Positions 1 through 64,000 of a stretch of DNA of 64,000 nucleotides are shown here, piece by piece. Under the pieces are notes generated by a model, which ran no database searches, was not told the origin of the DNA, and saw nothing but the letters and a program-made list of their open reading frames with translations. The stretch covers positions 32,001 through 96,000 of IMG/VR virus record IMGVR_UViG_3300023179_000013; one strand, written 5' to 3'. Each line of letters begins with the position of its first letter. Positions within the stretch are counted from its first letter, which is position 1. The stretch comes from a virus. The position numbers and the translations under genes were made by a program.

Positions 1-393
1 AAAAACCCTCCGACTGATGCTAAATCAGCTATTGGTTTGGAGTTATTTATAAATTGGAATGCACCAATCATCCTTATTGAAGGAATGTTTGATGCATTGA
101 CCGTTAAACGAAACGTAATTCCCCTGTTTGGGAAAATTATTCACGAGAAGTTACTAGCAAAACTAGTACGCTCAACAGTTAATAGGATTTACATTGCACT
201 TGATCCTGATGCTATTAAAAATGCTTTAAAACATGCTGAGATGTTAATGTCGTATGGTAAAGAAGTATATTTAGTAGAATTAGATGGTAAAGACGCTAAT
301 GAAATAGGGTTTGAGAGGTTTTTAAACACGATTGAACAATCGCAACCTCTTACATTCCAATCCCTATTGACTAAAAAACTACAATTAATATGA
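1..393 (+). CDS. DNA primase, C-terminal Toprim part (5' truncated)
   Basis: Frame is open from base 1 (KNPPTDAK...); Toprim motifs IEGMFDA, ALDPDA and KDANE. Confidence 0.85.
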   Translation, partial: KNPPTDAKSAIGLELFINWNAPIILIEGMFDALTVKRNVIPLFGKIIHEKLLAKLVRSTVNRIYIALDPDAIKNALKHAEMLMSYGKEVYLVELDGKDANEIGFERFLNTIEQSQPLTFQSLLTKKLQLI

Positions 394-1178
394 TTGACAA
401 AAATGCAAACGTAATCAAAGATCCAAAAATTAAAAGGATTGTTGAATACACAGAAGACAATAAACAAATCAATGTATTAGACTCTCGTTTTTATAGGAGA
501 AATGGCAAATACTACCCCTCAGTAACTTCTATCTTAAATTATTTCCCTAAAAATCAATTCTTCCATTCCTGGCTTAAAGATGTAGGACACAACAGCGATA
601 TCATTGCTCAAAAAGCAGCTGGTGAAGGTACTCAAGTACACAATGCTGTAGAAGCATTTTTAAATGGAGAAGAAATTACATGGATTGATGAATACGGAAA
701 TGCCAAATATAATTTAGATGTTTGGAGAATGATTTTACGCTTTGCTGAATTTTGGAACACTCATAAACCAGAATTAATAGCAACCGAATATCATTTATTT
801 TCAGATGAACATGAATTTGCAGGTACTGCAGACTTTATTGTTCGATTTCAAGGCAGTTTGTGGTTAATGGATCTTAAAACATCCAACTCATTACACACCA
901 GTTATGATTTGCAATTAGCAGCCTATGCGACGGCATGGAACGAAACGCATAACGAAAAAATTACACACACTGGTATATTGTGGGTTAAAGCAAATACCCG
1001 CGGTGAAGGTAAAAAGGATAAAATCCAAGGTAAAGGTTGGGAATTAAGAACAATTAGCGATATTGAAACCAACTTTAAGATGTTTAAAAATATCCAAGAA
1101 ATTTATAAATTAGAAAATCCTGACCATAAACCATTTACCGAGCTATTACCAACATCGATTAAGATAGAAAAAGAGTAA
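390..1178 (+). CDS. PD-(D/E)XK exonuclease (T4-like phage exonuclease family)
   Basis: YPSVTSIL, GTQVH, AGTAD-x-DLKTS and QLAAYA motifs. Confidence 0.85.
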   Translation: MIDKNANVIKDPKIKRIVEYTEDNKQINVLDSRFYRRNGKYYPSVTSILNYFPKNQFFHSWLKDVGHNSDIIAQKAAGEGTQVHNAVEAFLNGEEITWIDEYGNAKYNLDVWRMILRFAEFWNTHKPELIATEYHLFSDEHEFAGTADFIVRFQGSLWLMDLKTSNSLHTSYDLQLAAYATAWNETHNEKITHTGILWVKANTRGEGKKDKIQGKGWELRTISDIETNFKMFKNIQEIYKLENPDHKPFTELLPTSIKIEKE

Positions 1179-1185
1179 TATTTAT
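1178..1185 (+). promoter_or_regulatory. ATATTTAT putative late promoter
   Basis: Recurrent intergenic motif; upstream of 1205. Confidence 0.65.
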
Positions 1186-1204
1186 AGGTAGTCATTTTCT
1201 ACTT

Positions 1205-1960
1205 ATGATAAAATTAATTGATTTACTGCTCGAAGCAGCAACCCAACCCAAAGCCATATTTTTAGCTGGTCCTGCTGGGTCTGGTAAATCTTATATATCT
1301 AAGCAATTAATCCCATCAGGATTAACTGTAATTAATGTAGACGATACTTACGAAGAATTATTAAAAGCAGCTGGTTTAGGTACAAAAATTGCTGACTTTA
1401 GTCAAGACCAATTATCGCAAGCAGCTAAATTAATGGGTCAAGCTCAAAAAGCTACTAAAGAAAAATATGCACAATTATCTGCTGCTAAAAATAATATTGT
1501 AATAGATGGTACTGGTGCTGCTCCTAAGCCACTATTAAAGAAAAAAGCAGAATTAGAAGCATTGGGATATGACACAATGATGATTATGATTTGGGTTTCG
1601 CCTTATACATCATTAGAGCGCAATGCACAACGTGATCGTGCTTTACCTCCTGCTATTGTACTTCGTACGTGGCGTGATGTAAATAAAAATATTGAAACAT
1701 ATAGATCAGCTTTTGATAAAGATTTTATATTAGTCGATAATGATCCTGAAGCTAGATTTGAATATAACCCTGAATATGTTAAACAACAATTTTTCAAAAC
1801 AGTAAAGGGTAGTGGTAAGAAATACTCACCAGAGGAATTAGTTAAAAAGAAAGAAGAAATAGATGCTATGAATCAAGAAATAGCTAGTTTACTTACTAAT
1901 GTTCCTGACTTTATGACTATTGAAGATGCAAAATCTAAAATAAATAATTTTTTAAAATGA
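1205..1960 (+). CDS. Zeta-toxin-like P-loop kinase with MIKLxDLLxE leader
   Basis: Walker A GPAGSGKS, INVDD, VIDGTG, SLERNAQRDR; N-terminus MIKLIDLLLEA. Confidence 0.75.
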   Translation: MIKLIDLLLEAATQPKAIFLAGPAGSGKSYISKQLIPSGLTVINVDDTYEELLKAAGLGTKIADFSQDQLSQAAKLMGQAQKATKEKYAQLSAAKNNIVIDGTGAAPKPLLKKKAELEALGYDTMMIMIWVSPYTSLERNAQRDRALPPAIVLRTWRDVNKNIETYRSAFDKDFILVDNDPEARFEYNPEYVKQQFFKTVKGSGKKYSPEELVKKKEEIDAMNQEIASLLTNVPDFMTIEDAKSKINNFLK

Positions 1961-2649
1961 TTAGGTTAGTAGACATATTGAAAGAAGCTTATGTTGATAA
2001 ACAAGGAAATCTTATAAGTAATGCTGAATTTGTGGTTAAACAAAATGGATATTTTGATTTAATATTGGTAGATAAAGAAAAAATAAATATTAATAATTAT
2101 ATTAATTTTCAATCAAACCAAAGTGAATGGAATAATCAAAAAGTTGCAAATAGTATTTTTAATCAAATAATAGAATTATATAAAGGAACAGCACTTGAAA
2201 AATATAATAATATAGTTGGATTCACTCCCACAAAGAAAATAAATAGAGACAGTAATGTGTTTGATACTCCTTCATTAAGTTTATACTTTATGGAAGGTAT
2301 TGATAAAGTTGAAAATGGTGAATGGAAAGGATGGTTATTATCTCCACTATATATTGAAACTCCTATTGATAAAGAAGAATATTCTTTAAAAGGTAGAACA
2401 TTTCCTAGTATTCCTGGTTTTACTAATGAACCTGTTACTATAGGTTCTGGTGAAAAAGCAAAAACCACTACTAATCAAGAAGACATTAAAAATAAATTAA
2501 TGTATCTGAATATAATATATATACCTTTTATTCACATACCAAAATACAAAAAATCTTCCCCTAATATTGAAATTGAAACAAAATCAGATATTATTGATAT
2601 GTTTAATGAAGTAGGATTAGAGGCTCTTTCTTATAATAAATCAAAATAA
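1957..2649 (+). CDS. Hypothetical protein with MIRLVDILKEA leader
   Basis: 230-aa ORF overlapping the upstream stop (ATGA); leader motif. Confidence 0.7.
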   Translation: MIRLVDILKEAYVDKQGNLISNAEFVVKQNGYFDLILVDKEKININNYINFQSNQSEWNNQKVANSIFNQIIELYKGTALEKYNNIVGFTPTKKINRDSNVFDTPSLSLYFMEGIDKVENGEWKGWLLSPLYIETPIDKEEYSLKGRTFPSIPGFTNEPVTIGSGEKAKTTTNQEDIKNKLMYLNIIYIPFIHIPKYKKSSPNIEIETKSDIIDMFNEVGLEALSYNKSK

Positions 2650-2662
2650 ATAACTTTTTACA

Positions 2663-4066
2663 ATGAACTTAGGAGAATATTTAGCACAACAATTACTTGA
2701 AGCAGGAGAAGATAAACAAACTATTGCTTTATTCCCAGGCGCTTTCAAACCACCTCATAAAGGTCACTTTGATGTAGTTGAAAAATTATTAAAAGCAGCT
2801 GATCAAGTAGTAGTACTTGTATCACCTAAAATACGTGATGGAGTTTCTGCTGATGAATCTGTTGCTGTATGGAATTTATATAAGACCAAATTTAATGGTC
2901 CTGTCGAAATTAGAGTTGCTGCTGAATCTCCTGTTGGTGAAACATATGATGTTGTTAAAAACAACCCCGATACTGACTTTATTGTAGCGTTTGGAAAAGG
3001 TGAAATGGATCGTTATAAAAGCATGGAAAAACATCCTAATGCTAAAGTATTTGATGCTGGTGCTGTTGAAGGTGCTAATGCTACTAATTTAAGAATGGCT
3101 TTAGTTTCTAAAAATGAAGAAGAAATAGCAAAATATCTTCCTGATGGTATTAGTGTAACTGAATTTTTAACTGCAATTCAACAACCAATAGAATCAGAAC
3201 CAGAACCTGTTGCTGAGCCGGCTCCTACTACTCCTGAACAACCAGTACAAGAATCATCTCCTAATCAAGACGAAAATGATGATTACTACGATTATGTTCA
3301 AGCAAATCGTGATAAAGTAGAAAGAGTAGCTCAAGTATTTAATTATCCTATTGAGGATATGATACTTGCTTTCAACGGAGGTACACCAATGATAATGTCT
3401 GATGATATGTGGAGTGCTTTGGAAAATAGTGAATCACATAAAATTAAAGATTTAGAAAGTGCTATTTCGCATGCTTTAAAATTAGGTATCAATCCTAGAC
3501 CATATATTGATCAAATCAAGAAGAAAAAAGAAATGCCTTTACCTCTCGTACTACAATATGGTCCTAACCAATATTATTTAGTAGGAGGTGAAGTAGTATT
3601 ATCTATACTCAAAGCACTGGGTGCTATTCCTAATGTATTAGTAGGTAATATTACACCTAAAAGAGCAACATTATCCGAACCAATATTTGAAGTTTTAGAT
3701 ACTAAAAACGACAAACATAAACAAATATTAAAAAAGTTTATAGCATTTGCTATTAAAGAATTAGATATTCAAAAACCACCAAGTGGTCTTACATTATCTA
3801 AAGACAATACTAAAGCTAGATCTCGTCATACATTTGGTACTTTTAGTCCTGATAATGATAAAATTTGGCTCTATGTTAGTAATAGAAATATAGCTGATTC
3901 TTTACGTACATTAGCTCATGAGTTAGTACATCGTAAACAAGCTGAAGATAATAGATTAGATCTTACTAGCGGAGAAACAGGAAGTGAAATTGAAAATGAA
4001 GCAAATGCTCAAGCAGGAATATTATTAAGAAAATTCGGCAAACAAAACGAAGAAATATATCAATAA
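2663..4066 (+). CDS. Multidomain protein: HxGH nucleotidyltransferase, ParB/Srx-like domain and zincin peptidase
   Basis: FPGAFKPPHKGH; central PLVL...YYLVGG; C-terminal LRTLAHELVH...ENEANA. Confidence 0.75.
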   Translation: MNLGEYLAQQLLEAGEDKQTIALFPGAFKPPHKGHFDVVEKLLKAADQVVVLVSPKIRDGVSADESVAVWNLYKTKFNGPVEIRVAAESPVGETYDVVKNNPDTDFIVAFGKGEMDRYKSMEKHPNAKVFDAGAVEGANATNLRMALVSKNEEEIAKYLPDGISVTEFLTAIQQPIESEPEPVAEPAPTTPEQPVQESSPNQDENDDYYDYVQANRDKVERVAQVFNYPIEDMILAFNGGTPMIMSDDMWSALENSESHKIKDLESAISHALKLGINPRPYIDQIKKKKEMPLPLVLQYGPNQYYLVGGEVVLSILKALGAIPNVLVGNITPKRATLSEPIFEVLDTKNDKHKQILKKFIAFAIKELDIQKPPSGLTLSKDNTKARSRHTFGTFSPDNDKIWLYVSNRNIADSLRTLAHELVHRKQAEDNRLDLTSGETGSEIENEANAQAGILLRKFGKQNEEIYQ

Positions 4067-4069
4067 GTT

Positions 4070-4537
4070 ATGTATACTATTTTTTGTGACATGGACGGTG
4101 TCCTTGTTGACTTTGACAAAGGTTATTATGATTTAACAGGTAATCATACATCTCAATTTCCTCATGGAGATAGTGATTTTTGGAAACCACTTGAAGAAGA
4201 AGGAGCACTTTTTTGGGCTACTTTACCCTGGATGCCTGATGGACAAGATTTATGGCGTTTTATTAAACGTTATAAACCTTATATTTTATCTGCCCCATCT
4301 CAAGACCCTGCCTCTAGAATAGGAAAAGAAGCATGGTGTAAAATGCATATCAATAATCAATATAGAAAGCTATATTTTAAACCAGCTAAATTTAAATCAG
4401 ATTTTGCTGGTCAAAATAAAATTCTTATTGATGATAGGGAAGATACAATTGCGAGCTGGAACGCTAAAGGTGGAATAGGAATCCACCATACATCAGCTGC
4501 TAATACAATTAAAGAATTGAAAAAACTAGGTTTATGA
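4070..4537 (+). CDS. HAD-family 5'(3')-deoxyribonucleotidase-like protein
   Basis: DMDGVLVDF, ILSAP, K and LIDD HAD motifs. Confidence 0.8.
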   Translation: MYTIFCDMDGVLVDFDKGYYDLTGNHTSQFPHGDSDFWKPLEEEGALFWATLPWMPDGQDLWRFIKRYKPYILSAPSQDPASRIGKEAWCKMHINNQYRKLYFKPAKFKSDFAGQNKILIDDREDTIASWNAKGGIGIHHTSAANTIKELKKLGL

Positions 4538-5118
4538 GTGATAACATGCTAAAAAAAGAATTTAATACGCGTGATGTACAACGCATGCGTAATATTATTA
4601 CTAAAGATTATAGTGCAAAAACAGGTGTACAAGTAGGATATTCTAAAGGATACGTTGAACGTAAAGAGGGAGACGTGTGGGAGGAAAATAAAAAAACTTG
4701 GACTATTAAGAATGGTATCAAAATGACTATTACTAAACTTGATAAAGTAAAACAAGCCTTACAGATGCCTTTAATATGCCCTATCTGCCATCAACCAATG
4801 AATAAAGGTAGATTAGATAAAATAATGTATTCTATCCATAAACAATGTTCTGATTGTGTAATTAAACATGAAACTGAATTAAAACGTTTAGGTAAATTTG
4901 AAGAATACCAACAAAACATCAACAAACAAAGTATAGTTTATCATATCAAGGAGATGGAAAATGTATTACTTGAATTAGTTATGGAACAATCCGATGAATC
5001 ATTTGTAACTGAAGCAGGAGATATTGAAACTTGGAAAGGAAAAGGTTTTGATAAACAAAAAGTGGTCGAGGATATACAAGAATACATCAAAAAGCTTAAA
5101 GATGTGGTGAATTCCTAA
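4534..5118 (+). CDS. Hypothetical protein with Zn-ribbon-like cysteines
   Basis: CPIC...CSDC; overlaps the upstream stop. Confidence 0.7.
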   Translation: MSDNMLKKEFNTRDVQRMRNIITKDYSAKTGVQVGYSKGYVERKEGDVWEENKKTWTIKNGIKMTITKLDKVKQALQMPLICPICHQPMNKGRLDKIMYSIHKQCSDCVIKHETELKRLGKFEEYQQNINKQSIVYHIKEMENVLLELVMEQSDESFVTEAGDIETWKGKGFDKQKVVEDIQEYIKKLKDVVNS

Positions 5119-5125
5119 TATTTAT
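5118..5125 (+). promoter_or_regulatory. ATATTTAT putative late promoter
   Basis: Upstream of 5158. Confidence 0.65.
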
Positions 5126-5157
5126 TGGTAATGAACATTTTAATCTTTTAACTAATA

Positions 5158-5439
5158 ATGGATAGCATTTACACAGTACTAATCACAGCAATTACAGTTT
5201 TAGGAGGTTCTACAGCTTTTAGATTTTACGAAAAACGTGCATTGCATAGAGAACGCGATGAAGATTTTATCCGTCACGATTGTAAAGATCGTATTTCTAA
5301 ATTAGAAGCATTATTAGAAGAATCAGCCAAAGAAAAAGACGAAATGCGTAGTTTAATTTTAAAGCTTACATCAGAAGTAGCTGAATTACGTGTTAAAGTT
5401 GAGTATTTAACTACTGAAAATAAAAAATTATCTAAGTGA
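5158..5439 (+). CDS. Small membrane-anchored coiled-coil protein (holin/lysis-like candidate)
   Basis: N-terminal hydrophobic helix then heptad coiled coil; own ATATTTAT motif upstream. Confidence 0.55.
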   Translation: MDSIYTVLITAITVLGGSTAFRFYEKRALHRERDEDFIRHDCKDRISKLEALLEESAKEKDEMRSLILKLTSEVAELRVKVEYLTTENKKLSK

Positions 5440-5666
5440 TAAAGCTCACCGAACTACTTATAAACGAAGGACCAGCAGAATACCCAGCTAACCACCAACC
5501 AGGAATGCGCGTAACTAAAGGTGGTTCAATGTGTGCTAATTGTGAATATTGGATTGCTGAAGGTAACAAATGTAATAATGAATATTGGTTAACTTGGCAT
5601 GATGGGAATGAAAATATTCCTTATCCTGCTGATGAATATTGTTGTAATTGGTGGCATAAAAAATAA
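5436..5666 (+). CDS. Small Cys/Trp-rich metal-binding protein with leader
   Basis: GTG start; MIKLTELLINE; CANC...C...CCNWW. Confidence 0.65.
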   Translation: MIKLTELLINEGPAEYPANHQPGMRVTKGGSMCANCEYWIAEGNKCNNEYWLTWHDGNENIPYPADEYCCNWWHKK

Positions 5667-5672
5667 ATAACT

Positions 5673-6092
5673 ATGAAATTATCAGAATTAAGACATTTAG
5701 TTAAAGAAACCCTTAAAGAGGCATTCTTTATTGGTGAAGATGATATTGAGGAATATGATGTAAAAAATGCACAAGATATAAAAGAATTTGTTGAATTCAT
5801 GCGTGAATATCAACAACAGTTAAATGAAGCTGATTGTGATTGTTTACTTGAAGCTAAATATCAAGGTCGCACTGTACCTTTAGGTAAACCAATGCGCGGT
5901 GATAGTAAGAAATTCAAGGTGTATGTTAAAAACCCTAAAACAGGTAAAGTTGTAAAAGTTAACTTTGGTGCTAAGGGAATGAATATAAAGAAAAACAATC
6001 CTATTAGACGCCGAGCCTTTAGAGCAAGACACAATTGCGCAAACCCAGGACCCCGTACTAAAGCTAGATACTGGTCTTGTAGAAAATGGTAA
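5673..6092 (+). CDS. Putative head-associated protein with basic C-terminal domain
   Basis: Acidic N-half with LKE/LNE/LLE sites; C-terminal KVNFG...FRARHNC...YWSCRKW. Confidence 0.7.
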   Translation: MKLSELRHLVKETLKEAFFIGEDDIEEYDVKNAQDIKEFVEFMREYQQQLNEADCDCLLEAKYQGRTVPLGKPMRGDSKKFKVYVKNPKTGKVVKVNFGAKGMNIKKNNPIRRRAFRARHNCANPGPRTKARYWSCRKW

Positions 6093-6093
6093 T

Positions 6094-6888
6094 ATGATTA
6101 AATTAACTGACTTATTAATTGAGATGCTGTTAGAAGATCGCTGCAAGCGCATCGCTGACCGCCGTTACTCAAAACCATCTGCCTATAAATCAGGTGCTAT
6201 TGTTCGTTGCCGTAAAGGTAATATTTGGAAAGGTATTAAATCTGAAGCATTTTTCATTGGTGAAGATGATCCTGAAACCCCACAACCAGGAGAATCTAGT
6301 GGAGCAGCAGCCAAATTTAAACCAGGAACAGAACCAAAAAAAATAGAATTTTTAACACTATCTGAAATAATTCAAAAAATACCTAGTATTCCTTATTACA
6401 AGGAAGTATTAGATGACATAAAGAAGGGAGATGAAAGTTGGGGAGTAACTAAAAAAGTTAAAGAATATGCGGAATATATGATGAAAAATCCTTCATCATT
6501 AAAAAATTTACCTCCAATTATAGTAATTGATGGAAAAATACAAGATGGAGCCCATAGAATTTCAGCTATATATTTATTACAAAATTTATTAGATCCAGAA
6601 AACAATTTTTGGAAGACTTTAAAACTTAAAGTTGAATTTTGGAATAAAGAAAATTTAAACGAAAAACAAAAAGAAACCCTTCGCACTTGGTTTAAACGCA
6701 AAGGTGCTCCTGGTAAAACAGGTGGATGGGTTGATTGTAATACATGCCGCGAAGTAGATGGTAAAACCAAATGCAAACCTTGCGGCAGACAAAAAGGTGA
6801 AAAGCGAGCAAAATATCCATCTTGTCGTCCAACACCATCACAATGTAAACAACCAGGTAAAGGTACTAAATGGGGTAAAACAAAATGA
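6094..6888 (+). CDS. Modular protein: basic PSAY module, ParB/Srx-like insert and Cys-rich basic module
   Basis: Leader MIKLTDLLIE; PSAYKSG; PPIIVIDGKIQDGAHRI; GGWVDC...CRP. Confidence 0.7.
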   Translation: MIKLTDLLIEMLLEDRCKRIADRRYSKPSAYKSGAIVRCRKGNIWKGIKSEAFFIGEDDPETPQPGESSGAAAKFKPGTEPKKIEFLTLSEIIQKIPSIPYYKEVLDDIKKGDESWGVTKKVKEYAEYMMKNPSSLKNLPPIIVIDGKIQDGAHRISAIYLLQNLLDPENNFWKTLKLKVEFWNKENLNEKQKETLRTWFKRKGAPGKTGGWVDCNTCREVDGKTKCKPCGRQKGEKRAKYPSCRPTPSQCKQPGKGTKWGKTK

Positions 6889-9596
6889 GACCAATATACA
6901 AATTCATATTACACGTAGTACACAATTTAAGTCCTTTGTTTGAATATGACCAAAAACAAATGGATGCTATTATAAATCATTATAAAGAAGAAGCAGATGA
7001 TCTAAATATTCAAATTACAGATCAACAACTTAAAAAATATATTGAACGTTTTGATCAATTAAAATCAAAGCTTATTTCTAGCGGTGGGACTGATTTAATT
7101 AAACAGATAAAAAAACCAGTTCAAATAACAACACCCTCAGGAGAGATTGTTACTAAAACAAAAAATGAATATGAAATTATAGTTCCTTTATCTAAACTAA
7201 TAAAACTTGTTACTGCATCTAAAGGTGCTGAAACAGCAGAGGATGAAGAAGATAAAACACCGGATGTAGTATACCAAAATAATGGTATTACTATATGGAA
7301 TGGTTCTAAAGAAGGTAATTGCATTACATATGGTCAAGGTGAAAGATGGTGCATTACTAGAGGATCATATGGTAATTATCGTTATTCCTCAGGTAGAGGT
7401 TATCCTACATTTTATTTAGCTAAAAACTCTAATTTATCTGATAGCGACAAATTAAGTTTTGTTGCTATACAAGTTAGAGATGCAGATGAGGATGAAAAAT
7501 ATGTTTATACTAACAGACAAAATTCACCTCATGAATCTAATTCAATGTCTTTTAGTGAATTAACATCTGAAGTTCCTTGGTTAAACGATGTTCCTAACAT
7601 TAAAAACATTTTAAAATACATTCCTTTATCTAACACAGAAAAAGTAACTCAACTTTACAAAAATAAAAGTATTAGTATTAGAGAATGGATGAAACTTCCA
7701 TTCGAAACTAAAAAACAGTATTTAGTTGTTAGAAAAGATAAAGATGAATTATTTGACGACATTGATAATAGTGTCTTTATATCTAAATACCTTCCACAAT
7801 ATCCTCAAATAGCTAATTTTATTGCTATTACTCCTGATATTATTAATTCCGAAATATTATTAGCAAACTTAGATAAATTTGATAACCAAGATAGGAAATC
7901 AATTACTGCTAATTTAAGAAAAAAAATAAGTACTAATTATCTAGATAGGGATACATTTTCATTTGATGCTAAAAAATTATTAACCTATTTGAATAAGTGG
8001 GATCTTAACTCTAACGAACGTTTATATGTTACTAAAGATGGTTCTACTATCGTTAGATTAAAACTAGGAGATACTATATCTGTTGGTTTATACCAAGCAG
8101 AAGATGATTATCCTAATATCAAATTAAATCAACGCACATCAAAATATCTATTAGACTATCCAGAATTAGATAAAATTCCTTTAAGGAATATCATTAAATT
8201 ATCTGATGATGGTGTTATTGATAAACAAGTAATTAAAAAAGTATTAGATGGTGCTAAAAAAGATCCTAATTCTGCTATTGCTGTTAAAGATGTAGATGGT
8301 AAAGAAATTGTTCTAGATTCAAACTCATTTGCTTCTTATCAAATAGATGAAGAAGGTAATTTAGTAATTGTTCCTTTTGATGATGAAAATGTGCAAAAAG
8401 CTTTTGCTGAGGAAAAAGATAATGAATCATTCCAACAAAATGCTATTAATCTTGTTAAAACATCAGTAGATGAACGCGAAAATCTTCCTTCTACAATAGA
8501 TAAAAATGCTTTTATATCTATACTTAAAGCATCTCCTTACGATAAGAGAAAAATTGAAGCACAGGGTGAAGAACATATTATATTACCATTAATATCTTCT
8601 GATGGTAATGATGTACGTATAGTAATAAAAAGCACAAATAAAAATAGCCCAACAGCTGTTACTATAGGTGGAACAGGTAATACTTGGAGAAGATATAATG
8701 TTTATTACTCATTAGGAGAAAAAGCTTGGAAAGAGTATTTTGCTTATATGAGAAATGAAAACCAAATTTATAGTGATGAAGAATTAATATCTCTTCTTAA
8801 AAGAACATACGGTTTTTCTAGTGAGTCTAAAATAGACTTTATTAAAGCAATACCACCCTTAAACCCAACAGGTCGTTATGCTGTTGCTTTTTATAATCCT
8901 AGCAATACTGCTTATATAGTTAATAAACAAAACCCAAGAGAAAGTTTTAAAGTATCTGACAGAACAGGTAAATTAGTAAAAGCAAATATATCTCCAGTAC
9001 TAGCTCGTCAATTAACCGGTGCTACACCAGACGAAGCTACACCTGTAGTTACTCCTAGAAGAGGTAGACCAGGTGGAGGAAGACGTGATGTTACTGCTCC
9101 ACGAGTTACTCCAGTTGCTAATGGTGATGTAAACGTATCTGCAAGAATGAGAGAGGCTGGATTAGAAACAGCATTTTTACGTTTACCAAGACCAGATTTT
9201 AGAAGAATAAATGTAACTAATGCTACGGGTGTTCTCCCAATTAATGATAGAGGTGCTACTCGCCGTAACAATACATTAAATGGAAGAGGCCGTGTTACCT
9301 CAGTATTATCTATAGGTGCAAGTAAAATTTATTTTATTAGATTAAATAACGGCCAAACAGTTGCTTCTATTAACATCCAACCAGGTAACAGAAACTATTT
9401 GTTAACTGGAAACGAAAACGGTAATGTAGCAGTACCAATGAATTCACCAAGTGAATTATTACAGGTATTACAAAATCGTAACTTAGCAGAAATGCGCCGT
9501 TACTTAACACAAGAATACTTAGCTAATAATCCTGAACATTTAGAAGAAGTGCGTGGATTGTTGCAACAACACATAGCTGAAACCAGAAACCAATAA
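6885..9596 (+). CDS. Large hypothetical protein (903 aa) with PcfJ-like WC motif
   Basis: Long ORF; CITYGQGERWCIT motif; Arg-rich C-terminal region. Confidence 0.65.
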   Translation: MRPIYKFILHVVHNLSPLFEYDQKQMDAIINHYKEEADDLNIQITDQQLKKYIERFDQLKSKLISSGGTDLIKQIKKPVQITTPSGEIVTKTKNEYEIIVPLSKLIKLVTASKGAETAEDEEDKTPDVVYQNNGITIWNGSKEGNCITYGQGERWCITRGSYGNYRYSSGRGYPTFYLAKNSNLSDSDKLSFVAIQVRDADEDEKYVYTNRQNSPHESNSMSFSELTSEVPWLNDVPNIKNILKYIPLSNTEKVTQLYKNKSISIREWMKLPFETKKQYLVVRKDKDELFDDIDNSVFISKYLPQYPQIANFIAITPDIINSEILLANLDKFDNQDRKSITANLRKKISTNYLDRDTFSFDAKKLLTYLNKWDLNSNERLYVTKDGSTIVRLKLGDTISVGLYQAEDDYPNIKLNQRTSKYLLDYPELDKIPLRNIIKLSDDGVIDKQVIKKVLDGAKKDPNSAIAVKDVDGKEIVLDSNSFASYQIDEEGNLVIVPFDDENVQKAFAEEKDNESFQQNAINLVKTSVDERENLPSTIDKNAFISILKASPYDKRKIEAQGEEHIILPLISSDGNDVRIVIKSTNKNSPTAVTIGGTGNTWRRYNVYYSLGEKAWKEYFAYMRNENQIYSDEELISLLKRTYGFSSESKIDFIKAIPPLNPTGRYAVAFYNPSNTAYIVNKQNPRESFKVSDRTGKLVKANISPVLARQLTGATPDEATPVVTPRRGRPGGGRRDVTAPRVTPVANGDVNVSARMREAGLETAFLRLPRPDFRRINVTNATGVLPINDRGATRRNNTLNGRGRVTSVLSIGASKIYFIRLNNGQTVASINIQPGNRNYLLTGNENGNVAVPMNSPSELLQVLQNRNLAEMRRYLTQEYLANNPEHLEEVRGLLQQHIAETRNQ

Positions 9597-9603
9597 TATT
9601 TAT
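9596..9603 (+). promoter_or_regulatory. ATATTTAT putative late promoter
   Basis: Upstream of 9623. Confidence 0.65.
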
Positions 9604-9622
9604 ACATATAAATTAACCAATC

Positions 9623-10180
9623 ATGAATGATTTTCAAATTCGCGCCTTTGTTCGTCAATTAATTTCTGAAGCTAAGGCTAAAAAAACTGACAAAAAAGAC
9701 GATAAAAAAGCTGAAAAGAAAGCTGACAAAAAAGAACCAAAAACCGTGAAAAGTTCCGGTAAATTGATGGATCTTAAAAAAGAAGTAGCCTATTTAAAAG
9801 AAATGGCATCACAACTCCATGCAACTGGTCTTACTGAGGCTGAAGAAGTTACTGAAGTTGAATTTGCTAACTTACAGAAATTCGTTAACGAATTATCTAA
9901 AGTTAAAGCCGCTAGTGCTGATTTGAAAAAGAAACTTGACGAAGAAATCACAGCTACTGAAGCTAAAATTAAAGATGAAAAAGCCAAGATTAAAGAAATG
10001 ATTGGTTTAGTTTCTGAAACTGAAGAATTAGACGAAGCACGCTTTAAAAAAGGTACCGATATTGGTAAGCCAGGTAAAGGATTTGAAAAAATCGCTAAAT
10101 CTGCTGCTAAAAAATACGGCTCAGAAGAAGCTGGTAAAAAAGTTGCCGGCGCTATATTAAAAAAAGTAGTTAAAAAATAA
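9623..10180 (+). CDS. Charged coiled-coil putative head-internal protein
   Basis: QIRAFVRQLISEA leader; C-terminal FEKIAKSAAKKYGSEEAGKKVAGA module after LDE. Confidence 0.65.
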   Translation: MNDFQIRAFVRQLISEAKAKKTDKKDDKKAEKKADKKEPKTVKSSGKLMDLKKEVAYLKEMASQLHATGLTEAEEVTEVEFANLQKFVNELSKVKAASADLKKKLDEEITATEAKIKDEKAKIKEMIGLVSETEELDEARFKKGTDIGKPGKGFEKIAKSAAKKYGSEEAGKKVAGAILKKVVKK

Positions 10181-10184
10181 AATA

Positions 10185-10571
10185 ATGATAGTAGTAGAAA
10201 GCAATCCCTTAATAGGCCAATTTGTATCTACCTTGTTTGCGTCTCGCACACAAGCCCATGTATTTCATCTTCAAACCCCTTCATTTGCTGCTCACAAAGC
10301 ATTAAATGATTATTATGATGAAATCGTAGGTTTAACTGATGGATTAGTAGAATCTTATCAAGGTAAATATGGTATTATTACTGGATACAGTAATGTTGCT
10401 TTACAAGAATACCAAAGCTGCGAAGCTATAATTGTATATTTTGAAACACTTTTGATGTATGTTGAAAAAAGCAGACAATTAATTTGTCAAGATTCATACA
10501 TTCAGAATCAAATTGACGAAGTTGTTGCTTTAATTAATTCTACTATCTATAAACTACGCTTTTTAAAATGA
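10185..10571 (+). CDS. Ferritin/Dps-like four-helix protein
   Basis: QAHVFHL...HKALNDYYD...DGLVESYQG...NQIDE...YKLRFL. Confidence 0.75.
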
Positions 10572-11011
10572 TAAAGTTACTTGATTTATTAGAAAAAAAG
10601 ATGACACCTGCTCAAAAGAAAAAGCGTGGTGAAATATTTGATAAATTAGTAGCAGGTGGAATGGCTAAAGATAAAGCTGGAGCTATTGCAACCTCAAAAG
10701 CTATGGCTGAAAAATTAGATCCTGTAGGAAAAGAAGATGACGATATTAATAACGATGGTAAAGTAGATAAGACAGATAAGTATTTAGCTACCCGTCGCAA
10801 AGCAATAGCTGCTAATCTTAAAGAAGATCATGAAGTATCCATGGCTCAAGCTAGTTTAAAATCTATTATTAAATCTTCAATTACTTTATTAAACAAATTA
10901 GGTAATGAGGAGCGTGATATTCCAGGATGGATTCAAGACCATATCACAAACGCTGAAAACTATATTGACCAAGCGGCTCAAGGTTTTCATGAATTAAAAA
11001 ATGATGAATAA
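10568..11011 (+). CDS. Modular putative head protein with EF-hand-like loop
   Basis: MIKLLDLLE leader; [12 protein letters not shown] loop; LKE-separated WIQDHI module. Confidence 0.7.
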
Positions 11012-11552
11012 AGAATTATTATTAGAAAAATATATTAAGGTAGCTGTTAAAAAGGCACTTAAAGAAGCCGAAGAACAACAGCGAAAAGCGGAAAAAGCGA
11101 TGTACCTAGTATATCGCTTTCCTGGGTTAAAAAAAGTAATGGAAGAAGTTATGTCTCCTGCTTTTGGTCGTTACATTAGTGGTATTAATATTGTTGCCCC
11201 TAAACCAACTACATTTAATGTAAGTTTAGTTAATGGTCAAGAATTTAGTGTTAAATATCTTGGCAATAAAAATTTTAGTGTTAAAGTAGCAGGTAAAAAA
11301 TATAATCCAATTAATTTAGGAGAAGCAGAACGTTGTTCACAAGCAATAGCAGATTTATTAGAATTAAATTATGCCCCTGCTGAAGGTAAAGAACAACCAG
11401 GTGCTGCTCCTGAAACAGGAGGAGCTGAAACACCACCTGCTGAACCAACAGGACCAGGAGCCTCTGAATTAGGACCTGAATTAGCTGCTGCTGAAACACC
11501 ACCAGCTGAAACACCTGCTCCTGAAGAAGAAACACCACCAGCTGAAGCTTAA
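11001..11552 (+). CDS. Hypothetical protein with Pro/Glu/Ala-rich tail
   Basis: [17 protein letters not shown] leader; ETPPAE repeats at the C-terminus. Confidence 0.7.
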
Positions 11553-11555
11553 AAT

Positions 11556-12542
11556 ATGAAAGTTATAGATCAAATATTACTTGAGTGGGCTTATCGCTGC
11601 CCAGATGGAATTGTTGATATAAACAATCCTAAAAAGAAAGCTATATTAGACGAAATATTAAAAGAATATAATATAGACGAAATAAATCTTAATGAAGGAA
11701 GTGATAAATATGACGAAACTATTTCTTTAAAGTTAGGAGGAAATATTCCTAAAGTTAAAGGTAGATATAACTTAGAAAAAAAGAACGGAACTATAAAAAT
11801 AACAGATCCTGATGATTTAGAAATATTTAAAAAATTATTTTCTGTTGTTCCTTCTAAAGCAGGAAGAGGAGTTGAAGAAGAAGGTACCAAGGGATCAGGA
11901 AATGGAGAAATATCAATATATTGGTTGTTTGCCCATCAATCTGGCCACACTGCAGAAGATACTAGGGGAGGAGGAAATCCAGACTTACTTATTGATGGAG
12001 TAGGAGTTGAAATTAAATCTTTAGAAAGTAAAAAAATAGCAATAGGTAGAATAGGAAGTTATACAACTAGTTTAAATGATTTAAATGTAGTATTAGGAAT
12101 AGATGCCTTAATAACAGAATTTCAACCAAAAGGAAAAAAACAAACTCCTCCAAATGCTTTTAATGCTACTGTAGAAGATTTAAATCAGGCTTGTACAAAT
12201 GCTTTAACAGTATATGAAAATGATGAATTAAGAGAAATTGGAAGTGTATTTAATATTGATTTCATATCTTCTTTATATACCAAACTAGACAAATTAATAG
12301 AAAAATACTCACCAAAATCTGCACAACATTTTACATCAGATTTACTTAAAGGATTTATATTACAAAAATTCAAACAAAAACCAGGAATACCAGGATATAT
12401 TATAAATGTTTCTAGAGAGGGAATATTGGATTATACTTATATTAATCAAAGTAAAATAGATGAATTAAGCAGAGAGAATATATTGAAAAATGCTGAATTA
12501 AAACAAGGAACATTAGTGTTTAAATCTGATTTGTTTGGATAA
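11556..12542 (+). CDS. PD-(D/E)XK restriction-endonuclease-like protein with ILLEW leader
   Basis: GNGE...PDLLIDGVGVEIKS catalytic pattern; N-terminal IDQILLEWAYR...INLNE. Confidence 0.65.
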   Translation: MKVIDQILLEWAYRCPDGIVDINNPKKKAILDEILKEYNIDEINLNEGSDKYDETISLKLGGNIPKVKGRYNLEKKNGTIKITDPDDLEIFKKLFSVVPSKAGRGVEEEGTKGSGNGEISIYWLFAHQSGHTAEDTRGGGNPDLLIDGVGVEIKSLESKKIAIGRIGSYTTSLNDLNVVLGIDALITEFQPKGKKQTPPNAFNATVEDLNQACTNALTVYENDELREIGSVFNIDFISSLYTKLDKLIEKYSPKSAQHFTSDLLKGFILQKFKQKPGIPGYIINVSREGILDYTYINQSKIDELSRENILKNAELKQGTLVFKSDLFG

Positions 12543-12599
12543 ACATATAGAACAGATTCATTGCCTGTTCGCCCCATAGAGGTATAAATAATTGGAGTA

Positions 12600-12625
12600 G
12601 TGGCCCACCCAAAAAGGTGGGCCAC
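12600..12625 (+). terminator. GC-rich stem-loop, probable terminator
   Basis: GTGGCCCACC-caaaaa-GGTGGGCCAC, perfect 10-bp stem; weak U tract. Confidence 0.6.
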
Positions 12626-12630
12626 CTTAA

Positions 12631-12661
12631 TTTGAAATGTCAAAGTAAAATCGTACATTTA
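12631..12661 (+). promoter_or_regulatory. Bacteroidota-type primary-sigma promoter
   Basis: TTTG-19 nt-TAcaTTTA, against consensus TTTG-19/21-TAnnTTTG. Confidence 0.6.
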
Positions 12662-12666
12662 ATCAT

Positions 12667-13995
12667 ATGCAAAAGAAAATTGTAATTGTAGGAGCAGGCG
12701 TTGCTGGAATTAACGCTGCAACAAAATTAGTAGATAACGGCTATCCTGGTGAACTGATCACTATCATAGACAAAGGAAATGATCCACATAACCGCTTACC
12801 TGAAGAAGTAATGACAGGCATGCTTGGTGCTGGTGGTTGGAGTGATGGTAAATTAACTTATCACACATCAATTGGTGGTCAACTATCAAAATACTGTGGT
12901 GAAGAAAAAGCAATGGAATTGATGAAACAAGTAGTAGATAATTTTACTCGTTTCCATCCTAAACCAGATGAAATCTTTATGTCTGATCCACAAGAAGAAC
13001 CTGAATTTATTAAACCATACTTTGGTTTAAGAATGTTTCCTGTATGGCATATTGGTTCTAATTTCTTACATGAAATTGCTAAAACATGGTATCAATATTT
13101 GTTAGATAAAGGTATTAATTTTTGGTGGAATACAGAAGTATCAAGTATTGATTTTACAAACAATACAATATTATTTAATCCACTTAGTATAGCAGGTCCT
13201 ACTGATACTAAACATACTCTATATGATGAACTAATATTTGCAGTAGGTAAATCCGGTATTGATTTTGCTCAACAATTATCAGACGAATATGAATTCCCTA
13301 CTGAACCTAAATCAGTACAAATTGGCGTTCGATTTGAAGCACCACAAAAATACTTCCAAAAACTAATTGATGTATCCTATGACTTTAAATTATATCAAAA
13401 ATTCGATAATGTTAGTTTACGTTCATTTTGTACTAACAATAACGCTGCATATGTGGCTGTTGAAGAAACTTATGGTGACATCAGTTACAATGGTCACGCC
13501 AAAAAAGGTAAGGAATTTGAAAACCAAATGACTAACTTTGGTATCTTAATGGAAATCAAAGGTATTGAGGATCCATTTAAGTGGTCACGTGATGTAGTTT
13601 CTAAACTACAAATTAATGGTAAAGGATTATATTACTCACCAAACATGACTCGCCAACCAGGATTAACATCTGAAGGTACAACAGTAACTGCTCACCAAAT
13701 CAGTATGGATACACTGGCTCATGTTGTTGAACCAACAATGGATGGATACATGAAATATGTTATGAATTTCATCAGTGATATGAATAAAGTGTTTGAGTTT
13801 GGTGATGATTGGGGTATGTATATTCCTGAGGTAAAATATCTTAGCCCTGAACCACTGGTAAACTATGATAGTTTAGCATTAGCTCCTTTTCCTAATGTGC
13901 ATTTTGTAGGTGATGCCTTAAGTGCACGTGGTATTACAGTTAGTGGTGCTCATGGAATTTATGTTTCTGAATATTTATTGTCAAATGGACAATAA
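12667..13995 (+). CDS. FAD-dependent oxidoreductase (COG2509-like)
   Basis: IVGAGVAG, GAGGWSDGKL, IGVRFE, SFCTN and FVGDA...GI motifs. Confidence 0.85.
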   Translation: MQKKIVIVGAGVAGINAATKLVDNGYPGELITIIDKGNDPHNRLPEEVMTGMLGAGGWSDGKLTYHTSIGGQLSKYCGEEKAMELMKQVVDNFTRFHPKPDEIFMSDPQEEPEFIKPYFGLRMFPVWHIGSNFLHEIAKTWYQYLLDKGINFWWNTEVSSIDFTNNTILFNPLSIAGPTDTKHTLYDELIFAVGKSGIDFAQQLSDEYEFPTEPKSVQIGVRFEAPQKYFQKLIDVSYDFKLYQKFDNVSLRSFCTNNNAAYVAVEETYGDISYNGHAKKGKEFENQMTNFGILMEIKGIEDPFKWSRDVVSKLQINGKGLYYSPNMTRQPGLTSEGTTVTAHQISMDTLAHVVEPTMDGYMKYVMNFISDMNKVFEFGDDWGMYIPEVKYLSPEPLVNYDSLALAPFPNVHFVGDALSARGITVSGAHGIYVSEYLLSNGQ

Positions 13996-14423
13996 TGACT
14001 AAACAACAATTAATCGAAACAATTCGCCGTGTTATAAAGCAGGAGTTAAATGAAGCTACTAATGAGCCGAAGGATGATTTTGAAATAAAATACAGAATAG
14101 TAAGTATTGATAATAGAGGTCGTATATTGGATTATAATTATTATAATACAATGGATGATGCAAGAGAAGCAGCACGTAAAATTCGTCAAGATGCTAAAAT
14201 TGTAAAAATAAAAAAACCAAAAAAGATATCAGAAAATGCGCCATCAAAACCACAAGAAAAACCAGATGTAGCTGAACCACCAGTAAAATCTCCTGGTAAA
14301 CCAAAACCACGTCGTCCATTAGGTAACCCTGATGTAAAGCCTAAACCAAAGGCTACTATGACTGAAGCTGAAATGTTAGCGAAAATTGTTAAACGTTTTA
14401 AAGCCGCAAAGAAAAATGGCTAA
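13995..14423 (+). CDS. Hypothetical protein with leader and Pro/Lys-rich tail
   Basis: QLIETIRRVIKQELNE leader; insert between LNE and ISE. Confidence 0.7.
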   Translation: MTKQQLIETIRRVIKQELNEATNEPKDDFEIKYRIVSIDNRGRILDYNYYNTMDDAREAARKIRQDAKIVKIKKPKKISENAPSKPQEKPDVAEPPVKSPGKPKPRRPLGNPDVKPKPKATMTEAEMLAKIVKRFKAAKKNG

Positions 14424-15438
14424 GCTTTTAGAAGTAGAATACGAAAAAATATTTTCACCTAAAACAATGACTGCCTTAAAAGGCAAATCTGGTGAATCAT
14501 TACGCCAGATGCTTGGTGACAAAAATTTGATGCAAACTTTAATGAAATCCAAAACAATATTGGATGAAATTATAGATGCTGAGGAAGGATACCGTGATGA
14601 ACTTGAAATGGTAGCTGCTCAAATGGTGACTGATGCTTATCCAATTATTGATTATGCAAATATTAAGATTGATGCTAAAATAGTAGGAACGGATGATTTA
14701 GATATTCCTAATCCTCCACCAAATGAGGATCCAACTTTACCTAATTTTGGTGAAGGTGATCCTGAAAAATTGAAAGCCAAACGCCGCATCATAAATGGCA
14801 TTACACAAGGTGCCTCAATTAGAGGCGCCTTTGGCTTTATGCTCTTCAAAGAATATTTAGACGCTATCAATCCAGCATTAGTAGACAAATACAACGAAAT
14901 TTTAAAATTAGCATTTGGGATTTATGATGATGAAAATGCTATTGCTATGATGTTAGCTGCCTTAGCTCAAGGACAAAAAATGCAAGGTGGTGAAAGTGAA
15001 ATGGAATATGATGAGGAAAACGAGCAATTCGTTATTAAAGCTAAAGCAATTTGTTTTCCAATGCTCGTACACGAAATCGTAAAAGGACTTTACGAAATCG
15101 TTGGTACAGAAGGATTTGGTGCTGATAAAGAAAAAAACCAAGCTATTGTTGGTGCTGTAGATAAATTATCAAACGAACCAAACGATTTACGTTTTGGTAA
15201 GTTTTTATATGATGCTATCAATAAATTATATGCTGAAAGCAATGTAGAAGATGCTCGCGTTCGCGAATTATTTTTTGCTGAATTATACAAATTAGAAGAA
15301 GATGAGTTTTTGTCGTTTGTAGAAAACGCTGTTAATGATGAATTAACAAACGATGAAAAACAATGGGCTGTTAATACAATGAAGGATATAGAAAAAGATC
15401 TTCGCAAAGACGATACCGGATTAGAGGATTTGGATTGA
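14416..15438 (+). CDS. Acidic hypothetical phage protein
   Basis: ATG at 14416 (MAKLLE) preferred over TTG at 14386; KRRIINGITQG and LVHEIVKG. Confidence 0.7.
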   Translation: MAKLLEVEYEKIFSPKTMTALKGKSGESLRQMLGDKNLMQTLMKSKTILDEIIDAEEGYRDELEMVAAQMVTDAYPIIDYANIKIDAKIVGTDDLDIPNPPPNEDPTLPNFGEGDPEKLKAKRRIINGITQGASIRGAFGFMLFKEYLDAINPALVDKYNEILKLAFGIYDDENAIAMMLAALAQGQKMQGGESEMEYDEENEQFVIKAKAICFPMLVHEIVKGLYEIVGTEGFGADKEKNQAIVGAVDKLSNEPNDLRFGKFLYDAINKLYAESNVEDARVRELFFAELYKLEEDEFLSFVENAVNDELTNDEKQWAVNTMKDIEKDLRKDDTGLEDLD

Positions 15439-15460
15439 TAAAGATTCTTTCGTATCTTTA
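15429..15460 (+). promoter_or_regulatory. Bacteroidota-type primary-sigma promoter
   Basis: TTTG-20 nt-TAtcTTTA. Confidence 0.6.
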
Positions 15461-15472
15461 CAACCAAAAACG

Positions 15473-15718
15473 ATGGAAACTAGAAAAATAGTTACAGGTG
15501 ATGGTACTATTGCTTATTATTTGAATGTAGATGGTACTAATAAACTTCACAACATTGATGGCCCAGCATTAATTCCTCAAGGCAATAAGCGCCAATCCGA
15601 ATATTGGTTATTTGGTTTTAAATATTCTAAAACAGATTGGGAAGATAGAAAAAAAGATACTAACGGAGTGCCTTGGTATAAAACAGCAGCTGGTAAAGCA
15701 GCAGGCGCAAGAGTATAA
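15473..15718 (+). CDS. Small LHxxDGPA-motif protein
   Basis: KLHNIDGPALI...EYWLFG. Confidence 0.7.
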   Translation: METRKIVTGDGTIAYYLNVDGTNKLHNIDGPALIPQGNKRQSEYWLFGFKYSKTDWEDRKKDTNGVPWYKTAAGKAAGARV

Positions 15719-15751
15719 GGATCGTCAAGATCCTTTTCTTAATTTCATGTT

Positions 15752-16009
15752 ATGATAGAAAGAAGAGGAAGAATAAAAGAACAAACAGCAGAAGATAAAC
15801 CACGTAAATTTACTCGTGTTTATGAGGATGAAGACACAATTGAAACATGGACATTTAATTTAGATAAATTTGCTCGTGGTCCAATTGATGTTGATATCAA
15901 ATATAAAGCTGGTGCTGAAAAACGTATTAAAGAACGTGTTAAAGAGGCTAAGCAAATTAAGAAGAATGAACGCCAAATGAACAAAATTAATAAACGTAAT
16001 AAAAAATGA
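15752..16009 (+). CDS. Hypothetical basic protein
   Basis: 85-aa ORF in tight operon spacing. Confidence 0.65.
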   Translation: MIERRGRIKEQTAEDKPRKFTRVYEDEDTIETWTFNLDKFARGPIDVDIKYKAGAEKRIKERVKEAKQIKKNERQMNKINKRNKK

Positions 16010-16527
16010 GAATAGGATTAGTTGGTACAATGTCTGTAGGTAAAACTACATTAGCTAAGGCGCTAGGCGAGACAGAACAATTTAAAGATTATCCTGTACA
16101 AACAGAGCGTAGTAAATATTTGCGTGATTTAGGTATTCCATTGAATACTGATTCTACACTGCGTGGTCAATTTGTATTTTTAGCTGAACGTGCTACTGAA
16201 TTGTTAGTAGATAATATCATTACAGATCGTACAATTTGGGATGTGTGTGCTTTTACATTATCAGCGAAATCAATTGCTGATTGGGAAAAACGTGACTTTG
16301 TAACAGCAGCGATGCATTTGAAAGATTATTATGATTTAGTAATTTATGTTTCACCAGAAGGTGTTAATATAGAAGATAATGGTGTTCGTGAAACTGATGA
16401 AGTATATCGCAAAAAGATTGATCTAGTTATTCAAATGTCATTAATTGAATATAAACCTAAAAAATTAATAACTGTTAAGGGTAGTACGGAGGAACGTATT
16501 GCTACTATTATTTCCAATCTAAACTAA
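16006..16527 (+). CDS. NadR/AAA_28-like P-loop nucleotide kinase
   Basis: GTMSVGKTT, ITDRTIWD, YDLVIY and EDNGVR. Confidence 0.8.
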   Translation: MRIGLVGTMSVGKTTLAKALGETEQFKDYPVQTERSKYLRDLGIPLNTDSTLRGQFVFLAERATELLVDNIITDRTIWDVCAFTLSAKSIADWEKRDFVTAAMHLKDYYDLVIYVSPEGVNIEDNGVRETDEVYRKKIDLVIQMSLIEYKPKKLITVKGSTEERIATIISNLN

Positions 16528-16534
16528 TATTTAT
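16527..16534 (+). promoter_or_regulatory. ATATTTAT putative late promoter
   Basis: Upstream of 16563. Confidence 0.65.
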
Positions 16535-16562
16535 GGACATCACACTAAACGAATTGAAAGTA

Positions 16563-17633
16563 ATGAAAGCTAAACAACTCCGCAGAATTATTCGCGAAGC
16601 AATACAAGAAATATTAACTGAAGGCCCGGCAGAAGATAAAAAAGCACAAGATACTGAAAAACAGGCAACTCAAGCTCAAATAGCTGCTTTGCAGAAGAAA
16701 AAATCAGAATTAAATACTGCTACTCCATCAGCTGCTGACAAACCAGCTCACGATGCTGAAAAAGTAGCTGTTGACAAAAAAATAGCATCTCTAGGTAAAA
16801 AAATGCAAAAATTAAATAAACCTGGTATTTCTGCTCTCGAATTGGATGAAATGGCTCGTACCCCTAAAGGATTCCGTTTAGCTGATGAAAATATAGATAC
16901 TGCTCAATATGCTAACAAACGCGTTAGTGGAACTTCATTACAAGACATTATCAACTACTTCCGCGAAAACCCAGGTGCTGATAAAAAATCATTACAATCA
17001 CAATTTAATTTTGCTCGCCCACAAATCGCCAATGCTGTAGTAAACGCATTGCTTGATGCTGGTGTGTTAGTTAAATTAGGTGCTGGAGGTGAAGTTGAAG
17101 CTACACCTGAACCAGGTGAAGAAGTAGCACCACAAGCTACTGAACCAGAAGATTTGTTTATGGGTGGTGCTGATAATCCTCTCGCAATGTATTTTGATGA
17201 TAAACCAAATGATGATGGTTCTGAAGACTTTACTGATAGTACTGAACCAGAAGCTGGTGAACTTGAAAAAGCAGAACCTGCTGCCGGCTCAATGTCAGAT
17301 GAAGATTATAATACCTGGATGAAATATGATGATTTATCTCAACGCTTAGCTGCTACTAAATCTAATATCTTAAAATTAAGAAAATCTAGAACAACAGCTG
17401 GTGATATCTCAGATAAACCATCAACTGAATTACAACGTTTACGTGATTTAAAAAAATCACTTGAAGATAGAATTAATGATTTAGTTGCAGGTTCAGATTA
17501 TTTAAAAAATAAAATTGCAAAACAAACTGGCAAACCAGTTGAACCAATTGAAACACCTGAAGAAGAAACAGAAGAACCATTAGATGAATGGACAATTGGA
17601 AAAATGCAATATTACGCTGGTATTAAAAAATAA
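16563..17633 (+). CDS. Putative head-internal protein
   Basis: Start moved to MKAKQLRRIIRE because ATG 16533 overlaps the promoter motif; C-terminal KMQYYAGIKK. Confidence 0.7.
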   Translation: MKAKQLRRIIREAIQEILTEGPAEDKKAQDTEKQATQAQIAALQKKKSELNTATPSAADKPAHDAEKVAVDKKIASLGKKMQKLNKPGISALELDEMARTPKGFRLADENIDTAQYANKRVSGTSLQDIINYFRENPGADKKSLQSQFNFARPQIANAVVNALLDAGVLVKLGAGGEVEATPEPGEEVAPQATEPEDLFMGGADNPLAMYFDDKPNDDGSEDFTDSTEPEAGELEKAEPAAGSMSDEDYNTWMKYDDLSQRLAATKSNILKLRKSRTTAGDISDKPSTELQRLRDLKKSLEDRINDLVAGSDYLKNKIAKQTGKPVEPIETPEEETEEPLDEWTIGKMQYYAGIKK

Positions 17634-17636
17634 TTT

Positions 17637-18032
17637 ATGGTAAAGAAAAAAACAGTTACAAAGGCTGAACTTATCGATTTTATTAATAAAAATAAAAGTA
17701 AAGGTAAAATTGGTCTTTATATTATTGGTGGAATATTAGTATTATTAGGATTATTGTGGGTTACCACTCGTCAACCACAAATGCCTGCTGATATTAAAGC
17801 AACAATCGATTCATTAACTAATGTTAATAAACAATTAATTGAACATCAAAAACAAATTGATAGTACAATTAATGCTTATGAAACAGAAGTTAAGCAAATT
17901 GATTTTCAAGTAGATCACATTAAGGAAAAAACTACTATTGTTCGTGAATATTATCATGAAGCAAGTCAACAAGCAGAACAATATACTCCAACTCAAGTTG
18001 ATTCATTCTTTAAAGCAAGATACAATTACTAA
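17637..18032 (+). CDS. Inner-membrane-anchored coiled-coil protein (i-spanin-like)
   Basis: Basic N-terminus, one TM helix (IGLYIIGGILVLLGLLWV), then coiled coil. Confidence 0.55.
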   Translation: MVKKKTVTKAELIDFINKNKSKGKIGLYIIGGILVLLGLLWVTTRQPQMPADIKATIDSLTNVNKQLIEHQKQIDSTINAYETEVKQIDFQVDHIKEKTTIVREYYHEASQQAEQYTPTQVDSFFKARYNY

Positions 18033-18427
18033 TGAAATACCTTTTAATTATATTAGCGTTTTTACCTTTATTTGGTAACGCTCAAACACAAGATACAGTT
18101 CATATTCCTGCACCTGTTGCTAAACTAATTGTTAAAGATTTAGTTAGTGGTGATAGTGCTAAAGCTGAATTAAAATTAGCAAATGAGCATGTTACACTTT
18201 TAGAATCAAAAATAACACTAAAAGACAGTATCATTTCAGGACACGTTCAAAAAGGCATTATATACGAAGAGCGTATCAAAAATGAACAAGCTAAATTTGA
18301 TGCTCAAGGATTATGGGTTAAAGACTTACAAAAACAAAACAAGAAACTTAAAGTTAAACTTGCTTTCCTTAAAATAACTGGAACCGCTATTGTTGGTGGT
18401 TTAACATATTTATATTTTACAAAATAA
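18032..18427 (+). CDS. Secreted coiled-coil protein with C-terminal hydrophobic anchor (spanin partner candidate)
   Basis: Signal peptide MKYLLIILAFLPLFGNA-Q; C-terminal ITGTAIVGGLTYLYF. Confidence 0.5.
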   Translation: MKYLLIILAFLPLFGNAQTQDTVHIPAPVAKLIVKDLVSGDSAKAELKLANEHVTLLESKITLKDSIISGHVQKGIIYEERIKNEQAKFDAQGLWVKDLQKQNKKLKVKLAFLKITGTAIVGGLTYLYFTK

Positions 18428-18448
18428 CCCCTTGCAATCCCATGCACT

Positions 18449-18479
18449 GAGGCCTAACCACAACGGTTGGGCTTCTTTT
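18449..18479 (+). terminator. Rho-independent terminator
   Basis: GAGGCCTAACC-acaac-GGTTGGGCTTC followed by TTTT. Confidence 0.7.
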
Positions 18480-18481
18480 AT

Positions 18482-18489
18482 ATATTTAT
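18482..18489 (+). promoter_or_regulatory. ATATTTAT putative late promoter
   Basis: Upstream of the terminase, right after a terminator. Confidence 0.65.
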
Positions 18490-18510
18490 ATATAACCAAT
18501 AGTGTTATAT

Positions 18511-20094
18511 ATGGCTAATCAAGCAGACATTAAAGAAATAATTAAGCAGGAGTACATCAAATGTGCTATGGATCCTGTGCATTTCTTTAGAAAATATTGT
18601 TACATTACACACCCAGTAAAAGGTAGAGTATTATTTCATCTATACCCATTTCAGGAAACAACATTAGGTGATTTTAGACAGCATCGTTTCTCCATAGTAA
18701 ATAAATCTCGTCAGTTAGGTATCTCTACTCTTGTAGCAGGATATGCTTTGTGGACAATGTTGTTTCAAAAAGATAAAACAGTATTGTGTATAGCTACTAA
18801 ACAAGAAACAGCTAAAGGAATGGTTGAAAAGGTACAATTTATGTATAATAACTTACCTTCCTGGTTACGTGGTAACCAAAAACCAATTTCAGATAATAAA
18901 TTATCACTAAAATTAGCTAATAACTCTCAAATTGTAGCTACATCCGCTGCCTCAGATGCTGGTCGATCCTACGCCGTATCCTTATTATTAATAGATGAGG
19001 CCGCGTTTATTGAAGGTATTGATCGCATTTACACCAGTATTAAACCTACCATTGCTACGGGTGGAGGAATCATAGCATTATCCTCTCCAAATGGTATTGG
19101 TAACTGGTTTCACAAAATGTATACTGAAGCTCAAATTGGCAAGAATGACTTCTGGCCAATAGAGCTAAAATGGAATTTACATCCTGATAGAGATGAGGCT
19201 TGGGAAGAACGTGAACGTGCAAACATGTCACCACGTGAATTTGCCCAAGAATATGACTGTGACTTCCTTGGTTCTGGAAACTCAGTAATTGAACCTGACA
19301 ATCTATCCTTTTATGAACAAACATTTATCCAAGATCCTGTGGAACGCCGCTTTATGGGTGGTGATTTTTGGATTTGGCAGTATCCTGATTATAGTAAGTC
19401 TTATATTTTATGTGCTGACGTTGCTCGCGGAGATGGCTCGGACTACTCAGCGTTTCATGTTATCGATGTGGAAACATGTGAACAAGTAGCTGAATATAAG
19501 TCGCAAATAGATACTAGAACATATGGTAATATGCTTGTTTCTGTTGCTTCTGAATATAATAATGCTTTACTTGTAGTTGAAAATGCAAACGTAGGATGGG
19601 ATGTAGTAAACACAATTATAGAAAAAGGTTATAGAAACTTATATTATTCACCTCGTGCTTATGGTGAAATGCATGTAGATAAATGGATGGCTAAAATGGA
19701 TAGTGAACAAACAGTTCCTGGATTCACTACATCAGTCAAAACAAGACCACTTGTTATCTCCAAAATGGAGGCGTATATTCGAGATAGAGTATTTACTTTT
19801 AGGTCTAAACGCTTACTTGAAGAATTACGTGTATTCGTTTGGCAAAATGGTAAAGCTCAAGCCCAAAATGGATATAATGACGACTTAGTTATGGCCTTAG
19901 GAATTGGATTATTTACTAGAGACACTGGTGTTAAATTCCATCAACAAGGGTTAGACATGACTAGGATGGCTTTGGGTGGTATATCTAGAACTGGTGGTGG
20001 ACCAGGTGACATGCCTATGTTACCAAGCGGAACACCAAATCCATATATAATGGATACACCCCACGGCCCTGAAGATTTTACATGGATACTATAA
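18511..20094 (+). CDS. terL: Terminase large subunit (T4 gp17-like)
   Basis: LYPFQ, KSRQLGIST Walker A, LLIDEAAF Walker B, SSPNG, ADVARG and NDDLVMA nuclease motifs. Confidence 0.95.
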   Translation: MANQADIKEIIKQEYIKCAMDPVHFFRKYCYITHPVKGRVLFHLYPFQETTLGDFRQHRFSIVNKSRQLGISTLVAGYALWTMLFQKDKTVLCIATKQETAKGMVEKVQFMYNNLPSWLRGNQKPISDNKLSLKLANNSQIVATSAASDAGRSYAVSLLLIDEAAFIEGIDRIYTSIKPTIATGGGIIALSSPNGIGNWFHKMYTEAQIGKNDFWPIELKWNLHPDRDEAWEERERANMSPREFAQEYDCDFLGSGNSVIEPDNLSFYEQTFIQDPVERRFMGGDFWIWQYPDYSKSYILCADVARGDGSDYSAFHVIDVETCEQVAEYKSQIDTRTYGNMLVSVASEYNNALLVVENANVGWDVVNTIIEKGYRNLYYSPRAYGEMHVDKWMAKMDSEQTVPGFTTSVKTRPLVISKMEAYIRDRVFTFRSKRLLEELRVFVWQNGKAQAQNGYNDDLVMALGIGLFTRDTGVKFHQQGLDMTRMALGGISRTGGGPGDMPMLPSGTPNPYIMDTPHGPEDFTWIL

Positions 20095-20101
20095 TTGATA
20101 A

Positions 20102-20109
20102 ATATTTAT
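20102..20109 (+). promoter_or_regulatory. ATATTTAT putative late promoter
   Basis: Upstream of the portal gene. Confidence 0.65.
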
Positions 20110-20127
20110 TGACATAATAAAACACAA

Positions 20128-22017
20128 ATGGCTGAACAAAATACAGGCTTATTTAGTAGATTAAGACGCCTATTCTCCACAGATGTTATCATCAGAAATG
20201 TAGGAGGCAATCAGTTAAAAACGGTAGACGTTGACAGAATTCAAGCTTACGGAAACGTAAAAACAAATGCTTTAATTGATAGATTCACCAAGTTGCACCG
20301 CTATGGCGCTAATATGCCATACAACCCAACAATGAACTACCAAACACTTCGTATTCAGTTATATACTGACTATGAAGCAATGGATACAGAATCAATTGTT
20401 GCCTCTGCTCTTGATATTGTTGCTGATGAATCAACATTAAAGAATGAAGCTCAAGAAGTAGTACAAATCAGAAGTGCTGACGAAAATGTTCAACGCATTT
20501 TATATAATTTATTCTATGATGTTTTAAACATAGAATTTAACTTATGGTTATGGATTCGCAATATGTGTAAATATGGCGACTTTTATTTACACCTTGAAAT
20601 TGCAGAAAAATTTGGTATTTACAGCGTAACACCATTATCAGTTTATGATATGGTTCGTGAAGAAGGTACAGATCCTACTAATCCATCTTATGTGTGTTTT
20701 AAGATTGATCCAATGGTAATTGCCGCTGGTGGTATCAACTCACGTGTTAAAGATAGAGATGGTAAGATTAAATTTGAAAATTATGAAATAGCGCATTTTA
20801 GACTATTAACTGACGCTAACTACTTGCCTTACGGACGTTCTTATATTGAGCCTGCTCGTAAGTCTTATAAGCAATATGTGTTGATGAAAGATGCTATGTT
20901 GTTACATCGCATCACCCGTGCCCCAGAAAAACGTATCTTCTACGTTGATATTGGAAACTTACCTCCGAATGAAGTTGATGGATACATGGAGCGTTTAAAG
21001 CAAAAAATGCAAAAAACTCCATTCATCGACAAAAATACTGGCGAATATAACTTACGTTATAACATGATGAACGTAATGGAGGACTTCTATATTCCACAAC
21101 GTGGCGCTAATAGCAATACTAAAATCGATACCTTAAAAGGTTTAGAGTATAATGCTATTGATGACGTAAACTTCCTCCGCGATGAAATGTTAGCAGCACT
21201 TAAAGTACCTAAAGCTTTCTTCGGATTTGAAAAAGACTTAACAGGTAAGGCTACATTAGCTGCTGAAGATATTCGTTTTGCTCGCACCGTTGAACGCATT
21301 CAACGTATTGTTGTTAGTGAATTGTATAAAATAGCCTTAGTACACTTATACGTTCAAGGATATGATGGTGAATCATTGACTAATTTCGAATTATCATTGA
21401 CTACTCCATCAATCATCTATGAACAGGAAAAAGTAGCATTATGGAAAGAAAAAATAGCATTAGCTAAAGATATCCAAGATACCAAATTATTACCTTCAGA
21501 TTGGATTTATGATAATGTATTCCAATTCAGCGAAGATCAATATGATGAATATCGTGATTTAGTACTTGAAGATATGAAACGTACCTTCCGCTTATCCCAG
21601 CTTGAAAACGAAGGTAACGACCCAGCTAAATCTGGTAAATCTTATGGTACACCACACGATCTTGCTTCATTGTATGGTAAAGGAAGAAATGGTGTTGGTG
21701 ATACAGGTGCTATCCCTCCTGGATATGACGAAAAACGTCCTGTTGGTCGTCCTGAAGAGAAATCTTCTATTGTAGGTACACAAAAAGACCCATTAGGTAA
21801 AGATAGATTAGGTAGTATTGAAAATGGTACATTATATACTGCTAATATTCCTGATGAAGGAAGCAGTACACCAAAAGGTGGTTCACCATTAGCATTAGCT
21901 GAATCTAAAAAGCATAAAGGCTTACTTGAAGGAATGAGTGCCTTCCGTAAAGAATTAGCTATTAAACCTGAACAGGAATCTACACTATTGGACGAAAAAA
22001 ATATCAAGGACGTATAA
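20128..22017 (+). CDS. Portal protein (T4 gp20-like)
   Basis: YGRSYIE, RITRAPEKRIFYVDIG, EDFYIPQR, ALKVPK and DIRFARTVERIQ. Confidence 0.92.
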   Translation: MAEQNTGLFSRLRRLFSTDVIIRNVGGNQLKTVDVDRIQAYGNVKTNALIDRFTKLHRYGANMPYNPTMNYQTLRIQLYTDYEAMDTESIVASALDIVADESTLKNEAQEVVQIRSADENVQRILYNLFYDVLNIEFNLWLWIRNMCKYGDFYLHLEIAEKFGIYSVTPLSVYDMVREEGTDPTNPSYVCFKIDPMVIAAGGINSRVKDRDGKIKFENYEIAHFRLLTDANYLPYGRSYIEPARKSYKQYVLMKDAMLLHRITRAPEKRIFYVDIGNLPPNEVDGYMERLKQKMQKTPFIDKNTGEYNLRYNMMNVMEDFYIPQRGANSNTKIDTLKGLEYNAIDDVNFLRDEMLAALKVPKAFFGFEKDLTGKATLAAEDIRFARTVERIQRIVVSELYKIALVHLYVQGYDGESLTNFELSLTTPSIIYEQEKVALWKEKIALAKDIQDTKLLPSDWIYDNVFQFSEDQYDEYRDLVLEDMKRTFRLSQLENEGNDPAKSGKSYGTPHDLASLYGKGRNGVGDTGAIPPGYDEKRPVGRPEEKSSIVGTQKDPLGKDRLGSIENGTLYTANIPDEGSSTPKGGSPLALAESKKHKGLLEGMSAFRKELAIKPEQESTLLDEKNIKDV

Positions 22018-22024
22018 CAACTAC

Positions 22025-22032
22025 ATATTTAT
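22025..22032 (+). promoter_or_regulatory. ATATTTAT putative late promoter
   Basis: Upstream of 22054; 15-nt match ATATTTATAGGTAGT with the 1178 copy. Confidence 0.65.
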
Positions 22033-22053
22033 AGGTAGTGCATACTATTTTAT

Positions 22054-22908
22054 ATGAAAATTAAACATAGCAAATTCAAAAATACTGGTATATTATTTGA
22101 ACTATTGGTTCGCCAAATCGCGTCAGATACAGTATCCGGTAAGGATTCAGCTGCTATTAATTTAGTAAAGAAATATTTTTCTAAATCTGAATTAACTAAA
22201 GAACATAAGTTATATCAGGCTTTAACTAATACTAAAGCATTAACTGAAAGTAAAGCCGAATCATTAATCACAGCAACACTTGAAATATCTTCACGTTTAA
22301 ATCGTTCTGCGTTACGTAAAGAAAAATATAATTTAATCAAAGATATTCGTGAAGCTTATGATATTGAAGAGTTCTTCAAATCAAAAATCAATAACTATTC
22401 ACAATACGCTGCTGCGTATAATTTAATTGAGGCTCATAACTCACTAGAGTTTGTTGAACCTGCTCAAGTTATTGAAAATAAAGTAACATTATTAGAGCAT
22501 ATTACTCGTAAAGAGGTAAATAAAGCTAATGTTACAGATCGCGTGTTAGAAGAGTATGCTAAAATGGACAAAGGTACTCGTATCTTAGCCTACAAAATGT
22601 TGCTTGAAAAATTCAACGAAAAATATGGTGATATGTCCCCAGCACAAAAATCTGTGTTGAAAGAATATATTAATAATATTTCTAATACTGTTAAATTACG
22701 TGAATTTGTAAATGAAAGCACTACCGCTATTAAAGCACAAATTGCACAATTAAGTAAAACAGTAGTTGATAAAACAACTCAAATTAAATTGACTGAAATA
22801 GTTAATTTATTAAAACCACTTGATAAAAATCAAAGCGTAAAGGATGATAACATCATTGCTTTACTGCAGTTTCACCAATTAATTGACGAATTAAAATCTG
22901 TAAAATAA
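22054..22908 (+). CDS. Helical head-morphogenesis-region protein
   Basis: 284-aa ORF after the portal gene, own ATATTTAT motif. Confidence 0.7.
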   Translation: MKIKHSKFKNTGILFELLVRQIASDTVSGKDSAAINLVKKYFSKSELTKEHKLYQALTNTKALTESKAESLITATLEISSRLNRSALRKEKYNLIKDIREAYDIEEFFKSKINNYSQYAAAYNLIEAHNSLEFVEPAQVIENKVTLLEHITRKEVNKANVTDRVLEEYAKMDKGTRILAYKMLLEKFNEKYGDMSPAQKSVLKEYINNISNTVKLREFVNESTTAIKAQIAQLSKTVVDKTTQIKLTEIVNLLKPLDKNQSVKDDNIIALLQFHQLIDELKSVK

Positions 22909-22915
22909 AAATAAA

Positions 22916-23476
22916 ATGGCACAATTAATCAACGAAGCAAAAAGAATGCAATTTTTAGCAGGTCTTATTACTGAATCACAATTAAATGAAGAAAGTATTA
23001 AGTCTTTATTAAAACAAAAAGAAGATGTAGTTAAAATATTATCACCTTTAAAAGGAACTACATTAAACTTAGTAGGGTTAAGTGAAGATAACAAACCAAA
23101 CGGATGCACAGCTACAGCTACTGTATCTAATATAAATAATGAATATTATCCACAAGGGTCTAATAGTGATCCAGATTATTTTCAAATAAGCCCAGAACTT
23201 ACTTTTACTATTTCTAATGAAAAATTAGGTAGTGATCAAGAAGAAAATAATAAATTTAAAAAAACTTTAGAAGATATCAAATCAACACCATGTACTATTT
23301 CTGGTGGTGGAAGTAATAAATTAAAAGTTATTATGGATGCTAATAGTGGTTTTTTAAGTGGCTATGAAATAGGAGCTACTAAAGAAAGTACATTCTTTAA
23401 AAAACTTGAAGAAATACTTAAAGCAGATATACAGTGGCAAAGTAAAGGTGGCGATTTATTAGCACTTGGAGCATAA
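22916..23476 (+). CDS. Hypothetical protein with RMQFLAG leader
   Basis: MAQLINEAKRMQFLAGLITE...LNE followed by an unrelated domain. Confidence 0.7.
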   Translation: MAQLINEAKRMQFLAGLITESQLNEESIKSLLKQKEDVVKILSPLKGTTLNLVGLSEDNKPNGCTATATVSNINNEYYPQGSNSDPDYFQISPELTFTISNEKLGSDQEENNKFKKTLEDIKSTPCTISGGGSNKLKVIMDANSGFLSGYEIGATKESTFFKKLEEILKADIQWQSKGGDLLALGA

Positions 23477-23486
23477 TATAAAAATA

Positions 23487-24278
23487 ATGAATTTAAAAGA
23501 ATACATAAAATCATTAGTACGTAAACAATTAGAAGAAGAATCTGCATCTGGAGATGCTGGTGGGTATTTAACACCACGTGCTTTTTCTTCTAAAGGACAA
23601 AAGAAAAATACTGCAACTAAATATGCTGAAAAAGAAGGATGGAAAGTAACCAAAGGAATGCCTAAGCATTCTAAAATGCTTGACTATAAAGAACTATGGA
23701 AAGGTAAAAAATCAGCAATGAACGAACTTTTAAACGAATTAGCTGAAGCTTCGATTCCTGTATCTGAAATAAAAAAAATTATCAAGTTATACGCTGAAAC
23801 TGATGGTATGACGGGGGCACAACTTTTTAATGCTTTAAAAGATTTATTAAGTAAATATAAATCTATAAGCGAGCGTAGTAATTATGATGCCCCTAGTGGT
23901 TATACTGCAGCTAGTGGATATACTGGTCCTAGTTTAGCTACTAAAGGAGGTGGATATTATGCATCTACAAAAGAAAATCAAATGAAAGAATCATTAAACA
24001 ACATTATTGAAAAAGAATTAATTAACGAAGTAACCTATAATAAGTTTAAAACTGAAGTTAAATTCAGAACTAAATCTGAACAACTTCATAAAGCAATTCG
24101 TGAGGTAAAACGTAAATTACAAGAAATTGATCGTATTGTTGAGTATACTTCTCGCATGAAACAAGAATTAAGTGAAGATGGAGGTATTAATTATTGGAAA
24201 GCTACCCAAAAGAATGTAGGTCAAATTTCTGAAATGATCAACCAATTAAATAATAAGATTAAAAACTTAAATCAATAA
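23487..24278 (+). CDS. Modular putative head protein
   Basis: ATG at 23487 (MNLKEYIKSL); GGYLTPRAF module; C-terminal coiled coil. Confidence 0.7.
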   Translation: MNLKEYIKSLVRKQLEEESASGDAGGYLTPRAFSSKGQKKNTATKYAEKEGWKVTKGMPKHSKMLDYKELWKGKKSAMNELLNELAEASIPVSEIKKIIKLYAETDGMTGAQLFNALKDLLSKYKSISERSNYDAPSGYTAASGYTGPSLATKGGGYYASTKENQMKESLNNIIEKELINEVTYNKFKTEVKFRTKSEQLHKAIREVKRKLQEIDRIVEYTSRMKQELSEDGGINYWKATQKNVGQISEMINQLNNKIKNLNQ

Positions 24279-24406
24279 TGGCAAAAGCAACTGGTAGAGG
24301 TGAGTCACGTAAAGTAACATTCGGTACACGCAAAGGTGGTAAAGCTGCTAAATCACGTGGACCTAAAGATAAAAAAGTATCAAAATATAAAGGCCAAGGC
24401 CGCTAA
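24278..24406 (+). CDS. 42-aa basic protein (below the ORF track cutoff)
   Basis: TAATG-coupled; MAKATGRGESRKVTFGTRKGGKAAKSRGPKDKKVSKYKGQGR; fills the intergenic gap. Confidence 0.75.
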   Translation: MAKATGRGESRKVTFGTRKGGKAAKSRGPKDKKVSKYKGQGR

Positions 24407-24418
24407 ATTACAATACAA

Positions 24419-26299
24419 ATGAAAAGTATAAAGCAACAATTCATTGATTTGAAAGAAGGTAGAATGTCACAACAAAATTTCATGAGAAATTTACGTATGG
24501 CTATGCCTCATTATGTAACTAATGTAACATCATTTGGCGATGCTGTTAAAATTCTTCGCAATAAGGGTATTTTAAATGAAGCTTTAATTGAAGGAAATCT
24601 TGACGTTGATCAAGAAGAATTAAAAAAAGGCATCAAAGTTGAAATGGAACATACTAAAGATCGTATTAAAGCTGAAGAAATTGCTTTAGATCATTTACAA
24701 GAAGATCCTAAATATTATACTAAATTAGATAAAGCTGGTTTAGAAGAGAATGATGGTGATGATGATGAAATCCAAGCTATGATTGATAAATACGAAAAAG
24801 AAAAAAAAGGTGAAGAAGCTGTAATGAGCCAATATGATGAAAATCTAAATGAGGCTAAAGCTAAATGGGAAAATGCTAATGGAAAATCAATGTATGCTCA
24901 ATTTAAAGAAATTGACAATTTAAATGGTCAAGAAGTATTGATTGGTATTGATTTGGAAATGGAAAAAGACGAAGATTTATCTAAAATTGAAGCTGCCAAG
25001 ATTGTCCTTAAAAACCTAAAGAAAAACCCAATCTACTATACAGCTATGTTATTAGCTGGTGGTAAAGAAATGACTGAAATTCCAACTATTGGTAAATTAA
25101 AGCCTGGCTCTGACAAAATGAAAGAAGTCAAAGGTGAAGATAGCTTGGTTGATAAAGATAATGGAATGAAGCCGGTTAAAGATATTGAAAAAGTAAAAGC
25201 ATCATCTAATAAAGCTTCTAAAGAAACTAACAAACCAGAAAAAGGCATTTCATTGATGTCATTAGTTGCTAAAGCATCTCGTGGTGTTCAAAAAATGAAT
25301 GCTACTGGTGAAAAAATGAAAGTAGTAAAAGAAGATTTAGAGCGTGATTTTGATCCTGAAATTGAAGGCAAACCATCATCAGCATATATGCAGTTTTTAG
25401 CACAAAAGAAAGGTGAAGAAGCAGCTGCTGAAATACATAATGGCCTTAAAAGAGGAGATAAAGTAAAAGTTAATTCTGAAGCTGCAAAAGCATTAAAAAT
25501 TAATCCTAACGAAACCTTTACTATCACTTCATTTAAAACAAACCGTCCAGGTTCTTTATTACAAAGTATTGATGTAGAATTAGCAAATAAAGTTGGTCAA
25601 AGTGTTGGATATGTTAATGTAGAATATGTGTATGAAGCTGGTAGTGAAACACCAAAAGTTGATAATGGTAGTGTTCCATCAACTATATTTAGCAGAAACG
25701 CTGGTATTTCTCAAAAATTAAAATCATTGTCTAAAGACGATTTAATGGAAATAATTCGTGAAGAATTATCTGAATATTTTGATGGTCGTGATAATTTAAC
25801 TGACACTGCTGGTCATCAAAATGAAGGAATAGTATCTGGAGCTTTAGCTAAAGTTAAAGATAAAATTGTTAATTCTTCTTTATTTAAAAAACTTATAGAT
25901 ACAATTGTATCTAAAATGTCTGACAAAGATATAGCTGCTTTTAAAGCTAAATTTAATATTTCTGAAGCAGAAGGTGGTCCGTCTTTAGAAGATATTATGT
26001 CTAAAGTAGATGCTATTAATCCTGATAAAACTGCTAAAACTCCTGAAGATTTAAAAGAAGCACTTGATGAAGATACACTTGAGGGAAAAATAGCTGGTTT
26101 GGTTAGAAGCATAGCTGGGATTAATTTATTAGCTTTAGGTGGTGCTCCATTAGGTATTTTTATTAATTCTTTATTAGGAATTGCTACGTGGGGATTTGGA
26201 GCTTTTATAGGTCCCGTGATTAGTTTAGTAGCTTCTCTTATTATTCATGGAATATCTAGTAGACTTTTAGGAAAAACAGGTGATGACGAGTTAGTTTAA
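24419..26299 (+). CDS. Modular protein with DUF5661-like repeats and C-terminal hydrophobic helices
   Basis: GIKVEMEHT...IALDHLQEDPKYY plus a degenerate second copy; many xxE junctions; Gly-rich TM-like C-terminus. Confidence 0.7.
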   Translation: MKSIKQQFIDLKEGRMSQQNFMRNLRMAMPHYVTNVTSFGDAVKILRNKGILNEALIEGNLDVDQEELKKGIKVEMEHTKDRIKAEEIALDHLQEDPKYYTKLDKAGLEENDGDDDEIQAMIDKYEKEKKGEEAVMSQYDENLNEAKAKWENANGKSMYAQFKEIDNLNGQEVLIGIDLEMEKDEDLSKIEAAKIVLKNLKKNPIYYTAMLLAGGKEMTEIPTIGKLKPGSDKMKEVKGEDSLVDKDNGMKPVKDIEKVKASSNKASKETNKPEKGISLMSLVAKASRGVQKMNATGEKMKVVKEDLERDFDPEIEGKPSSAYMQFLAQKKGEEAAAEIHNGLKRGDKVKVNSEAAKALKINPNETFTITSFKTNRPGSLLQSIDVELANKVGQSVGYVNVEYVYEAGSETPKVDNGSVPSTIFSRNAGISQKLKSLSKDDLMEIIREELSEYFDGRDNLTDTAGHQNEGIVSGALAKVKDKIVNSSLFKKLIDTIVSKMSDKDIAAFKAKFNISEAEGGPSLEDIMSKVDAINPDKTAKTPEDLKEALDEDTLEGKIAGLVRSIAGINLLALGGAPLGIFINSLLGIATWGFGAFIGPVISLVASLIIHGISSRLLGKTGDDELV

Positions 26300-26322
26300 G
26301 AATTAATTTATAAATAACAAAA

Positions 26323-26934
26323 ATGAGTAAATCATTATTAATAGATCACACCCCCTTTCAATCAGCTAAGCTTACTTTAGTTGAAGGTAAAGATACTAAA
26401 GCTGGTTTAGTTGAATTAGTAGGTAAACTACAAGCCGCTGACCAAGAAAATGGTAACAATCGTAAATATCCTTTTAAAGTTCTTAAACGTGAAGTAGACA
26501 AATATTTAGAAGGTCCTGTTAAAACACGTACTGCTTTAGGCGAATTAGATCATCCTGAAGCATCTGTTGTAAATTTAGCAAATACTTCACATGTTGTCAC
26601 TGATGTTTGGTGGGATGGAAATAACGTTATGGGTAAAATCCAATTATTACCTACACCATCAGGCAATATTGCTAAAGCATTAATTTTATCAGGTATTCCA
26701 CTTGGTATTTCATCTCGTGGTATGGGTTCAGTTAAACAGTTAGGTGAAACTGTAGAGGTACAAGACGATTTCGAATTATTATGTTGGGATTTAGTATCAG
26801 TACCATCAACCCCACAAGCATATATGCAATTAGCTGAATCTAAGAAATTTGCTTCAGTTAAAGATTATAGTAAAGTAAATGAATTAATTACCGAAATTAT
26901 TTGCGCACAAACAGGAGTATGTCCACTATGTTAA
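26323..26934 (+). CDS. Prohead maturation protease (T4 gp21-like)
   Basis: NGNNRKY, GELDHP, GISSRGMGS and DLVSVPS. Confidence 0.93.
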   Translation: MSKSLLIDHTPFQSAKLTLVEGKDTKAGLVELVGKLQAADQENGNNRKYPFKVLKREVDKYLEGPVKTRTALGELDHPEASVVNLANTSHVVTDVWWDGNNVMGKIQLLPTPSGNIAKALILSGIPLGISSRGMGSVKQLGETVEVQDDFELLCWDLVSVPSTPQAYMQLAESKKFASVKDYSKVNELITEIICAQTGVCPLC

Positions 26935-27518
26935 TACAAGAAGCAAAAAGACTACAGCAATTAGCTGGTATTATAACTGAAGCTGAAGATGCTAAAGCTG
27001 AACAAGCTGTTGAAAAAGGATTAAAATCTTTTTTAAATATTTTACAATCAGCGGAACAACAGGTTAAAGTATCTCCTAATGATGGAAAACAAAATGAAAT
27101 TTTTGTAACTCTAGCATCTATTATAATAGGAGCACCAGGATTATTAAATTTACTTGGGAAAGGAGCAGATCTTATAGGACAATATTTTTCACAAGGTGCT
27201 GTTAATAAAACAAAAATAGGTGATTTGTTAAAAACTGCAGGTCATAATTTAGAAAACCAATATATAGGTTCTTTAGCAGGATGGATTAAAGCAGCTTATC
27301 CTAAAAGTTATGGAGATCAAGATCCTTTTGACAAAACATCAGAATTACATGATTTAGCTCATGGAGCTTACGCTTCTTTATTAGTTGGAGCTGCTATTGG
27401 ATCTGGACTTGAAGCAGGCCATGCTATAAATGCTGTTGTTAAAGGGCTCGAAGGGGGTGCTGCTGCTTTTAAAACATCTGAAGTAGCAGATTTAGCTAAA
27501 AAAATAGTAGCTGCTTAA
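26928..27518 (+). CDS. Hydrophobic Gly/Ala-rich protein with RLQQLAG leader
   Basis: ATG at 26928: MLIQEAKRLQQLAGIITE; hydrophobic helices downstream. Confidence 0.7.
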   Translation: MLIQEAKRLQQLAGIITEAEDAKAEQAVEKGLKSFLNILQSAEQQVKVSPNDGKQNEIFVTLASIIIGAPGLLNLLGKGADLIGQYFSQGAVNKTKIGDLLKTAGHNLENQYIGSLAGWIKAAYPKSYGDQDPFDKTSELHDLAHGAYASLLVGAAIGSGLEAGHAINAVVKGLEGGAAAFKTSEVADLAKKIVAA

Positions 27519-27547
27519 AAATAATTCGCGGTTTTTAATATCTACAT

Positions 27548-27555
27548 ATATTTAT
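27548..27555 (+). promoter_or_regulatory. ATATTTAT putative late promoter
   Basis: Upstream of the scaffold-capsid operon. Confidence 0.65.
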
Positions 27556-27671
27556 GGGTAGCCTACAATAGCTACCCACTTCTATTTATGGTAGCTTGGT
27601 TAATCAATTAACCCCCATTAAGCTTCTCTAATAAGCTTATTTCCGAAAACAAATTTAAGGAGAAAAACAAA

Positions 27672-28952
27672 ATGAGTAACAAAAACTTATTCAAAGAGGC
27701 TATCGCCGACGCCAAAGCCGTTCGCGAAGCTGCGTTAGCAAACGCAAAAGCCGCTCTTGAAGAAGCTTTAACTCCAAAACTTCAATCCATGTTAGCTGCA
27801 AAGTTACAAGAAATGGATGGTGAAGAAGAAGTTGAAGAAGCTAAAAAGAGCGAAAAAGAAATGGAAGAAGGATTCGACACTGAAACTTTTGGTTGGGACA
27901 AAGAAGACACTACTTCCCTCAACGAAGAAGATTTAGAAGAAGACTTCGATTTATCTGAAATTTTAGCTGAGTTAAACGAAGCTGAAAAAGAAGAAGCTGG
28001 TGAAGAAGCAGAAGGCGAATCTGAAGAAGAAGAAGCCACTGAAAAAGAACCAACTGGAGAAGAAGGTGAAGAAGAAGTAGAGGTAAAAGATATGACTATC
28101 GAAGACCTCAAAGATCTTATCAAAGACATCGTATCTCAAGAAATGGGTGGTGAAGCTCCTGAAATGGGTGCTGAAGAACCTACAGACATGGGTGGTGAAG
28201 AAACCGGCGGTGCTGAAGATGAGATTGATTTAGAAGAATTGTTAGCTGAATTGGATTCTTTAGATGAATCAGAAGAGCTTGAAGAAGCTAAAAAGAAAAA
28301 AGATAAAGAAAACAAAAAAGAAGACAAAAAAGACAAGAAAATGGTAAAAGAAAATTACGAAGAAGAAGAACTTGAAGAAGGTATCTTTGGTGACTTAGGT
28401 AACAAACTTTCCGCTTGGGCTTATGACACAGATCTTGATACTATCAAATCTTGTAAAGACCAAACTAAAGGAAAAGGAATTGCTGCCTTCCAAGATTGCT
28501 TGAAAAGCAAAGGTGTTAAAATGTCTACTATTGGTACTGAACCAGGCGCTAGCGCTATGGGCGGTAACTGGAAGCAATTCGGTAAAACTACAGGTGAATT
28601 CAAAGAAGAACTTGAAGAAGCTATCGAAACTATCAACACTCTTCGTAATGAGTTAAACGAAGTTAATTTGTTAAACGCTAAGTTACTTTATGTTAATAAA
28701 ATCTTCAAAGCTAAGAATTTGACTGAATCACAAAAAGTAAAAGTAATTGCTTCATTCGATAAAGCAACTAATGTTAAAGAAGCTAAAGTAGTATTTGAAT
28801 CTCTTCAAACTGCTTTAACTGCTGCCCCTAAAAATCAAATCAAAGAAAGTCTTGGATTTGCTTCTAAAGCAGCTGGTATAGCTCCTAACAAAACTATTGT
28901 TGAGTCTAATGATGTGATTGCACGTATGCAAAAACTTGCAAACATCAAATAA
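27672..28952 (+). CDS. Prohead core/scaffold protein (T4 gp22-like)
   Basis: Acidic coiled coil between protease and capsid genes; LNEVNLLNAKLLY; C-terminal RMQKLANIK. Confidence 0.85.
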   Translation: MSNKNLFKEAIADAKAVREAALANAKAALEEALTPKLQSMLAAKLQEMDGEEEVEEAKKSEKEMEEGFDTETFGWDKEDTTSLNEEDLEEDFDLSEILAELNEAEKEEAGEEAEGESEEEEATEKEPTGEEGEEEVEVKDMTIEDLKDLIKDIVSQEMGGEAPEMGAEEPTDMGGEETGGAEDEIDLEELLAELDSLDESEELEEAKKKKDKENKKEDKKDKKMVKENYEEEELEEGIFGDLGNKLSAWAYDTDLDTIKSCKDQTKGKGIAAFQDCLKSKGVKMSTIGTEPGASAMGGNWKQFGKTTGEFKEELEEAIETINTLRNELNEVNLLNAKLLYVNKIFKAKNLTESQKVKVIASFDKATNVKEAKVVFESLQTALTAAPKNQIKESLGFASKAAGIAPNKTIVESNDVIARMQKLANIK

Positions 28953-28984
28953 TTAAAAAAAAACAAAACAAAATTTTAAACAAA

Positions 28985-30652
28985 ATGAACATTCAATCAT
29001 TATTAGAGTCATCAAACCAATACAAGGTTATTGCTGATGACGCCAAAAAACTCTCCGCTAAGTGGACCAAATCTGGTCTCTTAGAAGGATTAAAAAGCGA
29101 GAACGATCGCAATACAATGGCGATGTTACTCGAAAACCAAGCTAAGCAGTTAGTAACTGAAGCTTCATCTACTGGTAACCAATCTGGTGGTGCTGGTGCT
29201 TACAACGGTGAAAGCTGGAACGGTGTTGCCCTTCCATTAGTACGCCGTGTATTCGGTGAAATCGCTGCTAAAGAATTCGTTTCTGTACAGCCGATGAACT
29301 TACCTTCTGGTCTCGTATTCTACTTGGACTTCAAGTATGGTACTGGTGTTAAACCATTTGCCTCTGGTGGTTCTTTATATGGAGCTAATGCTTCTACAAA
29401 CGTAACTGATATTGCTTCAGCTTCATTATATGGTGCTGGTAAATTCGGTTATTCTATCAACCAATTCTCATCTTCTATTGCTGCTATCACATCATCTGCT
29501 GGTGGTGCAACTGGTGCTGCTACTTGGTTAGATTTTAACTTAGACGCTGCTTACTCTTCTTCTTTTACTAGCTTTAAAAAGATCCTTGTTCCATTACCTG
29601 CTAACTTCGATGTTAACGGTGTTCGTGCTTTCCAAGTTCTTTCAGGTTCTACTAACATTGACTTACAAGTATTGTCTGCGTTTACAACTGTATCTAACAA
29701 TACTGGTTCCTTTATCGTTACTGGTTCCTTAATTCCAGTTGCTGCTATTGGTGCTGGTGGTACTTTAGGTAATGTAACTTTATTGTATAACGTAGCTCCT
29801 TTAGCAACATCTCGTGGTGACTTTGAAGATGCTAATAACCTTAACTCTCCAGGTACTAACCCAGGTGGTTATCCAAATAACCAATCACAAACTGCAATTG
29901 CTATTCCAGAAGTTAACGTTCAGTTAAAATCTGAAGCAATCGTTGCTAAAACTCGTAAGTTGAAAGCTCAGTGGACTCCAGAATTCGCTCAAGACTTAAA
30001 CGCTTACCATAGCGTAGATGCTGAAGCTGAATTAACTGGTATCTTATCTCAGTACATCTCTATGGAGATTGACCTCGAGTTGTTAGATATGTTAATCCAG
30101 AACGCTTTCACAGTTGATTACTGGTCTGCTACTAACAACACTGCTTACAGTGTTTCTGGTACTACTGTTACTACTTCTGCATTAGCTTTCTATAACACCC
30201 AAGGTGGTTGGTTCCAAACTTTAGGAACTAAACTCCAGAAAGTTTCTAACAAAATTCACCAGTTAACTTTACGTGGTGGTGCTAACTTCTTAGTTTGCTC
30301 TCCAACTGTAGCTACTATCATCGAATCAATCCCAGGATTTGCTTCTGATGGTGATGGTGATAAAATGGAATTCAACTTCGGTATCCAAAAGGTTGGTTCT
30401 CTTAACAGTCGTTACAAGGTTTACAAGAACCCATATATGACTGAGAACGTAATCTTAATGGGTTACAAAGGTGCTCAATTCCTTGAGTGTGGTGCTGTAT
30501 TTGCTCCATACGTTCCGTTAATCATGACTCCACTTCTTTACGATCCAACAACCTTCACTCCACGTAAAGGTTTGATGACTCGTTACGCTAAGAAGATGAT
30601 CCGTCCTGACTACTACGGTAAGATCTATGTTGCTGGTTTAGATACTATCTAA
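28985..30652 (+). CDS. Major capsid protein, copy 1 (T4 gp23-like)
   Basis: LPLVRR, VQPMNLPSGLVFYL, KTRKLKAQWTPEFAQDL, YVPL and GLMTRYA; C-ending codon bias. Confidence 0.95.
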   Translation: MNIQSLLESSNQYKVIADDAKKLSAKWTKSGLLEGLKSENDRNTMAMLLENQAKQLVTEASSTGNQSGGAGAYNGESWNGVALPLVRRVFGEIAAKEFVSVQPMNLPSGLVFYLDFKYGTGVKPFASGGSLYGANASTNVTDIASASLYGAGKFGYSINQFSSSIAAITSSAGGATGAATWLDFNLDAAYSSSFTSFKKILVPLPANFDVNGVRAFQVLSGSTNIDLQVLSAFTTVSNNTGSFIVTGSLIPVAAIGAGGTLGNVTLLYNVAPLATSRGDFEDANNLNSPGTNPGGYPNNQSQTAIAIPEVNVQLKSEAIVAKTRKLKAQWTPEFAQDLNAYHSVDAEAELTGILSQYISMEIDLELLDMLIQNAFTVDYWSATNNTAYSVSGTTVTTSALAFYNTQGGWFQTLGTKLQKVSNKIHQLTLRGGANFLVCSPTVATIIESIPGFASDGDGDKMEFNFGIQKVGSLNSRYKVYKNPYMTENVILMGYKGAQFLECGAVFAPYVPLIMTPLLYDPTTFTPRKGLMTRYAKKMIRPDYYGKIYVAGLDTI

Positions 30653-30668
30653 TCTGGCTTCTAAATAA

Positions 30669-30698
30669 AAACGACCAGGTGTAAAAGCCTGGTCGTTT
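30669..30698 (+). terminator. Stem-loop between the capsid paralogs (attenuator/terminator)
   Basis: AAACGACCAGG-tgtaaaag-CCTGGTCGTTT. Confidence 0.7.
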
Positions 30699-30726
30699 AT
30701 TAAAAAACAATTTAAAACATTCTTAA

Positions 30727-32433
30727 ATGAATATTCAATCTCTGTTAGAGTCATCTAATCAATACAAAGTTATTGCTGATGACGCAAAAAAGCTTACCCA
30801 AAAGTGGGTTAAGTCTGGCCTTTTAGAAGGCATTAAGAGTGAGAATGAGCGTAATACGTTATCCATATTATTGGAAAACCAAGCTAAACAATTAGTAACC
30901 GAAGCATCTTCCACAGGTAACCAAGCTGGTGGTGCAGGTGCTTACAATGGTGAAAGCTGGAACGGTGTAGCTTTACCATTAGTACGTAGAGTATTTGGTG
31001 AGATTGCTGCTAAAGAATTCGTTAGTGTTCAACCAATGAATTTACCTTCTGGTCTTGTGTTTTATTTGGATTTTAAGTACGGTACTAATGATGTGCATTT
31101 TACCCAAAATGCTTCATTATATGGTGCTAACGCTACCACAAACGTAACTGACATTACATCTGAATCTCTTTATGGTCCTGGACAATTTGGTTATTCTATC
31201 AATAACTTCTCAGCTTCTGTTTCAAATGCACTTACAGGTGCTCTTGCCACATGGGCTGACTTTAACTTAAATGCAGATTATTCTGCTTCTGCAGCAGCTA
31301 ATTTGTATAGAAAGTTATTAGTTCCATTACCAGCAAACTCTGACGTAAATGCAGTTCGTTCATTTTTTATTAGTGGTAGTACAATATCTGGTTCAGGAGC
31401 TAATGCTTGGGAAGCTATTGGAAGTTATACTATATCTAATATCTTACAAGAATTTACTACTGTAGCAAATAATACTGCTTCATTCTTATTACCTTCATCT
31501 TCATTTGTTAAGATTGTAGGAACAGCTCCAACCAGTTCTAATGGTGTTCAAACAGCAGTATTGTACTACACAGTACAACCTTTAGCAACATCACGTGGTG
31601 ATTTTGAAGACGCTAGCAACTCTAACTCCCCAGGTACTAATCCTGGTGGTTATCCTAGTAATTTAAGTCAAACCACAATTTCAATTCCTGAAGTTAATGT
31701 TCAGTTAAAATCTGAAGCTATTGTAGCTAAAACTCGTAAGTTGAAAGCACAATGGACACCTGAATTTGCCCAGGATTTGAATGCTTATCATTCAGTAGAC
31801 GCTGAATCTGAATTAACAGGAATTTTATCTCAATACATTTCTATGGAAATTGATCTTGAGTTATTAGACATGTTAATCCAAAACGCCTTTACTGTTGATT
31901 ATTGGTCTGCTACTAACAACACTGCTTATGGTGTTTCTGGTACTACTGTTACTACTACTAACTTAGCCTTTTACAATACTCAAGGTGGTTGGTTCCAAAC
32001 ACTTGGTACCAAATTACAAAAAGTATCAAATAAAATCCATCAGTTAACCTTACGTGGAGGTGCAAACTTCCTTGTATGTTCTCCAACTGTTGCTACAATC
32101 ATCGAATCCATTCCTGGATTTGCTAGTGATGGCACTGGAGAAAAGATGGAATTTAACTTTGGTATTCAAAAAGTAGGTAGCTTAAATAGCCGCTACAAAG
32201 TTTATAAGAACCCGTATATGACCGAAAACGTAATCCTCATGGGTTACAAAGGCAATCAGTTCTTAGAATGTGGTGCTGTGTTTGCTCCTTATGTACCTTT
32301 AATCATGACTCCATTGTTGTACGATCCAACTACCTTTACTCCACGTAAGGGCTTGATGACTCGCTACGCCAAGAAAATGATCCGTCCTGATTATTATGGT
32401 AAAATTTATGTAGCTGGTTTAGATACTATCTAA
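30727..32433 (+). CDS. Major capsid protein paralog, copy 2
   Basis: Near-identical N- and C-terminal regions to copy 1 with a divergent central domain. Confidence 0.93.
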   Translation: MNIQSLLESSNQYKVIADDAKKLTQKWVKSGLLEGIKSENERNTLSILLENQAKQLVTEASSTGNQAGGAGAYNGESWNGVALPLVRRVFGEIAAKEFVSVQPMNLPSGLVFYLDFKYGTNDVHFTQNASLYGANATTNVTDITSESLYGPGQFGYSINNFSASVSNALTGALATWADFNLNADYSASAAANLYRKLLVPLPANSDVNAVRSFFISGSTISGSGANAWEAIGSYTISNILQEFTTVANNTASFLLPSSSFVKIVGTAPTSSNGVQTAVLYYTVQPLATSRGDFEDASNSNSPGTNPGGYPSNLSQTTISIPEVNVQLKSEAIVAKTRKLKAQWTPEFAQDLNAYHSVDAESELTGILSQYISMEIDLELLDMLIQNAFTVDYWSATNNTAYGVSGTTVTTTNLAFYNTQGGWFQTLGTKLQKVSNKIHQLTLRGGANFLVCSPTVATIIESIPGFASDGTGEKMEFNFGIQKVGSLNSRYKVYKNPYMTENVILMGYKGNQFLECGAVFAPYVPLIMTPLLYDPTTFTPRKGLMTRYAKKMIRPDYYGKIYVAGLDTI

Positions 32434-32472
32434 TCTAGAACAACATAATTAACCCCGTAAGGTTAAACATTT

Positions 32473-32503
32473 AGAACCCGACCCCGTAAGGTCGGGTTCT
32501 TTT
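32473..32503 (+). terminator. Rho-independent terminator after the capsid genes
   Basis: AGAACCCGACC-ccgtaa-GGTCGGGTTCT followed by TTT. Confidence 0.85.
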
Positions 32504-32506
32504 GTT

Positions 32507-32514
32507 ATATTTAT
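32507..32514 (+). promoter_or_regulatory. ATATTTAT putative late promoter
   Basis: Upstream of phoH, right after a terminator. Confidence 0.65.
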
Positions 32515-32529
32515 ATCAAATATAGCTGC

Positions 32530-33198
32530 ATGAGGGAACCAAATCGTGAGCGTAAAACAGAAATTAAGTTAATTAATGCTGTCCAATTAAATGAAGAACA
32601 AAAAGAAGCAAAACGATTAATAATTGAAAACCAGGTAGTAATTATAACAGGTAGAGCAGGTTCAGGTAAATCATTAGTATGCGCACAAGCCGCATTAGAC
32701 TTCCTTAAGAAAAAACAAATTGAGTGTATTTACAATACACGCGCTGCTGTAGAAGTTGGTAAATCATTGGGATTTTTACCTGGTGATATCAATGGTAAAT
32801 TTGATCCATATATGGAGGCACTTATTGAAAACCTTAACAAATGCTGTTCAGATAAAAAAGAGGTAGCCAAACTAATTGAAGAAAATAAAGTCAAAGCACT
32901 ACCAGTTCAATTCATCAGGGGTAAAACTATCGACGATATATTAATAGTAGAAGAAGCACAAAACCTTACTAAAGGTGAAATGTTAGCCATATTGACTCGC
33001 CTCGGTAAAACTGGTAAGATCGTTATTAACGGTGACAATGAACAAACCGATATAAAATCAAATACAGGCGAAATAAACGGCTTAAGTTACGTAATCGAAT
33101 TATCCAAAAAAATAGAAGAAATCAAGTGGATTAAATTAAAAGAAAACCACCGTTCTGATCTAGTGGGTAAGATACTCGAATATGAATATGGAAAGTAA
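32530..33198 (+). CDS. phoH: PhoH-like ATPase
   Basis: GRAGSGKS, LGFLPG, FIRGKT, VEEAQN, LTRLG, GDNEQTD and NHRS. Confidence 0.92.
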   Translation: MREPNRERKTEIKLINAVQLNEEQKEAKRLIIENQVVIITGRAGSGKSLVCAQAALDFLKKKQIECIYNTRAAVEVGKSLGFLPGDINGKFDPYMEALIENLNKCCSDKKEVAKLIEENKVKALPVQFIRGKTIDDILIVEEAQNLTKGEMLAILTRLGKTGKIVINGDNEQTDIKSNTGEINGLSYVIELSKKIEEIKWIKLKENHRSDLVGKILEYEYGK

Positions 33199-33207
33199 TA
33201 GCCATTA

Positions 33208-33215
33208 ATATTTAT
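33208..33215 (+). promoter_or_regulatory. ATATTTAT putative late promoter
   Basis: Upstream of the neck gene. Confidence 0.65.
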
Positions 33216-33238
33216 ACGTGTTAAATACTAGTTAAATA

Positions 33239-35266
33239 ATGGCAATTAATCTAAGAGACCTATACGATCAGTATAATGGTAACCCAAATAAATTAACACC
33301 AGTAAAGGGTAATACACCATTTGAATATTACACAAATGACCCGGAATTTACCACGGATGCATTAGGTGTTGCTCGTTTCGTAGCACAACGTTTAGGTGTT
33401 ACTGGTCCTCAATATAATTTTGCAACTCAAAAATTTAACTCAAGCGCAGCTACATTAAATATTACTGATTTAACAGTATATGCAGCATTTGAAGAAGCCG
33501 TTACTACTTATGGTAATTTAGTTTACCAATACAAAATTAGAGACCAATATATTAATATGGAAGGATCGGATACATTGCCATTCTTTCATAATATTATTTC
33601 ATATGTTAACAGTAATGATGTACAATCTCCTGTAACTTGGTCTGCAGCTAGATTAGCAACATGGGCTGAAGTAGATTACGATCCTGCCTATTCACAATCA
33701 ATAGTAGATGGTGAAATTTGGGCTATATCTTCATCAATAAAAGATTACATTGCTCCTAACTTTGATTTAATTAAATCATTTAACTTAGCTGATAACTATA
33801 GAAGTTATAATGGTGGAACTACATATACAACATACAATTTAAGTTCATTTGTATATAATCAGTTTAATAATGTAGGTGGAGCTACTGTATTTACTCCTTA
33901 TTACAATCCAAACAGTGGATCATATTCATTTGGTACACAAACAGATGGTTATACTTATGGTGTAACAGGTAGTAATGGGGTACAAGTTCAACTTATTTTA
34001 ACTTCATCTACTACTCAAACAGACACAGCAACTAAACTTTATGTTGTAACAGGTAGTACAACAAGCATAACAGCTTATAATATTGGAAATAAAATAGCAG
34101 GAGCTTCTTTAGGTACATTTGGAACAGCTCTTACAGCTAATACAGGTTCAGGTGCTACAGTAGCTTTTACTTCTTCTATATCTAGCTATGATATTACTAA
34201 TTTTAAAATAAATAACTCATCTTTATTTTCTAATGTAACATCAGGTTCAACTGCTTCAAGACCAACAGGAAAATCTCACGTATATTTTTATACTACAACT
34301 AATACAATAGCAGGAGGATCTCAATTCTTTGTTTCTGCTTCTATAACACAACCTATACCAACAGTATACATTCAATCTAACATTAATCCATCATTAAATA
34401 ATAAACTATTAAGTAATAACTTAACAACTATTACTTCTCGTATTGCTGAAGATTATGCTGCTGAAGCTAATGTTGGTGGATATTATGATGTGAAAACAGG
34501 TTCTCTTGATATGGTGGCAGGTCAACAAAATTATAATTTAAATGAATGGGCTGCTGCTTCTGCTTCATTAAGTGAAGGTGATTCAATAGAAATTAGAAGA
34601 ATATTCTATCAGTCCCCACCAGCCATTGTTCGTTATTTTGACCCATATGCTGGTACAGGTACAGGTATCCAATCATTGCTTGAAACATTTGGATTTGGTC
34701 AGTTTTCTCCTGGTATTAATTTCTTATTAATGCCAATTTACTTTGACGTTCAAAAAGTACAAGCAATTGAATTAAACGACCAGATAAGAAAAGCGGATTA
34801 TTCATTTGATTTAAGAAATAATCAATTGAAAATATTCCCTATCCCTAATGAAGATAAAAAATTATATTTTGAGTACATTACTATGAGTGATAAAAACCAA
34901 CTAGTAAGAGATACTAGAAAAAATGTGGTTACTGATATAATGAACGTACCTTATAGAAACCCAATTTATTCTAATATTAATACAGTTGGTAGAACTTGGA
35001 TTTATAAATATACTTTAGCATTGTGCCGTGAAATTGAAGCTCACATTCGTATTCAATATGCAAACTTGAGTATTCAAGGTATTGGACCACTTCAAGGATC
35101 AGAATTAATTACAGATGCTAGAACTGAGAAAGAAAATTTATTAACCGAATTAAAGGAAATGTTAAATGAAGTATCACGTAAAGGTCAATTGGAACGTAAG
35201 CAACAAGAGGCTCAATTTACTCGCGATACATTATCGAATGTTCCTTTAAACATATATATAATGTAA
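33239..35266 (+). CDS. Neck/head-tail adaptor (gp13-like) with Ser/Thr-rich insertion
   Basis: Position after capsid genes; AFEEAVTTY, WIYKYTLAL and ELITDARTEKE. Confidence 0.7.
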   Translation: MAINLRDLYDQYNGNPNKLTPVKGNTPFEYYTNDPEFTTDALGVARFVAQRLGVTGPQYNFATQKFNSSAATLNITDLTVYAAFEEAVTTYGNLVYQYKIRDQYINMEGSDTLPFFHNIISYVNSNDVQSPVTWSAARLATWAEVDYDPAYSQSIVDGEIWAISSSIKDYIAPNFDLIKSFNLADNYRSYNGGTTYTTYNLSSFVYNQFNNVGGATVFTPYYNPNSGSYSFGTQTDGYTYGVTGSNGVQVQLILTSSTTQTDTATKLYVVTGSTTSITAYNIGNKIAGASLGTFGTALTANTGSGATVAFTSSISSYDITNFKINNSSLFSNVTSGSTASRPTGKSHVYFYTTTNTIAGGSQFFVSASITQPIPTVYIQSNINPSLNNKLLSNNLTTITSRIAEDYAAEANVGGYYDVKTGSLDMVAGQQNYNLNEWAAASASLSEGDSIEIRRIFYQSPPAIVRYFDPYAGTGTGIQSLLETFGFGQFSPGINFLLMPIYFDVQKVQAIELNDQIRKADYSFDLRNNQLKIFPIPNEDKKLYFEYITMSDKNQLVRDTRKNVVTDIMNVPYRNPIYSNINTVGRTWIYKYTLALCREIEAHIRIQYANLSIQGIGPLQGSELITDARTEKENLLTELKEMLNEVSRKGQLERKQQEAQFTRDTLSNVPLNIYIM

Positions 35267-35267
35267 T

Positions 35268-35849
35268 ATGCCTTGGCCAGCAACAGGAATAGGAGGAGGA
35301 CCAGGAGTTGATGATGGACCTCCAATATTTGACCCCCCAGTATTAATAGATCCTCCACCAGGTGGTGGTGGTGTTGGTGTAGGTGGTGGTGGTGGAGGTA
35401 TTGGAGATGTTATAGGAGGTATGATTAATTATTCCAACATGAGTGTTGGATATTTTAAGATTAATCTTGAAAGTACTGTAACAAACATGTATGGAGAATC
35501 ATTAGAAAAATGGTATTATCCTCCAATGGAACTAAAATGTTTACTTGAAAGAGGTGACTATACTAACCCTGATGATGAATTTGGAGTTGGAATATCTCAA
35601 ACATTAACAGTTAAGATAACAAGAGATAATTTTGAAGCTATTAATATATTACCTGAAGTTGGTGATATAGTAACAGACCAAGAAAGATATTACGAAGTGA
35701 AAGACTTAAATACAAGCATCATTACAATACCAGGAACAACAGCACAAAATGCTGGTTCTGGTGGAACAGCAGGTCAAATTTTATTATATGGCTTAACATG
35801 CTACTTAACAAGAATAACTAAACTTAATATAATACCTTATTATCAATAA
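35268..35849 (+). CDS. Head-closure/neck protein (gp14-like) with Gly/Pro N-terminus
   Basis: NMYGES.EKWY and PEVGDIV...YYEV; gene order. Confidence 0.65.
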   Translation: MPWPATGIGGGPGVDDGPPIFDPPVLIDPPPGGGGVGVGGGGGGIGDVIGGMINYSNMSVGYFKINLESTVTNMYGESLEKWYYPPMELKCLLERGDYTNPDDEFGVGISQTLTVKITRDNFEAINILPEVGDIVTDQERYYEVKDLNTSIITIPGTTAQNAGSGGTAGQILLYGLTCYLTRITKLNIIPYYQ

Positions 35850-36184
35850 TGAAATTGTCAAATTTAATACTAGAAGGAACTACTTTATTTTTAGTAGATA
35901 TCTTAATTAAAACTAAGAAAGATGCTAATAAAGTAGAAATTTATAATCAAATTAGAGCATTAACTAATGTTGTAGTTGTTACTGTTGAACAAAATGATTT
36001 TTTAGATAGTAAAGCAACAGATCAATTTGATTATGAAATGCTTCATTTAAAATTTCTAGCAACTGAGGAACCAAGAGTAGCTATTGATGCTATTAAAAAA
36101 GATGCAATGATAACAAGCCGTATTCCTGGTTTATTACAATTTATAGTAAGATATAAAACAATTCAATCAAAAGGTAAATATTAA
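35849..36184 (+). CDS. Hypothetical protein with MKLSNLILE leader
   Basis: 111-aa ORF; IRALTNVVVV. Confidence 0.7.
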   Translation: MKLSNLILEGTTLFLVDILIKTKKDANKVEIYNQIRALTNVVVVTVEQNDFLDSKATDQFDYEMLHLKFLATEEPRVAIDAIKKDAMITSRIPGLLQFIVRYKTIQSKGKY

Positions 36185-36188
36185 TACA

Positions 36189-36521
36189 ATGATTAAATTA
36201 TCTGATTTATTAAAAGAAGCTACTTATGTTCAATTACCTGGTGGGGAAAAGCCTGAAGAACTAATTTCTAAAGGATTTACCATGAGTAAACCAGAAGTAG
36301 ATCCTGAAACAGGTAAAATAACTACTTCTGTAAAATATTTACCTAAGTTTAAACAAATGCGCTTTGAACTTATGCAACAAAGAAAACAAATAAGCCCATT
36401 TAAACATTCATCCAACCCAGATATTGCTAAAATAGCAACAGAGGCTAATAAAATGATAGGTAAATTATCTCAATTAATTTTAGCTTTAGATGAAATGATT
36501 GAATTACAACAAAAAGGATAA
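36189..36521 (+). CDS. Hypothetical protein with MIKLSDLLKE leader
   Basis: 110-aa ORF; VDPETGKIT. Confidence 0.7.
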   Translation: MIKLSDLLKEATYVQLPGGEKPEELISKGFTMSKPEVDPETGKITTSVKYLPKFKQMRFELMQQRKQISPFKHSSNPDIAKIATEANKMIGKLSQLILALDEMIELQQKG

Positions 36522-36523
36522 TA

Positions 36524-37840
36524 ATGAGGGAAAGGAAACCAACACCAAAAAATGCTATTGATATAGATAAGGAATTTATAAATCCTTATTTGTCTAATCT
36601 GGGTAAACCAGTAGTGGAAGGTCATCCTTTAGAAAATAATCGTGGTATAAATTATTCATTTAAAAATGATACTGTAAAAGACATTAGTATTGGTTTACAA
36701 GATATTGATGAAGCTATAATGTATTATTTTAATGAAGTTATTAAACCTACAGTTGTTCAAGACGGAAATAGAATGGCTGTAAGAACAATGTATGGTAACC
36801 CTGAACGTTGGAAATCAGTTCAAGCTGATGGGTTTTTAAGGGACGGTAACAACCAAATTATTGTTCCTGTTATAATGATTAAACGTGAAAATATTGAAAA
36901 AGTTAGAACTTTAGGTAATAAAATAGATGGTAATACTATTGCTTTATATCAAGTAGTAGGATCAAAATATAATCCTAGAAACCAATATGATAATTTTGGT
37001 GTATTAAACAATAGAATTCCTTCTGAACAATATTATGTAACTACAGTACCAGATTATCTTACATTAACATATAGTTGTATTATATTTACAAACTTTGTAG
37101 AACAAAATAATAAAATAGTAGAGGCAATTGAATTTGCTTCTGATTCATATTGGGGTGATCCAAATCGTTTTAAATTTAGAACAAGCATTGATTCATTTGC
37201 TACTACAGTTACAATTGAAAATGGAGCTGATAGAGCAGCTAAATCAACATTTAACTTTAAAGTACAAGGATATATAATCCCAGACACAGTAAGTAAAGAC
37301 TTAGCAACAGTACGTAGTAAATTCTATACAAAATCACAAGTGATATTTGATATGGAAGTAATAACTTCTACACAACAATTAGTTAATACAGCTGCTAATA
37401 AAAGTGTTGCTTCTTCTAATGAAGCACAAATAGATCAAGTTACATTTGCTAATGAACCTGAAGCATTAAATTCAGGTGGTGCTTCATCTTTTATTGGAGG
37501 AGGAATAAATGTATTAAGATCAAGTTTTAATATATCTGCAGCAGATGCTGGTGATTTAGATTATCTAAATACCAATATAAGCAAAACAGCAAACACAGTA
37601 ACAGGACCAAATGTAGCCATACTTACAGGTGCTGCTTTACTTCAACCTCCAGTTGGCTCATCATTACCTGCAACATCAAATGATAACTTTACATTTACTG
37701 TTAACGGAATAGATGTACCATCATCTTATATAACAATTGTAGAAGCTGGTGGAAATGTAACATTAATATTTGATACTACTAGTATGGGTTATACATTAAT
37801 TTCAACAGACGAAGTTATAGCTGTTGGTAAATTCCAATAA
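36524..37840 (+). CDS. Tail terminator/sheath stabiliser (gp15-like) with C-terminal extension
   Basis: DIDEAIMYYF, YGNPERW, PDYLTLTY and FKVQGYIIP; gene order. Confidence 0.7.
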   Translation: MRERKPTPKNAIDIDKEFINPYLSNLGKPVVEGHPLENNRGINYSFKNDTVKDISIGLQDIDEAIMYYFNEVIKPTVVQDGNRMAVRTMYGNPERWKSVQADGFLRDGNNQIIVPVIMIKRENIEKVRTLGNKIDGNTIALYQVVGSKYNPRNQYDNFGVLNNRIPSEQYYVTTVPDYLTLTYSCIIFTNFVEQNNKIVEAIEFASDSYWGDPNRFKFRTSIDSFATTVTIENGADRAAKSTFNFKVQGYIIPDTVSKDLATVRSKFYTKSQVIFDMEVITSTQQLVNTAANKSVASSNEAQIDQVTFANEPEALNSGGASSFIGGGINVLRSSFNISAADAGDLDYLNTNISKTANTVTGPNVAILTGAALLQPPVGSSLPATSNDNFTFTVNGIDVPSSYITIVEAGGNVTLIFDTTSMGYTLISTDEVIAVGKFQ

Positions 37841-37842
37841 AG

Positions 37843-38052
37843 ATGGCGCGAATTAGGTTAGAACAATTAAGGGCAAATCTATACTATGATACAGGATCAA
37901 ATGTGTTGTCTGTATCTGGTTCACTTAATATTACCCAAACATCTCCTTCTTATCCTGCCTTAACCAATTCTGGTTCATTTTACGTAGTAGACTCCCCTAA
38001 TGTAGCAAGTGGTTCATATAATGGAAATGCAATTGACGGAGGAACATACTAA
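37843..38052 (+). CDS. Small virion/fibre-associated protein
   Basis: MARIRLEQL N-terminus; IDGGTY C-terminus. Confidence 0.65.
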   Translation: MARIRLEQLRANLYYDTGSNVLSVSGSLNITQTSPSYPALTNSGSFYVVDSPNVASGSYNGNAIDGGTY

Positions 38053-38055
38053 TTG

Positions 38056-38063
38056 ATATTTAT
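38056..38063 (+). promoter_or_regulatory. ATATTTAT putative late promoter
   Basis: Upstream of the giant fibre gene. Confidence 0.65.
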
Positions 38064-38122
38064 ACACGGCTTACATAAGCCAAAGCATCAGAGGTATATA
38101 CCGTTTAAATTGATCCATACAT

Positions 38123-41100
38123 ATGGCTGTTAATATTGAATTGAAACGTAGTGCGGTCCCTGGTAAGGTGCCTACCACTAGTTCCCTAAATTTAGGTGAA
38201 ATTGCCATCAACACTTATGATGGTAAAGTATATTTCAAAAAAGACAATGGAACTGCATCCATTGTAGAATTAGCAGCACTTGCCTCTGGTTCTTTACCTC
38301 CAACATCATCATACTCTATTAGCTCATCGTATGCTGTAACAGCATCATACGCTGTTACTTCAACATCGGCTAGCTATGCATTATCATCAAGCTATTCTTT
38401 TAATGCTACTAGTGCATCTTACTCATTAACAGCTACAAGTGCATCATATGCTACTAGTGCATCATACTCTAACACATCATCATATGCCGCTACAGCTACT
38501 AGTGCATCATATTCATTAACAGCTACAAGTGCATCATATGCGGCTACAGCATCATCAGCAGATGATTTTACTGTTAGAGGTACTTTAACGGCTCAAACAA
38601 TTATAGCTCAGTATATTACATCATCTACTGAATATATAACTGGATCAACAAAATTCGGTTCTCAATTATCAAATACACACCAGTTTACTGGATCAGTATC
38701 AATAACTGGTAGTTTAGCTATAAACGGTGTTGATTATGCATCAACATCTGCATCATTTAATACTAGAATTACAAACAATAGTGCTAGTATTGCTGCATTA
38801 TCTGCTTCATTCAATGGATTTAGTGGATCATTTAATACTGGTTCATTTACAGGATCGTTTAATGGTCAATTTATAGGATCATTTAGTGGTTCATTAAACA
38901 ACTTACAAGGCGCACCAACATACATTCCATTCTTTAGCTCATCTCAAGTATTAGCTAATAGTTCAATGTATCAAGTTGGTACATCTAGTATTGCTATTAA
39001 CCAAACAAACATTACAACAGCCAATCCAGAGGCATTGTATGTTTCTCAAACACATCCAACTTCAATAAATGTAATTAGTGGTAAAGGTAACTTAAACAAC
39101 TACTTACAATTAAATATATTTAACACCAATCAAGGAGCTTCAGCTTCATCAGATATAGTTGCTACAGCCAATAATGGTAATGAAACTACCAACTATATTG
39201 ATATGGGTATCAATAGTGAATTGTACAATCAAAACTTTATTGGTGCTGCAAATGATGCTTACCTATATTCTACAGGTAATGATTTGCATATTGGTAATGC
39301 CACATCAAATAAAGCGCTACAATTCTTTGTAGGAGGAACTGATGTTGATGTATATAATAAGCTTCAACTTAATTCTGATAACAGACATAATATGTCTGGT
39401 TCATTAGATGTGAGTGGAAGTATTAAAGCACAAAGCTTTACAGGCTCATTACTTGGAACAGCATCATATGCTGCTAACGCTAATACCGCTTCTTATGCAT
39501 TGAATGCTTCGAATGCTGTTAGCTCATCATTTGCTAGTACAGCATCTTATGTACTACAAGCAGTATCTGCTTCGTTTGCAACACAAGCAGCAAATGCAAC
39601 AAGTGCTTCATTTGCTACTACTGCTTCATATGTACTTCAAGCAGTATCTGCTTCTTATTGGAGTGGTAGCATATTAAATGCAACTAGTGCTTCATTTGCT
39701 TCTACAGCATCGTTTGTAGCAAATGCTCAAACAGCTTCGTTTGTTCAAAATGCTGTTAGTGCATCGTTTGCTTTAACAGCATCCTATGCTAGCAATGTTC
39801 CTGCAACCGCATCTTATGCTTTACAAGCATTAAGTTCATCTTATGCCTTAACAGCATCATATGCTATGAATGGTGGTAGTGGTACTTCATTCCCTTATAC
39901 AGGTAGTGCTATTATAACCGGAAGTTTAGTTGTAACAGGATCTACTACATCAACAGGTGGATTTACAGGATCATTATTAGGAACATCTTCGTTTGCTAAT
40001 AATGCTACTTCAGCATCATATGCTACTACTGCATCTTATGTTTTAAATGCAGTAAGTAGTTCATTTGCCTCAACAGCATCGTTTGTAGCTAATGCTCAAA
40101 CGGCATCATATGTACTTCAAGCAGTATCTGCTTCATTTGCTACTAGTGCTTCACTAGCTCAAACAGCAAGTTACGTATTAAATGCTGTAAGTTCATCATT
40201 TGCAGCTACTGCCTCTAGAGTTAATCAACTTAACCAAGCAGTAGTAATATCTGGGTCTTTAACAGTAACAGGTTCAACTAACTTTGTAGGAGATACAGGC
40301 ACAACACTATTTTCAGCTAATGCTGATACTTTAACATTTACAGGTTCAATCTATACAAGTGGCTCTATTGTTTCAACTGGTAGTTTAAATATTACTAGTA
40401 TAACTAGCTCCTTACTTGGAACTGCATCTTATGCTACTCAAGCATTAACAGCATCAAATGCTAATACTGCTTCTTATATTTTAAATGCAGTAAGTAGTTC
40501 GTTTGCCTCTACTGCTTCGTTTGTAGCTAATGCACAAACTGCTTCTTATGTTTTACAAGCAGTAAGTTCATCATTTGCAACAAGTGCTTCATATGCATTA
40601 AGCTCATCTCAAGCTCAAAATGCTACAAGTGCTTCATTTGCAATAACATCTGTAACAGCATCATACGCTAATAATCTTACAGTAGCAGGTACTTTAACTG
40701 CTCAAACAATTGTAGCACAATATATAACTTCATCTACAGAATACATTACAGGATCTACTCAATTTGGAAGTATTATAACTAATACTCACCAATTTACCGG
40801 TTCAGTAAGTGTAAGTGGATCTTTAGCTGTAAACGGATCAAATGTAATCTTAACAAATCAGACATCGTCAATGTCTGTTGCTACTGCTTCATTTGTTCAA
40901 AATGCAGTTAGCTCATCTTTTGCATCAACAGCATCGTTTGTAGCTAATGCTCAAACAGCATCATATGTCTTACAAGCAGTATCTGCCTCATTTGCTACAT
41001 CTGCTTCTCAAGCTCAAAATGCTACTACAGCATCTTATATACTAAATGCTGTAAGTTCATCATTTGCTAGCACAGCATCATTTGTTCAAAATGCACAAAC

Positions 41101-44100
41101 AGCATCTTATGTTTTAAATGCTGTATCTGCCTCTTATGCATCAAACGCTGACTTATTAGATGGTAAAGACAGTACTATATTTGCTACTACAGGTTCAAAT
41201 ACCTTTATTGGTAATCAAACAGTAACAGGATCACTTATACAAACTGGAAGTTACTATCATGTTGGTGATAGTATTCATACAGGTAGTGTTTATCATAGTG
41301 GTAGTAAGTTTTTAAATGGAGTATTTTCACAAACAGGATCTTTAAGTATAACTGGTTCTACTACTCAAATAGGAAATAATACTTTAGTAGGTAATACTAT
41401 ATTATCAGGTAGTATTATAATTTCAGGTTCAAATACCACTCCTCCAACTCCTACAGTTAAAGTGTATGGAGATATGGAAACAAATGGTGTAATTAAATTT
41501 TTACCAGTTGTTAAAAGTATAGATACTTCAATATCTGCCTCTTACATTTATGTAAGTGGATCTACAAGTGATTTGTATTTTTCTCAAAATGGTAGTGGTT
41601 ATACTAACAATGTTCGCCTTCGCTGGATAGAAGGTAACTTGTATACTGGTTTATTAGGAGGTGGTGTACTAAGCTCCACTCCTGGATCAACAACATTTAA
41701 TTTATCTTCTGGTTCAGGTATTGTAGTAACTTTAAATGCATCTACTGGATCAGCAGATCCATATCCAACAGTCCAATATCTTAACTGGCCAACTTATACA
41801 AGCCAACCAATTATTAACTCTGGTTCGGCTAAAATTACTTATGTTAGTGTAAAATCAGATGGTACTATCAATCAACAAGTAGTACCAATTGGTTCAACAG
41901 ATATTACTCAATATGATACTCAAATTGAAATAGGTGTTGTATTACACTTATCTGATAGTGTATCTACTGGTGTTTATAATGCACCTCAAGTAGCATATGG
42001 ACAAGCTCAACGTACAGATGATTTTATTAGAGCGTTTGGACCAATAAAAATATCAGGACATACTTTACAACCTAGTGGATCAACATTAGGATTGATTAAA
42101 ACAGCAGGTACATCTTACAATAACGGATCTAATTATGTTGTAAATCCAAATCACCCATCTACAGTATCTGATCCGGCGATTACTACAAGTAAAATTTATC
42201 GCTACTATGTTTCAGGATCAACTCCAATAATTGATACTGGAGTTGCAGCTGCTGGTTACACAGTAATTGATCCTTCAAAATATAATAATAACGGTGTTTT
42301 ATCATCTGTAGCAGGTGGTCAGTATACAATCCAAAGAGTATTCTGGATTCCAAATTCACCAACAAACGCATTCTTAGTTTATTATGGTAATGCTGTTTAT
42401 AATAGTGCTGCAAACGCTCAAGCTGCAATTGATACAGAACCATTTACAGAAGCACCTAATACAGCAGCAAATGCTATTTTAGTAGCTTATATTATTGTGT
42501 TAGGTAACGAAACCAACCTAACAAATGCTACCTTTGTACAAGGTGGATTATTTAGATCAATAGCGGGTATAGGAAACAGCAATACATCTCCTGTATCCAA
42601 CACATTAGCAGGTTTATCAGATGTATCTATCGCTAGTAGAACATCAGGCGACTTATTATACTATAACGGTAGCCAATGGGTTAATAGTAAATCATTAACC
42701 GGCAACTATAGTATTACTGGTTCGTTTGCTACAAACGATGGCATTACAGCAGTAACTGTAACAGCAACATCATTTACAGGTTCATTAAGCGGTAGTGCTA
42801 CAAGTGCTTCATTTGCATCAACAGCATCATATGTTCTACAAGCAGTATCTGCTTCATTTGCCTCTACTGCATCATATGTAGCAAATGCTCAAACATCCTC
42901 TTATGTACTAAATGCTGTTAGTTCATCATACGCAGCAACAGCATCTGTTGCTCCATTATATGTACTAACTAGTGCTACATCATCGATGTTAGCTCCATAT
43001 GTTTTAACATCACAGACATCTTCAATGTCTGTATTAAGTTCATCATTTGCTGCAACATCATCATACGCAAACAACTTTACAGTAGCAGGTATTTTAACTG
43101 CTCAAACAATTGTTGTTCAAACAATAACATCCAGTACAGATTATGTAACTGGTTCTAGTCGCTTCGGAAGCACATTAAGTAATACACACCAGTTTACTGG
43201 CTCAGTAAGCATAACTGGAAGTTTAACTTCACCAAACATAACAGGTAGTTTATTTGGAACGGCTAGTTGGGCTAACAATGCTATAACAGCATCATACGTT
43301 TTAAATGCAGTAAGTAGCTCGTTTGCTTCTACAGCATCGTTTGTAGCAAATGCTCAAACAGCATCATACGTTTTAAATGCAGTAAGTAGCTCGTTTGCTT
43401 CTACAGCATCGTTTGTAGCAAATGCTCAAACAGCATCATATGTTTTACAAGCAATAAGTGCTTCATTTGCTTCTACAGCTTCATATGTTAATCCACTTAA
43501 CCAAACAGTACAGATAACTGGATCAATACAAGTAACAGGATCTAAGAGTACATTTATCAATACAGCTGCTAATGATACTGTAGCTGAATTTGTAGCTGGT
43601 GGTTCTACTGGTATAAGATTTAGTAGTGCAACCGTTGGATCTTCTGCTGCAGTGTTTATTCGTCCACAAGATGGATTAATACAAGGACAAAACTACAGCT
43701 ATTTCACAATAACAGGAGCAAGTGCTAAACTTAAATTAAGTACAGACAATTCAGCCAACCCAATAGAAATGCAGGGTGGCAATGTTCTTTTAAATACAAC
43801 CACAGACGCTGGCTTTAGATTAGATGTAAATGGTACCTCTCGCTTCCAAAACAACATGCTTGTAACAGGTTCTGTTACTGCAACTTCATTCACAGGCTCC
43901 TTAAGTGGCAGTGCTACAAGTGCAACAAGTGCTTCGTATGCAGCAACTGCATCATTTGTAACAACAGCTCAAACAGCATCATATGTCTTAAATGCAGTAA
44001 GCTCTTCATTCGCATCAACTGCATCGTTTGTTCAAAATGCAGTATCTGCTTCGTTTGCAACATCTGCAACTAGTGCTCAAACAGCTTCTTATGTTCTAAA

Positions 44101-45988
44101 TGCAGTAAGTGCTTCATTTGCTAGTACTGCCTCATATGTTAATCCGCTTGTACAAAACGTATTAGTAACAGGCTCTCTTACAGTTACAGGAAGTGCATTA
44201 GCTAGCAATCTATATTCCGGTTATACTTTATATATTTCAAGAACAGACCAAGGAGGAATTCCCAACTCAAATTCAGGCTATATAAGATATGGAACTAATA
44301 ATGATTTTCGATTTTATACTCATACAAACGCATTTGCTCCATTAGTAGTTGCAGATGTTGGAGGAGGTTATGATGGATTCTCTAGAGTATTTTTTCCAAG
44401 TTATGGTAATATAGTTATAGGAACTAGTGCAAATAAACCAAATACAACAATATATGGTAATGTAAGTATAGACTCAAATACATTTCCCGGCTATAAACTT
44501 TATGTTTCTGGATCAGGTACTTCTGGCTCACTTAACATAGATGATACACTATATATTAATTCAAGTAGAAATGTATTAATAGGTACTACTACAGACGCTG
44601 GTTATAAGTTAGATGTAAATGGTACTTCTCGTTTTACAAATAACATGCTCGTAACAGGCTCTGTTACAGCAACTTCATTTACCGGTTCTTTAAGCGGTAG
44701 TGCAACTAGCGCTACTAGTGCATCATTTGCATCTACTGCATCATTTGTAACAACAGCACAAACAGCATCATATGTTTTAAATGCAGTATCTGCTTCATTT
44801 GCAACATCTGCAACTACTGCTCAAACAGCATCATATGTTTTAAATGCTATATCTGCTTCATTCGCATCAACAGCATCTAGTGTTAATACATTAAACCAAA
44901 ATGTAATAATAACAGGTAGCTTAACAGTAGGAGCTACTTCAGTTGGAGCAAATGAAAATACATTAATATTAGGACCAGCTCCAGCAGGTGGCGCAGGTGA
45001 AGGTGGACAGTTATTATTACAAGCTAAAGGAGATAGTGGATATACCTCAGCTTCAATGCTTGATAACTGGCAAAACTATACTAGATTATTAAGAGGTAGT
45101 AATCAAAGTAGTGATGCAGTGGTAACTCAATGGAATATGCATACCAAACAGGTATCATTTCCAGCATATAATAGTGTATCAGCATTTGCAGGAACGGCAG
45201 TAGCTAACTTAGCAGTTGATTCGGGTGGTAATATTCTTACAGTATCAACATCAGGAGGAAGTGTTTTTCCTTATACTGGAGTTGCATCTATAAATGGTGG
45301 ATTAATAGTAACCGGTTCTATAACTGCATCTAGTGCTATTCACGCTCAAGCAAATGGTGCAATGTATTTTAGAGGTGGTGATGATGCTGAGTTATGGGAT
45401 ATAAACGTTGCAAATACAGTTGGTGTTTACGGACAACAAGATCAAACAGTAGGCTCTATCAAATTAGGTAGTGGTGGTGGAACAATTTCAGGTAAAAGTG
45501 GAAATATTGGTATTGGTACTATAAATCCAACCTCAGCTTCATTACAAGTAAATGGTAATGTATTTGCTACTTCATTTACTGGTTCATTACTTGGAACAGC
45601 ATCGTTTGCTACTACATCTACAAGTGCTTCATTTGCAGCAACAGCATCGTTTGCGTCTAGTGGATTTACAGTTGGTATATCTCAATTCCAAACAGCAACA
45701 GTAGCATCATCGATTGCCGGTGCAAATAACTTATTTACTACACCAACAGGTTCCTTCACAGGCGCTAAATACTTATATACCGTAACAAGCGGTTCAAACG
45801 CTAGAATGGGTGAAATATTTGCAGTATGGAGTGGTGGTAGTGTTCAATATACTGATATTTCAACATTAGATATTGGAACTACAACAACTGTTACAGCATC
45901 AGTTTCAATAGTAACAGCACAAGCACAATTGAACTTCCAAACCAATACTAGTGGATGGACAATTAAATCACAAGCAACATTTATTTAA
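38123..45988 (+). CDS. Giant repetitive tail fibre/adhesin (2621 aa)
   Basis: Mtd/hyaluronidase-type N-terminus (LKRS...LGEIAINTYDGKVY); many TASY/SASF repeats. Confidence 0.8.
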   Translation: MAVNIELKRSAVPGKVPTTSSLNLGEIAINTYDGKVYFKKDNGTASIVELAALASGSLPPTSSYSISSSYAVTASYAVTSTSASYALSSSYSFNATSASYSLTATSASYATSASYSNTSSYAATATSASYSLTATSASYAATASSADDFTVRGTLTAQTIIAQYITSSTEYITGSTKFGSQLSNTHQFTGSVSITGSLAINGVDYASTSASFNTRITNNSASIAALSASFNGFSGSFNTGSFTGSFNGQFIGSFSGSLNNLQGAPTYIPFFSSSQVLANSSMYQVGTSSIAINQTNITTANPEALYVSQTHPTSINVISGKGNLNNYLQLNIFNTNQGASASSDIVATANNGNETTNYIDMGINSELYNQNFIGAANDAYLYSTGNDLHIGNATSNKALQFFVGGTDVDVYNKLQLNSDNRHNMSGSLDVSGSIKAQSFTGSLLGTASYAANANTASYALNASNAVSSSFASTASYVLQAVSASFATQAANATSASFATTASYVLQAVSASYWSGSILNATSASFASTASFVANAQTASFVQNAVSASFALTASYASNVPATASYALQALSSSYALTASYAMNGGSGTSFPYTGSAIITGSLVVTGSTTSTGGFTGSLLGTSSFANNATSASYATTASYVLNAVSSSFASTASFVANAQTASYVLQAVSASFATSASLAQTASYVLNAVSSSFAATASRVNQLNQAVVISGSLTVTGSTNFVGDTGTTLFSANADTLTFTGSIYTSGSIVSTGSLNITSITSSLLGTASYATQALTASNANTASYILNAVSSSFASTASFVANAQTASYVLQAVSSSFATSASYALSSSQAQNATSASFAITSVTASYANNLTVAGTLTAQTIVAQYITSSTEYITGSTQFGSIITNTHQFTGSVSVSGSLAVNGSNVILTNQTSSMSVATASFVQNAVSSSFASTASFVANAQTASYVLQAVSASFATSASQAQNATTASYILNAVSSSFASTASFVQNAQTASYVLNAVSASYASNADLLDGKDSTIFATTGSNTFIGNQTVTGSLIQTGSYYHVGDSIHTGSVYHSGSKFLNGVFSQTGSLSITGSTTQIGNNTLVGNTILSGSIIISGSNTTPPTPTVKVYGDMETNGVIKFLPVVKSIDTSISASYIYVSGSTSDLYFSQNGSGYTNNVRLRWIEGNLYTGLLGGGVLSSTPGSTTFNLSSGSGIVVTLNASTGSADPYPTVQYLNWPTYTSQPIINSGSAKITYVSVKSDGTINQQVVPIGSTDITQYDTQIEIGVVLHLSDSVSTGVYNAPQVAYGQAQRTDDFIRAFGPIKISGHTLQPSGSTLGLIKTAGTSYNNGSNYVVNPNHPSTVSDPAITTSKIYRYYVSGSTPIIDTGVAAAGYTVIDPSKYNNNGVLSSVAGGQYTIQRVFWIPNSPTNAFLVYYGNAVYNSAANAQAAIDTEPFTEAPNTAANAILVAYIIVLGNETNLTNATFVQGGLFRSIAGIGNSNTSPVSNTLAGLSDVSIASRTSGDLLYYNGSQWVNSKSLTGNYSITGSFATNDGITAVTVTATSFTGSLSGSATSASFASTASYVLQAVSASFASTASYVANAQTSSYVLNAVSSSYAATASVAPLYVLTSATSSMLAPYVLTSQTSSMSVLSSSFAATSSYANNFTVAGILTAQTIVVQTITSSTDYVTGSSRFGSTLSNTHQFTGSVSITGSLTSPNITGSLFGTASWANNAITASYVLNAVSSSFASTASFVANAQTASYVLNAVSSSFASTASFVANAQTASYVLQAISASFASTASYVNPLNQTVQITGSIQVTGSKSTFINTAANDTVAEFVAGGSTGIRFSSATVGSSAAVFIRPQDGLIQGQNYSYFTITGASAKLKLSTDNSANPIEMQGGNVLLNTTTDAGFRLDVNGTSRFQNNMLVTGSVTATSFTGSLSGSATSATSASYAATASFVTTAQTASYVLNAVSSSFASTASFVQNAVSASFATSATSAQTASYVLNAVSASFASTASYVNPLVQNVLVTGSLTVTGSALASNLYSGYTLYISRTDQGGIPNSNSGYIRYGTNNDFRFYTHTNAFAPLVVADVGGGYDGFSRVFFPSYGNIVIGTSANKPNTTIYGNVSIDSNTFPGYKLYVSGSGTSGSLNIDDTLYINSSRNVLIGTTTDAGYKLDVNGTSRFTNNMLVTGSVTATSFTGSLSGSATSATSASFASTASFVTTAQTASYVLNAVSASFATSATTAQTASYVLNAISASFASTASSVNTLNQNVIITGSLTVGATSVGANENTLILGPAPAGGAGEGGQLLLQAKGDSGYTSASMLDNWQNYTRLLRGSNQSSDAVVTQWNMHTKQVSFPAYNSVSAFAGTAVANLAVDSGGNILTVSTSGGSVFPYTGVASINGGLIVTGSITASSAIHAQANGAMYFRGGDDAELWDINVANTVGVYGQQDQTVGSIKLGSGGGTISGKSGNIGIGTINPTSASLQVNGNVFATSFTGSLLGTASFATTSTSASFAATASFASSGFTVGISQFQTATVASSIAGANNLFTTPTGSFTGAKYLYTVTSGSNARMGEIFAVWSGGSVQYTDISTLDIGTTTTVTASVSIVTAQAQLNFQTNTSGWTIKSQATFI
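43285..43440 (+). repeat. Exact 72-bp tandem repeat (about 2.2 copies)
   Basis: aacagcatcata recurs at 43285, 43357 and 43429; unit encodes TASYVLNAVSSSFASTASFVANAQ. Confidence 0.9.
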
Positions 45989-46000
45989 AAATAAAATAAC

Positions 46001-46186
46001 ATGATTTACGAAGTACAAATGCAATTCATTCCAGGTAACGATCAAATTTGGGTAGCAAGATTAAATCCAAATGATCCAATTTACCAATATGATAATTTTG
46101 CTGATGCACAAGCAAAAGCAACTGAATTGCAAGATGCTGACCCAACAGGAAGACAGTATCGTGTAACACAATTAGCAGCTGAATAA
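46001..46186 (+). CDS. Small fibre-associated protein
   Basis: 61-aa ORF directly after the fibre gene. Confidence 0.65.
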   Translation: MIYEVQMQFIPGNDQIWVARLNPNDPIYQYDNFADAQAKATELQDADPTGRQYRVTQLAAE

Positions 46187-46187
46187 T

Positions 46188-46844
46188 ATGGCTTTTGCAA
46201 ATGGTGGTTCTATAGTAACAAATGGTTTAGTGTTATCACTAGATGCTGCTGATAGGAATAGCTATGTGTCTGGGTCTACTACGTGGAGTGATTTAACTGG
46301 AAATGGAAATAATGGAACATTAACGAATGGACCAACATTTAATACTGGGAGTGGAGGTGCTATTGTGTTTGATGGAAGTAATGATTATTGTATAACAAAT
46401 TATACAAATAATCCTACCTACTTTACTTTTGAGTGTACTTTAAAAGTTAATGATCCTAGCTCAACAAAAGTATTTGTAGGGAAATACAACGGAGCAGGAG
46501 ATGCATATTGGATGGGAGTCTATACCGGTGGGCAGCAATTTATATTTAGCGTAAATAGTGGAGTTTTAAACAGTGGAGTTACTGTTTCAACTTCTCAAAT
46601 ATATACAGTAAGTTGTATAGTAGGTTCTGTAAATCAAGAAATATATGTAAATGGAGCAATAAAAAATTCTACAGGTACAACTACAACTAGCCCTGGAGGA
46701 GGATTAGTTTTAGCAGCCTTTGGAAGTAATTTAGGATTTTACTCCAATATAAACATATACAATTTTAGATTCTATAATCGCGCTCTTAGCGCAACAGAAA
46801 TTGCCCAAAACTACAACGCAACCAAAACCCGATTCGGACTATAA
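46188..46844 (+). CDS. LamG/concanavalin-A-like protein 1
   Basis: GLVLSLDAA...TWSDLTG, FDGSND, IYVNG and YNRALSATEIAQNYNA. Confidence 0.8.
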   Translation: MAFANGGSIVTNGLVLSLDAADRNSYVSGSTTWSDLTGNGNNGTLTNGPTFNTGSGGAIVFDGSNDYCITNYTNNPTYFTFECTLKVNDPSSTKVFVGKYNGAGDAYWMGVYTGGQQFIFSVNSGVLNSGVTVSTSQIYTVSCIVGSVNQEIYVNGAIKNSTGTTTTSPGGGLVLAAFGSNLGFYSNINIYNFRFYNRALSATEIAQNYNATKTRFGL

Positions 46845-47515
46845 TGGGAATATCAGGTGGACCAGATATAATCAACGATTCTAGCTTAGTACTAGCATTA
46901 GATGCTAGTGATAGAAATAGCTATGTTAGTGGATCTACTACTTGGTTTGATGTTAGTGGAAATAATAATAGTGGATCCTTAACTAATGGACCTACATTTA
47001 GTAGTGCTGAAGGCGGAAGTATTGTATTTGATGGAACAAATGATTATGCTACAACAAATTATACTGGTCAGCTTCTTGATTTTACTGCTTGTGTTTGGTT
47101 TAAATCAACATCTCCAACAAAGCCATACGAAAGGCTTGTTGATAAAAGTTATCAGAATGGATTTTGGATTGGTAGAAATTCAAGCAATCCCAATAGTTGG
47201 GGAGGTGGAGTAAGGGAATCAGCTTCTCCTTATGGTAGATATATAACTCTCAATGATAATCAATGGCATTTAATAGTTTCTATTAGAAGTGGCACTACTC
47301 ACACTATATATGGAGATGGAATAACAAATAGTGTTTCGGGAACCGTATCAGGAACAGCATTAGATTCAACAGCATTTTATATAGGAGTTGAAAATCCACT
47401 TTTTAATACATATTTGAGAGGTAATATAGCATCGGTTCAGATTTACAACCGCGCCCTCAGCGCCAGCGAAATCCTCCAAAACTACAACGCCCTAAAATCA
47501 CGTTTTAATTTATAA
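46844..47515 (+). CDS. LamG/concanavalin-A-like protein 2
   Basis: Same termini; WHLIV, IYGDG and YNRALSASEILQNYNA. Confidence 0.8.
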   Translation: MGISGGPDIINDSSLVLALDASDRNSYVSGSTTWFDVSGNNNSGSLTNGPTFSSAEGGSIVFDGTNDYATTNYTGQLLDFTACVWFKSTSPTKPYERLVDKSYQNGFWIGRNSSNPNSWGGGVRESASPYGRYITLNDNQWHLIVSIRSGTTHTIYGDGITNSVSGTVSGTALDSTAFYIGVENPLFNTYLRGNIASVQIYNRALSASEILQNYNALKSRFNL

Positions 47516-47519
47516 AGTT

Positions 47520-48221
47520 ATGGCAACACAATATGCAAATGGAAGAATAGTAACAGATAGTTTACTAGTAGTACTAGATGCTAGTGATAAATTATCTTAC
47601 CCAGGTTCTGGAGCAACGTGGACAGATGTGTCGGGAAATGGCAGAAATGCCACTATAGCAGGGACTGTAACAACAGGAAATAATTTTGGAGGTTATATAG
47701 AAACACCAGCAAACCAAACATCAACGTGTGTTATACTTCCAGAATCAGCTCCACAAGCTTTAACTAATGGACTCATATTTTCAATAGAGTGGTGGTGTAC
47801 AATGAAAGATACTGGAGGTGGAAGATATCAAATGTCAATGGTAAATTCAGGAGGAGGTAATTTATTTATTATAGGAAAAGATGCAAGTACATTTAGTATA
47901 TATGCTGTATCTTTACTAGCAGGAAATGCACCAACTTATACAGTAAATGTTCCTCAACAATTAGTAGTAACATCAGATGGATCAAATCAGCGTTTTTATA
48001 AAAATGGTGTAATAACCGGAACTTGGGGTGCACCATTATCAGAAATAAAAACTACGTGCGGTTGGATTATAGACCAAGAACAAGATGCTTGTAAAGGAGC
48101 ATTTGATCCTAATCAAAATACTTATGGGTGGTGGCATAGTGTTAAAATGTACAATAAAATGCTATCAGCAGCAGAAGTAGCACAAAACTACAACGCCCTA
48201 AAATCACGCTTCGGCTTATAA
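47520..48221 (+). CDS. LamG/pentraxin-like protein 3
   Basis: Same termini; IDQEQD (pentraxin-like) and YNKMLSAAEVAQNYNA. Confidence 0.75.
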   Translation: MATQYANGRIVTDSLLVVLDASDKLSYPGSGATWTDVSGNGRNATIAGTVTTGNNFGGYIETPANQTSTCVILPESAPQALTNGLIFSIEWWCTMKDTGGGRYQMSMVNSGGGNLFIIGKDASTFSIYAVSLLAGNAPTYTVNVPQQLVVTSDGSNQRFYKNGVITGTWGAPLSEIKTTCGWIIDQEQDACKGAFDPNQNTYGWWHSVKMYNKMLSAAEVAQNYNALKSRFGL

Positions 48222-48232
48222 ACAACAAAAAT

Positions 48233-48499
48233 ATGGAAACACAATTACAAGACTACGAAAATAGAAAATTCATAATCTTTAATGTATCAGAATTACCAAA
48301 CATTGATTTCACACAAGTGTGTGAAACATCAGCTGACACTGTTCGTAAATCAATAGATGGCACCAAAACATTCGTTAAGTGGGATGGTGATATGCCTCAA
48401 TGTGTAGCAGATTTAACCACTAAGGAAGGTCCATACACCTATGATGAAATTCTTACCATTCTTACTACAGAAGAATGGACGTCACCTATGCTTATTTAA
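48233..48499 (+). CDS. Small hypothetical protein of the fibre cluster
   Basis: 88-aa ORF; RKSIDGTKTFVKW. Confidence 0.7.
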   Translation: METQLQDYENRKFIIFNVSELPNIDFTQVCETSADTVRKSIDGTKTFVKWDGDMPQCVADLTTKEGPYTYDEILTILTTEEWTSPMLI

Positions 48500-48506
48500 T
48501 ATTTAT
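48499..48506 (+). promoter_or_regulatory. ATATTTAT putative late promoter
   Basis: Upstream of 48523. Confidence 0.65.
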
Positions 48507-48522
48507 ATCAAATAAATAACAA

Positions 48523-48810
48523 ATGAAAGCAATCCAACCAGTAAACATTTGGGCAGGTGGCCAAAACGTACAAGCTAACAATTTAGACATGTATATTATC
48601 AATGATAATTTATCATCATCTGCTACATTCTACTATCAGTTATTAAATGTAACAACTGATGGTGAAGGTAATGTAACATCATCTCAACAATTAGCACAAG
48701 GCAATTTAACAATCAGTGGAACTGATTATGAAAATTGGGGTGATGCTGGTAATATTAATGATGCTGCTTATGTATGGGCTGCTGGTCAATTGAATTTAAC
48801 TTTAGTTTAA
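48523..48810 (+). CDS. Small hypothetical protein, possible fibre chaperone or tip protein
   Basis: 95-aa ORF with own ATATTTAT motif. Confidence 0.65.
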   Translation: MKAIQPVNIWAGGQNVQANNLDMYIINDNLSSSATFYYQLLNVTTDGEGNVTSSQQLAQGNLTISGTDYENWGDAGNINDAAYVWAAGQLNLTLV

Positions 48811-48854
48811 TATAAACCCCCGTCTCAGGGACAGTGAACTGAGGCAGTACATAA

Positions 48855-51626
48855 ATGCCAAATGAATTCGTTGCCAGGAATGGCATAATTGCGCTTAATA
48901 ATTCATCAATAACAGGTTCTTTAGGTGTATCCGGTGGTATCACTGGATCTCTACTTGGTACTGCCTCATGGGCATCAAATGCCGTTACATCATCTTATGT
49001 ACTAAATGCAGTAAGTGCTTCATTTGCTAGTACAGCATCATTTGTTAATCCGCTTTTACAAAATGTATTAATAGGAACAACAACAGATGCTGGTTATAAA
49101 TTAGATGTAAATGGTACAACTAGAATACAAGGAGCAATAACATTAAATAATGGACAAGGAAATGCTCTTATACAACAGGTTGGAACTCAGGTTTATTTTC
49201 CTAATGCAAATGGAATTGCCGGTTATGGATTTTCTTCTCCAAGTAATGGAGTACAAACGTTTAAAGATAACTATGTTTTAGGAACAGCATTAACATCATC
49301 TGCAGCAAATGATGGTGTTCAAACAGGATATAGTTTTGATACACTTTATTCCTTAATATCAGGAAATAAAATAGCTAAATTTACTACGACAGGTTCGTTA
49401 AAAGCATATATAGATTATGATGGAAGTATTTGGTCTAGTGGTTCTGGTACTTTTATAAAGGGATTATCAGTAACTGGATCTTTAAATGCTCCTTCAATAA
49501 CTGGTTCACTTCAAGGAACAGCTTCATGGGCAAACAATGTAATAAGTGCTTCATTTGCTACAACAGCATCAAATGCTTTAACAGCATCTTATATATTAAG
49601 TGCTGTATCTGCTTCATTTGCCTCTACAGCATCATCCGTTAATACATTAAACCAAGCTGTAGCAATATCTGGTTCCTTCACAATAGTAACAGGCAGCGGA
49701 GTAGAATTCCAAGTAACAAACACAGGAACTAAGATCGGTAACATAGCAACCGACACTCACACCATCACAGGCTCAATGTACCAATCAGGCTCTACAGTAG
49801 CCCTCTCACTCCGCGGCTCAGGCTCAGGTGTGTTTACAGTTGATGGAACATCAGGTCGTCTCTTCTCAGTAGACGATTCACTTTCAGGTTCACTCTTCAG
49901 TGTAAACACAGCAGCAGGTTTACCTATTATAGAAGCATTCTCTGATAATACTGTTCGTATTGGACAATACGGACAAAGAGTATTATATGTTTCCCAATCT
50001 AGAGTTGGTGTTGGTAAAGAAACAGGATTAAATGGTGTATTGGATGTTAGTGGAAGTGTTACTGTAACAGGTTCACTTAATGTAAGCGGTTCAATTACAG
50101 GTTCGCTTTTAGGAACAGCATCCTTAGCAACAACAGCATCAAATGCTTTAACAGCATCTTATGTGTTGAATGCCGTAAGTGCTTCATTTGCCTCAACTGC
50201 TAGCTTCTGGAGTGGCAGCGTAACAAACGCTACTAGTGCCTCATTTGCAACCACATCATCATACGCTAATAATTTTACAGTAGCAGGTACTATAACAGCA
50301 CAAACGCTTGTAGTACAAGAAATAACATCATCAAGAGACTTTGTAACTGGTTCTACACGCTTCGGAAGTTTATTATCAAACACTCATCAGTTTACTGGTA
50401 GTGTAAGTATGACTGGTAGTTTAACAACAAACGGAAATACTATAGTATCGGGTTCTTTAACAGTAGCAACATCATCTAATCAGGGAGGTGTTCAACTTTA
50501 TAGTAATTCATCAGTGGGAGGAGGAATTAGATTTTCTCATACAAACGGTAGTGTTATAGGTAGAATAGAATTAAATGCTGGTGGTGGAACAACTGGTTTA
50601 GATTTATATGCTTATGATTATTTTAATTTTAAAACACTTAATACAGCTATAAACTTCATAACAACAACCGCAACTAACTGGTACACATATAGTGGAAATA
50701 AATTTAACTTTGTAGGATATACAGGGTTTGGTGGTGAGGTTATAATGAAAAACAACCTAGATGGTACTGAAGTTTTTCATGCATATTTAGCTGATACATA
50801 TAAAGTAGCTTTCCCAACAGGAAGTGTTAGTATAGGTAAACCAGCAGCAACTACTCCAAATGCAACATTAGATGTTAGTGGATCAGTTACCATAACAGGC
50901 TCTCTCACAGTTATCACAGGCAGTGCAATTGAACTCCAAGTTACTAATACTGGTGTTAAAATCGGTAATGCTATTACAGATACTCACACAGTAACAGGTT
51001 CTATTAATATTAGTGGTAGTGTAACTGCAACTAACTTTACAGGTTCCTTATTCGGAACTGCAAGTTGGGCAACAACAGCAACAAGAGTTATAGGTGGTAC
51101 TAAAGATTATGTTGCTGTATGGGATACTGGTGGTGTGTTAACAACAGGATCCGTTTTTAATCCTAGTGCTACTGGTAATGTTGGTATAAACAACTTATCA
51201 CCATCATATAAAGTACATATTAGTGGTAGTACTGCTATATATGGGGGTGGATTAATAGTATCAGGTACCTTAGCAACATCAGGTAGTGGTTCTCAAGGTT
51301 TAGTAGCACCACTTAAATTTACTACACCTACATTAGGATCTAGTTATACTTTAGTGTATACAGACGAAGGAAAAATAGTTGAAATGAATAATAATGCGGA
51401 TGCTCCATTAACATTAACAATCCCATTAAACTCAAGCGTTGGTTTTCCTATTGGTACAGAAATTTCTATTATACAAATAGGTTCGGGTACAACTATAATT
51501 ACAGGAAGTGCTGGCGTAACAATAAATAGTTCAGGGGGATTAAAAACTCTTCAAAATCAATATGATGTTGCCTCTATTGTAAAACGTGGTACTGATAGCT
51601 GGTATTTATTTGGTAACTTAGGTTAA
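48855..51626 (+). CDS. Second tail fibre-like protein (923 aa)
   Basis: Shares TASY repeats, THQFTGS and TTDAGYKLDVNG modules with 38123..45988. Confidence 0.78.
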   Translation: MPNEFVARNGIIALNNSSITGSLGVSGGITGSLLGTASWASNAVTSSYVLNAVSASFASTASFVNPLLQNVLIGTTTDAGYKLDVNGTTRIQGAITLNNGQGNALIQQVGTQVYFPNANGIAGYGFSSPSNGVQTFKDNYVLGTALTSSAANDGVQTGYSFDTLYSLISGNKIAKFTTTGSLKAYIDYDGSIWSSGSGTFIKGLSVTGSLNAPSITGSLQGTASWANNVISASFATTASNALTASYILSAVSASFASTASSVNTLNQAVAISGSFTIVTGSGVEFQVTNTGTKIGNIATDTHTITGSMYQSGSTVALSLRGSGSGVFTVDGTSGRLFSVDDSLSGSLFSVNTAAGLPIIEAFSDNTVRIGQYGQRVLYVSQSRVGVGKETGLNGVLDVSGSVTVTGSLNVSGSITGSLLGTASLATTASNALTASYVLNAVSASFASTASFWSGSVTNATSASFATTSSYANNFTVAGTITAQTLVVQEITSSRDFVTGSTRFGSLLSNTHQFTGSVSMTGSLTTNGNTIVSGSLTVATSSNQGGVQLYSNSSVGGGIRFSHTNGSVIGRIELNAGGGTTGLDLYAYDYFNFKTLNTAINFITTTATNWYTYSGNKFNFVGYTGFGGEVIMKNNLDGTEVFHAYLADTYKVAFPTGSVSIGKPAATTPNATLDVSGSVTITGSLTVITGSAIELQVTNTGVKIGNAITDTHTVTGSINISGSVTATNFTGSLFGTASWATTATRVIGGTKDYVAVWDTGGVLTTGSVFNPSATGNVGINNLSPSYKVHISGSTAIYGGGLIVSGTLATSGSGSQGLVAPLKFTTPTLGSSYTLVYTDEGKIVEMNNNADAPLTLTIPLNSSVGFPIGTEISIIQIGSGTTIITGSAGVTINSSGGLKTLQNQYDVASIVKRGTDSWYLFGNLG

Positions 51627-51635
51627 TAAAATATT

Positions 51636-52061
51636 ATGATTTTAACTAGAATGGGAGTTGTAGCTGCTTCAAAATCATCAGGAAGTGCCCCTCCAGTATA
51701 TTATACTATAGCAATTAGTGGTTCATATGATTTTGATGGAAGACCAAACAATGTTGATCTGTATTGGGATAGTGGAAGTGGATATAACTATGTAGCTACT
51801 GTTACTTCTATTAAGCAAACATGTAACGGTATTGCTACATTAACAGTATTATCTGGTAGTGCTGCTGGACTTATTAAATTTGTAGACCCAGGAAATTGTG
51901 ATGTTGCTATTAAGTATATTTTAAACGACCCAGTATGTGCTAATTATGATAGTGAGGGTTGTGAAATTGATTTAGGTACACCATCAAGTGATACTACTCA
52001 TGCTGTTGTAATAAAATTACAAAACAACGATCCATTTCCTGCAACTTTTATTTGTTGTTAA
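51636..52061 (+). CDS. Cys-containing fibre-tip/accessory protein
   Basis: MILTRMGVVAAS start; six Cys; ends CC. Confidence 0.6.
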   Translation: MILTRMGVVAASKSSGSAPPVYYTIAISGSYDFDGRPNNVDLYWDSGSGYNYVATVTSIKQTCNGIATLTVLSGSAAGLIKFVDPGNCDVAIKYILNDPVCANYDSEGCEIDLGTPSSDTTHAVVIKLQNNDPFPATFICC

Positions 52062-52090
52062 AAAACTTGGTTGTCTCCTAAATTTGGTAT

Positions 52091-52098
52091 ATATTTAT
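52091..52098 (+). promoter_or_regulatory. ATATTTAT motif, also fitting a host-type promoter
   Basis: CTTG at 52066, 20-nt spacer, then TAtaTTTA at 52090. Confidence 0.65.
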
Positions 52099-52113
52099 AT
52101 CAAATATAAAAAC

Positions 52114-52353
52114 ATGTTAACGATTATCATTTTAGCCGCTCTTAGTGTTATTGTTGGTGTTTGGATCCTCAACAAAAACAGCAAATCCACCACAACAGAA
52201 ACCAAACCAGAAGTTCCAACTGTAGAAGAAGAACCAATTGGTTATGAAACAGGTTCATTTAGTCCAATAGTTGAAACTAAACCAAAAGTTAAAAAAACAA
52301 CCGCTGCTAAACCTAAAGCACCTAAAGCTCCTAAGAAGCCAAAAAATGCTTAA
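52114..52353 (+). CDS. Small membrane protein with Lys/Pro tail
   Basis: ATG at 52114 downstream of the promoter; N-terminal TM helix. Confidence 0.65.
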   Translation: MLTIIILAALSVIVGVWILNKNSKSTTTETKPEVPTVEEEPIGYETGSFSPIVETKPKVKKTTAAKPKAPKAPKKPKNA

Positions 52354-52579
52354 GATTGTTGAAATAGCTAAAGCATGGATTGCTGCAGCTAACCCAACTC
52401 CTGAACAACAAGCTATAGCTGAATATCGTGCTGCTGTGTGTGATGAATGTCCACATAAAAATCACGTAAATGCTATTAATACTTTTGTTTGTGGAAAATG
52501 TGGTTGCCCATTAAACAAAAAAATATTTAGTCCATTACCTGGCGAACAGGCATGTCCTGATCAACGTTGGAAAAAATAA
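52346..52579 (+). CDS. Small Zn-finger-like protein
   Basis: ATG at 52346; CDECP...CGKCGC...CPDQRW. Confidence 0.7.
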   Translation: MLKIVEIAKAWIAAANPTPEQQAIAEYRAAVCDECPHKNHVNAINTFVCGKCGCPLNKKIFSPLPGEQACPDQRWKK

Positions 52580-52593
52580 AATAAACAAATAAT

Positions 52594-52866
52594 ATGTCAG
52601 AAGTAAAACAATTAACTCCTGAAGAGTTACAACAAATTAAAGATATGCAACAACAATACAACAAGTTTGTATTTGAACTTGGTAGCGTTGAAGCACAATT
52701 GCAAAATGTTATTGCCACTAAAGAATTAATTGAAACCGAAAAATCTAATGTTTTAGAAGACATTAAAAAATTAGGTGAGCGCGAAAAAGAAATTATTAAT
52801 ACACTTCAAGCAAAATACGGCGCTGGATCAATTAACCCAGAAACGGGCGAAATTACTCCGCTTTAA
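52594..52866 (+). CDS. Small coiled-coil protein
   Basis: Helical hairpin ending LQAKYGAGSINPETGEI. Confidence 0.7.
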   Translation: MSEVKQLTPEELQQIKDMQQQYNKFVFELGSVEAQLQNVIATKELIETEKSNVLEDIKKLGEREKEIINTLQAKYGAGSINPETGEITPL

Positions 52867-52900
52867 TCGAGAGACTTCTGCGTTTTGTGTGTTTTTGTAA

Positions 52901-52908
52901 ATATTTAT
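52901..52908 (+). promoter_or_regulatory. ATATTTAT putative late promoter
   Basis: Upstream of the sheath gene. Confidence 0.65.
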
Positions 52909-52951
52909 CGTTAGGTAATCCCTAATTATAAATTAAACAATTACAAATAAA

Positions 52952-54685
52952 ATGGCAGAAGTAATTCTTTCCCCTGGTGTATTTCAGATTGAGTCTGATC
53001 AAAGTTTATACACCCAAGCCCCACCAGCACTTGGCGCAGCTATTGTAGGACCTACAGTAAAAGGTCGCCCATTCGTACCAACGTACGTTACTACTTATAC
53101 ACAATATTTGTCACTTTTTGGTGATGTGTTTAAAAGTGGTAGCTACTATTACGAATATTTCACGTCACAAGCTGCTCGTGAATATTTCCAAAATGGTGGT
53201 CAATCATTATTAGTAACCAGAATTATTAGTGGTTCAGCTAACATTAGTACTTATGCTCAAGCTAACGTTACTTCTGGTAGTGTAACTCAACTTGTTTTAG
53301 AAACATTAGCTTGGGGTGATCAAATGAATAATACCTCTAGTTTAAGTAAAGGCGCTTTAGCTAGTGGTTCTCAATACAATGTTCGTTGGGAAGTAACTAA
53401 TGTAAACACCGGATCTAATGGTGGTACATTTACACTTATAATTCGTCGTGGTGATGATAATGATGCTCAAAAGAATATTTTAGAAACATGGGCTAACATG
53501 AGTTTAGACCCACAATTACCAAACTATGTTTCTCGTGTAATTGGTGATTTAAAACCAGTAGCTGATTTAACTAATGGATATGTAAATTTTACAGGTAGCT
53601 TTGCAAATGCTTCTCAGTATGTTCGTGTTGCTTCTGTAACTACTCCAAACGTAGACTCTATTGATAATAATGGTAATTTTAAAACCGGCTCTTTTGCTTC
53701 TACATTACCTTCAGTAGGTAGTGGTTCATTTGGTGGTTCATTTGCTGGTGGTGTAGCTGATACTACTTTTGCAAAGCAAATGAATGAAAATATAGGAAAC
53801 GGTTCCTCTCCAAGTAATACAAATAATATTCAAGGTTTTTCACCTGCTGATTACAACAATGCCTTTACTTTATTAGCAAATAAAGATGAATATCGCTATA
53901 ACATTTTAATGGCTCCTGGAATTGGATTAGATTGTTCAGCTGCTTCAACTATGATTTCAACAGTTGAAGGTCGTGGTGATGCAATTGCTATTTTAGGTGC
54001 TGGTGTTTATGGTACTTCAATAACAGCTGCTGTAACAAATGCTTCTGGCCAATCCAGCAACTACGGTGCTGCTTATTATCCTTGGGTTCAAGTATACAGC
54101 TCAGGTTTAGGAAAAGCTGTTTGGGTTCCACCTTCTACAGTAATTGGTGGTGTATTAGCATTCAACGACCAAGTAGGTGCTGAATGGTTTGCCCCAGCAG
54201 GTTTAAATCGTGGTGGTATTCCATCAGTAATTAGAGCTGAGCGTCGTTTACAACAAACAGATCGCGATACATTATATACAGGTAATGTTAACCCATTAGC
54301 TACCTTCCCTGGAACAGGTGTTGTAGTATGGGGTCAGAAAACATTACAACGCAAACCAACATCTCTCGACCGCGTAAACGTTCGTCGTTTGTTGATTGCA
54401 TTGAAAGATTATATTGGTGGTGTTGCTCGCAACTTAGTATTCGAACAAAATACAACCGTTACTCGTAACCGCTTCTTAAGCCAAGTAAACCCATATCTTG
54501 AATCAGTAGTTCAACGTCAAGGTTTATATGCTTATAAAGTAATAATGGATGATACTAATAATACTCCTGATGTAATCGACAGAAATCAGTTAGTAGGTCA
54601 GATTTATATCCAACCAACTAAGACTGCTGAGTTTATTATCTTGAACTTTAACTTAACTCCAACCGGTGCTACATTCCCTGCATAA
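52952..54685 (+). CDS. Contractile tail sheath protein (gp18-like)
   Basis: SPGVF, YYPWV, WFAPAGLNRG, WGQKTL, RVNVRRL and PTKTAEFI. Confidence 0.95.
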   Translation: MAEVILSPGVFQIESDQSLYTQAPPALGAAIVGPTVKGRPFVPTYVTTYTQYLSLFGDVFKSGSYYYEYFTSQAAREYFQNGGQSLLVTRIISGSANISTYAQANVTSGSVTQLVLETLAWGDQMNNTSSLSKGALASGSQYNVRWEVTNVNTGSNGGTFTLIIRRGDDNDAQKNILETWANMSLDPQLPNYVSRVIGDLKPVADLTNGYVNFTGSFANASQYVRVASVTTPNVDSIDNNGNFKTGSFASTLPSVGSGSFGGSFAGGVADTTFAKQMNENIGNGSSPSNTNNIQGFSPADYNNAFTLLANKDEYRYNILMAPGIGLDCSAASTMISTVEGRGDAIAILGAGVYGTSITAAVTNASGQSSNYGAAYYPWVQVYSSGLGKAVWVPPSTVIGGVLAFNDQVGAEWFAPAGLNRGGIPSVIRAERRLQQTDRDTLYTGNVNPLATFPGTGVVVWGQKTLQRKPTSLDRVNVRRLLIALKDYIGGVARNLVFEQNTTVTRNRFLSQVNPYLESVVQRQGLYAYKVIMDDTNNTPDVIDRNQLVGQIYIQPTKTAEFIILNFNLTPTGATFPA

Positions 54686-54696
54686 GGGATTGTAGC
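54668..54696 (+). other. Stem-loop over the sheath stop codon
   Basis: GCTACA-t-TCCCT-gcata-AGGGA-t-TGTAGC. Confidence 0.45.
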
Positions 54697-54701
54697 TCTT
54701 A

Positions 54702-54709
54702 ATATTTAT
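54702..54709 (+). promoter_or_regulatory. ATATTTAT putative late promoter
   Basis: Upstream of the tube gene. Confidence 0.65.
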
Positions 54710-54735
54710 TAACAGCAATTAAACAATAATAGAAA

Positions 54736-55221
54736 ATGCCAGTATTAAATCCTAACGAAATCATGTTTACAGCGTTTGAACCTAAAGTTTCAAATCGCTT
54801 TATCATGTATATTGATGGTATTCCAGCTTATTTGATCAAGAAAGCCGCCGCTCCAGGTTTTGAAGCTGGTGAGATTATATTAGACCACATCAACGTTTAC
54901 CGTAAAGTTAAAGGTAAAGTTAAGTGGAACGATATGACTTTAGAATTATACGATCCTGTAACCCCAAGTGGTGCTCAATCTGTAATGGAATGGGCTCGTT
55001 TGGCCCATGAATCAGTAACCGGCCGCGATGGTTATTCTGATTTTTATAAAAAAGACATCACATTAGACATTTTAGGTCCTGTAGGTGATATCGTAGGTGA
55101 GTGGATTATCAAGGGTGCTTATGTTAAAACAGCTACCTTTGGTGAGTATGATTGGTCAAATGAAGCAGCTATCAGTTTATCTGTAACAGTTGCTATGGAT
55201 TATTGCGTATTGAACTTCTAA
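54736..55221 (+). CDS. Tail tube protein (gp19-like)
   Basis: EPKVSNRF, GKVKWNDMTL and YKKDITL...W; follows the sheath. Confidence 0.9.
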   Translation: MPVLNPNEIMFTAFEPKVSNRFIMYIDGIPAYLIKKAAAPGFEAGEIILDHINVYRKVKGKVKWNDMTLELYDPVTPSGAQSVMEWARLAHESVTGRDGYSDFYKKDITLDILGPVGDIVGEWIIKGAYVKTATFGEYDWSNEAAISLSVTVAMDYCVLNF

Positions 55222-55245
55222 TTCCCCTTCATATTTCTCAACTTC

Positions 55246-55276
55246 AGGCGTCTGCTTTGGCAGACGCCTTTCTTTT
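55246..55276 (+). terminator. Rho-independent terminator
   Basis: AGGCGTCTGC-tttg-GCAGACGCCT followed by TTCTTTT. Confidence 0.85.
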
Positions 55277-55280
55277 GCAT

Positions 55281-55288
55281 ATATTTAT
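55281..55288 (+). promoter_or_regulatory. ATATTTAT putative late promoter
   Basis: Upstream of 55314, right after a terminator. Confidence 0.65.
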
Positions 55289-55313
55289 ATACACAACAAA
55301 ATAAAATTAGTTT

Positions 55314-56072
55314 ATGGCTGAATTAAAGTTACCAACAGAAAAAGTTTCATTACCTTCTAAAGGTTTACTGTATCCTAAAGAATCACCACTTTCAAAAGGT
55401 GAAATTGAAATGAAGTATATGACGGCTAAGGAAGAAGATATTCTTACCAATAGTAACTTTATTAAAAATGGTACAGTAGTTGATAAATTGCTACAGTCGT
55501 TGATTGTTACTCCTATTAATTACGATGAATTATTGATTGGTGATAAAAATGCAATTTTAGTTGCTGCTCGTATTTTAGGATATGGTGCTGAATATTCATT
55601 TAAATATAATAATGAACGTAGACAAGAAATAGAAGCAACAGTAGATTTATCTACATTAAAAGAAAAAGAATTAGACGCTTCTTTAATTAAAAACGGTGTA
55701 AATGAATTTAGTTTTAGTTTACCTAAATCTGGTAATGTTGTTACATTTAAATTATTGACACACGGTGATGAGAAAAAAATTGAAGCCGAAATTAAAGGTT
55801 TAACTAAAGTAAATCCAAATGGTTCATTTGACGTTACAACTCGTTTAAAACACATGGTTACTTCTGTTAATGGAGATCGTGATCAAAAATCAATTCGCGA
55901 CTTTATTGATAATTTTTTATTAGCTAGTGATGCTAGAGCATTACGTGAATATTATTCTAATGTCCAACCTGATATTGAATTAAAGTTCATTCCTGAAGAT
56001 GAAAACTATACAGGGGAGGGTATAGACATTCCTATTTCTTTAAACTTTTTTTGGCCTGACGCCAGAGTATAG
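55314..56072 (+). CDS. Baseplate hub assembly/tail chaperone (gp26-like)
   Basis: LPSKGLLY, YMTAKEEDIL and GDKNAILVAARI; ends FFWP; lies between tube and tape measure. Confidence 0.8.
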   Translation: MAELKLPTEKVSLPSKGLLYPKESPLSKGEIEMKYMTAKEEDILTNSNFIKNGTVVDKLLQSLIVTPINYDELLIGDKNAILVAARILGYGAEYSFKYNNERRQEIEATVDLSTLKEKELDASLIKNGVNEFSFSLPKSGNVVTFKLLTHGDEKKIEAEIKGLTKVNPNGSFDVTTRLKHMVTSVNGDRDQKSIRDFIDNFLLASDARALREYYSNVQPDIELKFIPEDENYTGEGIDIPISLNFFWPDARV

Positions 56073-56325
56073 ACCTATACTATTCAAACAAATCCATGAA
56101 ATAGTATTTCATGGAAATGGTGGATATGATTGGGATACTGTATATAATATGCCATTATGGTTGCGCCGAACTACGTTTAATCTAATGAAAGAACATTATG
56201 ATAAACAAAATGAAGAGGCAGAAAAGCAACAAAACATGTTAAAAAACAAAACAGGTAGTAAAGATATAGCACGACCAAACATAGCTCCCAAACCAAACTA
56301 TATTGCAAAAGCGCCTAAAAAATAG
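56053..56325 (+). CDS. gp51-like extension probably reached by +1 frameshift (not in ORF track)
   Basis: Open +1 frame GLTPEYRPILFKQIHEIVFHGNGGYDWDTVYNMPLWLRR...PKK* directly after a T7 run; first ATG only at 56149. Confidence 0.7.
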   Translation, partial: GLTPEYRPILFKQIHEIVFHGNGGYDWDTVYNMPLWLRRTTFNLMKEHYDKQNEEAEKQQNMLKNKTGSKDIARPNIAPKPNYIAKAPKK

Positions 56326-56332
56326 GCGCTTT
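56308..56332 (+). terminator. Stem-loop/terminator
   Basis: AAAGCGCCTA-aaaaa-TAGGCGCTTT. Confidence 0.6.
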
Positions 56333-56334
56333 CA

Positions 56335-56342
56335 ATATTTAT
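56335..56342 (+). promoter_or_regulatory. ATATTTAT putative late promoter
   Basis: Upstream of the tape measure gene. Confidence 0.65.
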
Positions 56343-56360
56343 ATGACGTAATATCTGATT

Positions 56361-58646
56361 ATGCCATCACCTACACCAGAAGAAATACAAAGAGAACAGG
56401 AACGACTGGAACTCATACAAAAGCAAAATGCCGCTGCTAAAGAACTAGCTAGTACATACGAGAAAATGGCTAAGACTGCTGGGGGATTAAATAATGAAGA
56501 AAAAGAAATACTTGATATATCTAAAAAAATATCAAAAGCCGCTTCTGAAACTGAAAAAAGCACTAATAAACGTTTAGATAAAACTTCTAGTGTAAAAGAT
56601 CTAAATAAATCTATACAAGCATTACAATTTTCTCAACTTAAGAATGCTGATATTGCTAATAAATTAGAAAAAGCAAAAATAGATGCTATAAATGAATCTT
56701 TATCTGCTCGTGTAAGAGAAATAGATCTTAATAAAAAATTAGCAGCAGAATTAGATAAACAACAAGAAATTCAAGACCGAATTGAAGAAATAAAAAGAGC
56801 ACAAGGTCCGCTAGATAAAGCAGCATTAGCCCTCGCTAGAGAAGAAGAAAAAAGTAGTAAAGCAGTTTTAGATATCCATGAAAAGAATCTTAAAAAAACG
56901 ATTGAAACAAAAGATCAACAAAGAAATTTAGCTATACAATTAGACGATGCCGCTAAAGCCCATCAAACTATAATAAAGGAACAACAAGAAGAACTTGAAT
57001 TAACTAAAAAAGAAATAGCATTAAGACAACAGAAAAGTATACTTGATGCATTAGAAGAAAAATTTAATGTTAAGAAGATTAAAGACATGATGACTTTAGG
57101 AGGTTTATTTAAAGTCATGCTAGAATCTGCTCTTAAATTCAATGAAATATCAGTACAGATAAGTAAAAATTTAGGTTATGGTGCTAGTGAGGCAAATAGA
57201 GTAACGGATAATTTAGTAAGTGTAGCCCAAAATTCAAGCAACATAAATGTTACTTTAAAAAATGCCGGTGAGGCAATGAATGAATTGAATACTTCTACTG
57301 GATTAGTAGCAGAATATTCAGCAGATACTCTTGAAACCCAAATAATGTTAACTAAACAATTTGGGTTACAAGCAGATGAAGCAGCAGGAATATATAGACT
57401 TTCTGTTTTAAATAATAAATCTGCTTCTGACACTAACAAAGCAATGGTTGGTGCTTTTGTTGCTGCTAGAAATTCATTTAAAGTAGGAGCTAATTTTAAA
57501 CAAGTAATGGCTGAGGCAGCTAAAGTTTCTGGCCAATTAGCCGCAACTTTAGGATACAACCCAGAACGTATTACTAAAGCAGTAGTAGCAATGAAAGCAT
57601 TTGGTACTACGCTTGAACAAACTAAAGCACAGGGTGATGCACTCTTAAATTTTGAATCCTCAATTGAAAATGAACTTAAAGCTGAGTTGTTAACAGGAGA
57701 ACAAATGAACTTAGAAAGAGCTAGAGCAGCTGCTTTAGCTGGTGACCAAGTAGCATTAGCAGAAGAACTTGCTAATCAAGGAATGACACTTGAGAAATTC
57801 TCAAGTATGAATGTACTTGCCCAAAAAGCGTATGCAGAGGCTTTAGGTTTAAATGCAGATCAATTATCTGATCAATTACAAAAGCAAAAACAAGCTGAAG
57901 AAAGTGGAAAAACATTAGCACAAATAACAGAAGAAGAAGCATTAGAAGCACAAAAAAGACAAACAATACAAGAAAAATTTAATGGTGCTATTGAAAAATT
58001 ACAAGATTTCTTTGGTAATTTAGTAGCAGGTCCTCTTGGTAAGTTTTTAGACATATTAAGTACAGCTATGGGGTATATAACTTCAATAGGTGCTGGATTA
58101 GCTGTTTGGTATACTACTTCTAAATTAATAGCCGGTTCTCAAGCCTTGATTGCTTGGTATTCTCAACAAAAATTAATTGCTGATCGATTAGGAGTTGGAG
58201 TAGGTAATGTAGTAATTGCCCAATTAGGTAGAATGTTAGGTATATCAACAGCAAAAGCAGTTGCTGAAACTACAGCGGCAACCGCTTTATCTTTTGGTAC
58301 TTTACTTCCAATCATATTAGGAGCAGGTGCTGCTATATATGGTTTAATATCATCCTTTAAAGGAGATGACATAATGTCTGAGGGTGGCTATGGTAAACGC
58401 ACATTACTTGCACCAGAAGGAGCTATCAAATTAAATGATAAAGACACAGTAGTAGCAGGTACTAATTTAGGTGGAGGTGGTGGCGGTGAAGCTATTTCTC
58501 CTTCAATTGATTTAACACCAATGATCGCTGCTATTAATTCTGTTAAAGCCTCTATTGATAGGTTATATGAAAAAGACACATCAGTTAACATGGATGGTAA
58601 AAAAGTTGGTTCAACACTAACACAAGGTTCATATAAAGTAGCATAA
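56361..58646 (+). CDS. Tape measure protein
   Basis: Long helical Ala/Leu/Glu-rich protein; LLNFESSIENEL; hydrophobic segments; C-terminal MDGKKVG. Confidence 0.85.
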   Translation: MPSPTPEEIQREQERLELIQKQNAAAKELASTYEKMAKTAGGLNNEEKEILDISKKISKAASETEKSTNKRLDKTSSVKDLNKSIQALQFSQLKNADIANKLEKAKIDAINESLSARVREIDLNKKLAAELDKQQEIQDRIEEIKRAQGPLDKAALALAREEEKSSKAVLDIHEKNLKKTIETKDQQRNLAIQLDDAAKAHQTIIKEQQEELELTKKEIALRQQKSILDALEEKFNVKKIKDMMTLGGLFKVMLESALKFNEISVQISKNLGYGASEANRVTDNLVSVAQNSSNINVTLKNAGEAMNELNTSTGLVAEYSADTLETQIMLTKQFGLQADEAAGIYRLSVLNNKSASDTNKAMVGAFVAARNSFKVGANFKQVMAEAAKVSGQLAATLGYNPERITKAVVAMKAFGTTLEQTKAQGDALLNFESSIENELKAELLTGEQMNLERARAAALAGDQVALAEELANQGMTLEKFSSMNVLAQKAYAEALGLNADQLSDQLQKQKQAEESGKTLAQITEEEALEAQKRQTIQEKFNGAIEKLQDFFGNLVAGPLGKFLDILSTAMGYITSIGAGLAVWYTTSKLIAGSQALIAWYSQQKLIADRLGVGVGNVVIAQLGRMLGISTAKAVAETTAATALSFGTLLPIILGAGAAIYGLISSFKGDDIMSEGGYGKRTLLAPEGAIKLNDKDTVVAGTNLGGGGGGEAISPSIDLTPMIAAINSVKASIDRLYEKDTSVNMDGKKVGSTLTQGSYKVA

Positions 58647-58653
58647 CTTTTTA

Positions 58654-58661
58654 ATATTTAT
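58654..58661 (+). promoter_or_regulatory. ATATTTAT putative late promoter
   Basis: Upstream of 58687. Confidence 0.65.
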
Positions 58662-58686
58662 ATCAAACCACTAAAATAATATAATC

Positions 58687-59028
58687 ATGCCAATTATTGA
58701 TCAATTATCAAACAGCACTTTAAGCTTACAAGGCAATGGATTTAATCCACAACAACAGCAAGCTGGTTGGGGTTATATTGACGCTTCAGCTAATCTAGAT
58801 CCAGATGCTAGTAAATTACAAAACACATATTCTGTTAATTCTATCCCACAAGTTAGATTAAAAGACTTTAACAGAAATGGTAATACTACAGTTAAACCTG
58901 AATCCCAATTAGATGAATTAGATAATAGGGCTCCAAATATGCAACCTATTGGAGTAGTATCTCAAATCTATAAATCTAAACAAGGTCGTCAATATAAGCA
59001 ATTAGGCCCAAGAGACGGACGCTATTAA
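58687..59028 (+). CDS. Hypothetical baseplate-region protein
   Basis: 113-aa ORF with own ATATTTAT motif. Confidence 0.65.
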   Translation: MPIIDQLSNSTLSLQGNGFNPQQQQAGWGYIDASANLDPDASKLQNTYSVNSIPQVRLKDFNRNGNTTVKPESQLDELDNRAPNMQPIGVVSQIYKSKQGRQYKQLGPRDGRY

Positions 59029-59036
59029 TTATATAA

Positions 59037-61298
59037 ATGCCTTTAATAGACTTACAAACAAACTTAAAGTCACTTAAGTATGGTTCTGACCGCCAAGGCG
59101 GAGGCGATAGTGGTCTGCCTTATATAAAAACAGATATTAATACTGTTGATAGACCATTTAATAGATTACGTTTAACTAAATTTGATGATGGATTAGTTAG
59201 AGGTGGATTCATTGGAGCGCTTAATGCCTCTGTAGTAGATACTTTACGTATAGGTAAATTTCTAACTGATTTTCCAAAAGGTCCCTTATTCATAACTAAA
59301 CAAGTTGGTCTACAATTATCAAATCCTAAATTAGAATCTAAAAAAGGTGCAACTAATTTCTTTGCTAAAGAACCAACTCGTATCTATAATTTAGGGATTA
59401 ATACAATAGCTCAAATACCAGTTAATGCTTTTGGTGGCCACTTTAATAGACATGGCATATTACCTGTACAGACAGATGACACCAAATATCTTAGTGTTGT
59501 TCAATTTAATAATGAAAATAACGACAATAGATTATTAAAGTTAACTGATAAATTCAAATTAGGAGACCCAAAAGGAACTGTTAATATAAACAGTGGTGTA
59601 AATAAAGTCAGAAACTTTTTTGGTAATTTAGCTACTACTTTTGGAGTAAATATTCGTGGACTAAAACCAGAACAATTAGTTATAGATGAATATAAAGGAG
59701 GACCTAGCTCTGTTTATGGTATTTTAGGAAGTACTACTATTAATAGAACACTCCAAATTACCAATGACTCAAAGAAAATATCTGATTCTAAAACATGGAG
59801 TTCAAATTATGCTGGCAAAACCAGAAGTGATGAAGGAAATGGAGAATCAGTTAAGATTAAGGAAACAACAGATTATGGTTTATCTAATTTAACGGGTTCT
59901 ATTTTTAGTTCTAAGCCTTTTGAATTATTTAATAAAATACCTAACCCTAATACTTCTTTTTTAACATATGTTGCTAAAACTGCTGATACTGGATCTGAAA
60001 ATAAATCTCGCTTAAAAGCAGAACAAAACATATTTTATTATGGAGCTCTAGGAGTATCTAAACAATACTTTAAATCAGGAAGTGAAGCTAATCAAAATAT
60101 TGGTATTTATCCTAATACCCAAAACATAACTATTCCAAATGGTTTTGATTCAACTAGAGATGCTTTAATTGGTAGTGAAGTAGAAACAAATGTTCCTCCT
60201 ACTACTGAAATCAAATTAGGAAACATCAATAAAAGCTATCAGGCGTATAAAAAAATTATTGATTCTAGACAATTAAGAGGAGCGGGTGATATAGATAAAG
60301 TAGGAGGACAGATAGCTAATGAATTTGGATTATATGACCAAAGATCAGGAGAAAAATATGTAGGAGACGCAAATCCTATAAATGGTATTTTACCTTCCGC
60401 TACTTCATACCCATTATATGAAAATGGATATGGAGAAGTAGTAAGAATAAACATACCGTGGAATAAAGTTGCTCGTGAATTAAGAGTAGGAAGTGGCAGA
60501 CAAGATTTAATTAATTTAACTCCAATGTTTGATGAAAACAAATATTTTGGAGCAGATATATCTCCTCTTGGGGGAAGAATAAGAGATTTAGTACGTTTTA
60601 GAATACAAGCCGTAAATACTGACAGTCCAGATAATGGAACTTGGATGGTATTTAGAGCATATATAACGGATCTATCTGATGATACAAATGCAGAATGGAA
60701 TGATGTAAAATATGCTGGTAGAGGAGATAAATTTTTCATATATAATGGATTTACCCGTAAAATAAGTGTTAGTTTTAAAATAGCAGCATTGTCAGAAGAG
60801 GAAATGAAATATATATATCAAAAACTAAACTTCTTAATGGGCCAAGCAATGCCTGATTATAGCGGAGTATTAATGAGAGGACCACTTGTAAGAATGTCTA
60901 TAGGAAGCTGGATAGATAGCCAATTAGGAATTATCAATTCAGTAGCATTTAAGGTTCCTCAAGATTCACCTTGGGAAATATCAGTAGATGAAACAGAAGG
61001 AGGAGTAGGTCGATTAATATTGCCTCATATAGTAGAAGTAACATTATCCTTTACTCCTATTGGTTCTGAAACTAGAGGTGAAAATCTTATTACTAAAAAA
61101 TCTACTACTACATCTCATATTGCTCAAAATAATACTGGAGCTGATGTATCAACATTACAATATATAACAGCTCAGGATGAAGAAGATGTTACTGATGCTG
61201 GTGATGAATTAATAACAAATGAGGATTTAAGTAATAGACTTACAGCTAGAAGATTACGAGCTAAAAATTTACGTAACGCCAATAACAAGAAAAAGTAA
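59037..61298 (+). CDS. Baseplate/tube-initiator-like protein
   Basis: C-terminal tube-fold-like region FRAYITDLSD...W...YAGRGD...TRKISVSF...PWEI. Confidence 0.65.
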   Translation: MPLIDLQTNLKSLKYGSDRQGGGDSGLPYIKTDINTVDRPFNRLRLTKFDDGLVRGGFIGALNASVVDTLRIGKFLTDFPKGPLFITKQVGLQLSNPKLESKKGATNFFAKEPTRIYNLGINTIAQIPVNAFGGHFNRHGILPVQTDDTKYLSVVQFNNENNDNRLLKLTDKFKLGDPKGTVNINSGVNKVRNFFGNLATTFGVNIRGLKPEQLVIDEYKGGPSSVYGILGSTTINRTLQITNDSKKISDSKTWSSNYAGKTRSDEGNGESVKIKETTDYGLSNLTGSIFSSKPFELFNKIPNPNTSFLTYVAKTADTGSENKSRLKAEQNIFYYGALGVSKQYFKSGSEANQNIGIYPNTQNITIPNGFDSTRDALIGSEVETNVPPTTEIKLGNINKSYQAYKKIIDSRQLRGAGDIDKVGGQIANEFGLYDQRSGEKYVGDANPINGILPSATSYPLYENGYGEVVRINIPWNKVARELRVGSGRQDLINLTPMFDENKYFGADISPLGGRIRDLVRFRIQAVNTDSPDNGTWMVFRAYITDLSDDTNAEWNDVKYAGRGDKFFIYNGFTRKISVSFKIAALSEEEMKYIYQKLNFLMGQAMPDYSGVLMRGPLVRMSIGSWIDSQLGIINSVAFKVPQDSPWEISVDETEGGVGRLILPHIVEVTLSFTPIGSETRGENLITKKSTTTSHIAQNNTGADVSTLQYITAQDEEDVTDAGDELITNEDLSNRLTARRLRAKNLRNANNKKK

Positions 61299-61300
61299 AC

Positions 61301-61609
61301 ATGGCTACTAGATACGATAGTAAAACTACATTAGTTACCCCACAAGGTAAGCCTTACTATAAAAGTAAACAATATCCTAATATTCCTTTATCTGAGGATG
61401 ATGTTTATGTAATAACTAATATAGGAGATAGACTTGATCTTTTAGCTTATTCTTATTATGGTGATGTAGAAATGTGGTGGGTAATATCAGCCGCTAATAA
61501 CAATGTAACTAAAGGTTCTATGTTTCCTATCCCAGGTACTCAATTAAGGATACCAACAAATTTAGGTAATGTTTTAAATCTATTTGATCAATTTAATAAA
61601 GCTAGATAA
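61301..61609 (+). CDS. LysM-like baseplate protein (gp53/P2 gpX-like)
   Basis: GDRLDLLAYSYYGDVEMWWVISAAN...GTQLRIP. Confidence 0.85.
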   Translation: MATRYDSKTTLVTPQGKPYYKSKQYPNIPLSEDDVYVITNIGDRLDLLAYSYYGDVEMWWVISAANNNVTKGSMFPIPGTQLRIPTNLGNVLNLFDQFNKAR

Positions 61610-61613
61610 TGTT

Positions 61614-64000
61614 ATGTCAATATTTAAAGATTCATTCAATCTATCCATTCAAGACCAGATTAGTCTTCGTCAAAAGGCGTTAACTAATCGTACCTCTAAA
61701 AATCTTACTTATTACAATTCACGCAATGCTTGGATAAGGTTATCTTCTAGTGTGAATATATATAAAGGAAGTGGTGATATTGAAGATGAAAATAATTATA
61801 CAAACGATTTAGCAAAAAAATATATTCTACAAGGAGGAATATTAAATGAATCTATAAGTGGTGAAGGACAACTGCGTGAAGGAATAGGTGATTTTTCTAA
61901 AGCATATAGTACAAATACTTCTGATGGAAGATTTTATCGTTTAGGTATTCGCCCAATGCCTGGTATTATTGATGTTGACATTAAATCAAAAGGAGCATAT
62001 GGCTCCTTAAGAGAAGCAACAATTAAATTCCAGTGTTGGGATATTAAACAATTAGAAGATTTAGAGTTACTCTATATGCGCCCTGGATATAGTTTATTAT
62101 TAGAATGGGGATGGTCTCCATATCTAGATAATAAAGAGGGATTAAACACCACAGTACAGTACGGCGATATTATAAATAGTAAACCAACAAAAGAATTATT
62201 ATTTAAACAACAATACGCTAAAGCTACAGACGGAAAGTATAAAGAAGATGGAAAAGTTGTTGAAATAAAAGGATATGAAGGTAATTATGATTCAATGTAT
62301 GGTTTTATTAAAAACTACAGTTGGAAAGCTAGACCAGATGGAGGATATGATTGCCAAACTAATATTATATCAATGGGGGAAATTATTGAATCTTTAAAAG
62401 TAAACTACTCTCCTTTTGATAATATAAGTAAAATTACATCAGTAGGATTATTATCTCCCAATTTACAATTACCTGGTGAAGTTGTACCTGATATATCAAA
62501 AATGAACCTATCCAGCTCTTATGCTCAAAATATATTAGCTGGTCTTTTTGAAGAAATGTATAAGGTTACAAGACAAATTGGAAGTGAAACTAGTGATGTT
62601 GGTGAGCATTTTCTTTTGTATGACAAACAATATAAAAATTATTATGATGTTTTTCATAAAACAATTAATATAAGATCATCAGCAGAAGACCAAACTGGAG
62701 GGGAAGACATAGGTAAAAACGATGAACAAATATATGTAACTTTAGAAGGATTAACAAGATTAATTAATAACTATGTTTTATTAAAAGATCAAAAAGCTGA
62801 TTTACCTTTTGCTGGTTTATCCGTATTTGAAGGTGATGCTGCTGATTCTAATGCAATCACTGGAAAAGGGTATTTGTTAGGTTTAGCTCATCCTCTTCAA
62901 TTATCTATAGATCCTACTGTTTGTTTAATAAAAAACAAATTATGGTCAGGAGGAATAAAATTTAATGCCCAACCTAATGTCCCTCCTGATACAGGAAGTG
63001 TTGTATTAAAATATGGAAACGGAAACTACGACCCTTCAACTCCAGATGGAGAAAAATTTTGGACTGATTTAGTAACAAAACTTATAGCAGCTGATGGTTC
63101 AGATGATGAAAAAATAAATAATGATCTTATACAATATGTTCAAAAACATGTTGGAAGAGAACCCAATGCTGCTATTGAAGAACTTAAAGAAATCCAAAGA
63201 AATTTTTTACTTATTCAAAATGGTACTGCTGTAGATAGCAAAAAACAACTATTTAATCCAATAGCAGATAAAAAGGGTCATAAGATATCGGAATATTATA
63301 GTTTTTATGATTTGTTAGATGAAGGACTAAATGAAGAACAAATAAACAAAGCTCTTACTTTTAACAATGGAAATGAAAGTGTAAATTACAGTAATTTACA
63401 AGAGCGTGCTAAGGCTGCTGTACAGGCACAAAAAATAGTCGATGCTGCTACTCAAAATCCAGAAGACATTGCTAATCAACAAATAGCAGAGGTTAAAAAA
63501 GATCTTGATGAAAAACAAGAAAGTCTTGAAAATCTTGCTTTTTTAGATAATTTAAAACGTCCATATTTTATTGATGATGGAGATTATAAAAAAGAATTAG
63601 GCATTATAGGTAACATATATGTTAATTTAGGTATGCTATATAACATGTGTGCTAGTTCTGATTTAGCTGCTCAAGACACAAAGGAAAAGAATGATATTGC
63701 TTTGTATGATTTTATGAAAAATGTTTTGAAAAAAATATCAACAGCTATTGGAGAAGTAAATAATTTTGAATTGTTTATAGACCCTAATACTAATCTTGCC
63801 AAGATTATAGATATCAACTATGTTGATAGAAATAATCCAAACACAGCATATAAAAATGCTTTTGAAATACAAGTTCAAAATACTAATTCTATTGTAAGAT
63901 CATATAATCTTGAATCCCAAATATTCCAGGACCAATCTACTATGATAGCAATTGGTGCCCAAGCTGGGGGAGGAGCATTAGCTGCTGATACTACAACATT
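61614..64000 (+). CDS. Large baseplate hub-like protein (3' truncated; not in ORF track)
   Basis: ATG 61614 MSIFKDSF...RPMPGI...GSLREATIKF...YMRPGYSLLLEWGW; appears to run off the window end. Confidence 0.7.
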   Translation, partial: MSIFKDSFNLSIQDQISLRQKALTNRTSKNLTYYNSRNAWIRLSSSVNIYKGSGDIEDENNYTNDLAKKYILQGGILNESISGEGQLREGIGDFSKAYSTNTSDGRFYRLGIRPMPGIIDVDIKSKGAYGSLREATIKFQCWDIKQLEDLELLYMRPGYSLLLEWGWSPYLDNKEGLNTTVQYGDIINSKPTKELLFKQQYAKATDGKYKEDGKVVEIKGYEGNYDSMYGFIKNYSWKARPDGGYDCQTNIISMGEIIESLKVNYSPFDNISKITSVGLLSPNLQLPGEVVPDISKMNLSSSYAQNILAGLFEEMYKVTRQIGSETSDVGEHFLLYDKQYKNYYDVFHKTINIRSSAEDQTGGEDIGKNDEQIYVTLEGLTRLINNYVLLKDQKADLPFAGLSVFEGDAADSNAITGKGYLLGLAHPLQLSIDPTVCLIKNKLWSGGIKFNAQPNVPPDTGSVVLKYGNGNYDPSTPDGEKFWTDLVTKLIAADGSDDEKINNDLIQYVQKHVGREPNAAIEELKEIQRNFLLIQNGTAVDSKKQLFNPIADKKGHKISEYYSFYDLLDEGLNEEQINKALTFNNGNESVNYSNLQERAKAAVQAQKIVDAATQNPEDIANQQIAEVKKDLDEKQESLENLAFLDNLKRPYFIDDGDYKKELGIIGNIYVNLGMLYNMCASSDLAAQDTKEKNDIALYDFMKNVLKKISTAIGEVNNFELFIDPNTNLAKIIDINYVDRNNPNTAYKNAFEIQVQNTNSIVRSYNLESQIFQDQSTMIAIGAQAGGGALAADTTT

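Follow-up and report, generated by a model that had tools for sequence, protein, structure and literature searches.

Why would a T4-like phage keep two nearly identical major capsid genes side by side, and what would the second one be for? T4 gp24 is the classic example of a capsid-corner protein that originated from a major capsid gene; it builds the pentamers of 11 vertices from about 55 copies in each head. Since gp23 and gp24 have diverged to about 20% identity, the intermediate steps of that event have been lost. The tandem pair described here lies in a stretch of 64,000 nucleotides of a viral genome (the window, to which all coordinates refer) and allows the same kind of event to be examined at 80% identity and in dozens of natural pairs. 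The reading we prefer, with a probability of roughly one half, is that the downstream copy (c2) is a conserved second shell protein, made at a lower dose than the upstream copy (c1) through read-through and less adapted codons, and co-assembling with it, most likely at the vertices.

The pair and its surroundings are composed of the following elements:

26323-26934: prohead maturation protease gene (phrog_207, E 4e-53)
27672-28952, + strand: acidic 426-aa protein in the position of the T4 gp22 scaffold, between the prohead protease gene and c1
28985-30652, + strand: c1, main major capsid protein of the gp23 family, 555 aa (PF07068), with the highest NNC codon adaptation of the 51 window genes
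29345-29884, + strand: insertion (I) domain of c1 with linkers, aa 121-300, flanked by segments that align with the T4 gp23 residues bordering the T4 I domain
30727-32433, + strand: c2, second major capsid protein paralog of the gp23 family, 568 aa (PF07068), in a pure clade of downstream copies
31087-31665, + strand: c2-type I domain with linkers, aa 121-313

A sequence-only reading of this DNA had described two intact gp23-like genes, and this is confirmed. Both open reading frames are intact, and both match the Pfam Gp23 profile PF07068 (E 6e-77 for c1 and 4e-78 for c2; cut-off 24.4 bits), phrog_138 (major head protein) and the PDB chains of T4 gp23 (E about 1e-29). The profile and the solved T4 gp23 thus place the two copies in the Gp23 major capsid protein family, whose HK97 fold carries an I domain as an insertion in the E loop. 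With a mean pLDDT of 57, the AF2 monomer model of c2 was confident only for the I domain (about 80 over much of residues 160-290) and for parts of the A domain; the best Foldseek matches of this poor model were T4 gp23 chains. The source genome is complete (168,946 bp, T4-like, with direct terminal repeats) and holds no further gp23- or gp24-like gene beyond c1 and c2.

The predicted maturation site is identical in both copies (...QLVTE/ASSTG..., residues 55-64, the slash marking the cut) and of the (L/I/V)-x-E type, and the propeptides have the same length. Given this equal propeptide, the predicted VTE/A site and a near-identical HK97-fold core, both proteins should enter the same prohead. 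The gene order around the 426-aa candidate scaffold is syntenic across all related loci. This protein has no Pfam or PHROG match of its own, so the scaffold role is assigned from its position and composition.

Concerning the divergence between the copies, the near-identical ends around a divergent centre that had been noticed earlier are borne out by the alignment: 111 of the first 120 and 246 of the last 255 residues are identical, versus 86 of the 153 aligned positions, with 27 additional gap columns, in residues 121-300. The shell cores are 92-97% identical (97% for the mature core) and the I domains about 53-55%, for an overall protein identity of 80%. The wide synonymous difference claimed from the letters is equally real. 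Nei-Gojobori estimates of dS are 1.5 in the N-terminal, 1.0 in the central and 1.4 in the C-terminal region, which means that synonymous sites are saturated. The dN/dS by domain, proposed earlier as a check, is 0.04, 0.39 and 0.04 in the same order, and both genes are under purifying selection in the core as well as in the I domain. The large differences between c1 and c2 are confined to the I domain and the discarded propeptide.

At the nucleotide level the copies are only about 80% identical, and the longest stretch that they share unchanged is 26 nt. This short run and the gene-wide synonymous saturation rule out recent gene conversion as the source of the near-identical cores. Three patches of this pair show a modest excess of identical codons (39/56 vs 158/302, p 0.02), which the pairs of two related loci, L018 and L032, lack. 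As the genome is a metagenome assembly, it might be thought that two strain variants of one capsid gene had been misjoined in tandem, an artefact against which the earlier reading had warned. We reject this as extremely improbable, because more than 15 independent contigs, drawn from different samples and built by different assemblers, repeat the same layout, the hairpin in the spacer is conserved, both reading frames are complete with a consistent difference in codon usage, and the nucleotide identity and run length given above are low.

The dose of c2 could be set in the spacer between the genes (30653-30726), and three elements of the putative transcription unit are relevant here:

27548-27555, + strand: ATATTTAT motif, putative late-promoter element and likely start of the scaffold-c1-c2 unit, the nearest upstream motif, before the scaffold gene
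30669-30698, + strand: terminator-like hairpin with a 12-bp stem (-20.3 kcal/mol), followed by TTTATT; putative attenuator
32449-32504, + strand: two hairpins (32449-32466 and 32473-32500) with a T-run, which together give the capsid operon a strong terminator-like end

It had been claimed that a hairpin separates the copies and that no such motif stands between them, and this is borne out: in the window, no ATATTTAT motif is found between c1 and c2, nor directly before c1. The window has 25 copies of this motif, 21 of them on the + strand. Among these 21, 18 fall between genes or at a stop codon, for the most part 20-35 nt upstream of a start codon, and we infer a promoter function for the motif. 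The spacer hairpin has the GC-containing stem-loop and the U-rich tract behind it that mark an intrinsic (Rho-independent) terminator or attenuator, and a simple terminator scan flagged it on the minus strand only because the T-run of the plus strand is interrupted. Every c1-c2 spacer checked has a hairpin with a T-rich run behind it, and in an alignment of nine sequences compensatory changes affect two of eight pairs. Downstream of c2, the double-hairpin arrangement recurs in L018 and L032, and the next ATATTTAT motif here is at 32507, 23 nt upstream of phoH. Transcription from the 27548 motif would probably cover the scaffold gene, c1 and c2 together, and partial termination at the hairpin would let only part of the transcripts pass. 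The earlier proposal that c2 is made by read-through fits, indirectly, both the hairpin in all the spacers checked and the absence of a motif of its own in this phage. Nevertheless, in the related locus L120 the spacer bears its own ATATTTAT motif, so read-through may not be the sole expression route across the family.

Codon usage points to the same difference in dose. At two-fold NNY codons, 65% of those of c1 end in C (first of the 51 window genes) and 35% of those of c2 (seventh), versus 23% for the other window genes pooled (Fisher p 4e-6). The earlier contrast between a C-ending copy 1 and a T-ending copy 2 therefore stands at two-fold sites and fails at four-fold sites, where T is preferred by both genes. 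Weaker NNC adaptation in c2 than in c1 was found in 13 of 13 tandem pairs, which are not phylogenetically independent. Together with the spacer hairpins, this lends indirect support to the suggestion that copy 2 is the less abundant one, and c2 looks like a lower-expressed shell protein. It should be noted that, ranking seventh of 51 for codon adaptation, c2 may still be fairly abundant.

Judged by its relatives, c2 is an old and widespread second shell-protein lineage and neither a one-off nor a nascent copy, contrary to one of the options that had been raised. The c2-type I domain is carried by about 75 protein clusters from public metagenomes (>165 bits); all eight of the c2-type proteins that were looked up occupy the downstream position in a Gp23-Gp23 pair, and the c2-type gene is likewise the downstream member in the IMG/VR loci L018, L016, L017, L083 and L108. 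A tree of the I domains groups 11 of the 13 downstream copies in a pure clade (aLRT 94; 100 with the first four alone), and a forced grouping of this window's c1 with c2 is rejected (AU p 0.002). The nucleotide backbone of c1 is nearest to the single major capsid protein (MCP) gene of a relative, L019 (r 0.62), and c2 nests inside the gp23 clade of Flavobacterium phage immuto. Switches between the TCN and AGY serine codon families were tried as rare markers of c2 orthology and proved homoplastic across the clade. The tandem pair is absent from the cultured isolates of the phage collection, and no description of near-identical tandem gp23 genes was found in the literature searched, with subscription journals mostly outside its scope.

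The I domain of c1 is hypervariable among related phages (mean identity 58%), whereas that of c2 averages 72% across the same phages, with a dN/dS of 0.22-0.48 among c2 orthologs, and a single fixed c2 I-domain type is partnered by at least five different c1 types. This weakens the earlier idea of a mosaic-surface variant, and a fixed structural job fits the conserved c2 I domain better than surface variation. In its more specific form, which we consider doubtful, that idea would make c2 a minor subunit within ordinary c1 hexamers, the surface being a mosaic of two kinds of I-domain bump, for example for the sub-stoichiometric binding of a decoration protein or an environmental ligand. The mature cores, at 97% identity, speak for it, and the codon adaptation of c2 above background (35% vs 23%) could point to a copy number per head above 55. 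The T4 I domain sits on the core of the neighbouring subunit within the capsomer (PMC9958956); as c1 and c2 have this core in common, mixed hexamers look sterically possible. On the other hand, a c2 I domain more conserved than that of c1 is the opposite of what a variable surface predicts, and one c2 type combined with at least five c1 types is easier to understand if c2 I domains contact each other and not those of c1.

The amino-acid and synonymous histories of c2 do not match. In the mature core, the partner c1 of the same phage is the best amino-acid match of c2 in 8 of 11 phages (0.93-0.98), and the match to c2 genes of other lineages is about 0.90. Partners share lineage-specific, otherwise rare residues (e.g. 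V310, T383, I446 and D553), and two hypervariable patches (aa 60-80 and 383-402) differ from phage to phage but hardly at all within a pair. In T4, the N-terminal 'N-fist' contacts two capsomers, and the I domain lies on a neighbour in its own capsomer (PMC9958956). Conversely, at synonymous sites the mean similarity (r) of the 11 c2 genes is 0.30 with other c2 genes (maxima 0.39-0.63), 0.16 with the partner and 0.13 with other c1 or single-copy genes, and a bootstrap over four phages places c2-c2 similarity above cross c1-c2 similarity (P 0.005). Codon positions 1+2 reject a c2 clade (AU p 0.009), and third positions disfavour sisterhood with the partner by 28 lnL, a borderline result (AU p 0.07); the third-position tree and AU test were uninformative with three pairs and became informative after more c2 genes were added.

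Part of this pattern could also arise if c2 were a recent duplicate in each phage, with the same function, whose synonymous sites were quickly recoded (e.g. by selection against recombinational deletion of the tandem repeat in a phage strongly prone to recombination) and whose I domain was swapped from a shared pool. The rare residues common to partners would follow directly, as would the patches of L018 and L032, which are identical in amino acids and synonymously scrambled. At a core identity of 97-99%, paralog pairs retain only 7-19% of the synonymous signal, compared with 59-93% in orthologs at 95% identity or more, and the core and the I domain of the L032 pair both resemble a separate duplication. 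However, such a history leaves unexplained why the synonymous sites of c2 are nearer to other c2 genes than to partners, in the r values and in the four-phage bootstrap alike, and it needs a synonymous change roughly ten-fold faster in c2 than in c1 (an estimate, r 0.07 vs 0.62). We consider it unlikely. With core residues that track the partner, and synonymous sites and I domain that track other c2 genes, c2 appears to co-evolve with c1 to fit in one lattice. As a possible account, which we put forward tentatively, co-assembling paralogs would undergo concerted evolution at the protein level only: cores and contact patches are matched within each phage, synonymous sites are as different as those of distant relatives, and selection against recombinational collapse of the repeat, in a T4-type phage rich in recombination, may reinforce this. 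The second copy would then be an independent, much younger-looking, re-invented vertex protein and a living intermediate on the path to T4 gp24.

These matched cores and patches also bear on whether particles contain mainly one protein or the other, c1 and c2 serving different hosts or conditions, or c2 being a spare that evades a capsid-sensing defence. That the main differences sit in the exposed I domain, and that a promoter motif precedes c2 in L120, would agree with such alternation. Yet matching would be needless if the two never shared a shell, c2 lies here behind c1 in one unit without its own promoter motif, and a sensing defence would not be evaded as long as its trigger protein is still made. 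We hold this to be quite unlikely.

Returning to co-assembly at the vertices, c2 would have arisen from a gp23-type capsid gene within the T4-like clade related to immuto and would later have been inherited or exchanged as a distinct gene, always directly downstream of the main capsid gene. Its lower dose would suit a protein that builds capsomers of its own at special positions, of which the pentameric vertices, occupied by gp24 in T4, are the most likely. By analogy, a vertex position is plausible, and the weaker codon adaptation of c2, the hairpin ahead of the gene and its distinct, conserved I domain would agree with it indirectly. Against it, c2 differs hardly at all from c1 in the A domain, to which T4 mutations enabling gp23 pentamers map (PMC9958956); no pentamer determinant is obvious in the c2 sequence outside the I domain. 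Moreover, a single capsid gene suffices in many close relatives (e.g. L019 and L015), so the architecture does not require a dedicated vertex protein.

The pair may show how a specialised capsid-corner protein evolves, and it allows one to test which parts of the HK97 fold set lattice position and how two subunits obliged to fit together co-evolve. The mismatch of histories is also a caution for phage phylogenies based on gp23, a widely used marker, since amplicons from such phages could stem from either copy, and protein and nucleotide trees disagree.

Among known systems, the closest cultured relatives are T4-superfamily phages with a single MCP and no gp24. Flavobacterium phage immuto has an MCP 55% identical to c2 and the same order of protease, scaffold, MCP and, further on, PhoH, and the kinship with it suggests Flavobacteriia as hosts of phages with the pair; Sinorhizobium phage PhiM9, whose pentamers are thought to consist of gp23 itself (PMC4621102), and cyanomyoviruses without gene 24 (PMC2984593) belong here too. 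They differ from this phage in having one capsid gene each. Between MCP and phoH, immuto encodes an 89-aa ORF and a 546-aa protein; the latter is a Thr/Gly-rich repeat protein unlike gp23 and was rejected as a diverged gp24. Escherichia phage JS98 (Dhakavirus) is another T4-like phage with two adjacent intact paralogs of the same capsid-protein superfamily, but its doubled gene is the vertex gene 24 and not the major capsid gene, and its copies are 56% identical end to end, whereas c1 and c2 have near-identical cores around a divergent domain. With T4 gp23/gp24 the pair shares a gp23-fold paralog directly downstream, in the order protease, scaffold, MCP, paralog (seen in JS98), and an expected lower dose of that paralog. 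T4 gp24 derived from the capsid gene by duplication, is about 20% identical to gp23 and has a propeptide of 10 residues (PMC9958956), whereas c1 and c2 are 80% identical, with a full-length common propeptide and mature cores at 97%. Finally, c2 is nearer to JS98 gp23 (33% identity, E 2e-31) than to JS98 gp24 (24%, E 4e-6) and lies inside the immuto-like clade, so that it is rejected as a gp24 ortholog and represents an independent, later duplication.

The source phage genome of the window is a complete IMG/VR record of 168,946 bp with direct terminal repeats, in which no third gp23/gp24-like gene was found besides the tandem copies c1 (upstream) and c2 (downstream). Their positions in the head module are as follows:

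18502 (start): large terminase, first in order
20128 (start): portal
26323 (start): prohead protease
27672 (start): acidic protein in the scaffold position
28985-30652: c1, gp23 family, 555 aa
30727-32433: c2, gp23 family, 568 aa
32530 (start): PhoH, directly after c2
33239-35266: 675-aa protein after phoH, whose counterparts in relatives match Phage_T4_gp13 (PF26809)

The 675-aa protein shows no Pfam match in the window and a weak match to a PHROG head-tail adaptor, and probably represents the gp13 neck protein. In another phage locus (L117:5898-9221), phoH is replaced downstream of c2 by a 1107-aa gene with no Pfam match.

The c1 and c2 proteins are 80% identical overall. As described in the sequence-only reading, the ends are nearly identical (111/120 of the first residues and 246/255 of the last) and the middle is divergent (~56%, with indels). 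The sequences flanking this central block align to the parts of T4 gp23 that border its I domain, the surface-exposed insertion domain, so the block corresponds to the I domain plus linkers. The reported synonymous divergence was also found, being saturated all along the genes (dS 1.0-1.5), and dN/dS calculated by domain was 0.04 for the core and 0.39 for the I domain. Synonymous saturation together with low dN/dS indicates that both copies are functional. Recent gene conversion between them was rejected, as synonymous sites are saturated everywhere; the longest run of identical nucleotides is 26 nt.

c2 is a gene family and no chance occurrence. The 79 related IMG/VR loci include tandem pairs, besides that of the window, in L016, L017, L018 and L032, and querying with the c2 I domain added L083 and L108. 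In a collection of 5.8 billion proteins, the c2-type I domain is present in ~75 clusters, which score > 165 bits, are 560-590 aa long and stand clearly apart from the remaining matches. Eight c2-type proteins were looked up (seven from this set and P0086, which scores just under the score break), and all eight occupy the downstream position of a Gp23-Gp23 pair with the same synteny. The I-domain tree groups 11 of the 13 downstream copies in a pure clade (aLRT support 94, and 100 with the first four copies), and the partners of these genes, that is, the other copies in the same phages, carry at least five distinct I-domain types. Outside this clade are the pairs of L032 and L120, which may be separate events. 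There is no record of two gp23 copies in one phage in the phage isolate collection, and no description of near-identical tandem gp23 genes was found in the literature searched.

Away from the I domain, amino acids place each c2 with its own partner, which is its best amino-acid match in 8 of 11 phages, and a c2 clade is rejected at codon positions 1+2 (AU p 1e-8 when two c2 genes are included, p 0.009 when four are). In the I domain, sisterhood of the c1 and c2 of the window is rejected (p 0.002), and the core synonymous sites agree with it in the direction of grouping. Synonymous similarity, r, was calculated as identical codons at identical residues in excess over the codon-usage expectation. 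Its mean is 0.30 between c2 and other c2 genes (maxima 0.39-0.63), 0.16 between c2 and its partner and 0.13 between c2 and other c1 or single-copy genes; c2-c2 values exceed cross c1-c2 values (P 0.005, bootstrap, four phages). At third positions, forcing partners as sisters costs 28 lnL (AU p 0.07).

The paralog pairs are clear outliers, with r of 0.07-0.19 at 97-99% mature-core identity, whereas orthologs with at least 95% identity retain 0.59-0.93. On our reading, the c2 genes would form an old lineage of paralogs in which selection keeps the core matched to that of the partner, either through parallel substitution or through old patchy conversion. Repeated recent duplication followed by a ~ten-fold faster recoding of c2 is less likely, and the L032 pair may be one such case. 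In that pair (L032:4255-7614) the I domains are sisters and 70% identical, and the cores are 98-99% identical and completely scrambled at synonymous sites (r -0.02 to 0.07, varying with the segment set); the pair appears to be a duplication of its own with the same pattern.

In its nucleotide backbone, the window c1 follows the single major capsid protein (MCP) gene of L019, a close relative (r 0.62), with phoH 98% identical between both phages. Compared with L019:2894-4531, c1 (28985-30652) is a mosaic in which long L019-like synonymous stretches are broken by c2-matching patches (residues 65-77, 272-305 and 383-402), and single rare residues, e.g. V310, T383, I446 and D553, are common to c1 and c2. 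In the three lineages first examined, these patches vary strongly among phages, yet they are nearly identical within pairs; their synonymous sites are scrambled between partners in L018 and L032. The synonymous difference between c1 and L019 is greater in the I domain than in the core. The comparison suggests that I domains are exchanged between phages like cassettes.

Regarding expression, the proposed C-ending preference of c1 holds at two-fold NNY codons (ending in C or T), with 65% C, the top of 51 genes, versus 35% in c2 and 23% in the rest of the window. The hairpin noticed between the genes is a 12-bp structure (30669-30698, -20.3 kcal/mol) followed by TTTATT. Codon adaptation is weaker in c2 than in its partner in 13/13 tandem pairs, and each c1-c2 spacer checked holds a hairpin and, after it, a T-rich run, which supports a lower predicted dose of c2 than of c1. 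The nine spacers aligned also show a few compensatory changes in support of this. Downstream of c2 there is a double hairpin and then a T-run. CCCCGTAAGG, a loop motif (GTAA tetraloop, C-G closed), recurs in terminator hairpins with unrelated stems, at 32449-32500 in the window, downstream of c2 in L018 and L032, and in the hairpins between c1 and c2 of L018 and L116.

Furthermore, ATATTTAT is absent directly before c1 and c2, in line with the lack of motif claimed for the spacer, and occurs ahead of the scaffold gene (27548) and downstream of c2 (32507). This motif, often as ATATTTATA, is strongly strand-biased in the window (21/25 copies on the + strand), and 18 of the 21 + strand copies are intergenic, usually 20-35 nt ahead of a start codon:

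1178, 9596, 18482, 20102, 22025, 27548, 32507, 33208, 55281, 56335, 58654 (+ strand): example sites of ATATTTAT

It is probably a late-promoter element of this phage, comparable to the T4 late promoter, TATAAATA. In the more distant L120 pair, the spacer (L120:3910-4000) carries a hairpin, its T7 run and, after these, ATATTTAT ~27 nt ahead of the c2 start; judged from this spacer, some lineages may transcribe c2 from its own promoter.

The N-fist at the N terminus contacts, in T4, subunits belonging to two capsomers, and the I domain lies on an adjacent subunit of the same capsomer (PMC9958956). Two proteins in one lattice would be expected to match in cores and contact patches. The N-fist-equivalent patch is matched between c1 and c2 and the I domain differs freely, which fits with c2 building its own capsomers that would dock into the c1 lattice. 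The suggestion that c2 is a mosaic-surface variant is weakened, since a variable-surface role is argued against by the I-domain identity among the same phages (72% for c2 vs 58% for c1) and by purifying selection on the c2 I domain (dN/dS 0.22-0.48). Between L018 and L116, I-domain identity is 89% for c2 and 63% for c1. The leading guess is that c2 could be a vertex protein with a role like that of T4 gp24, because pentamers are the only geometrically distinct capsomers. It stays a guess because the A domains of c1 and c2 are almost identical, while T4 bypass-24 mutations map to the A domain, and because relatives with a single MCP gene complete their shells in its absence.

Both copies are Gp23 family members, and c2 as a gp24 ortholog was rejected by sequence comparison. 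c2 is an independent duplication within the immuto-like gp23 clade. Flavobacterium phage immuto, the closest cultured relative, differs in having one MCP gene only. At the place of c2 (L001:9622-11545) it carries an 89-aa ORF with the annotation 'tail fiber protein', and also a protein of 546 aa with ~six repeats, Thr/Gly-rich and roughly 80 aa each, that may decorate the head or serve as a fibre. Tandem doubling is also present in JS98, but in the gp24 branch, and its gp24 copies are 56% identical throughout, whereas the window pair combines near-identical cores with a divergent I domain.

Follow-up and report, generated by a model that had tools for sequence, protein, structure and literature searches.

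We found that an ordered tripeptide, [ST]-[GA]-S, is over-represented in the outward-facing virion proteins of a T4-like aquatic phage (genome 169 kb; Bacteroidota is the probable host phylum), and that the same genome contains a 25-kb island of genes for glycan synthesis whose products are all predicted to be soluble. O-glycosylation of the motif serine is the most likely single reading of these results. Our tentative proposal is that the tripeptide is a selectively maintained tag and that its serine would accept sugars that soluble enzymes of the phage itself add in the cytoplasm of the host. The window, that is, the whole stretch of 64,000 nucleotides that was analysed, corresponds to genome positions 32,001-96,000. 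The island and six further motif-rich proteins fall outside it.

Features of the window that bear on the motif. Positions are those of the window. Motifs are given as observed (expected), with expected numbers for each protein from whole-protein composition shuffles.
Feature	Position	Strand	Motifs	Remarks
Major capsid protein, paralog 1 (T4 Gp23 family)	28985..30652	+	7 (2.4)	PF07068, E 5.8e-77; motifs at residues 145, 162, 169, 191, 220, 240, 246
Major capsid protein, paralog 2	30727..32433	+	7 (2.7)	PF07068, E 4.2e-78; 80% identical to paralog 1; motifs in residues 162-269
Neck protein	33239..35266	+	12 (2.4)	PHROG 211, E 1e-5 on residues 518-643; motifs in residues 164-441
69-aa protein, no known family	37843..38052	+	4 (0.7)	all [ST]GS
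Giant fibre, 2621 aa	38123..45988	+	182 (53.7)	
95-aa protein	48523..48810	+	2 (0.2)	
Second fibre, 923 aa	48855..51626	+	54 (12.5)	
141-aa protein, no known family	51636..52061	+	4 (0.6)	all SGS
Tail sheath	52952..54685	+	9 (2.2)	motifs in residues 62-257
Tail tube protein	54736..55221	+	0	internal; negative control
Terminase	18502		0	
Portal	20128		0	
Scaffold	27672		0	
Promoter-like box ATATTTATA before neck gene	33208..33216	+		
Promoter-like box ATATTTATA before giant fibre gene	38056..38064	+		
Other copies of ATATTTATA	1178, 9596, 18482, 22025, 32507, 48499, 52091, 55281, 56335, 58654			
Extended box TATTTATATCAAA	52091..52103	+		six copies in the genome

The motif is confined to virion proteins that face outward. 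The hand counts in the earlier note were reproduced exactly, protein by protein, including those for the motif-poor proteins (none in PhoH or in the terminase, portal, scaffold and tube, and two in the tape measure). Internal virion parts lack the motif and it is rare in non-virion proteins. In both capsid paralogs, which belong to the T4-like Gp23 family, every motif lies between the two stretches matched by PF07068 (the shell domains), that is, in the insertion domain, which is the variable central domain where the motifs had been placed. The neck protein has a gp13-like C-terminus (head-tail adaptor Ad2) and a large central extension, and all of its motifs are in the extension. Those of the sheath are in the N-terminal half, as described before, and the conserved core (residues 365-575, aligning to residues 441-651 of T4 gp18) is free of them. 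Six additional proteins encoded 5' of the window (genome 20743-31003) each have 4-34 motifs with 0.4-6.8 expected, so the motif-rich set is larger than had been reported. A shared mobile domain does not account for this distribution. By BLAST, the capsid insertion domain, the neck and sheath proteins and the small proteins are not similar to one another, and profile comparison of capsid and neck (hhalign) gave a probability of 4%, indicating no detectable homology.

The enrichment depends on the order of the residues and not on composition. Among all structural proteins, there were 57 occurrences of SGS compared to 6 of SSG and 5 of GSS. TGS occurred 71 times and its five permutations 9-21 times, and SAS occurred 48 times and its permutations 9 and 11 times. 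The difference held when the two fibres were excluded (SGS, 20 vs 2 and 2; TGS, 12 vs 1-6). The excess also persisted in composition-shuffled controls, both when whole proteins were shuffled and when residues were shuffled within 10-residue blocks. In the block shuffles, the pooled non-fibre proteins had 43 motifs compared to 16.1 +/- 3.6 (maximum of 30 in 2000 shuffles); single capsid paralogs were only marginal (p 0.02-0.07). The motif had been described as [ST]-[GAS]-S. The part with Gly or Ala in the center stands; the part with Ser does not (22 SSS with 19.8 expected). Codons were diverse at all three positions of the motif, indicating selection at the level of protein and no DNA repeat or codon artefact.

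The preference is for a hydroxyl residue on each side of the glycine, and for Ser over Thr at the last position. In the non-fibre virion proteins, [ST]GS was found at 5.7x the expected frequency and [ST]GT at 1.7x. In contrast, variants with Asn or Asp were close to expectation ([ST]G[ND], 0.96x; [ND]G[ST], 0.82x; [ND]G[ND], 1.2x). Virion proteins of T4 have the same folds without this bias ([ST]G[ST], 0.77x; [STND]G[STND], 1.12x): gp23 has no motifs, gp18 has 4 with 1.9 expected, and the fibres are at expectation. Thus Asn/Asp-Gly enrichment, the mark of generic polar-Gly-polar beta turns, was absent here and in the T4 virion proteins, and the excess is not an effect of such turns in general. 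The cultured Flavobacterium phage immuto, a relative, had the same hydroxyl-Gly-hydroxyl specificity ([ST]GS, 2.8x; [ST]GT, 2.4x; N/D variants, ~1x). The motif was two-fold depleted in the non-virion proteins of the phage (16 vs 30.2 expected), and bacterial loci had no such depletion. T4 has the same ratio (16 vs 27.5), so we do not take the depletion as evidence that the motif is avoided because of a reader.

We found that the excess comes from approximately 8-9 fixed, conserved sites per protein. The number of alignment columns in which a motif starts (78-80 relatives) was 63 for the capsid protein compared to 61-76 in permuted controls, 41 for the sheath compared to 35-44, and 32 for the neck protein compared to 20-28. 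Rare, lineage-private sites were not in excess over the permuted controls. Nine motif columns were kept in at least 50% of 15 neck relatives and eight in at least 50% of 81 sheaths, and conserved motif columns were also present in the alignment of 82 capsid proteins. In the earlier note, the motif was said to saturate the surface proteins through convergent selection on exposed loops. The column counts and the fixed sites argue against both, and in the fibres the motif follows the register of a repeat (below). Since there is no excess of independent gains, structural constraint would produce the same picture.

It is a real possibility that the motif is nothing but such a constraint. That is, [ST]-[GA]-S might end beta-strands or make tight connections in accessory beta-rich domains, and set the register of three-chain fibre repeats, without being read by any factor; the island would then serve some other purpose. 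Fixed sites without turnover are consistent with this, as are the flanks of the motif, which are hydrophobic and strand-like (V/I/L/F at -1 and -2, F/L/Y at +3). AlphaFold2 models had mean pLDDT values of 49.8 (capsid) and 40.2 (neck), too low for judging the exposure of sites. Where the capsid model had some confidence, the sites were at the ends of strands, and in the insertion domain five of six mapped sites were, at low confidence, at the termini of strands or helices. Outgroups carry small-Gly-polar turns (SGD, AGD, AGA) where the capsid motif is best conserved. On the other hand, T4 uses the same folds without the bias, the turn formers N and D show no enrichment beside Gly, and the preference at +2 is much stronger for Ser than for Thr. 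In the conserved columns, the central Gly exchanges with Ala and Ser, never with Asn and only twice with Asp, which argues against a glycine turn with positive phi. The Ser at the first position exchanges with Thr, so that the degenerate pattern itself is kept. In addition, the bias arises jointly in many non-homologous proteins of one lineage, pointing to a shared outside agent rather than many separate folds.

The fibres are consistent with a structural role. The giant fibre contains runs of [ST][AS]S[YF][AV]xxAx units of 6 or 9 residues each, free of Gly and Pro, that alternate with TGSxxxTGS blocks. The second fibre has the repeat region in common with it (33.7% identity over 570 aa). Judging from the spacing, the motif sets the register of this 6/9-residue structural repeat, and the repeat, being hydrophobic and free of Gly and Pro, is probably folded and not disordered. 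The repeat region of the giant fibre had no family match and no PDB sequence match, and tblastn against phages gave one short match, probably because of low-complexity masking.

A search of the genome for glycosyltransferases, which had been suggested as a check, revealed the island (genome ~125.7-151.4 kb). It begins ~30 kb past the end of the window and is not adjacent to structural genes. It encodes three GT1-type transferases and one GT2-type transferase. With PF00534 (cut-off 26.4 bits), proteins of 485 and 408 aa scored 45.3 and 28.3 bits and a 436-aa protein scored just under the cut-off, 24.1; PF00535 matched a 208-aa protein. Other island genes encode dTDP-sugar dehydratase and epimerase types, an aminotransferase, UDP-galactopyranose mutase, methyltransferases, a split thiamine-dependent enzyme, a B12-radical-SAM enzyme and a 133-aa cytidylyltransferase-like protein. 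The island also encodes a PfkB-type kinase, a HAD phosphatase and a small nucleotidyltransferase, all candidates for a pathway of the heptose type. Nine island proteins have no family, and PHROG annotation gave nothing useful for them. None of the island proteins has a predicted transmembrane segment, the genome encodes no polytopic membrane protein, and no flippase, polymerase or initiating transferase was found in it.

The leading 485-aa GT4 transferase appears from its distribution to be a vertically inherited core gene of the lineage and not a variable accessory gene. It has an ortholog in every relative tested, its divergence tracks that of the capsid protein (76, 70, 59, about 45 and 35%), and among 50,697 phage records it was present in only 7, those with the closest capsid proteins. 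A cut-off of E<=1e-30 gave 287 clusters from 1.84 billion proteins, which makes this a small family. Its gene is one of an adjacent pair of GT-B (PF00534) genes, and the E-x7-E motif is kept in both products. Immuto has the same enzyme pair along with the same motif bias. All relatives in the clade carry the transferase, so its presence cannot be correlated with the motif there, and the outgroups are mixed. RM378 and LR756508 have an ortholog of the 485-aa transferase and a capsid protein without motif excess. This indicates that the transferase is older than the excess, and the failure of the transferase to predict the excess is what an unread structural motif would give. Pelagiphage HTVC008M is without a transferase of this type, yet some of its baseplate proteins are weakly enriched in the motif.

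The island and the structural genes have a promoter-like box in common. There are 24 copies of ATATTTATA on the + strand of the genome and one on the - strand, and 23 of the 24 are located 8-67 nt 5' of a start codon. Of the extended copies, TATTTATATCAAA, four are in the structural module and two are inside the island (genome 125717 and 134751). The box is common to terminase, neck, fibre and baseplate genes, and genes in the replication region have another box. We infer that the box would act as a late promoter and give late expression of the island. The T4-type late promoter TATAAATA does not appear to be used; its 11 copies are mostly within genes.

We consider it unlikely that phage DNA or surface glycans of the host are what the island modifies and that its co-occurrence with the motif is coincidental. 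Assembly of O-antigen and capsule typically involves soluble GT1 and GT2 enzymes. Enzymes of these kinds also make lipid-linked glycans of the host, so by way of host flippases the island could take part in remodelling the host surface. However, the genome lacks its own flippase, polymerase and initiating transferase, the island lacks membrane proteins, the box is of a late type in a lytic phage, and the leading transferase is a core gene. Some multi-enzyme glycan clusters are known to hypermodify the DNA of phages, and they act late (PMC13326640), so late timing does not argue against DNA as the target; a further report also concerns hypermodification of phage DNA by glycan clusters (10.1101/2023.12.21.572611). 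The genome had no match to PF00303 (ThyA-type hydroxymethylase), PF02511 (ThyX) or PF00145 (C5-methylase), for which positive controls worked, and DpdA was not found. PF12851 also had no match, a search that was uninformative as its control matched nowhere. That is, we found no enzyme making 5hmC, 5hmU or 5hoC and no C5-methylase with TET, as DNA glycosylation would call for. Immuto DNA, analysed by LC-MS, contains only dA, dC, dT and a formyl-preQ1 base, with no glycosylated nucleoside (10.1101/2023.04.13.536721). Phage DNA is therefore an unlikely acceptor.

A different reader of the motif is quite improbable. It might be an enzyme for another serine modification, such as phosphorylation or addition of glycerol-phosphate through the small cytidylyltransferase-like gene; it might also be a host enzyme, or a phage factor for assembly or decoration. 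Any trans-acting reader would fit the specificity of the motif and its pattern across the lineage, and the island does hold the cytidylyltransferase-like protein, the B12-radical-SAM enzyme, methyltransferases and the nine proteins without a family. However, no kinase or other protein-modifying enzyme was identified, no decoration protein is known, and a TibC-type (GT9) heptosyltransferase was sought and not found.

With O-glycosylation of the motif serine, we infer that the island enzymes act on proteins, and on [ST]-[GA]-S. Late in infection, the island would produce unusual nucleotide sugars. Its leading conserved genes (two GT4-type, then GT2) would begin and lengthen a glycan on serines at strand ends of folded or assembling domains of the capsid insertion, neck, sheath and fibres, and the outcome would be a particle decorated with glycans. 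The virion-wide glycan coat proposed in the earlier note is partly supported by the ordered, protein-level motif, the soluble island and the shared box, and loses saturation and convergent gain as arguments. A broader version, which we regard as doubtful, is that throughout this aquatic T4-like clade with Bacteroidota-type hosts the conserved soluble GT4 pair puts the first sugar on the motif serine at the strand ends of every outward-facing domain, and the variable downstream island diversifies the glycan.

Phage particles are usually taken to be bare protein. If glycosylation is correct, the motif would be the first defined sequon for phage virion glycosylation, part of a cytoplasmic general O-glycosylation system, and an abundant group of aquatic phages would make its own glycan coats. 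Such coats would have consequences for adsorption, for how readily particles stick to polysaccharide gels, for grazing and decay, and for the reading of virion proteomes. Glycoengineering would also gain a short portable acceptor tag and a soluble enzyme pair. Should the role of the motif be structural only, the tripeptide still gives a sharp sequence rule, specific to this lineage, for how outer virion domains and fibres are built, and it helps to recognise such proteins in metagenomic data. Bench work on the question is feasible because immuto is in culture and has the same bias and enzyme pair.

Several known systems resemble the one proposed here. To our knowledge, the only phage virions chemically shown to be glycosylated are those of a few mycobacteriophages. 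Virion glycosylation has been described for Che8 and Rita (Freeman et al. 2023, Cell Host Microbe 31:1216, cited in PMC11256854). Common to both systems are phage-encoded glycosyltransferases, cytoplasm-made capsid and tail proteins as the proposed target, and a glycan coat as the proposed result. The mycobacteriophage sugars have been shown chemically and the hosts are Actinobacteria, whereas the glycans of the phage described here are putative and its host is of Bacteroidota type. At ~25 kb, with sugar-nucleotide synthesis included, its set of glycan genes is much larger, and it is ~30 kb from the structural genes. The candidate sites also differ, being occurrences of an ordered tripeptide in the interior of many proteins.

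Bacteroidota general O-glycosylation is found in the probable host phylum and also attaches sugars by O-linkage to Ser or Thr, within a sequon of three residues. That sequon, D-[ST]-[ALIVMT], is used in the periplasm on exported proteins. The phage motif has no preference for Asp at -1 and its carriers are cytoplasmic virion proteins; the earlier note was right that the two differ, and we do not assign the phage motif to that system. In TibC/TibA and Aah/AIDA-I, Ser is O-glycosylated in the cytoplasm at turns of repetitive beta-structure in a surface protein. The phage is not of this autotransporter heptosyltransferase (BAHT) type, since a search of the genome with PF01075 (GT9) gave nothing at E<=0.1, and its control matched in 5 genomes.

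The GtfA/GtfB system of Gram-positive serine-rich-repeat adhesins also has two adjacent GT-B (GT4, PF00534) genes and O-glycosylates Ser in the cytoplasm, in repeats of the S-x-S type that the SAS/TAS runs of the phage fibres resemble. However, no GtfA or GtfB chain was among the PDB matches at E<=1, and the repeats in the phage fibres, which are hydrophobic, probably fold instead of being disordered. Both phage paralogs keep E-x7-E, so neither resembles the inactive GtfB partner, and the pair is not of the GtfA/GtfB type. The best PDB match of the 485-aa protein was a chlorovirus glycosyltransferase (NY-2A B736L, 3oy2, E 1.7e-6), a weak match to the GT-B C-terminal domain only. Chloroviruses have eukaryotic hosts, and their glycans are N-linked to Asn. 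Like the phage, they encode soluble glycosyltransferases and sugar-nucleotide enzymes and use no host lipid-carrier route.

The phage is a T4-like myophage. The window covers bases 32001-96000 of its genome, which is 168,946 bp long and has direct terminal repeats. Every gene is on the + strand, and the products include two Gp23-family capsid paralogs, a sheath, a gp13-like neck, baseplate wedge proteins and a gp19-like tube. Among cultured phages, Flavobacterium phage vB_FspM_immuto (immuto) is the closest, with 58% capsid identity and a syntenic gene order. Microcystis phage Mel-JY01, Rhodothermus phage RM378 and the uncultured LR756508 are related more distantly.

We found that a tripeptide is in excess in the structural proteins of this phage and that the excess depends on the order of its residues. 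An earlier note had reported [ST]-[GAS]-S on virion-surface proteins; on recount, its counts were reproduced exactly and its positions were correct. Over all structural proteins, SGS occurs 57 times compared to 6 for SSG and 5 for GSS, TGS 71 times compared to 9-21 across five permutations, SAS 48 times (9 and 11 for permutations) and TAS 65 times (14-34 for permutations). With the two repetitive fibres left out, there were 20 SGS compared to 2 and 2. We therefore took [ST]-[GA]-S as the motif, SSS not being enriched. The excess also survived shuffling within blocks of 10 residues, which keeps local composition: six non-fibre proteins, pooled, had 43 motifs compared to 16.1 +/- 3.6 in the shuffles. 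In single capsid paralogs the excess was just marginal in these shuffles. Motif codons varied at all three positions, indicating that the signal acts on protein and not on DNA. The motif-bearing set extends beyond the carriers listed in the earlier note: upstream of the window, a cluster of fibre and outer-baseplate proteins is equally rich (see table). Among 185 non-virion proteins from the whole genome, [ST][GA]S was two-fold under expectation (16 vs 30.2); the T4 ratio is equal, and bacterial loci are at 1.1.

We compared motif sites in aligned relatives from IMG/VR: 82 capsid proteins (56-80% identical), 15 neck proteins and 81 sheaths. The mean number of motifs per protein was 5.5 for capsid (2.0 expected), 9.9 for neck (2.2 expected) and 8.9 for sheath (2.4 expected). 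Distinct alignment columns that start a motif numbered 63 for capsid (61-76 for permuted patterns), 32 for neck (20-28) and 41 for sheath (35-44), and in none of these alignments was there an excess of sites private to 1-3 sequences. Each protein owes its enrichment to 8-9 columns conserved clade-wide, often with variable flanks, as at capsid column 382 (TFI-SGS-TAD, RLL-SGS-VDV, IIT-SGS-IGV). The degenerate pattern persists in these columns: Ser swaps with Thr at the first position, and Gly is exchanged for Ala or Ser, just twice for Asp and in no case for Asn. These results contradict the idea that the proteins were saturated by repeated convergent gains. Judging from the alignments, the fixed sites could have been conserved either for modification or for structure.

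Sheath sites include SGS at residues 93, 138 and 257, and capsid sites include one at residue 220. The flanks of the motif are hydrophobic. In the capsid model, in the sole part with some confidence, the sites are at strand or helix termini. In both fibres the motif sets the register of a repeat free of Gly and Pro, [ST][AS]S[YF][AV]xxAx, in units of 6 and 9 residues, with TGSxxxTGS blocks scattered among the short-repeat units. The motif in both fibres surely has a structural role, whatever other role it has. The giant fibre also has three copies of a ~55-residue block, TAQTI-AQYITSSTEYITGST-FGS---NTHQFTGSV, between short-repeat runs (residues ~147-200, 860-915 and 1650-1700). The insertion domain of the first capsid paralog (residues 178-193) and the neck (residues 139-155) have in common the short stretch ATW-x-[DE]-x-[ND]-x-D-x-A-Y-S-x-S; beyond it, their profiles show no relationship (hhalign probability 4%).

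A search of the genome for glycosyltransferases, a check proposed in the earlier note, found a cluster of sugar-enzyme genes, the glycan island, beyond the window. No membrane-spanning segment was found in any island protein, and no polytopic membrane protein in the whole genome, indicating that the island pathway is soluble. Every relative has an ortholog of the leading 485-aa transferase, its identity varying in step with that of the capsid protein; of 50,697 phage records, only the seven whose capsid proteins are closest contain this transferase. It belongs to a small, distinct family (287 clusters at E<=1e-30 in 1.84 billion proteins), and among solved structures its best match is a chlorovirus transferase. 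Immuto has these leading genes too (GT, GT, unknown, GT2), the two transferases being gp90 and gp91; the sugar set that comes after them is shorter and differs. The island thus appears to combine a conserved core for initiation with a glycan that varies. The UDP-galactopyranose mutase has 68-71% identity to those of freshwater Cytophagales (Aquirufa, Spirosoma, Sandaracinomonas), a likeness that hints at the host or at a gene recently derived from a host. Several of the matching MAG contigs are just 3-6 kb and may be mis-binned phage DNA.

The 9-mer ATATTTATA has 24 copies on the + strand and 1 on the - strand of the whole genome, and 23 of the 24 sit 8-67 nt upstream of a start codon. It precedes, among others, genes for terminase, the neck, the giant fibre and the baseplate, as well as two glycan-island genes; it is directly upstream of structural, head-cargo and glycan-island genes. 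An extended form, TATTTATATCAAA, occurs four times within the structural module and twice within the island. The replication region and small early genes have a different two-part box, and this phage makes no use of the T4 late promoter TATAAATA. The boxes form two putative promoter-like classes, late-type and early-type, and their placement suggests that glycan-island genes would be co-expressed with virion genes. A fourth LamG-like paralog, outside the window and far from the structural module, bears the late-type box.

Features and their coordinates (window, bases 32001-96000 of the genome; genome, whole record)
Feature	Location	Strand	Content
Capsid paralogs	window 28985-30652, 30727-32433		motifs in the insertion domain
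Neck	window 33239-35266		motif-rich
Giant fibre	window 38123-45988		motif-rich
LamG-like paralogs	window 46188, 46844, 47520; fourth, genome 114097-114831
Fibre and outer-baseplate cluster	genome 20743-31003		motif-rich
Late-type box ATATTTATA	window 1178, 9596, 18482, 22025, 32507, 33208, 38056, 48499, 52091, 55281, 56335, 58654	+
Early-type box [GT]CAAA[AG]-N6-16-TATATTTA	genome 2088-11060, 111401-117684		upstream of small early and replication-region genes
Glycan island	genome 125.9-151.4 kb		three GT1-type transferases (485, 436, 408 aa), one GT2-type; dTDP-glucose-dehydratase-like enzyme, two RmlC-type epimerases, one further epimerase; DegT-type aminotransferase, UDP-galactopyranose mutase; B12-radical-SAM enzyme, methyltransferase; split thiamine-dependent E1-like enzyme; PfkB kinase, small nucleotidyltransferase, HAD phosphatase; nine proteins without family
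UDP-galactopyranose mutase	genome 148499-149587 (locus L004:8499-9587)		outside window
LR756508 scaffold-like protein	locus L171:18218-19897

The motif bias is explained most simply by a trans-acting reader, because the bias is lineage-wide, specific for order and for serine, common to non-homologous outward-facing proteins, and not seen where T4 has the same folds. The putatively late, soluble, core glycosyltransferases of the phage are the obvious candidate for this reader. The motif excess first noted is upheld and made more precise, and the proposed modification coat finds partial support; saturation by repeated convergent gains does not hold. We tentatively suggest that the motif is a glycosylation tag. 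That it is purely structural is nearly as likely, since the sites are fixed, without turnover, and located in fibre repeats and at the ends of strands, and since the transferase is present in two relatives without the motif bias; the lack of bias in the same folds of T4 argues the other way. The island may also remodel host lipid-linked glycans. Sugar transfer to DNA can be late too, as one publication states (PMC13326640), but that the island sugars go onto phage DNA instead is disfavoured: no ThyA-type, ThyX, C5-methylase or DpdA gene was found in the genome, and immuto DNA had only dA, dC, dT and formyl-preQ1 by LC-MS (10.1101/2023.04.13.536721).

T4 lacks the bias that a glycosylation tag would account for. 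In the T4 capsid protein, vertex protein, Hoc, sheath, short and long fibres, and baseplate proteins, the motif is at or below expectation (SGS 5, SSG 8, GSS 3, TGS 2), and the whole polar-Gly-polar class in T4 is at 1.1. In contrast, the non-fibre virion proteins of this phage were enriched 5.7-fold for [ST]GS and 1.7-fold for [ST]GT, and not for [ST]G[ND], [ND]G[ST] or [ND]G[ND] (0.8-1.2). The favoured pattern is a small residue flanked by hydroxyl residues, and the third position has a strong preference for serine. The N/D variants, together with T4 virion proteins that have no excess, rule out a generic property of turns or fibres. There was no motif excess in RM378 or in the LR756508 capsid protein. 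The scaffold-like protein of LR756508 has 9 motifs (1.6 expected) and the adjoining capsid protein 1. The excess is weak and poorly ordered in pelagiphage HTVC008M, and Mel-JY01 has an intermediate bias. Immuto has the same hydroxyl-flanked bias in a weaker form that tolerates Thr at the third position.
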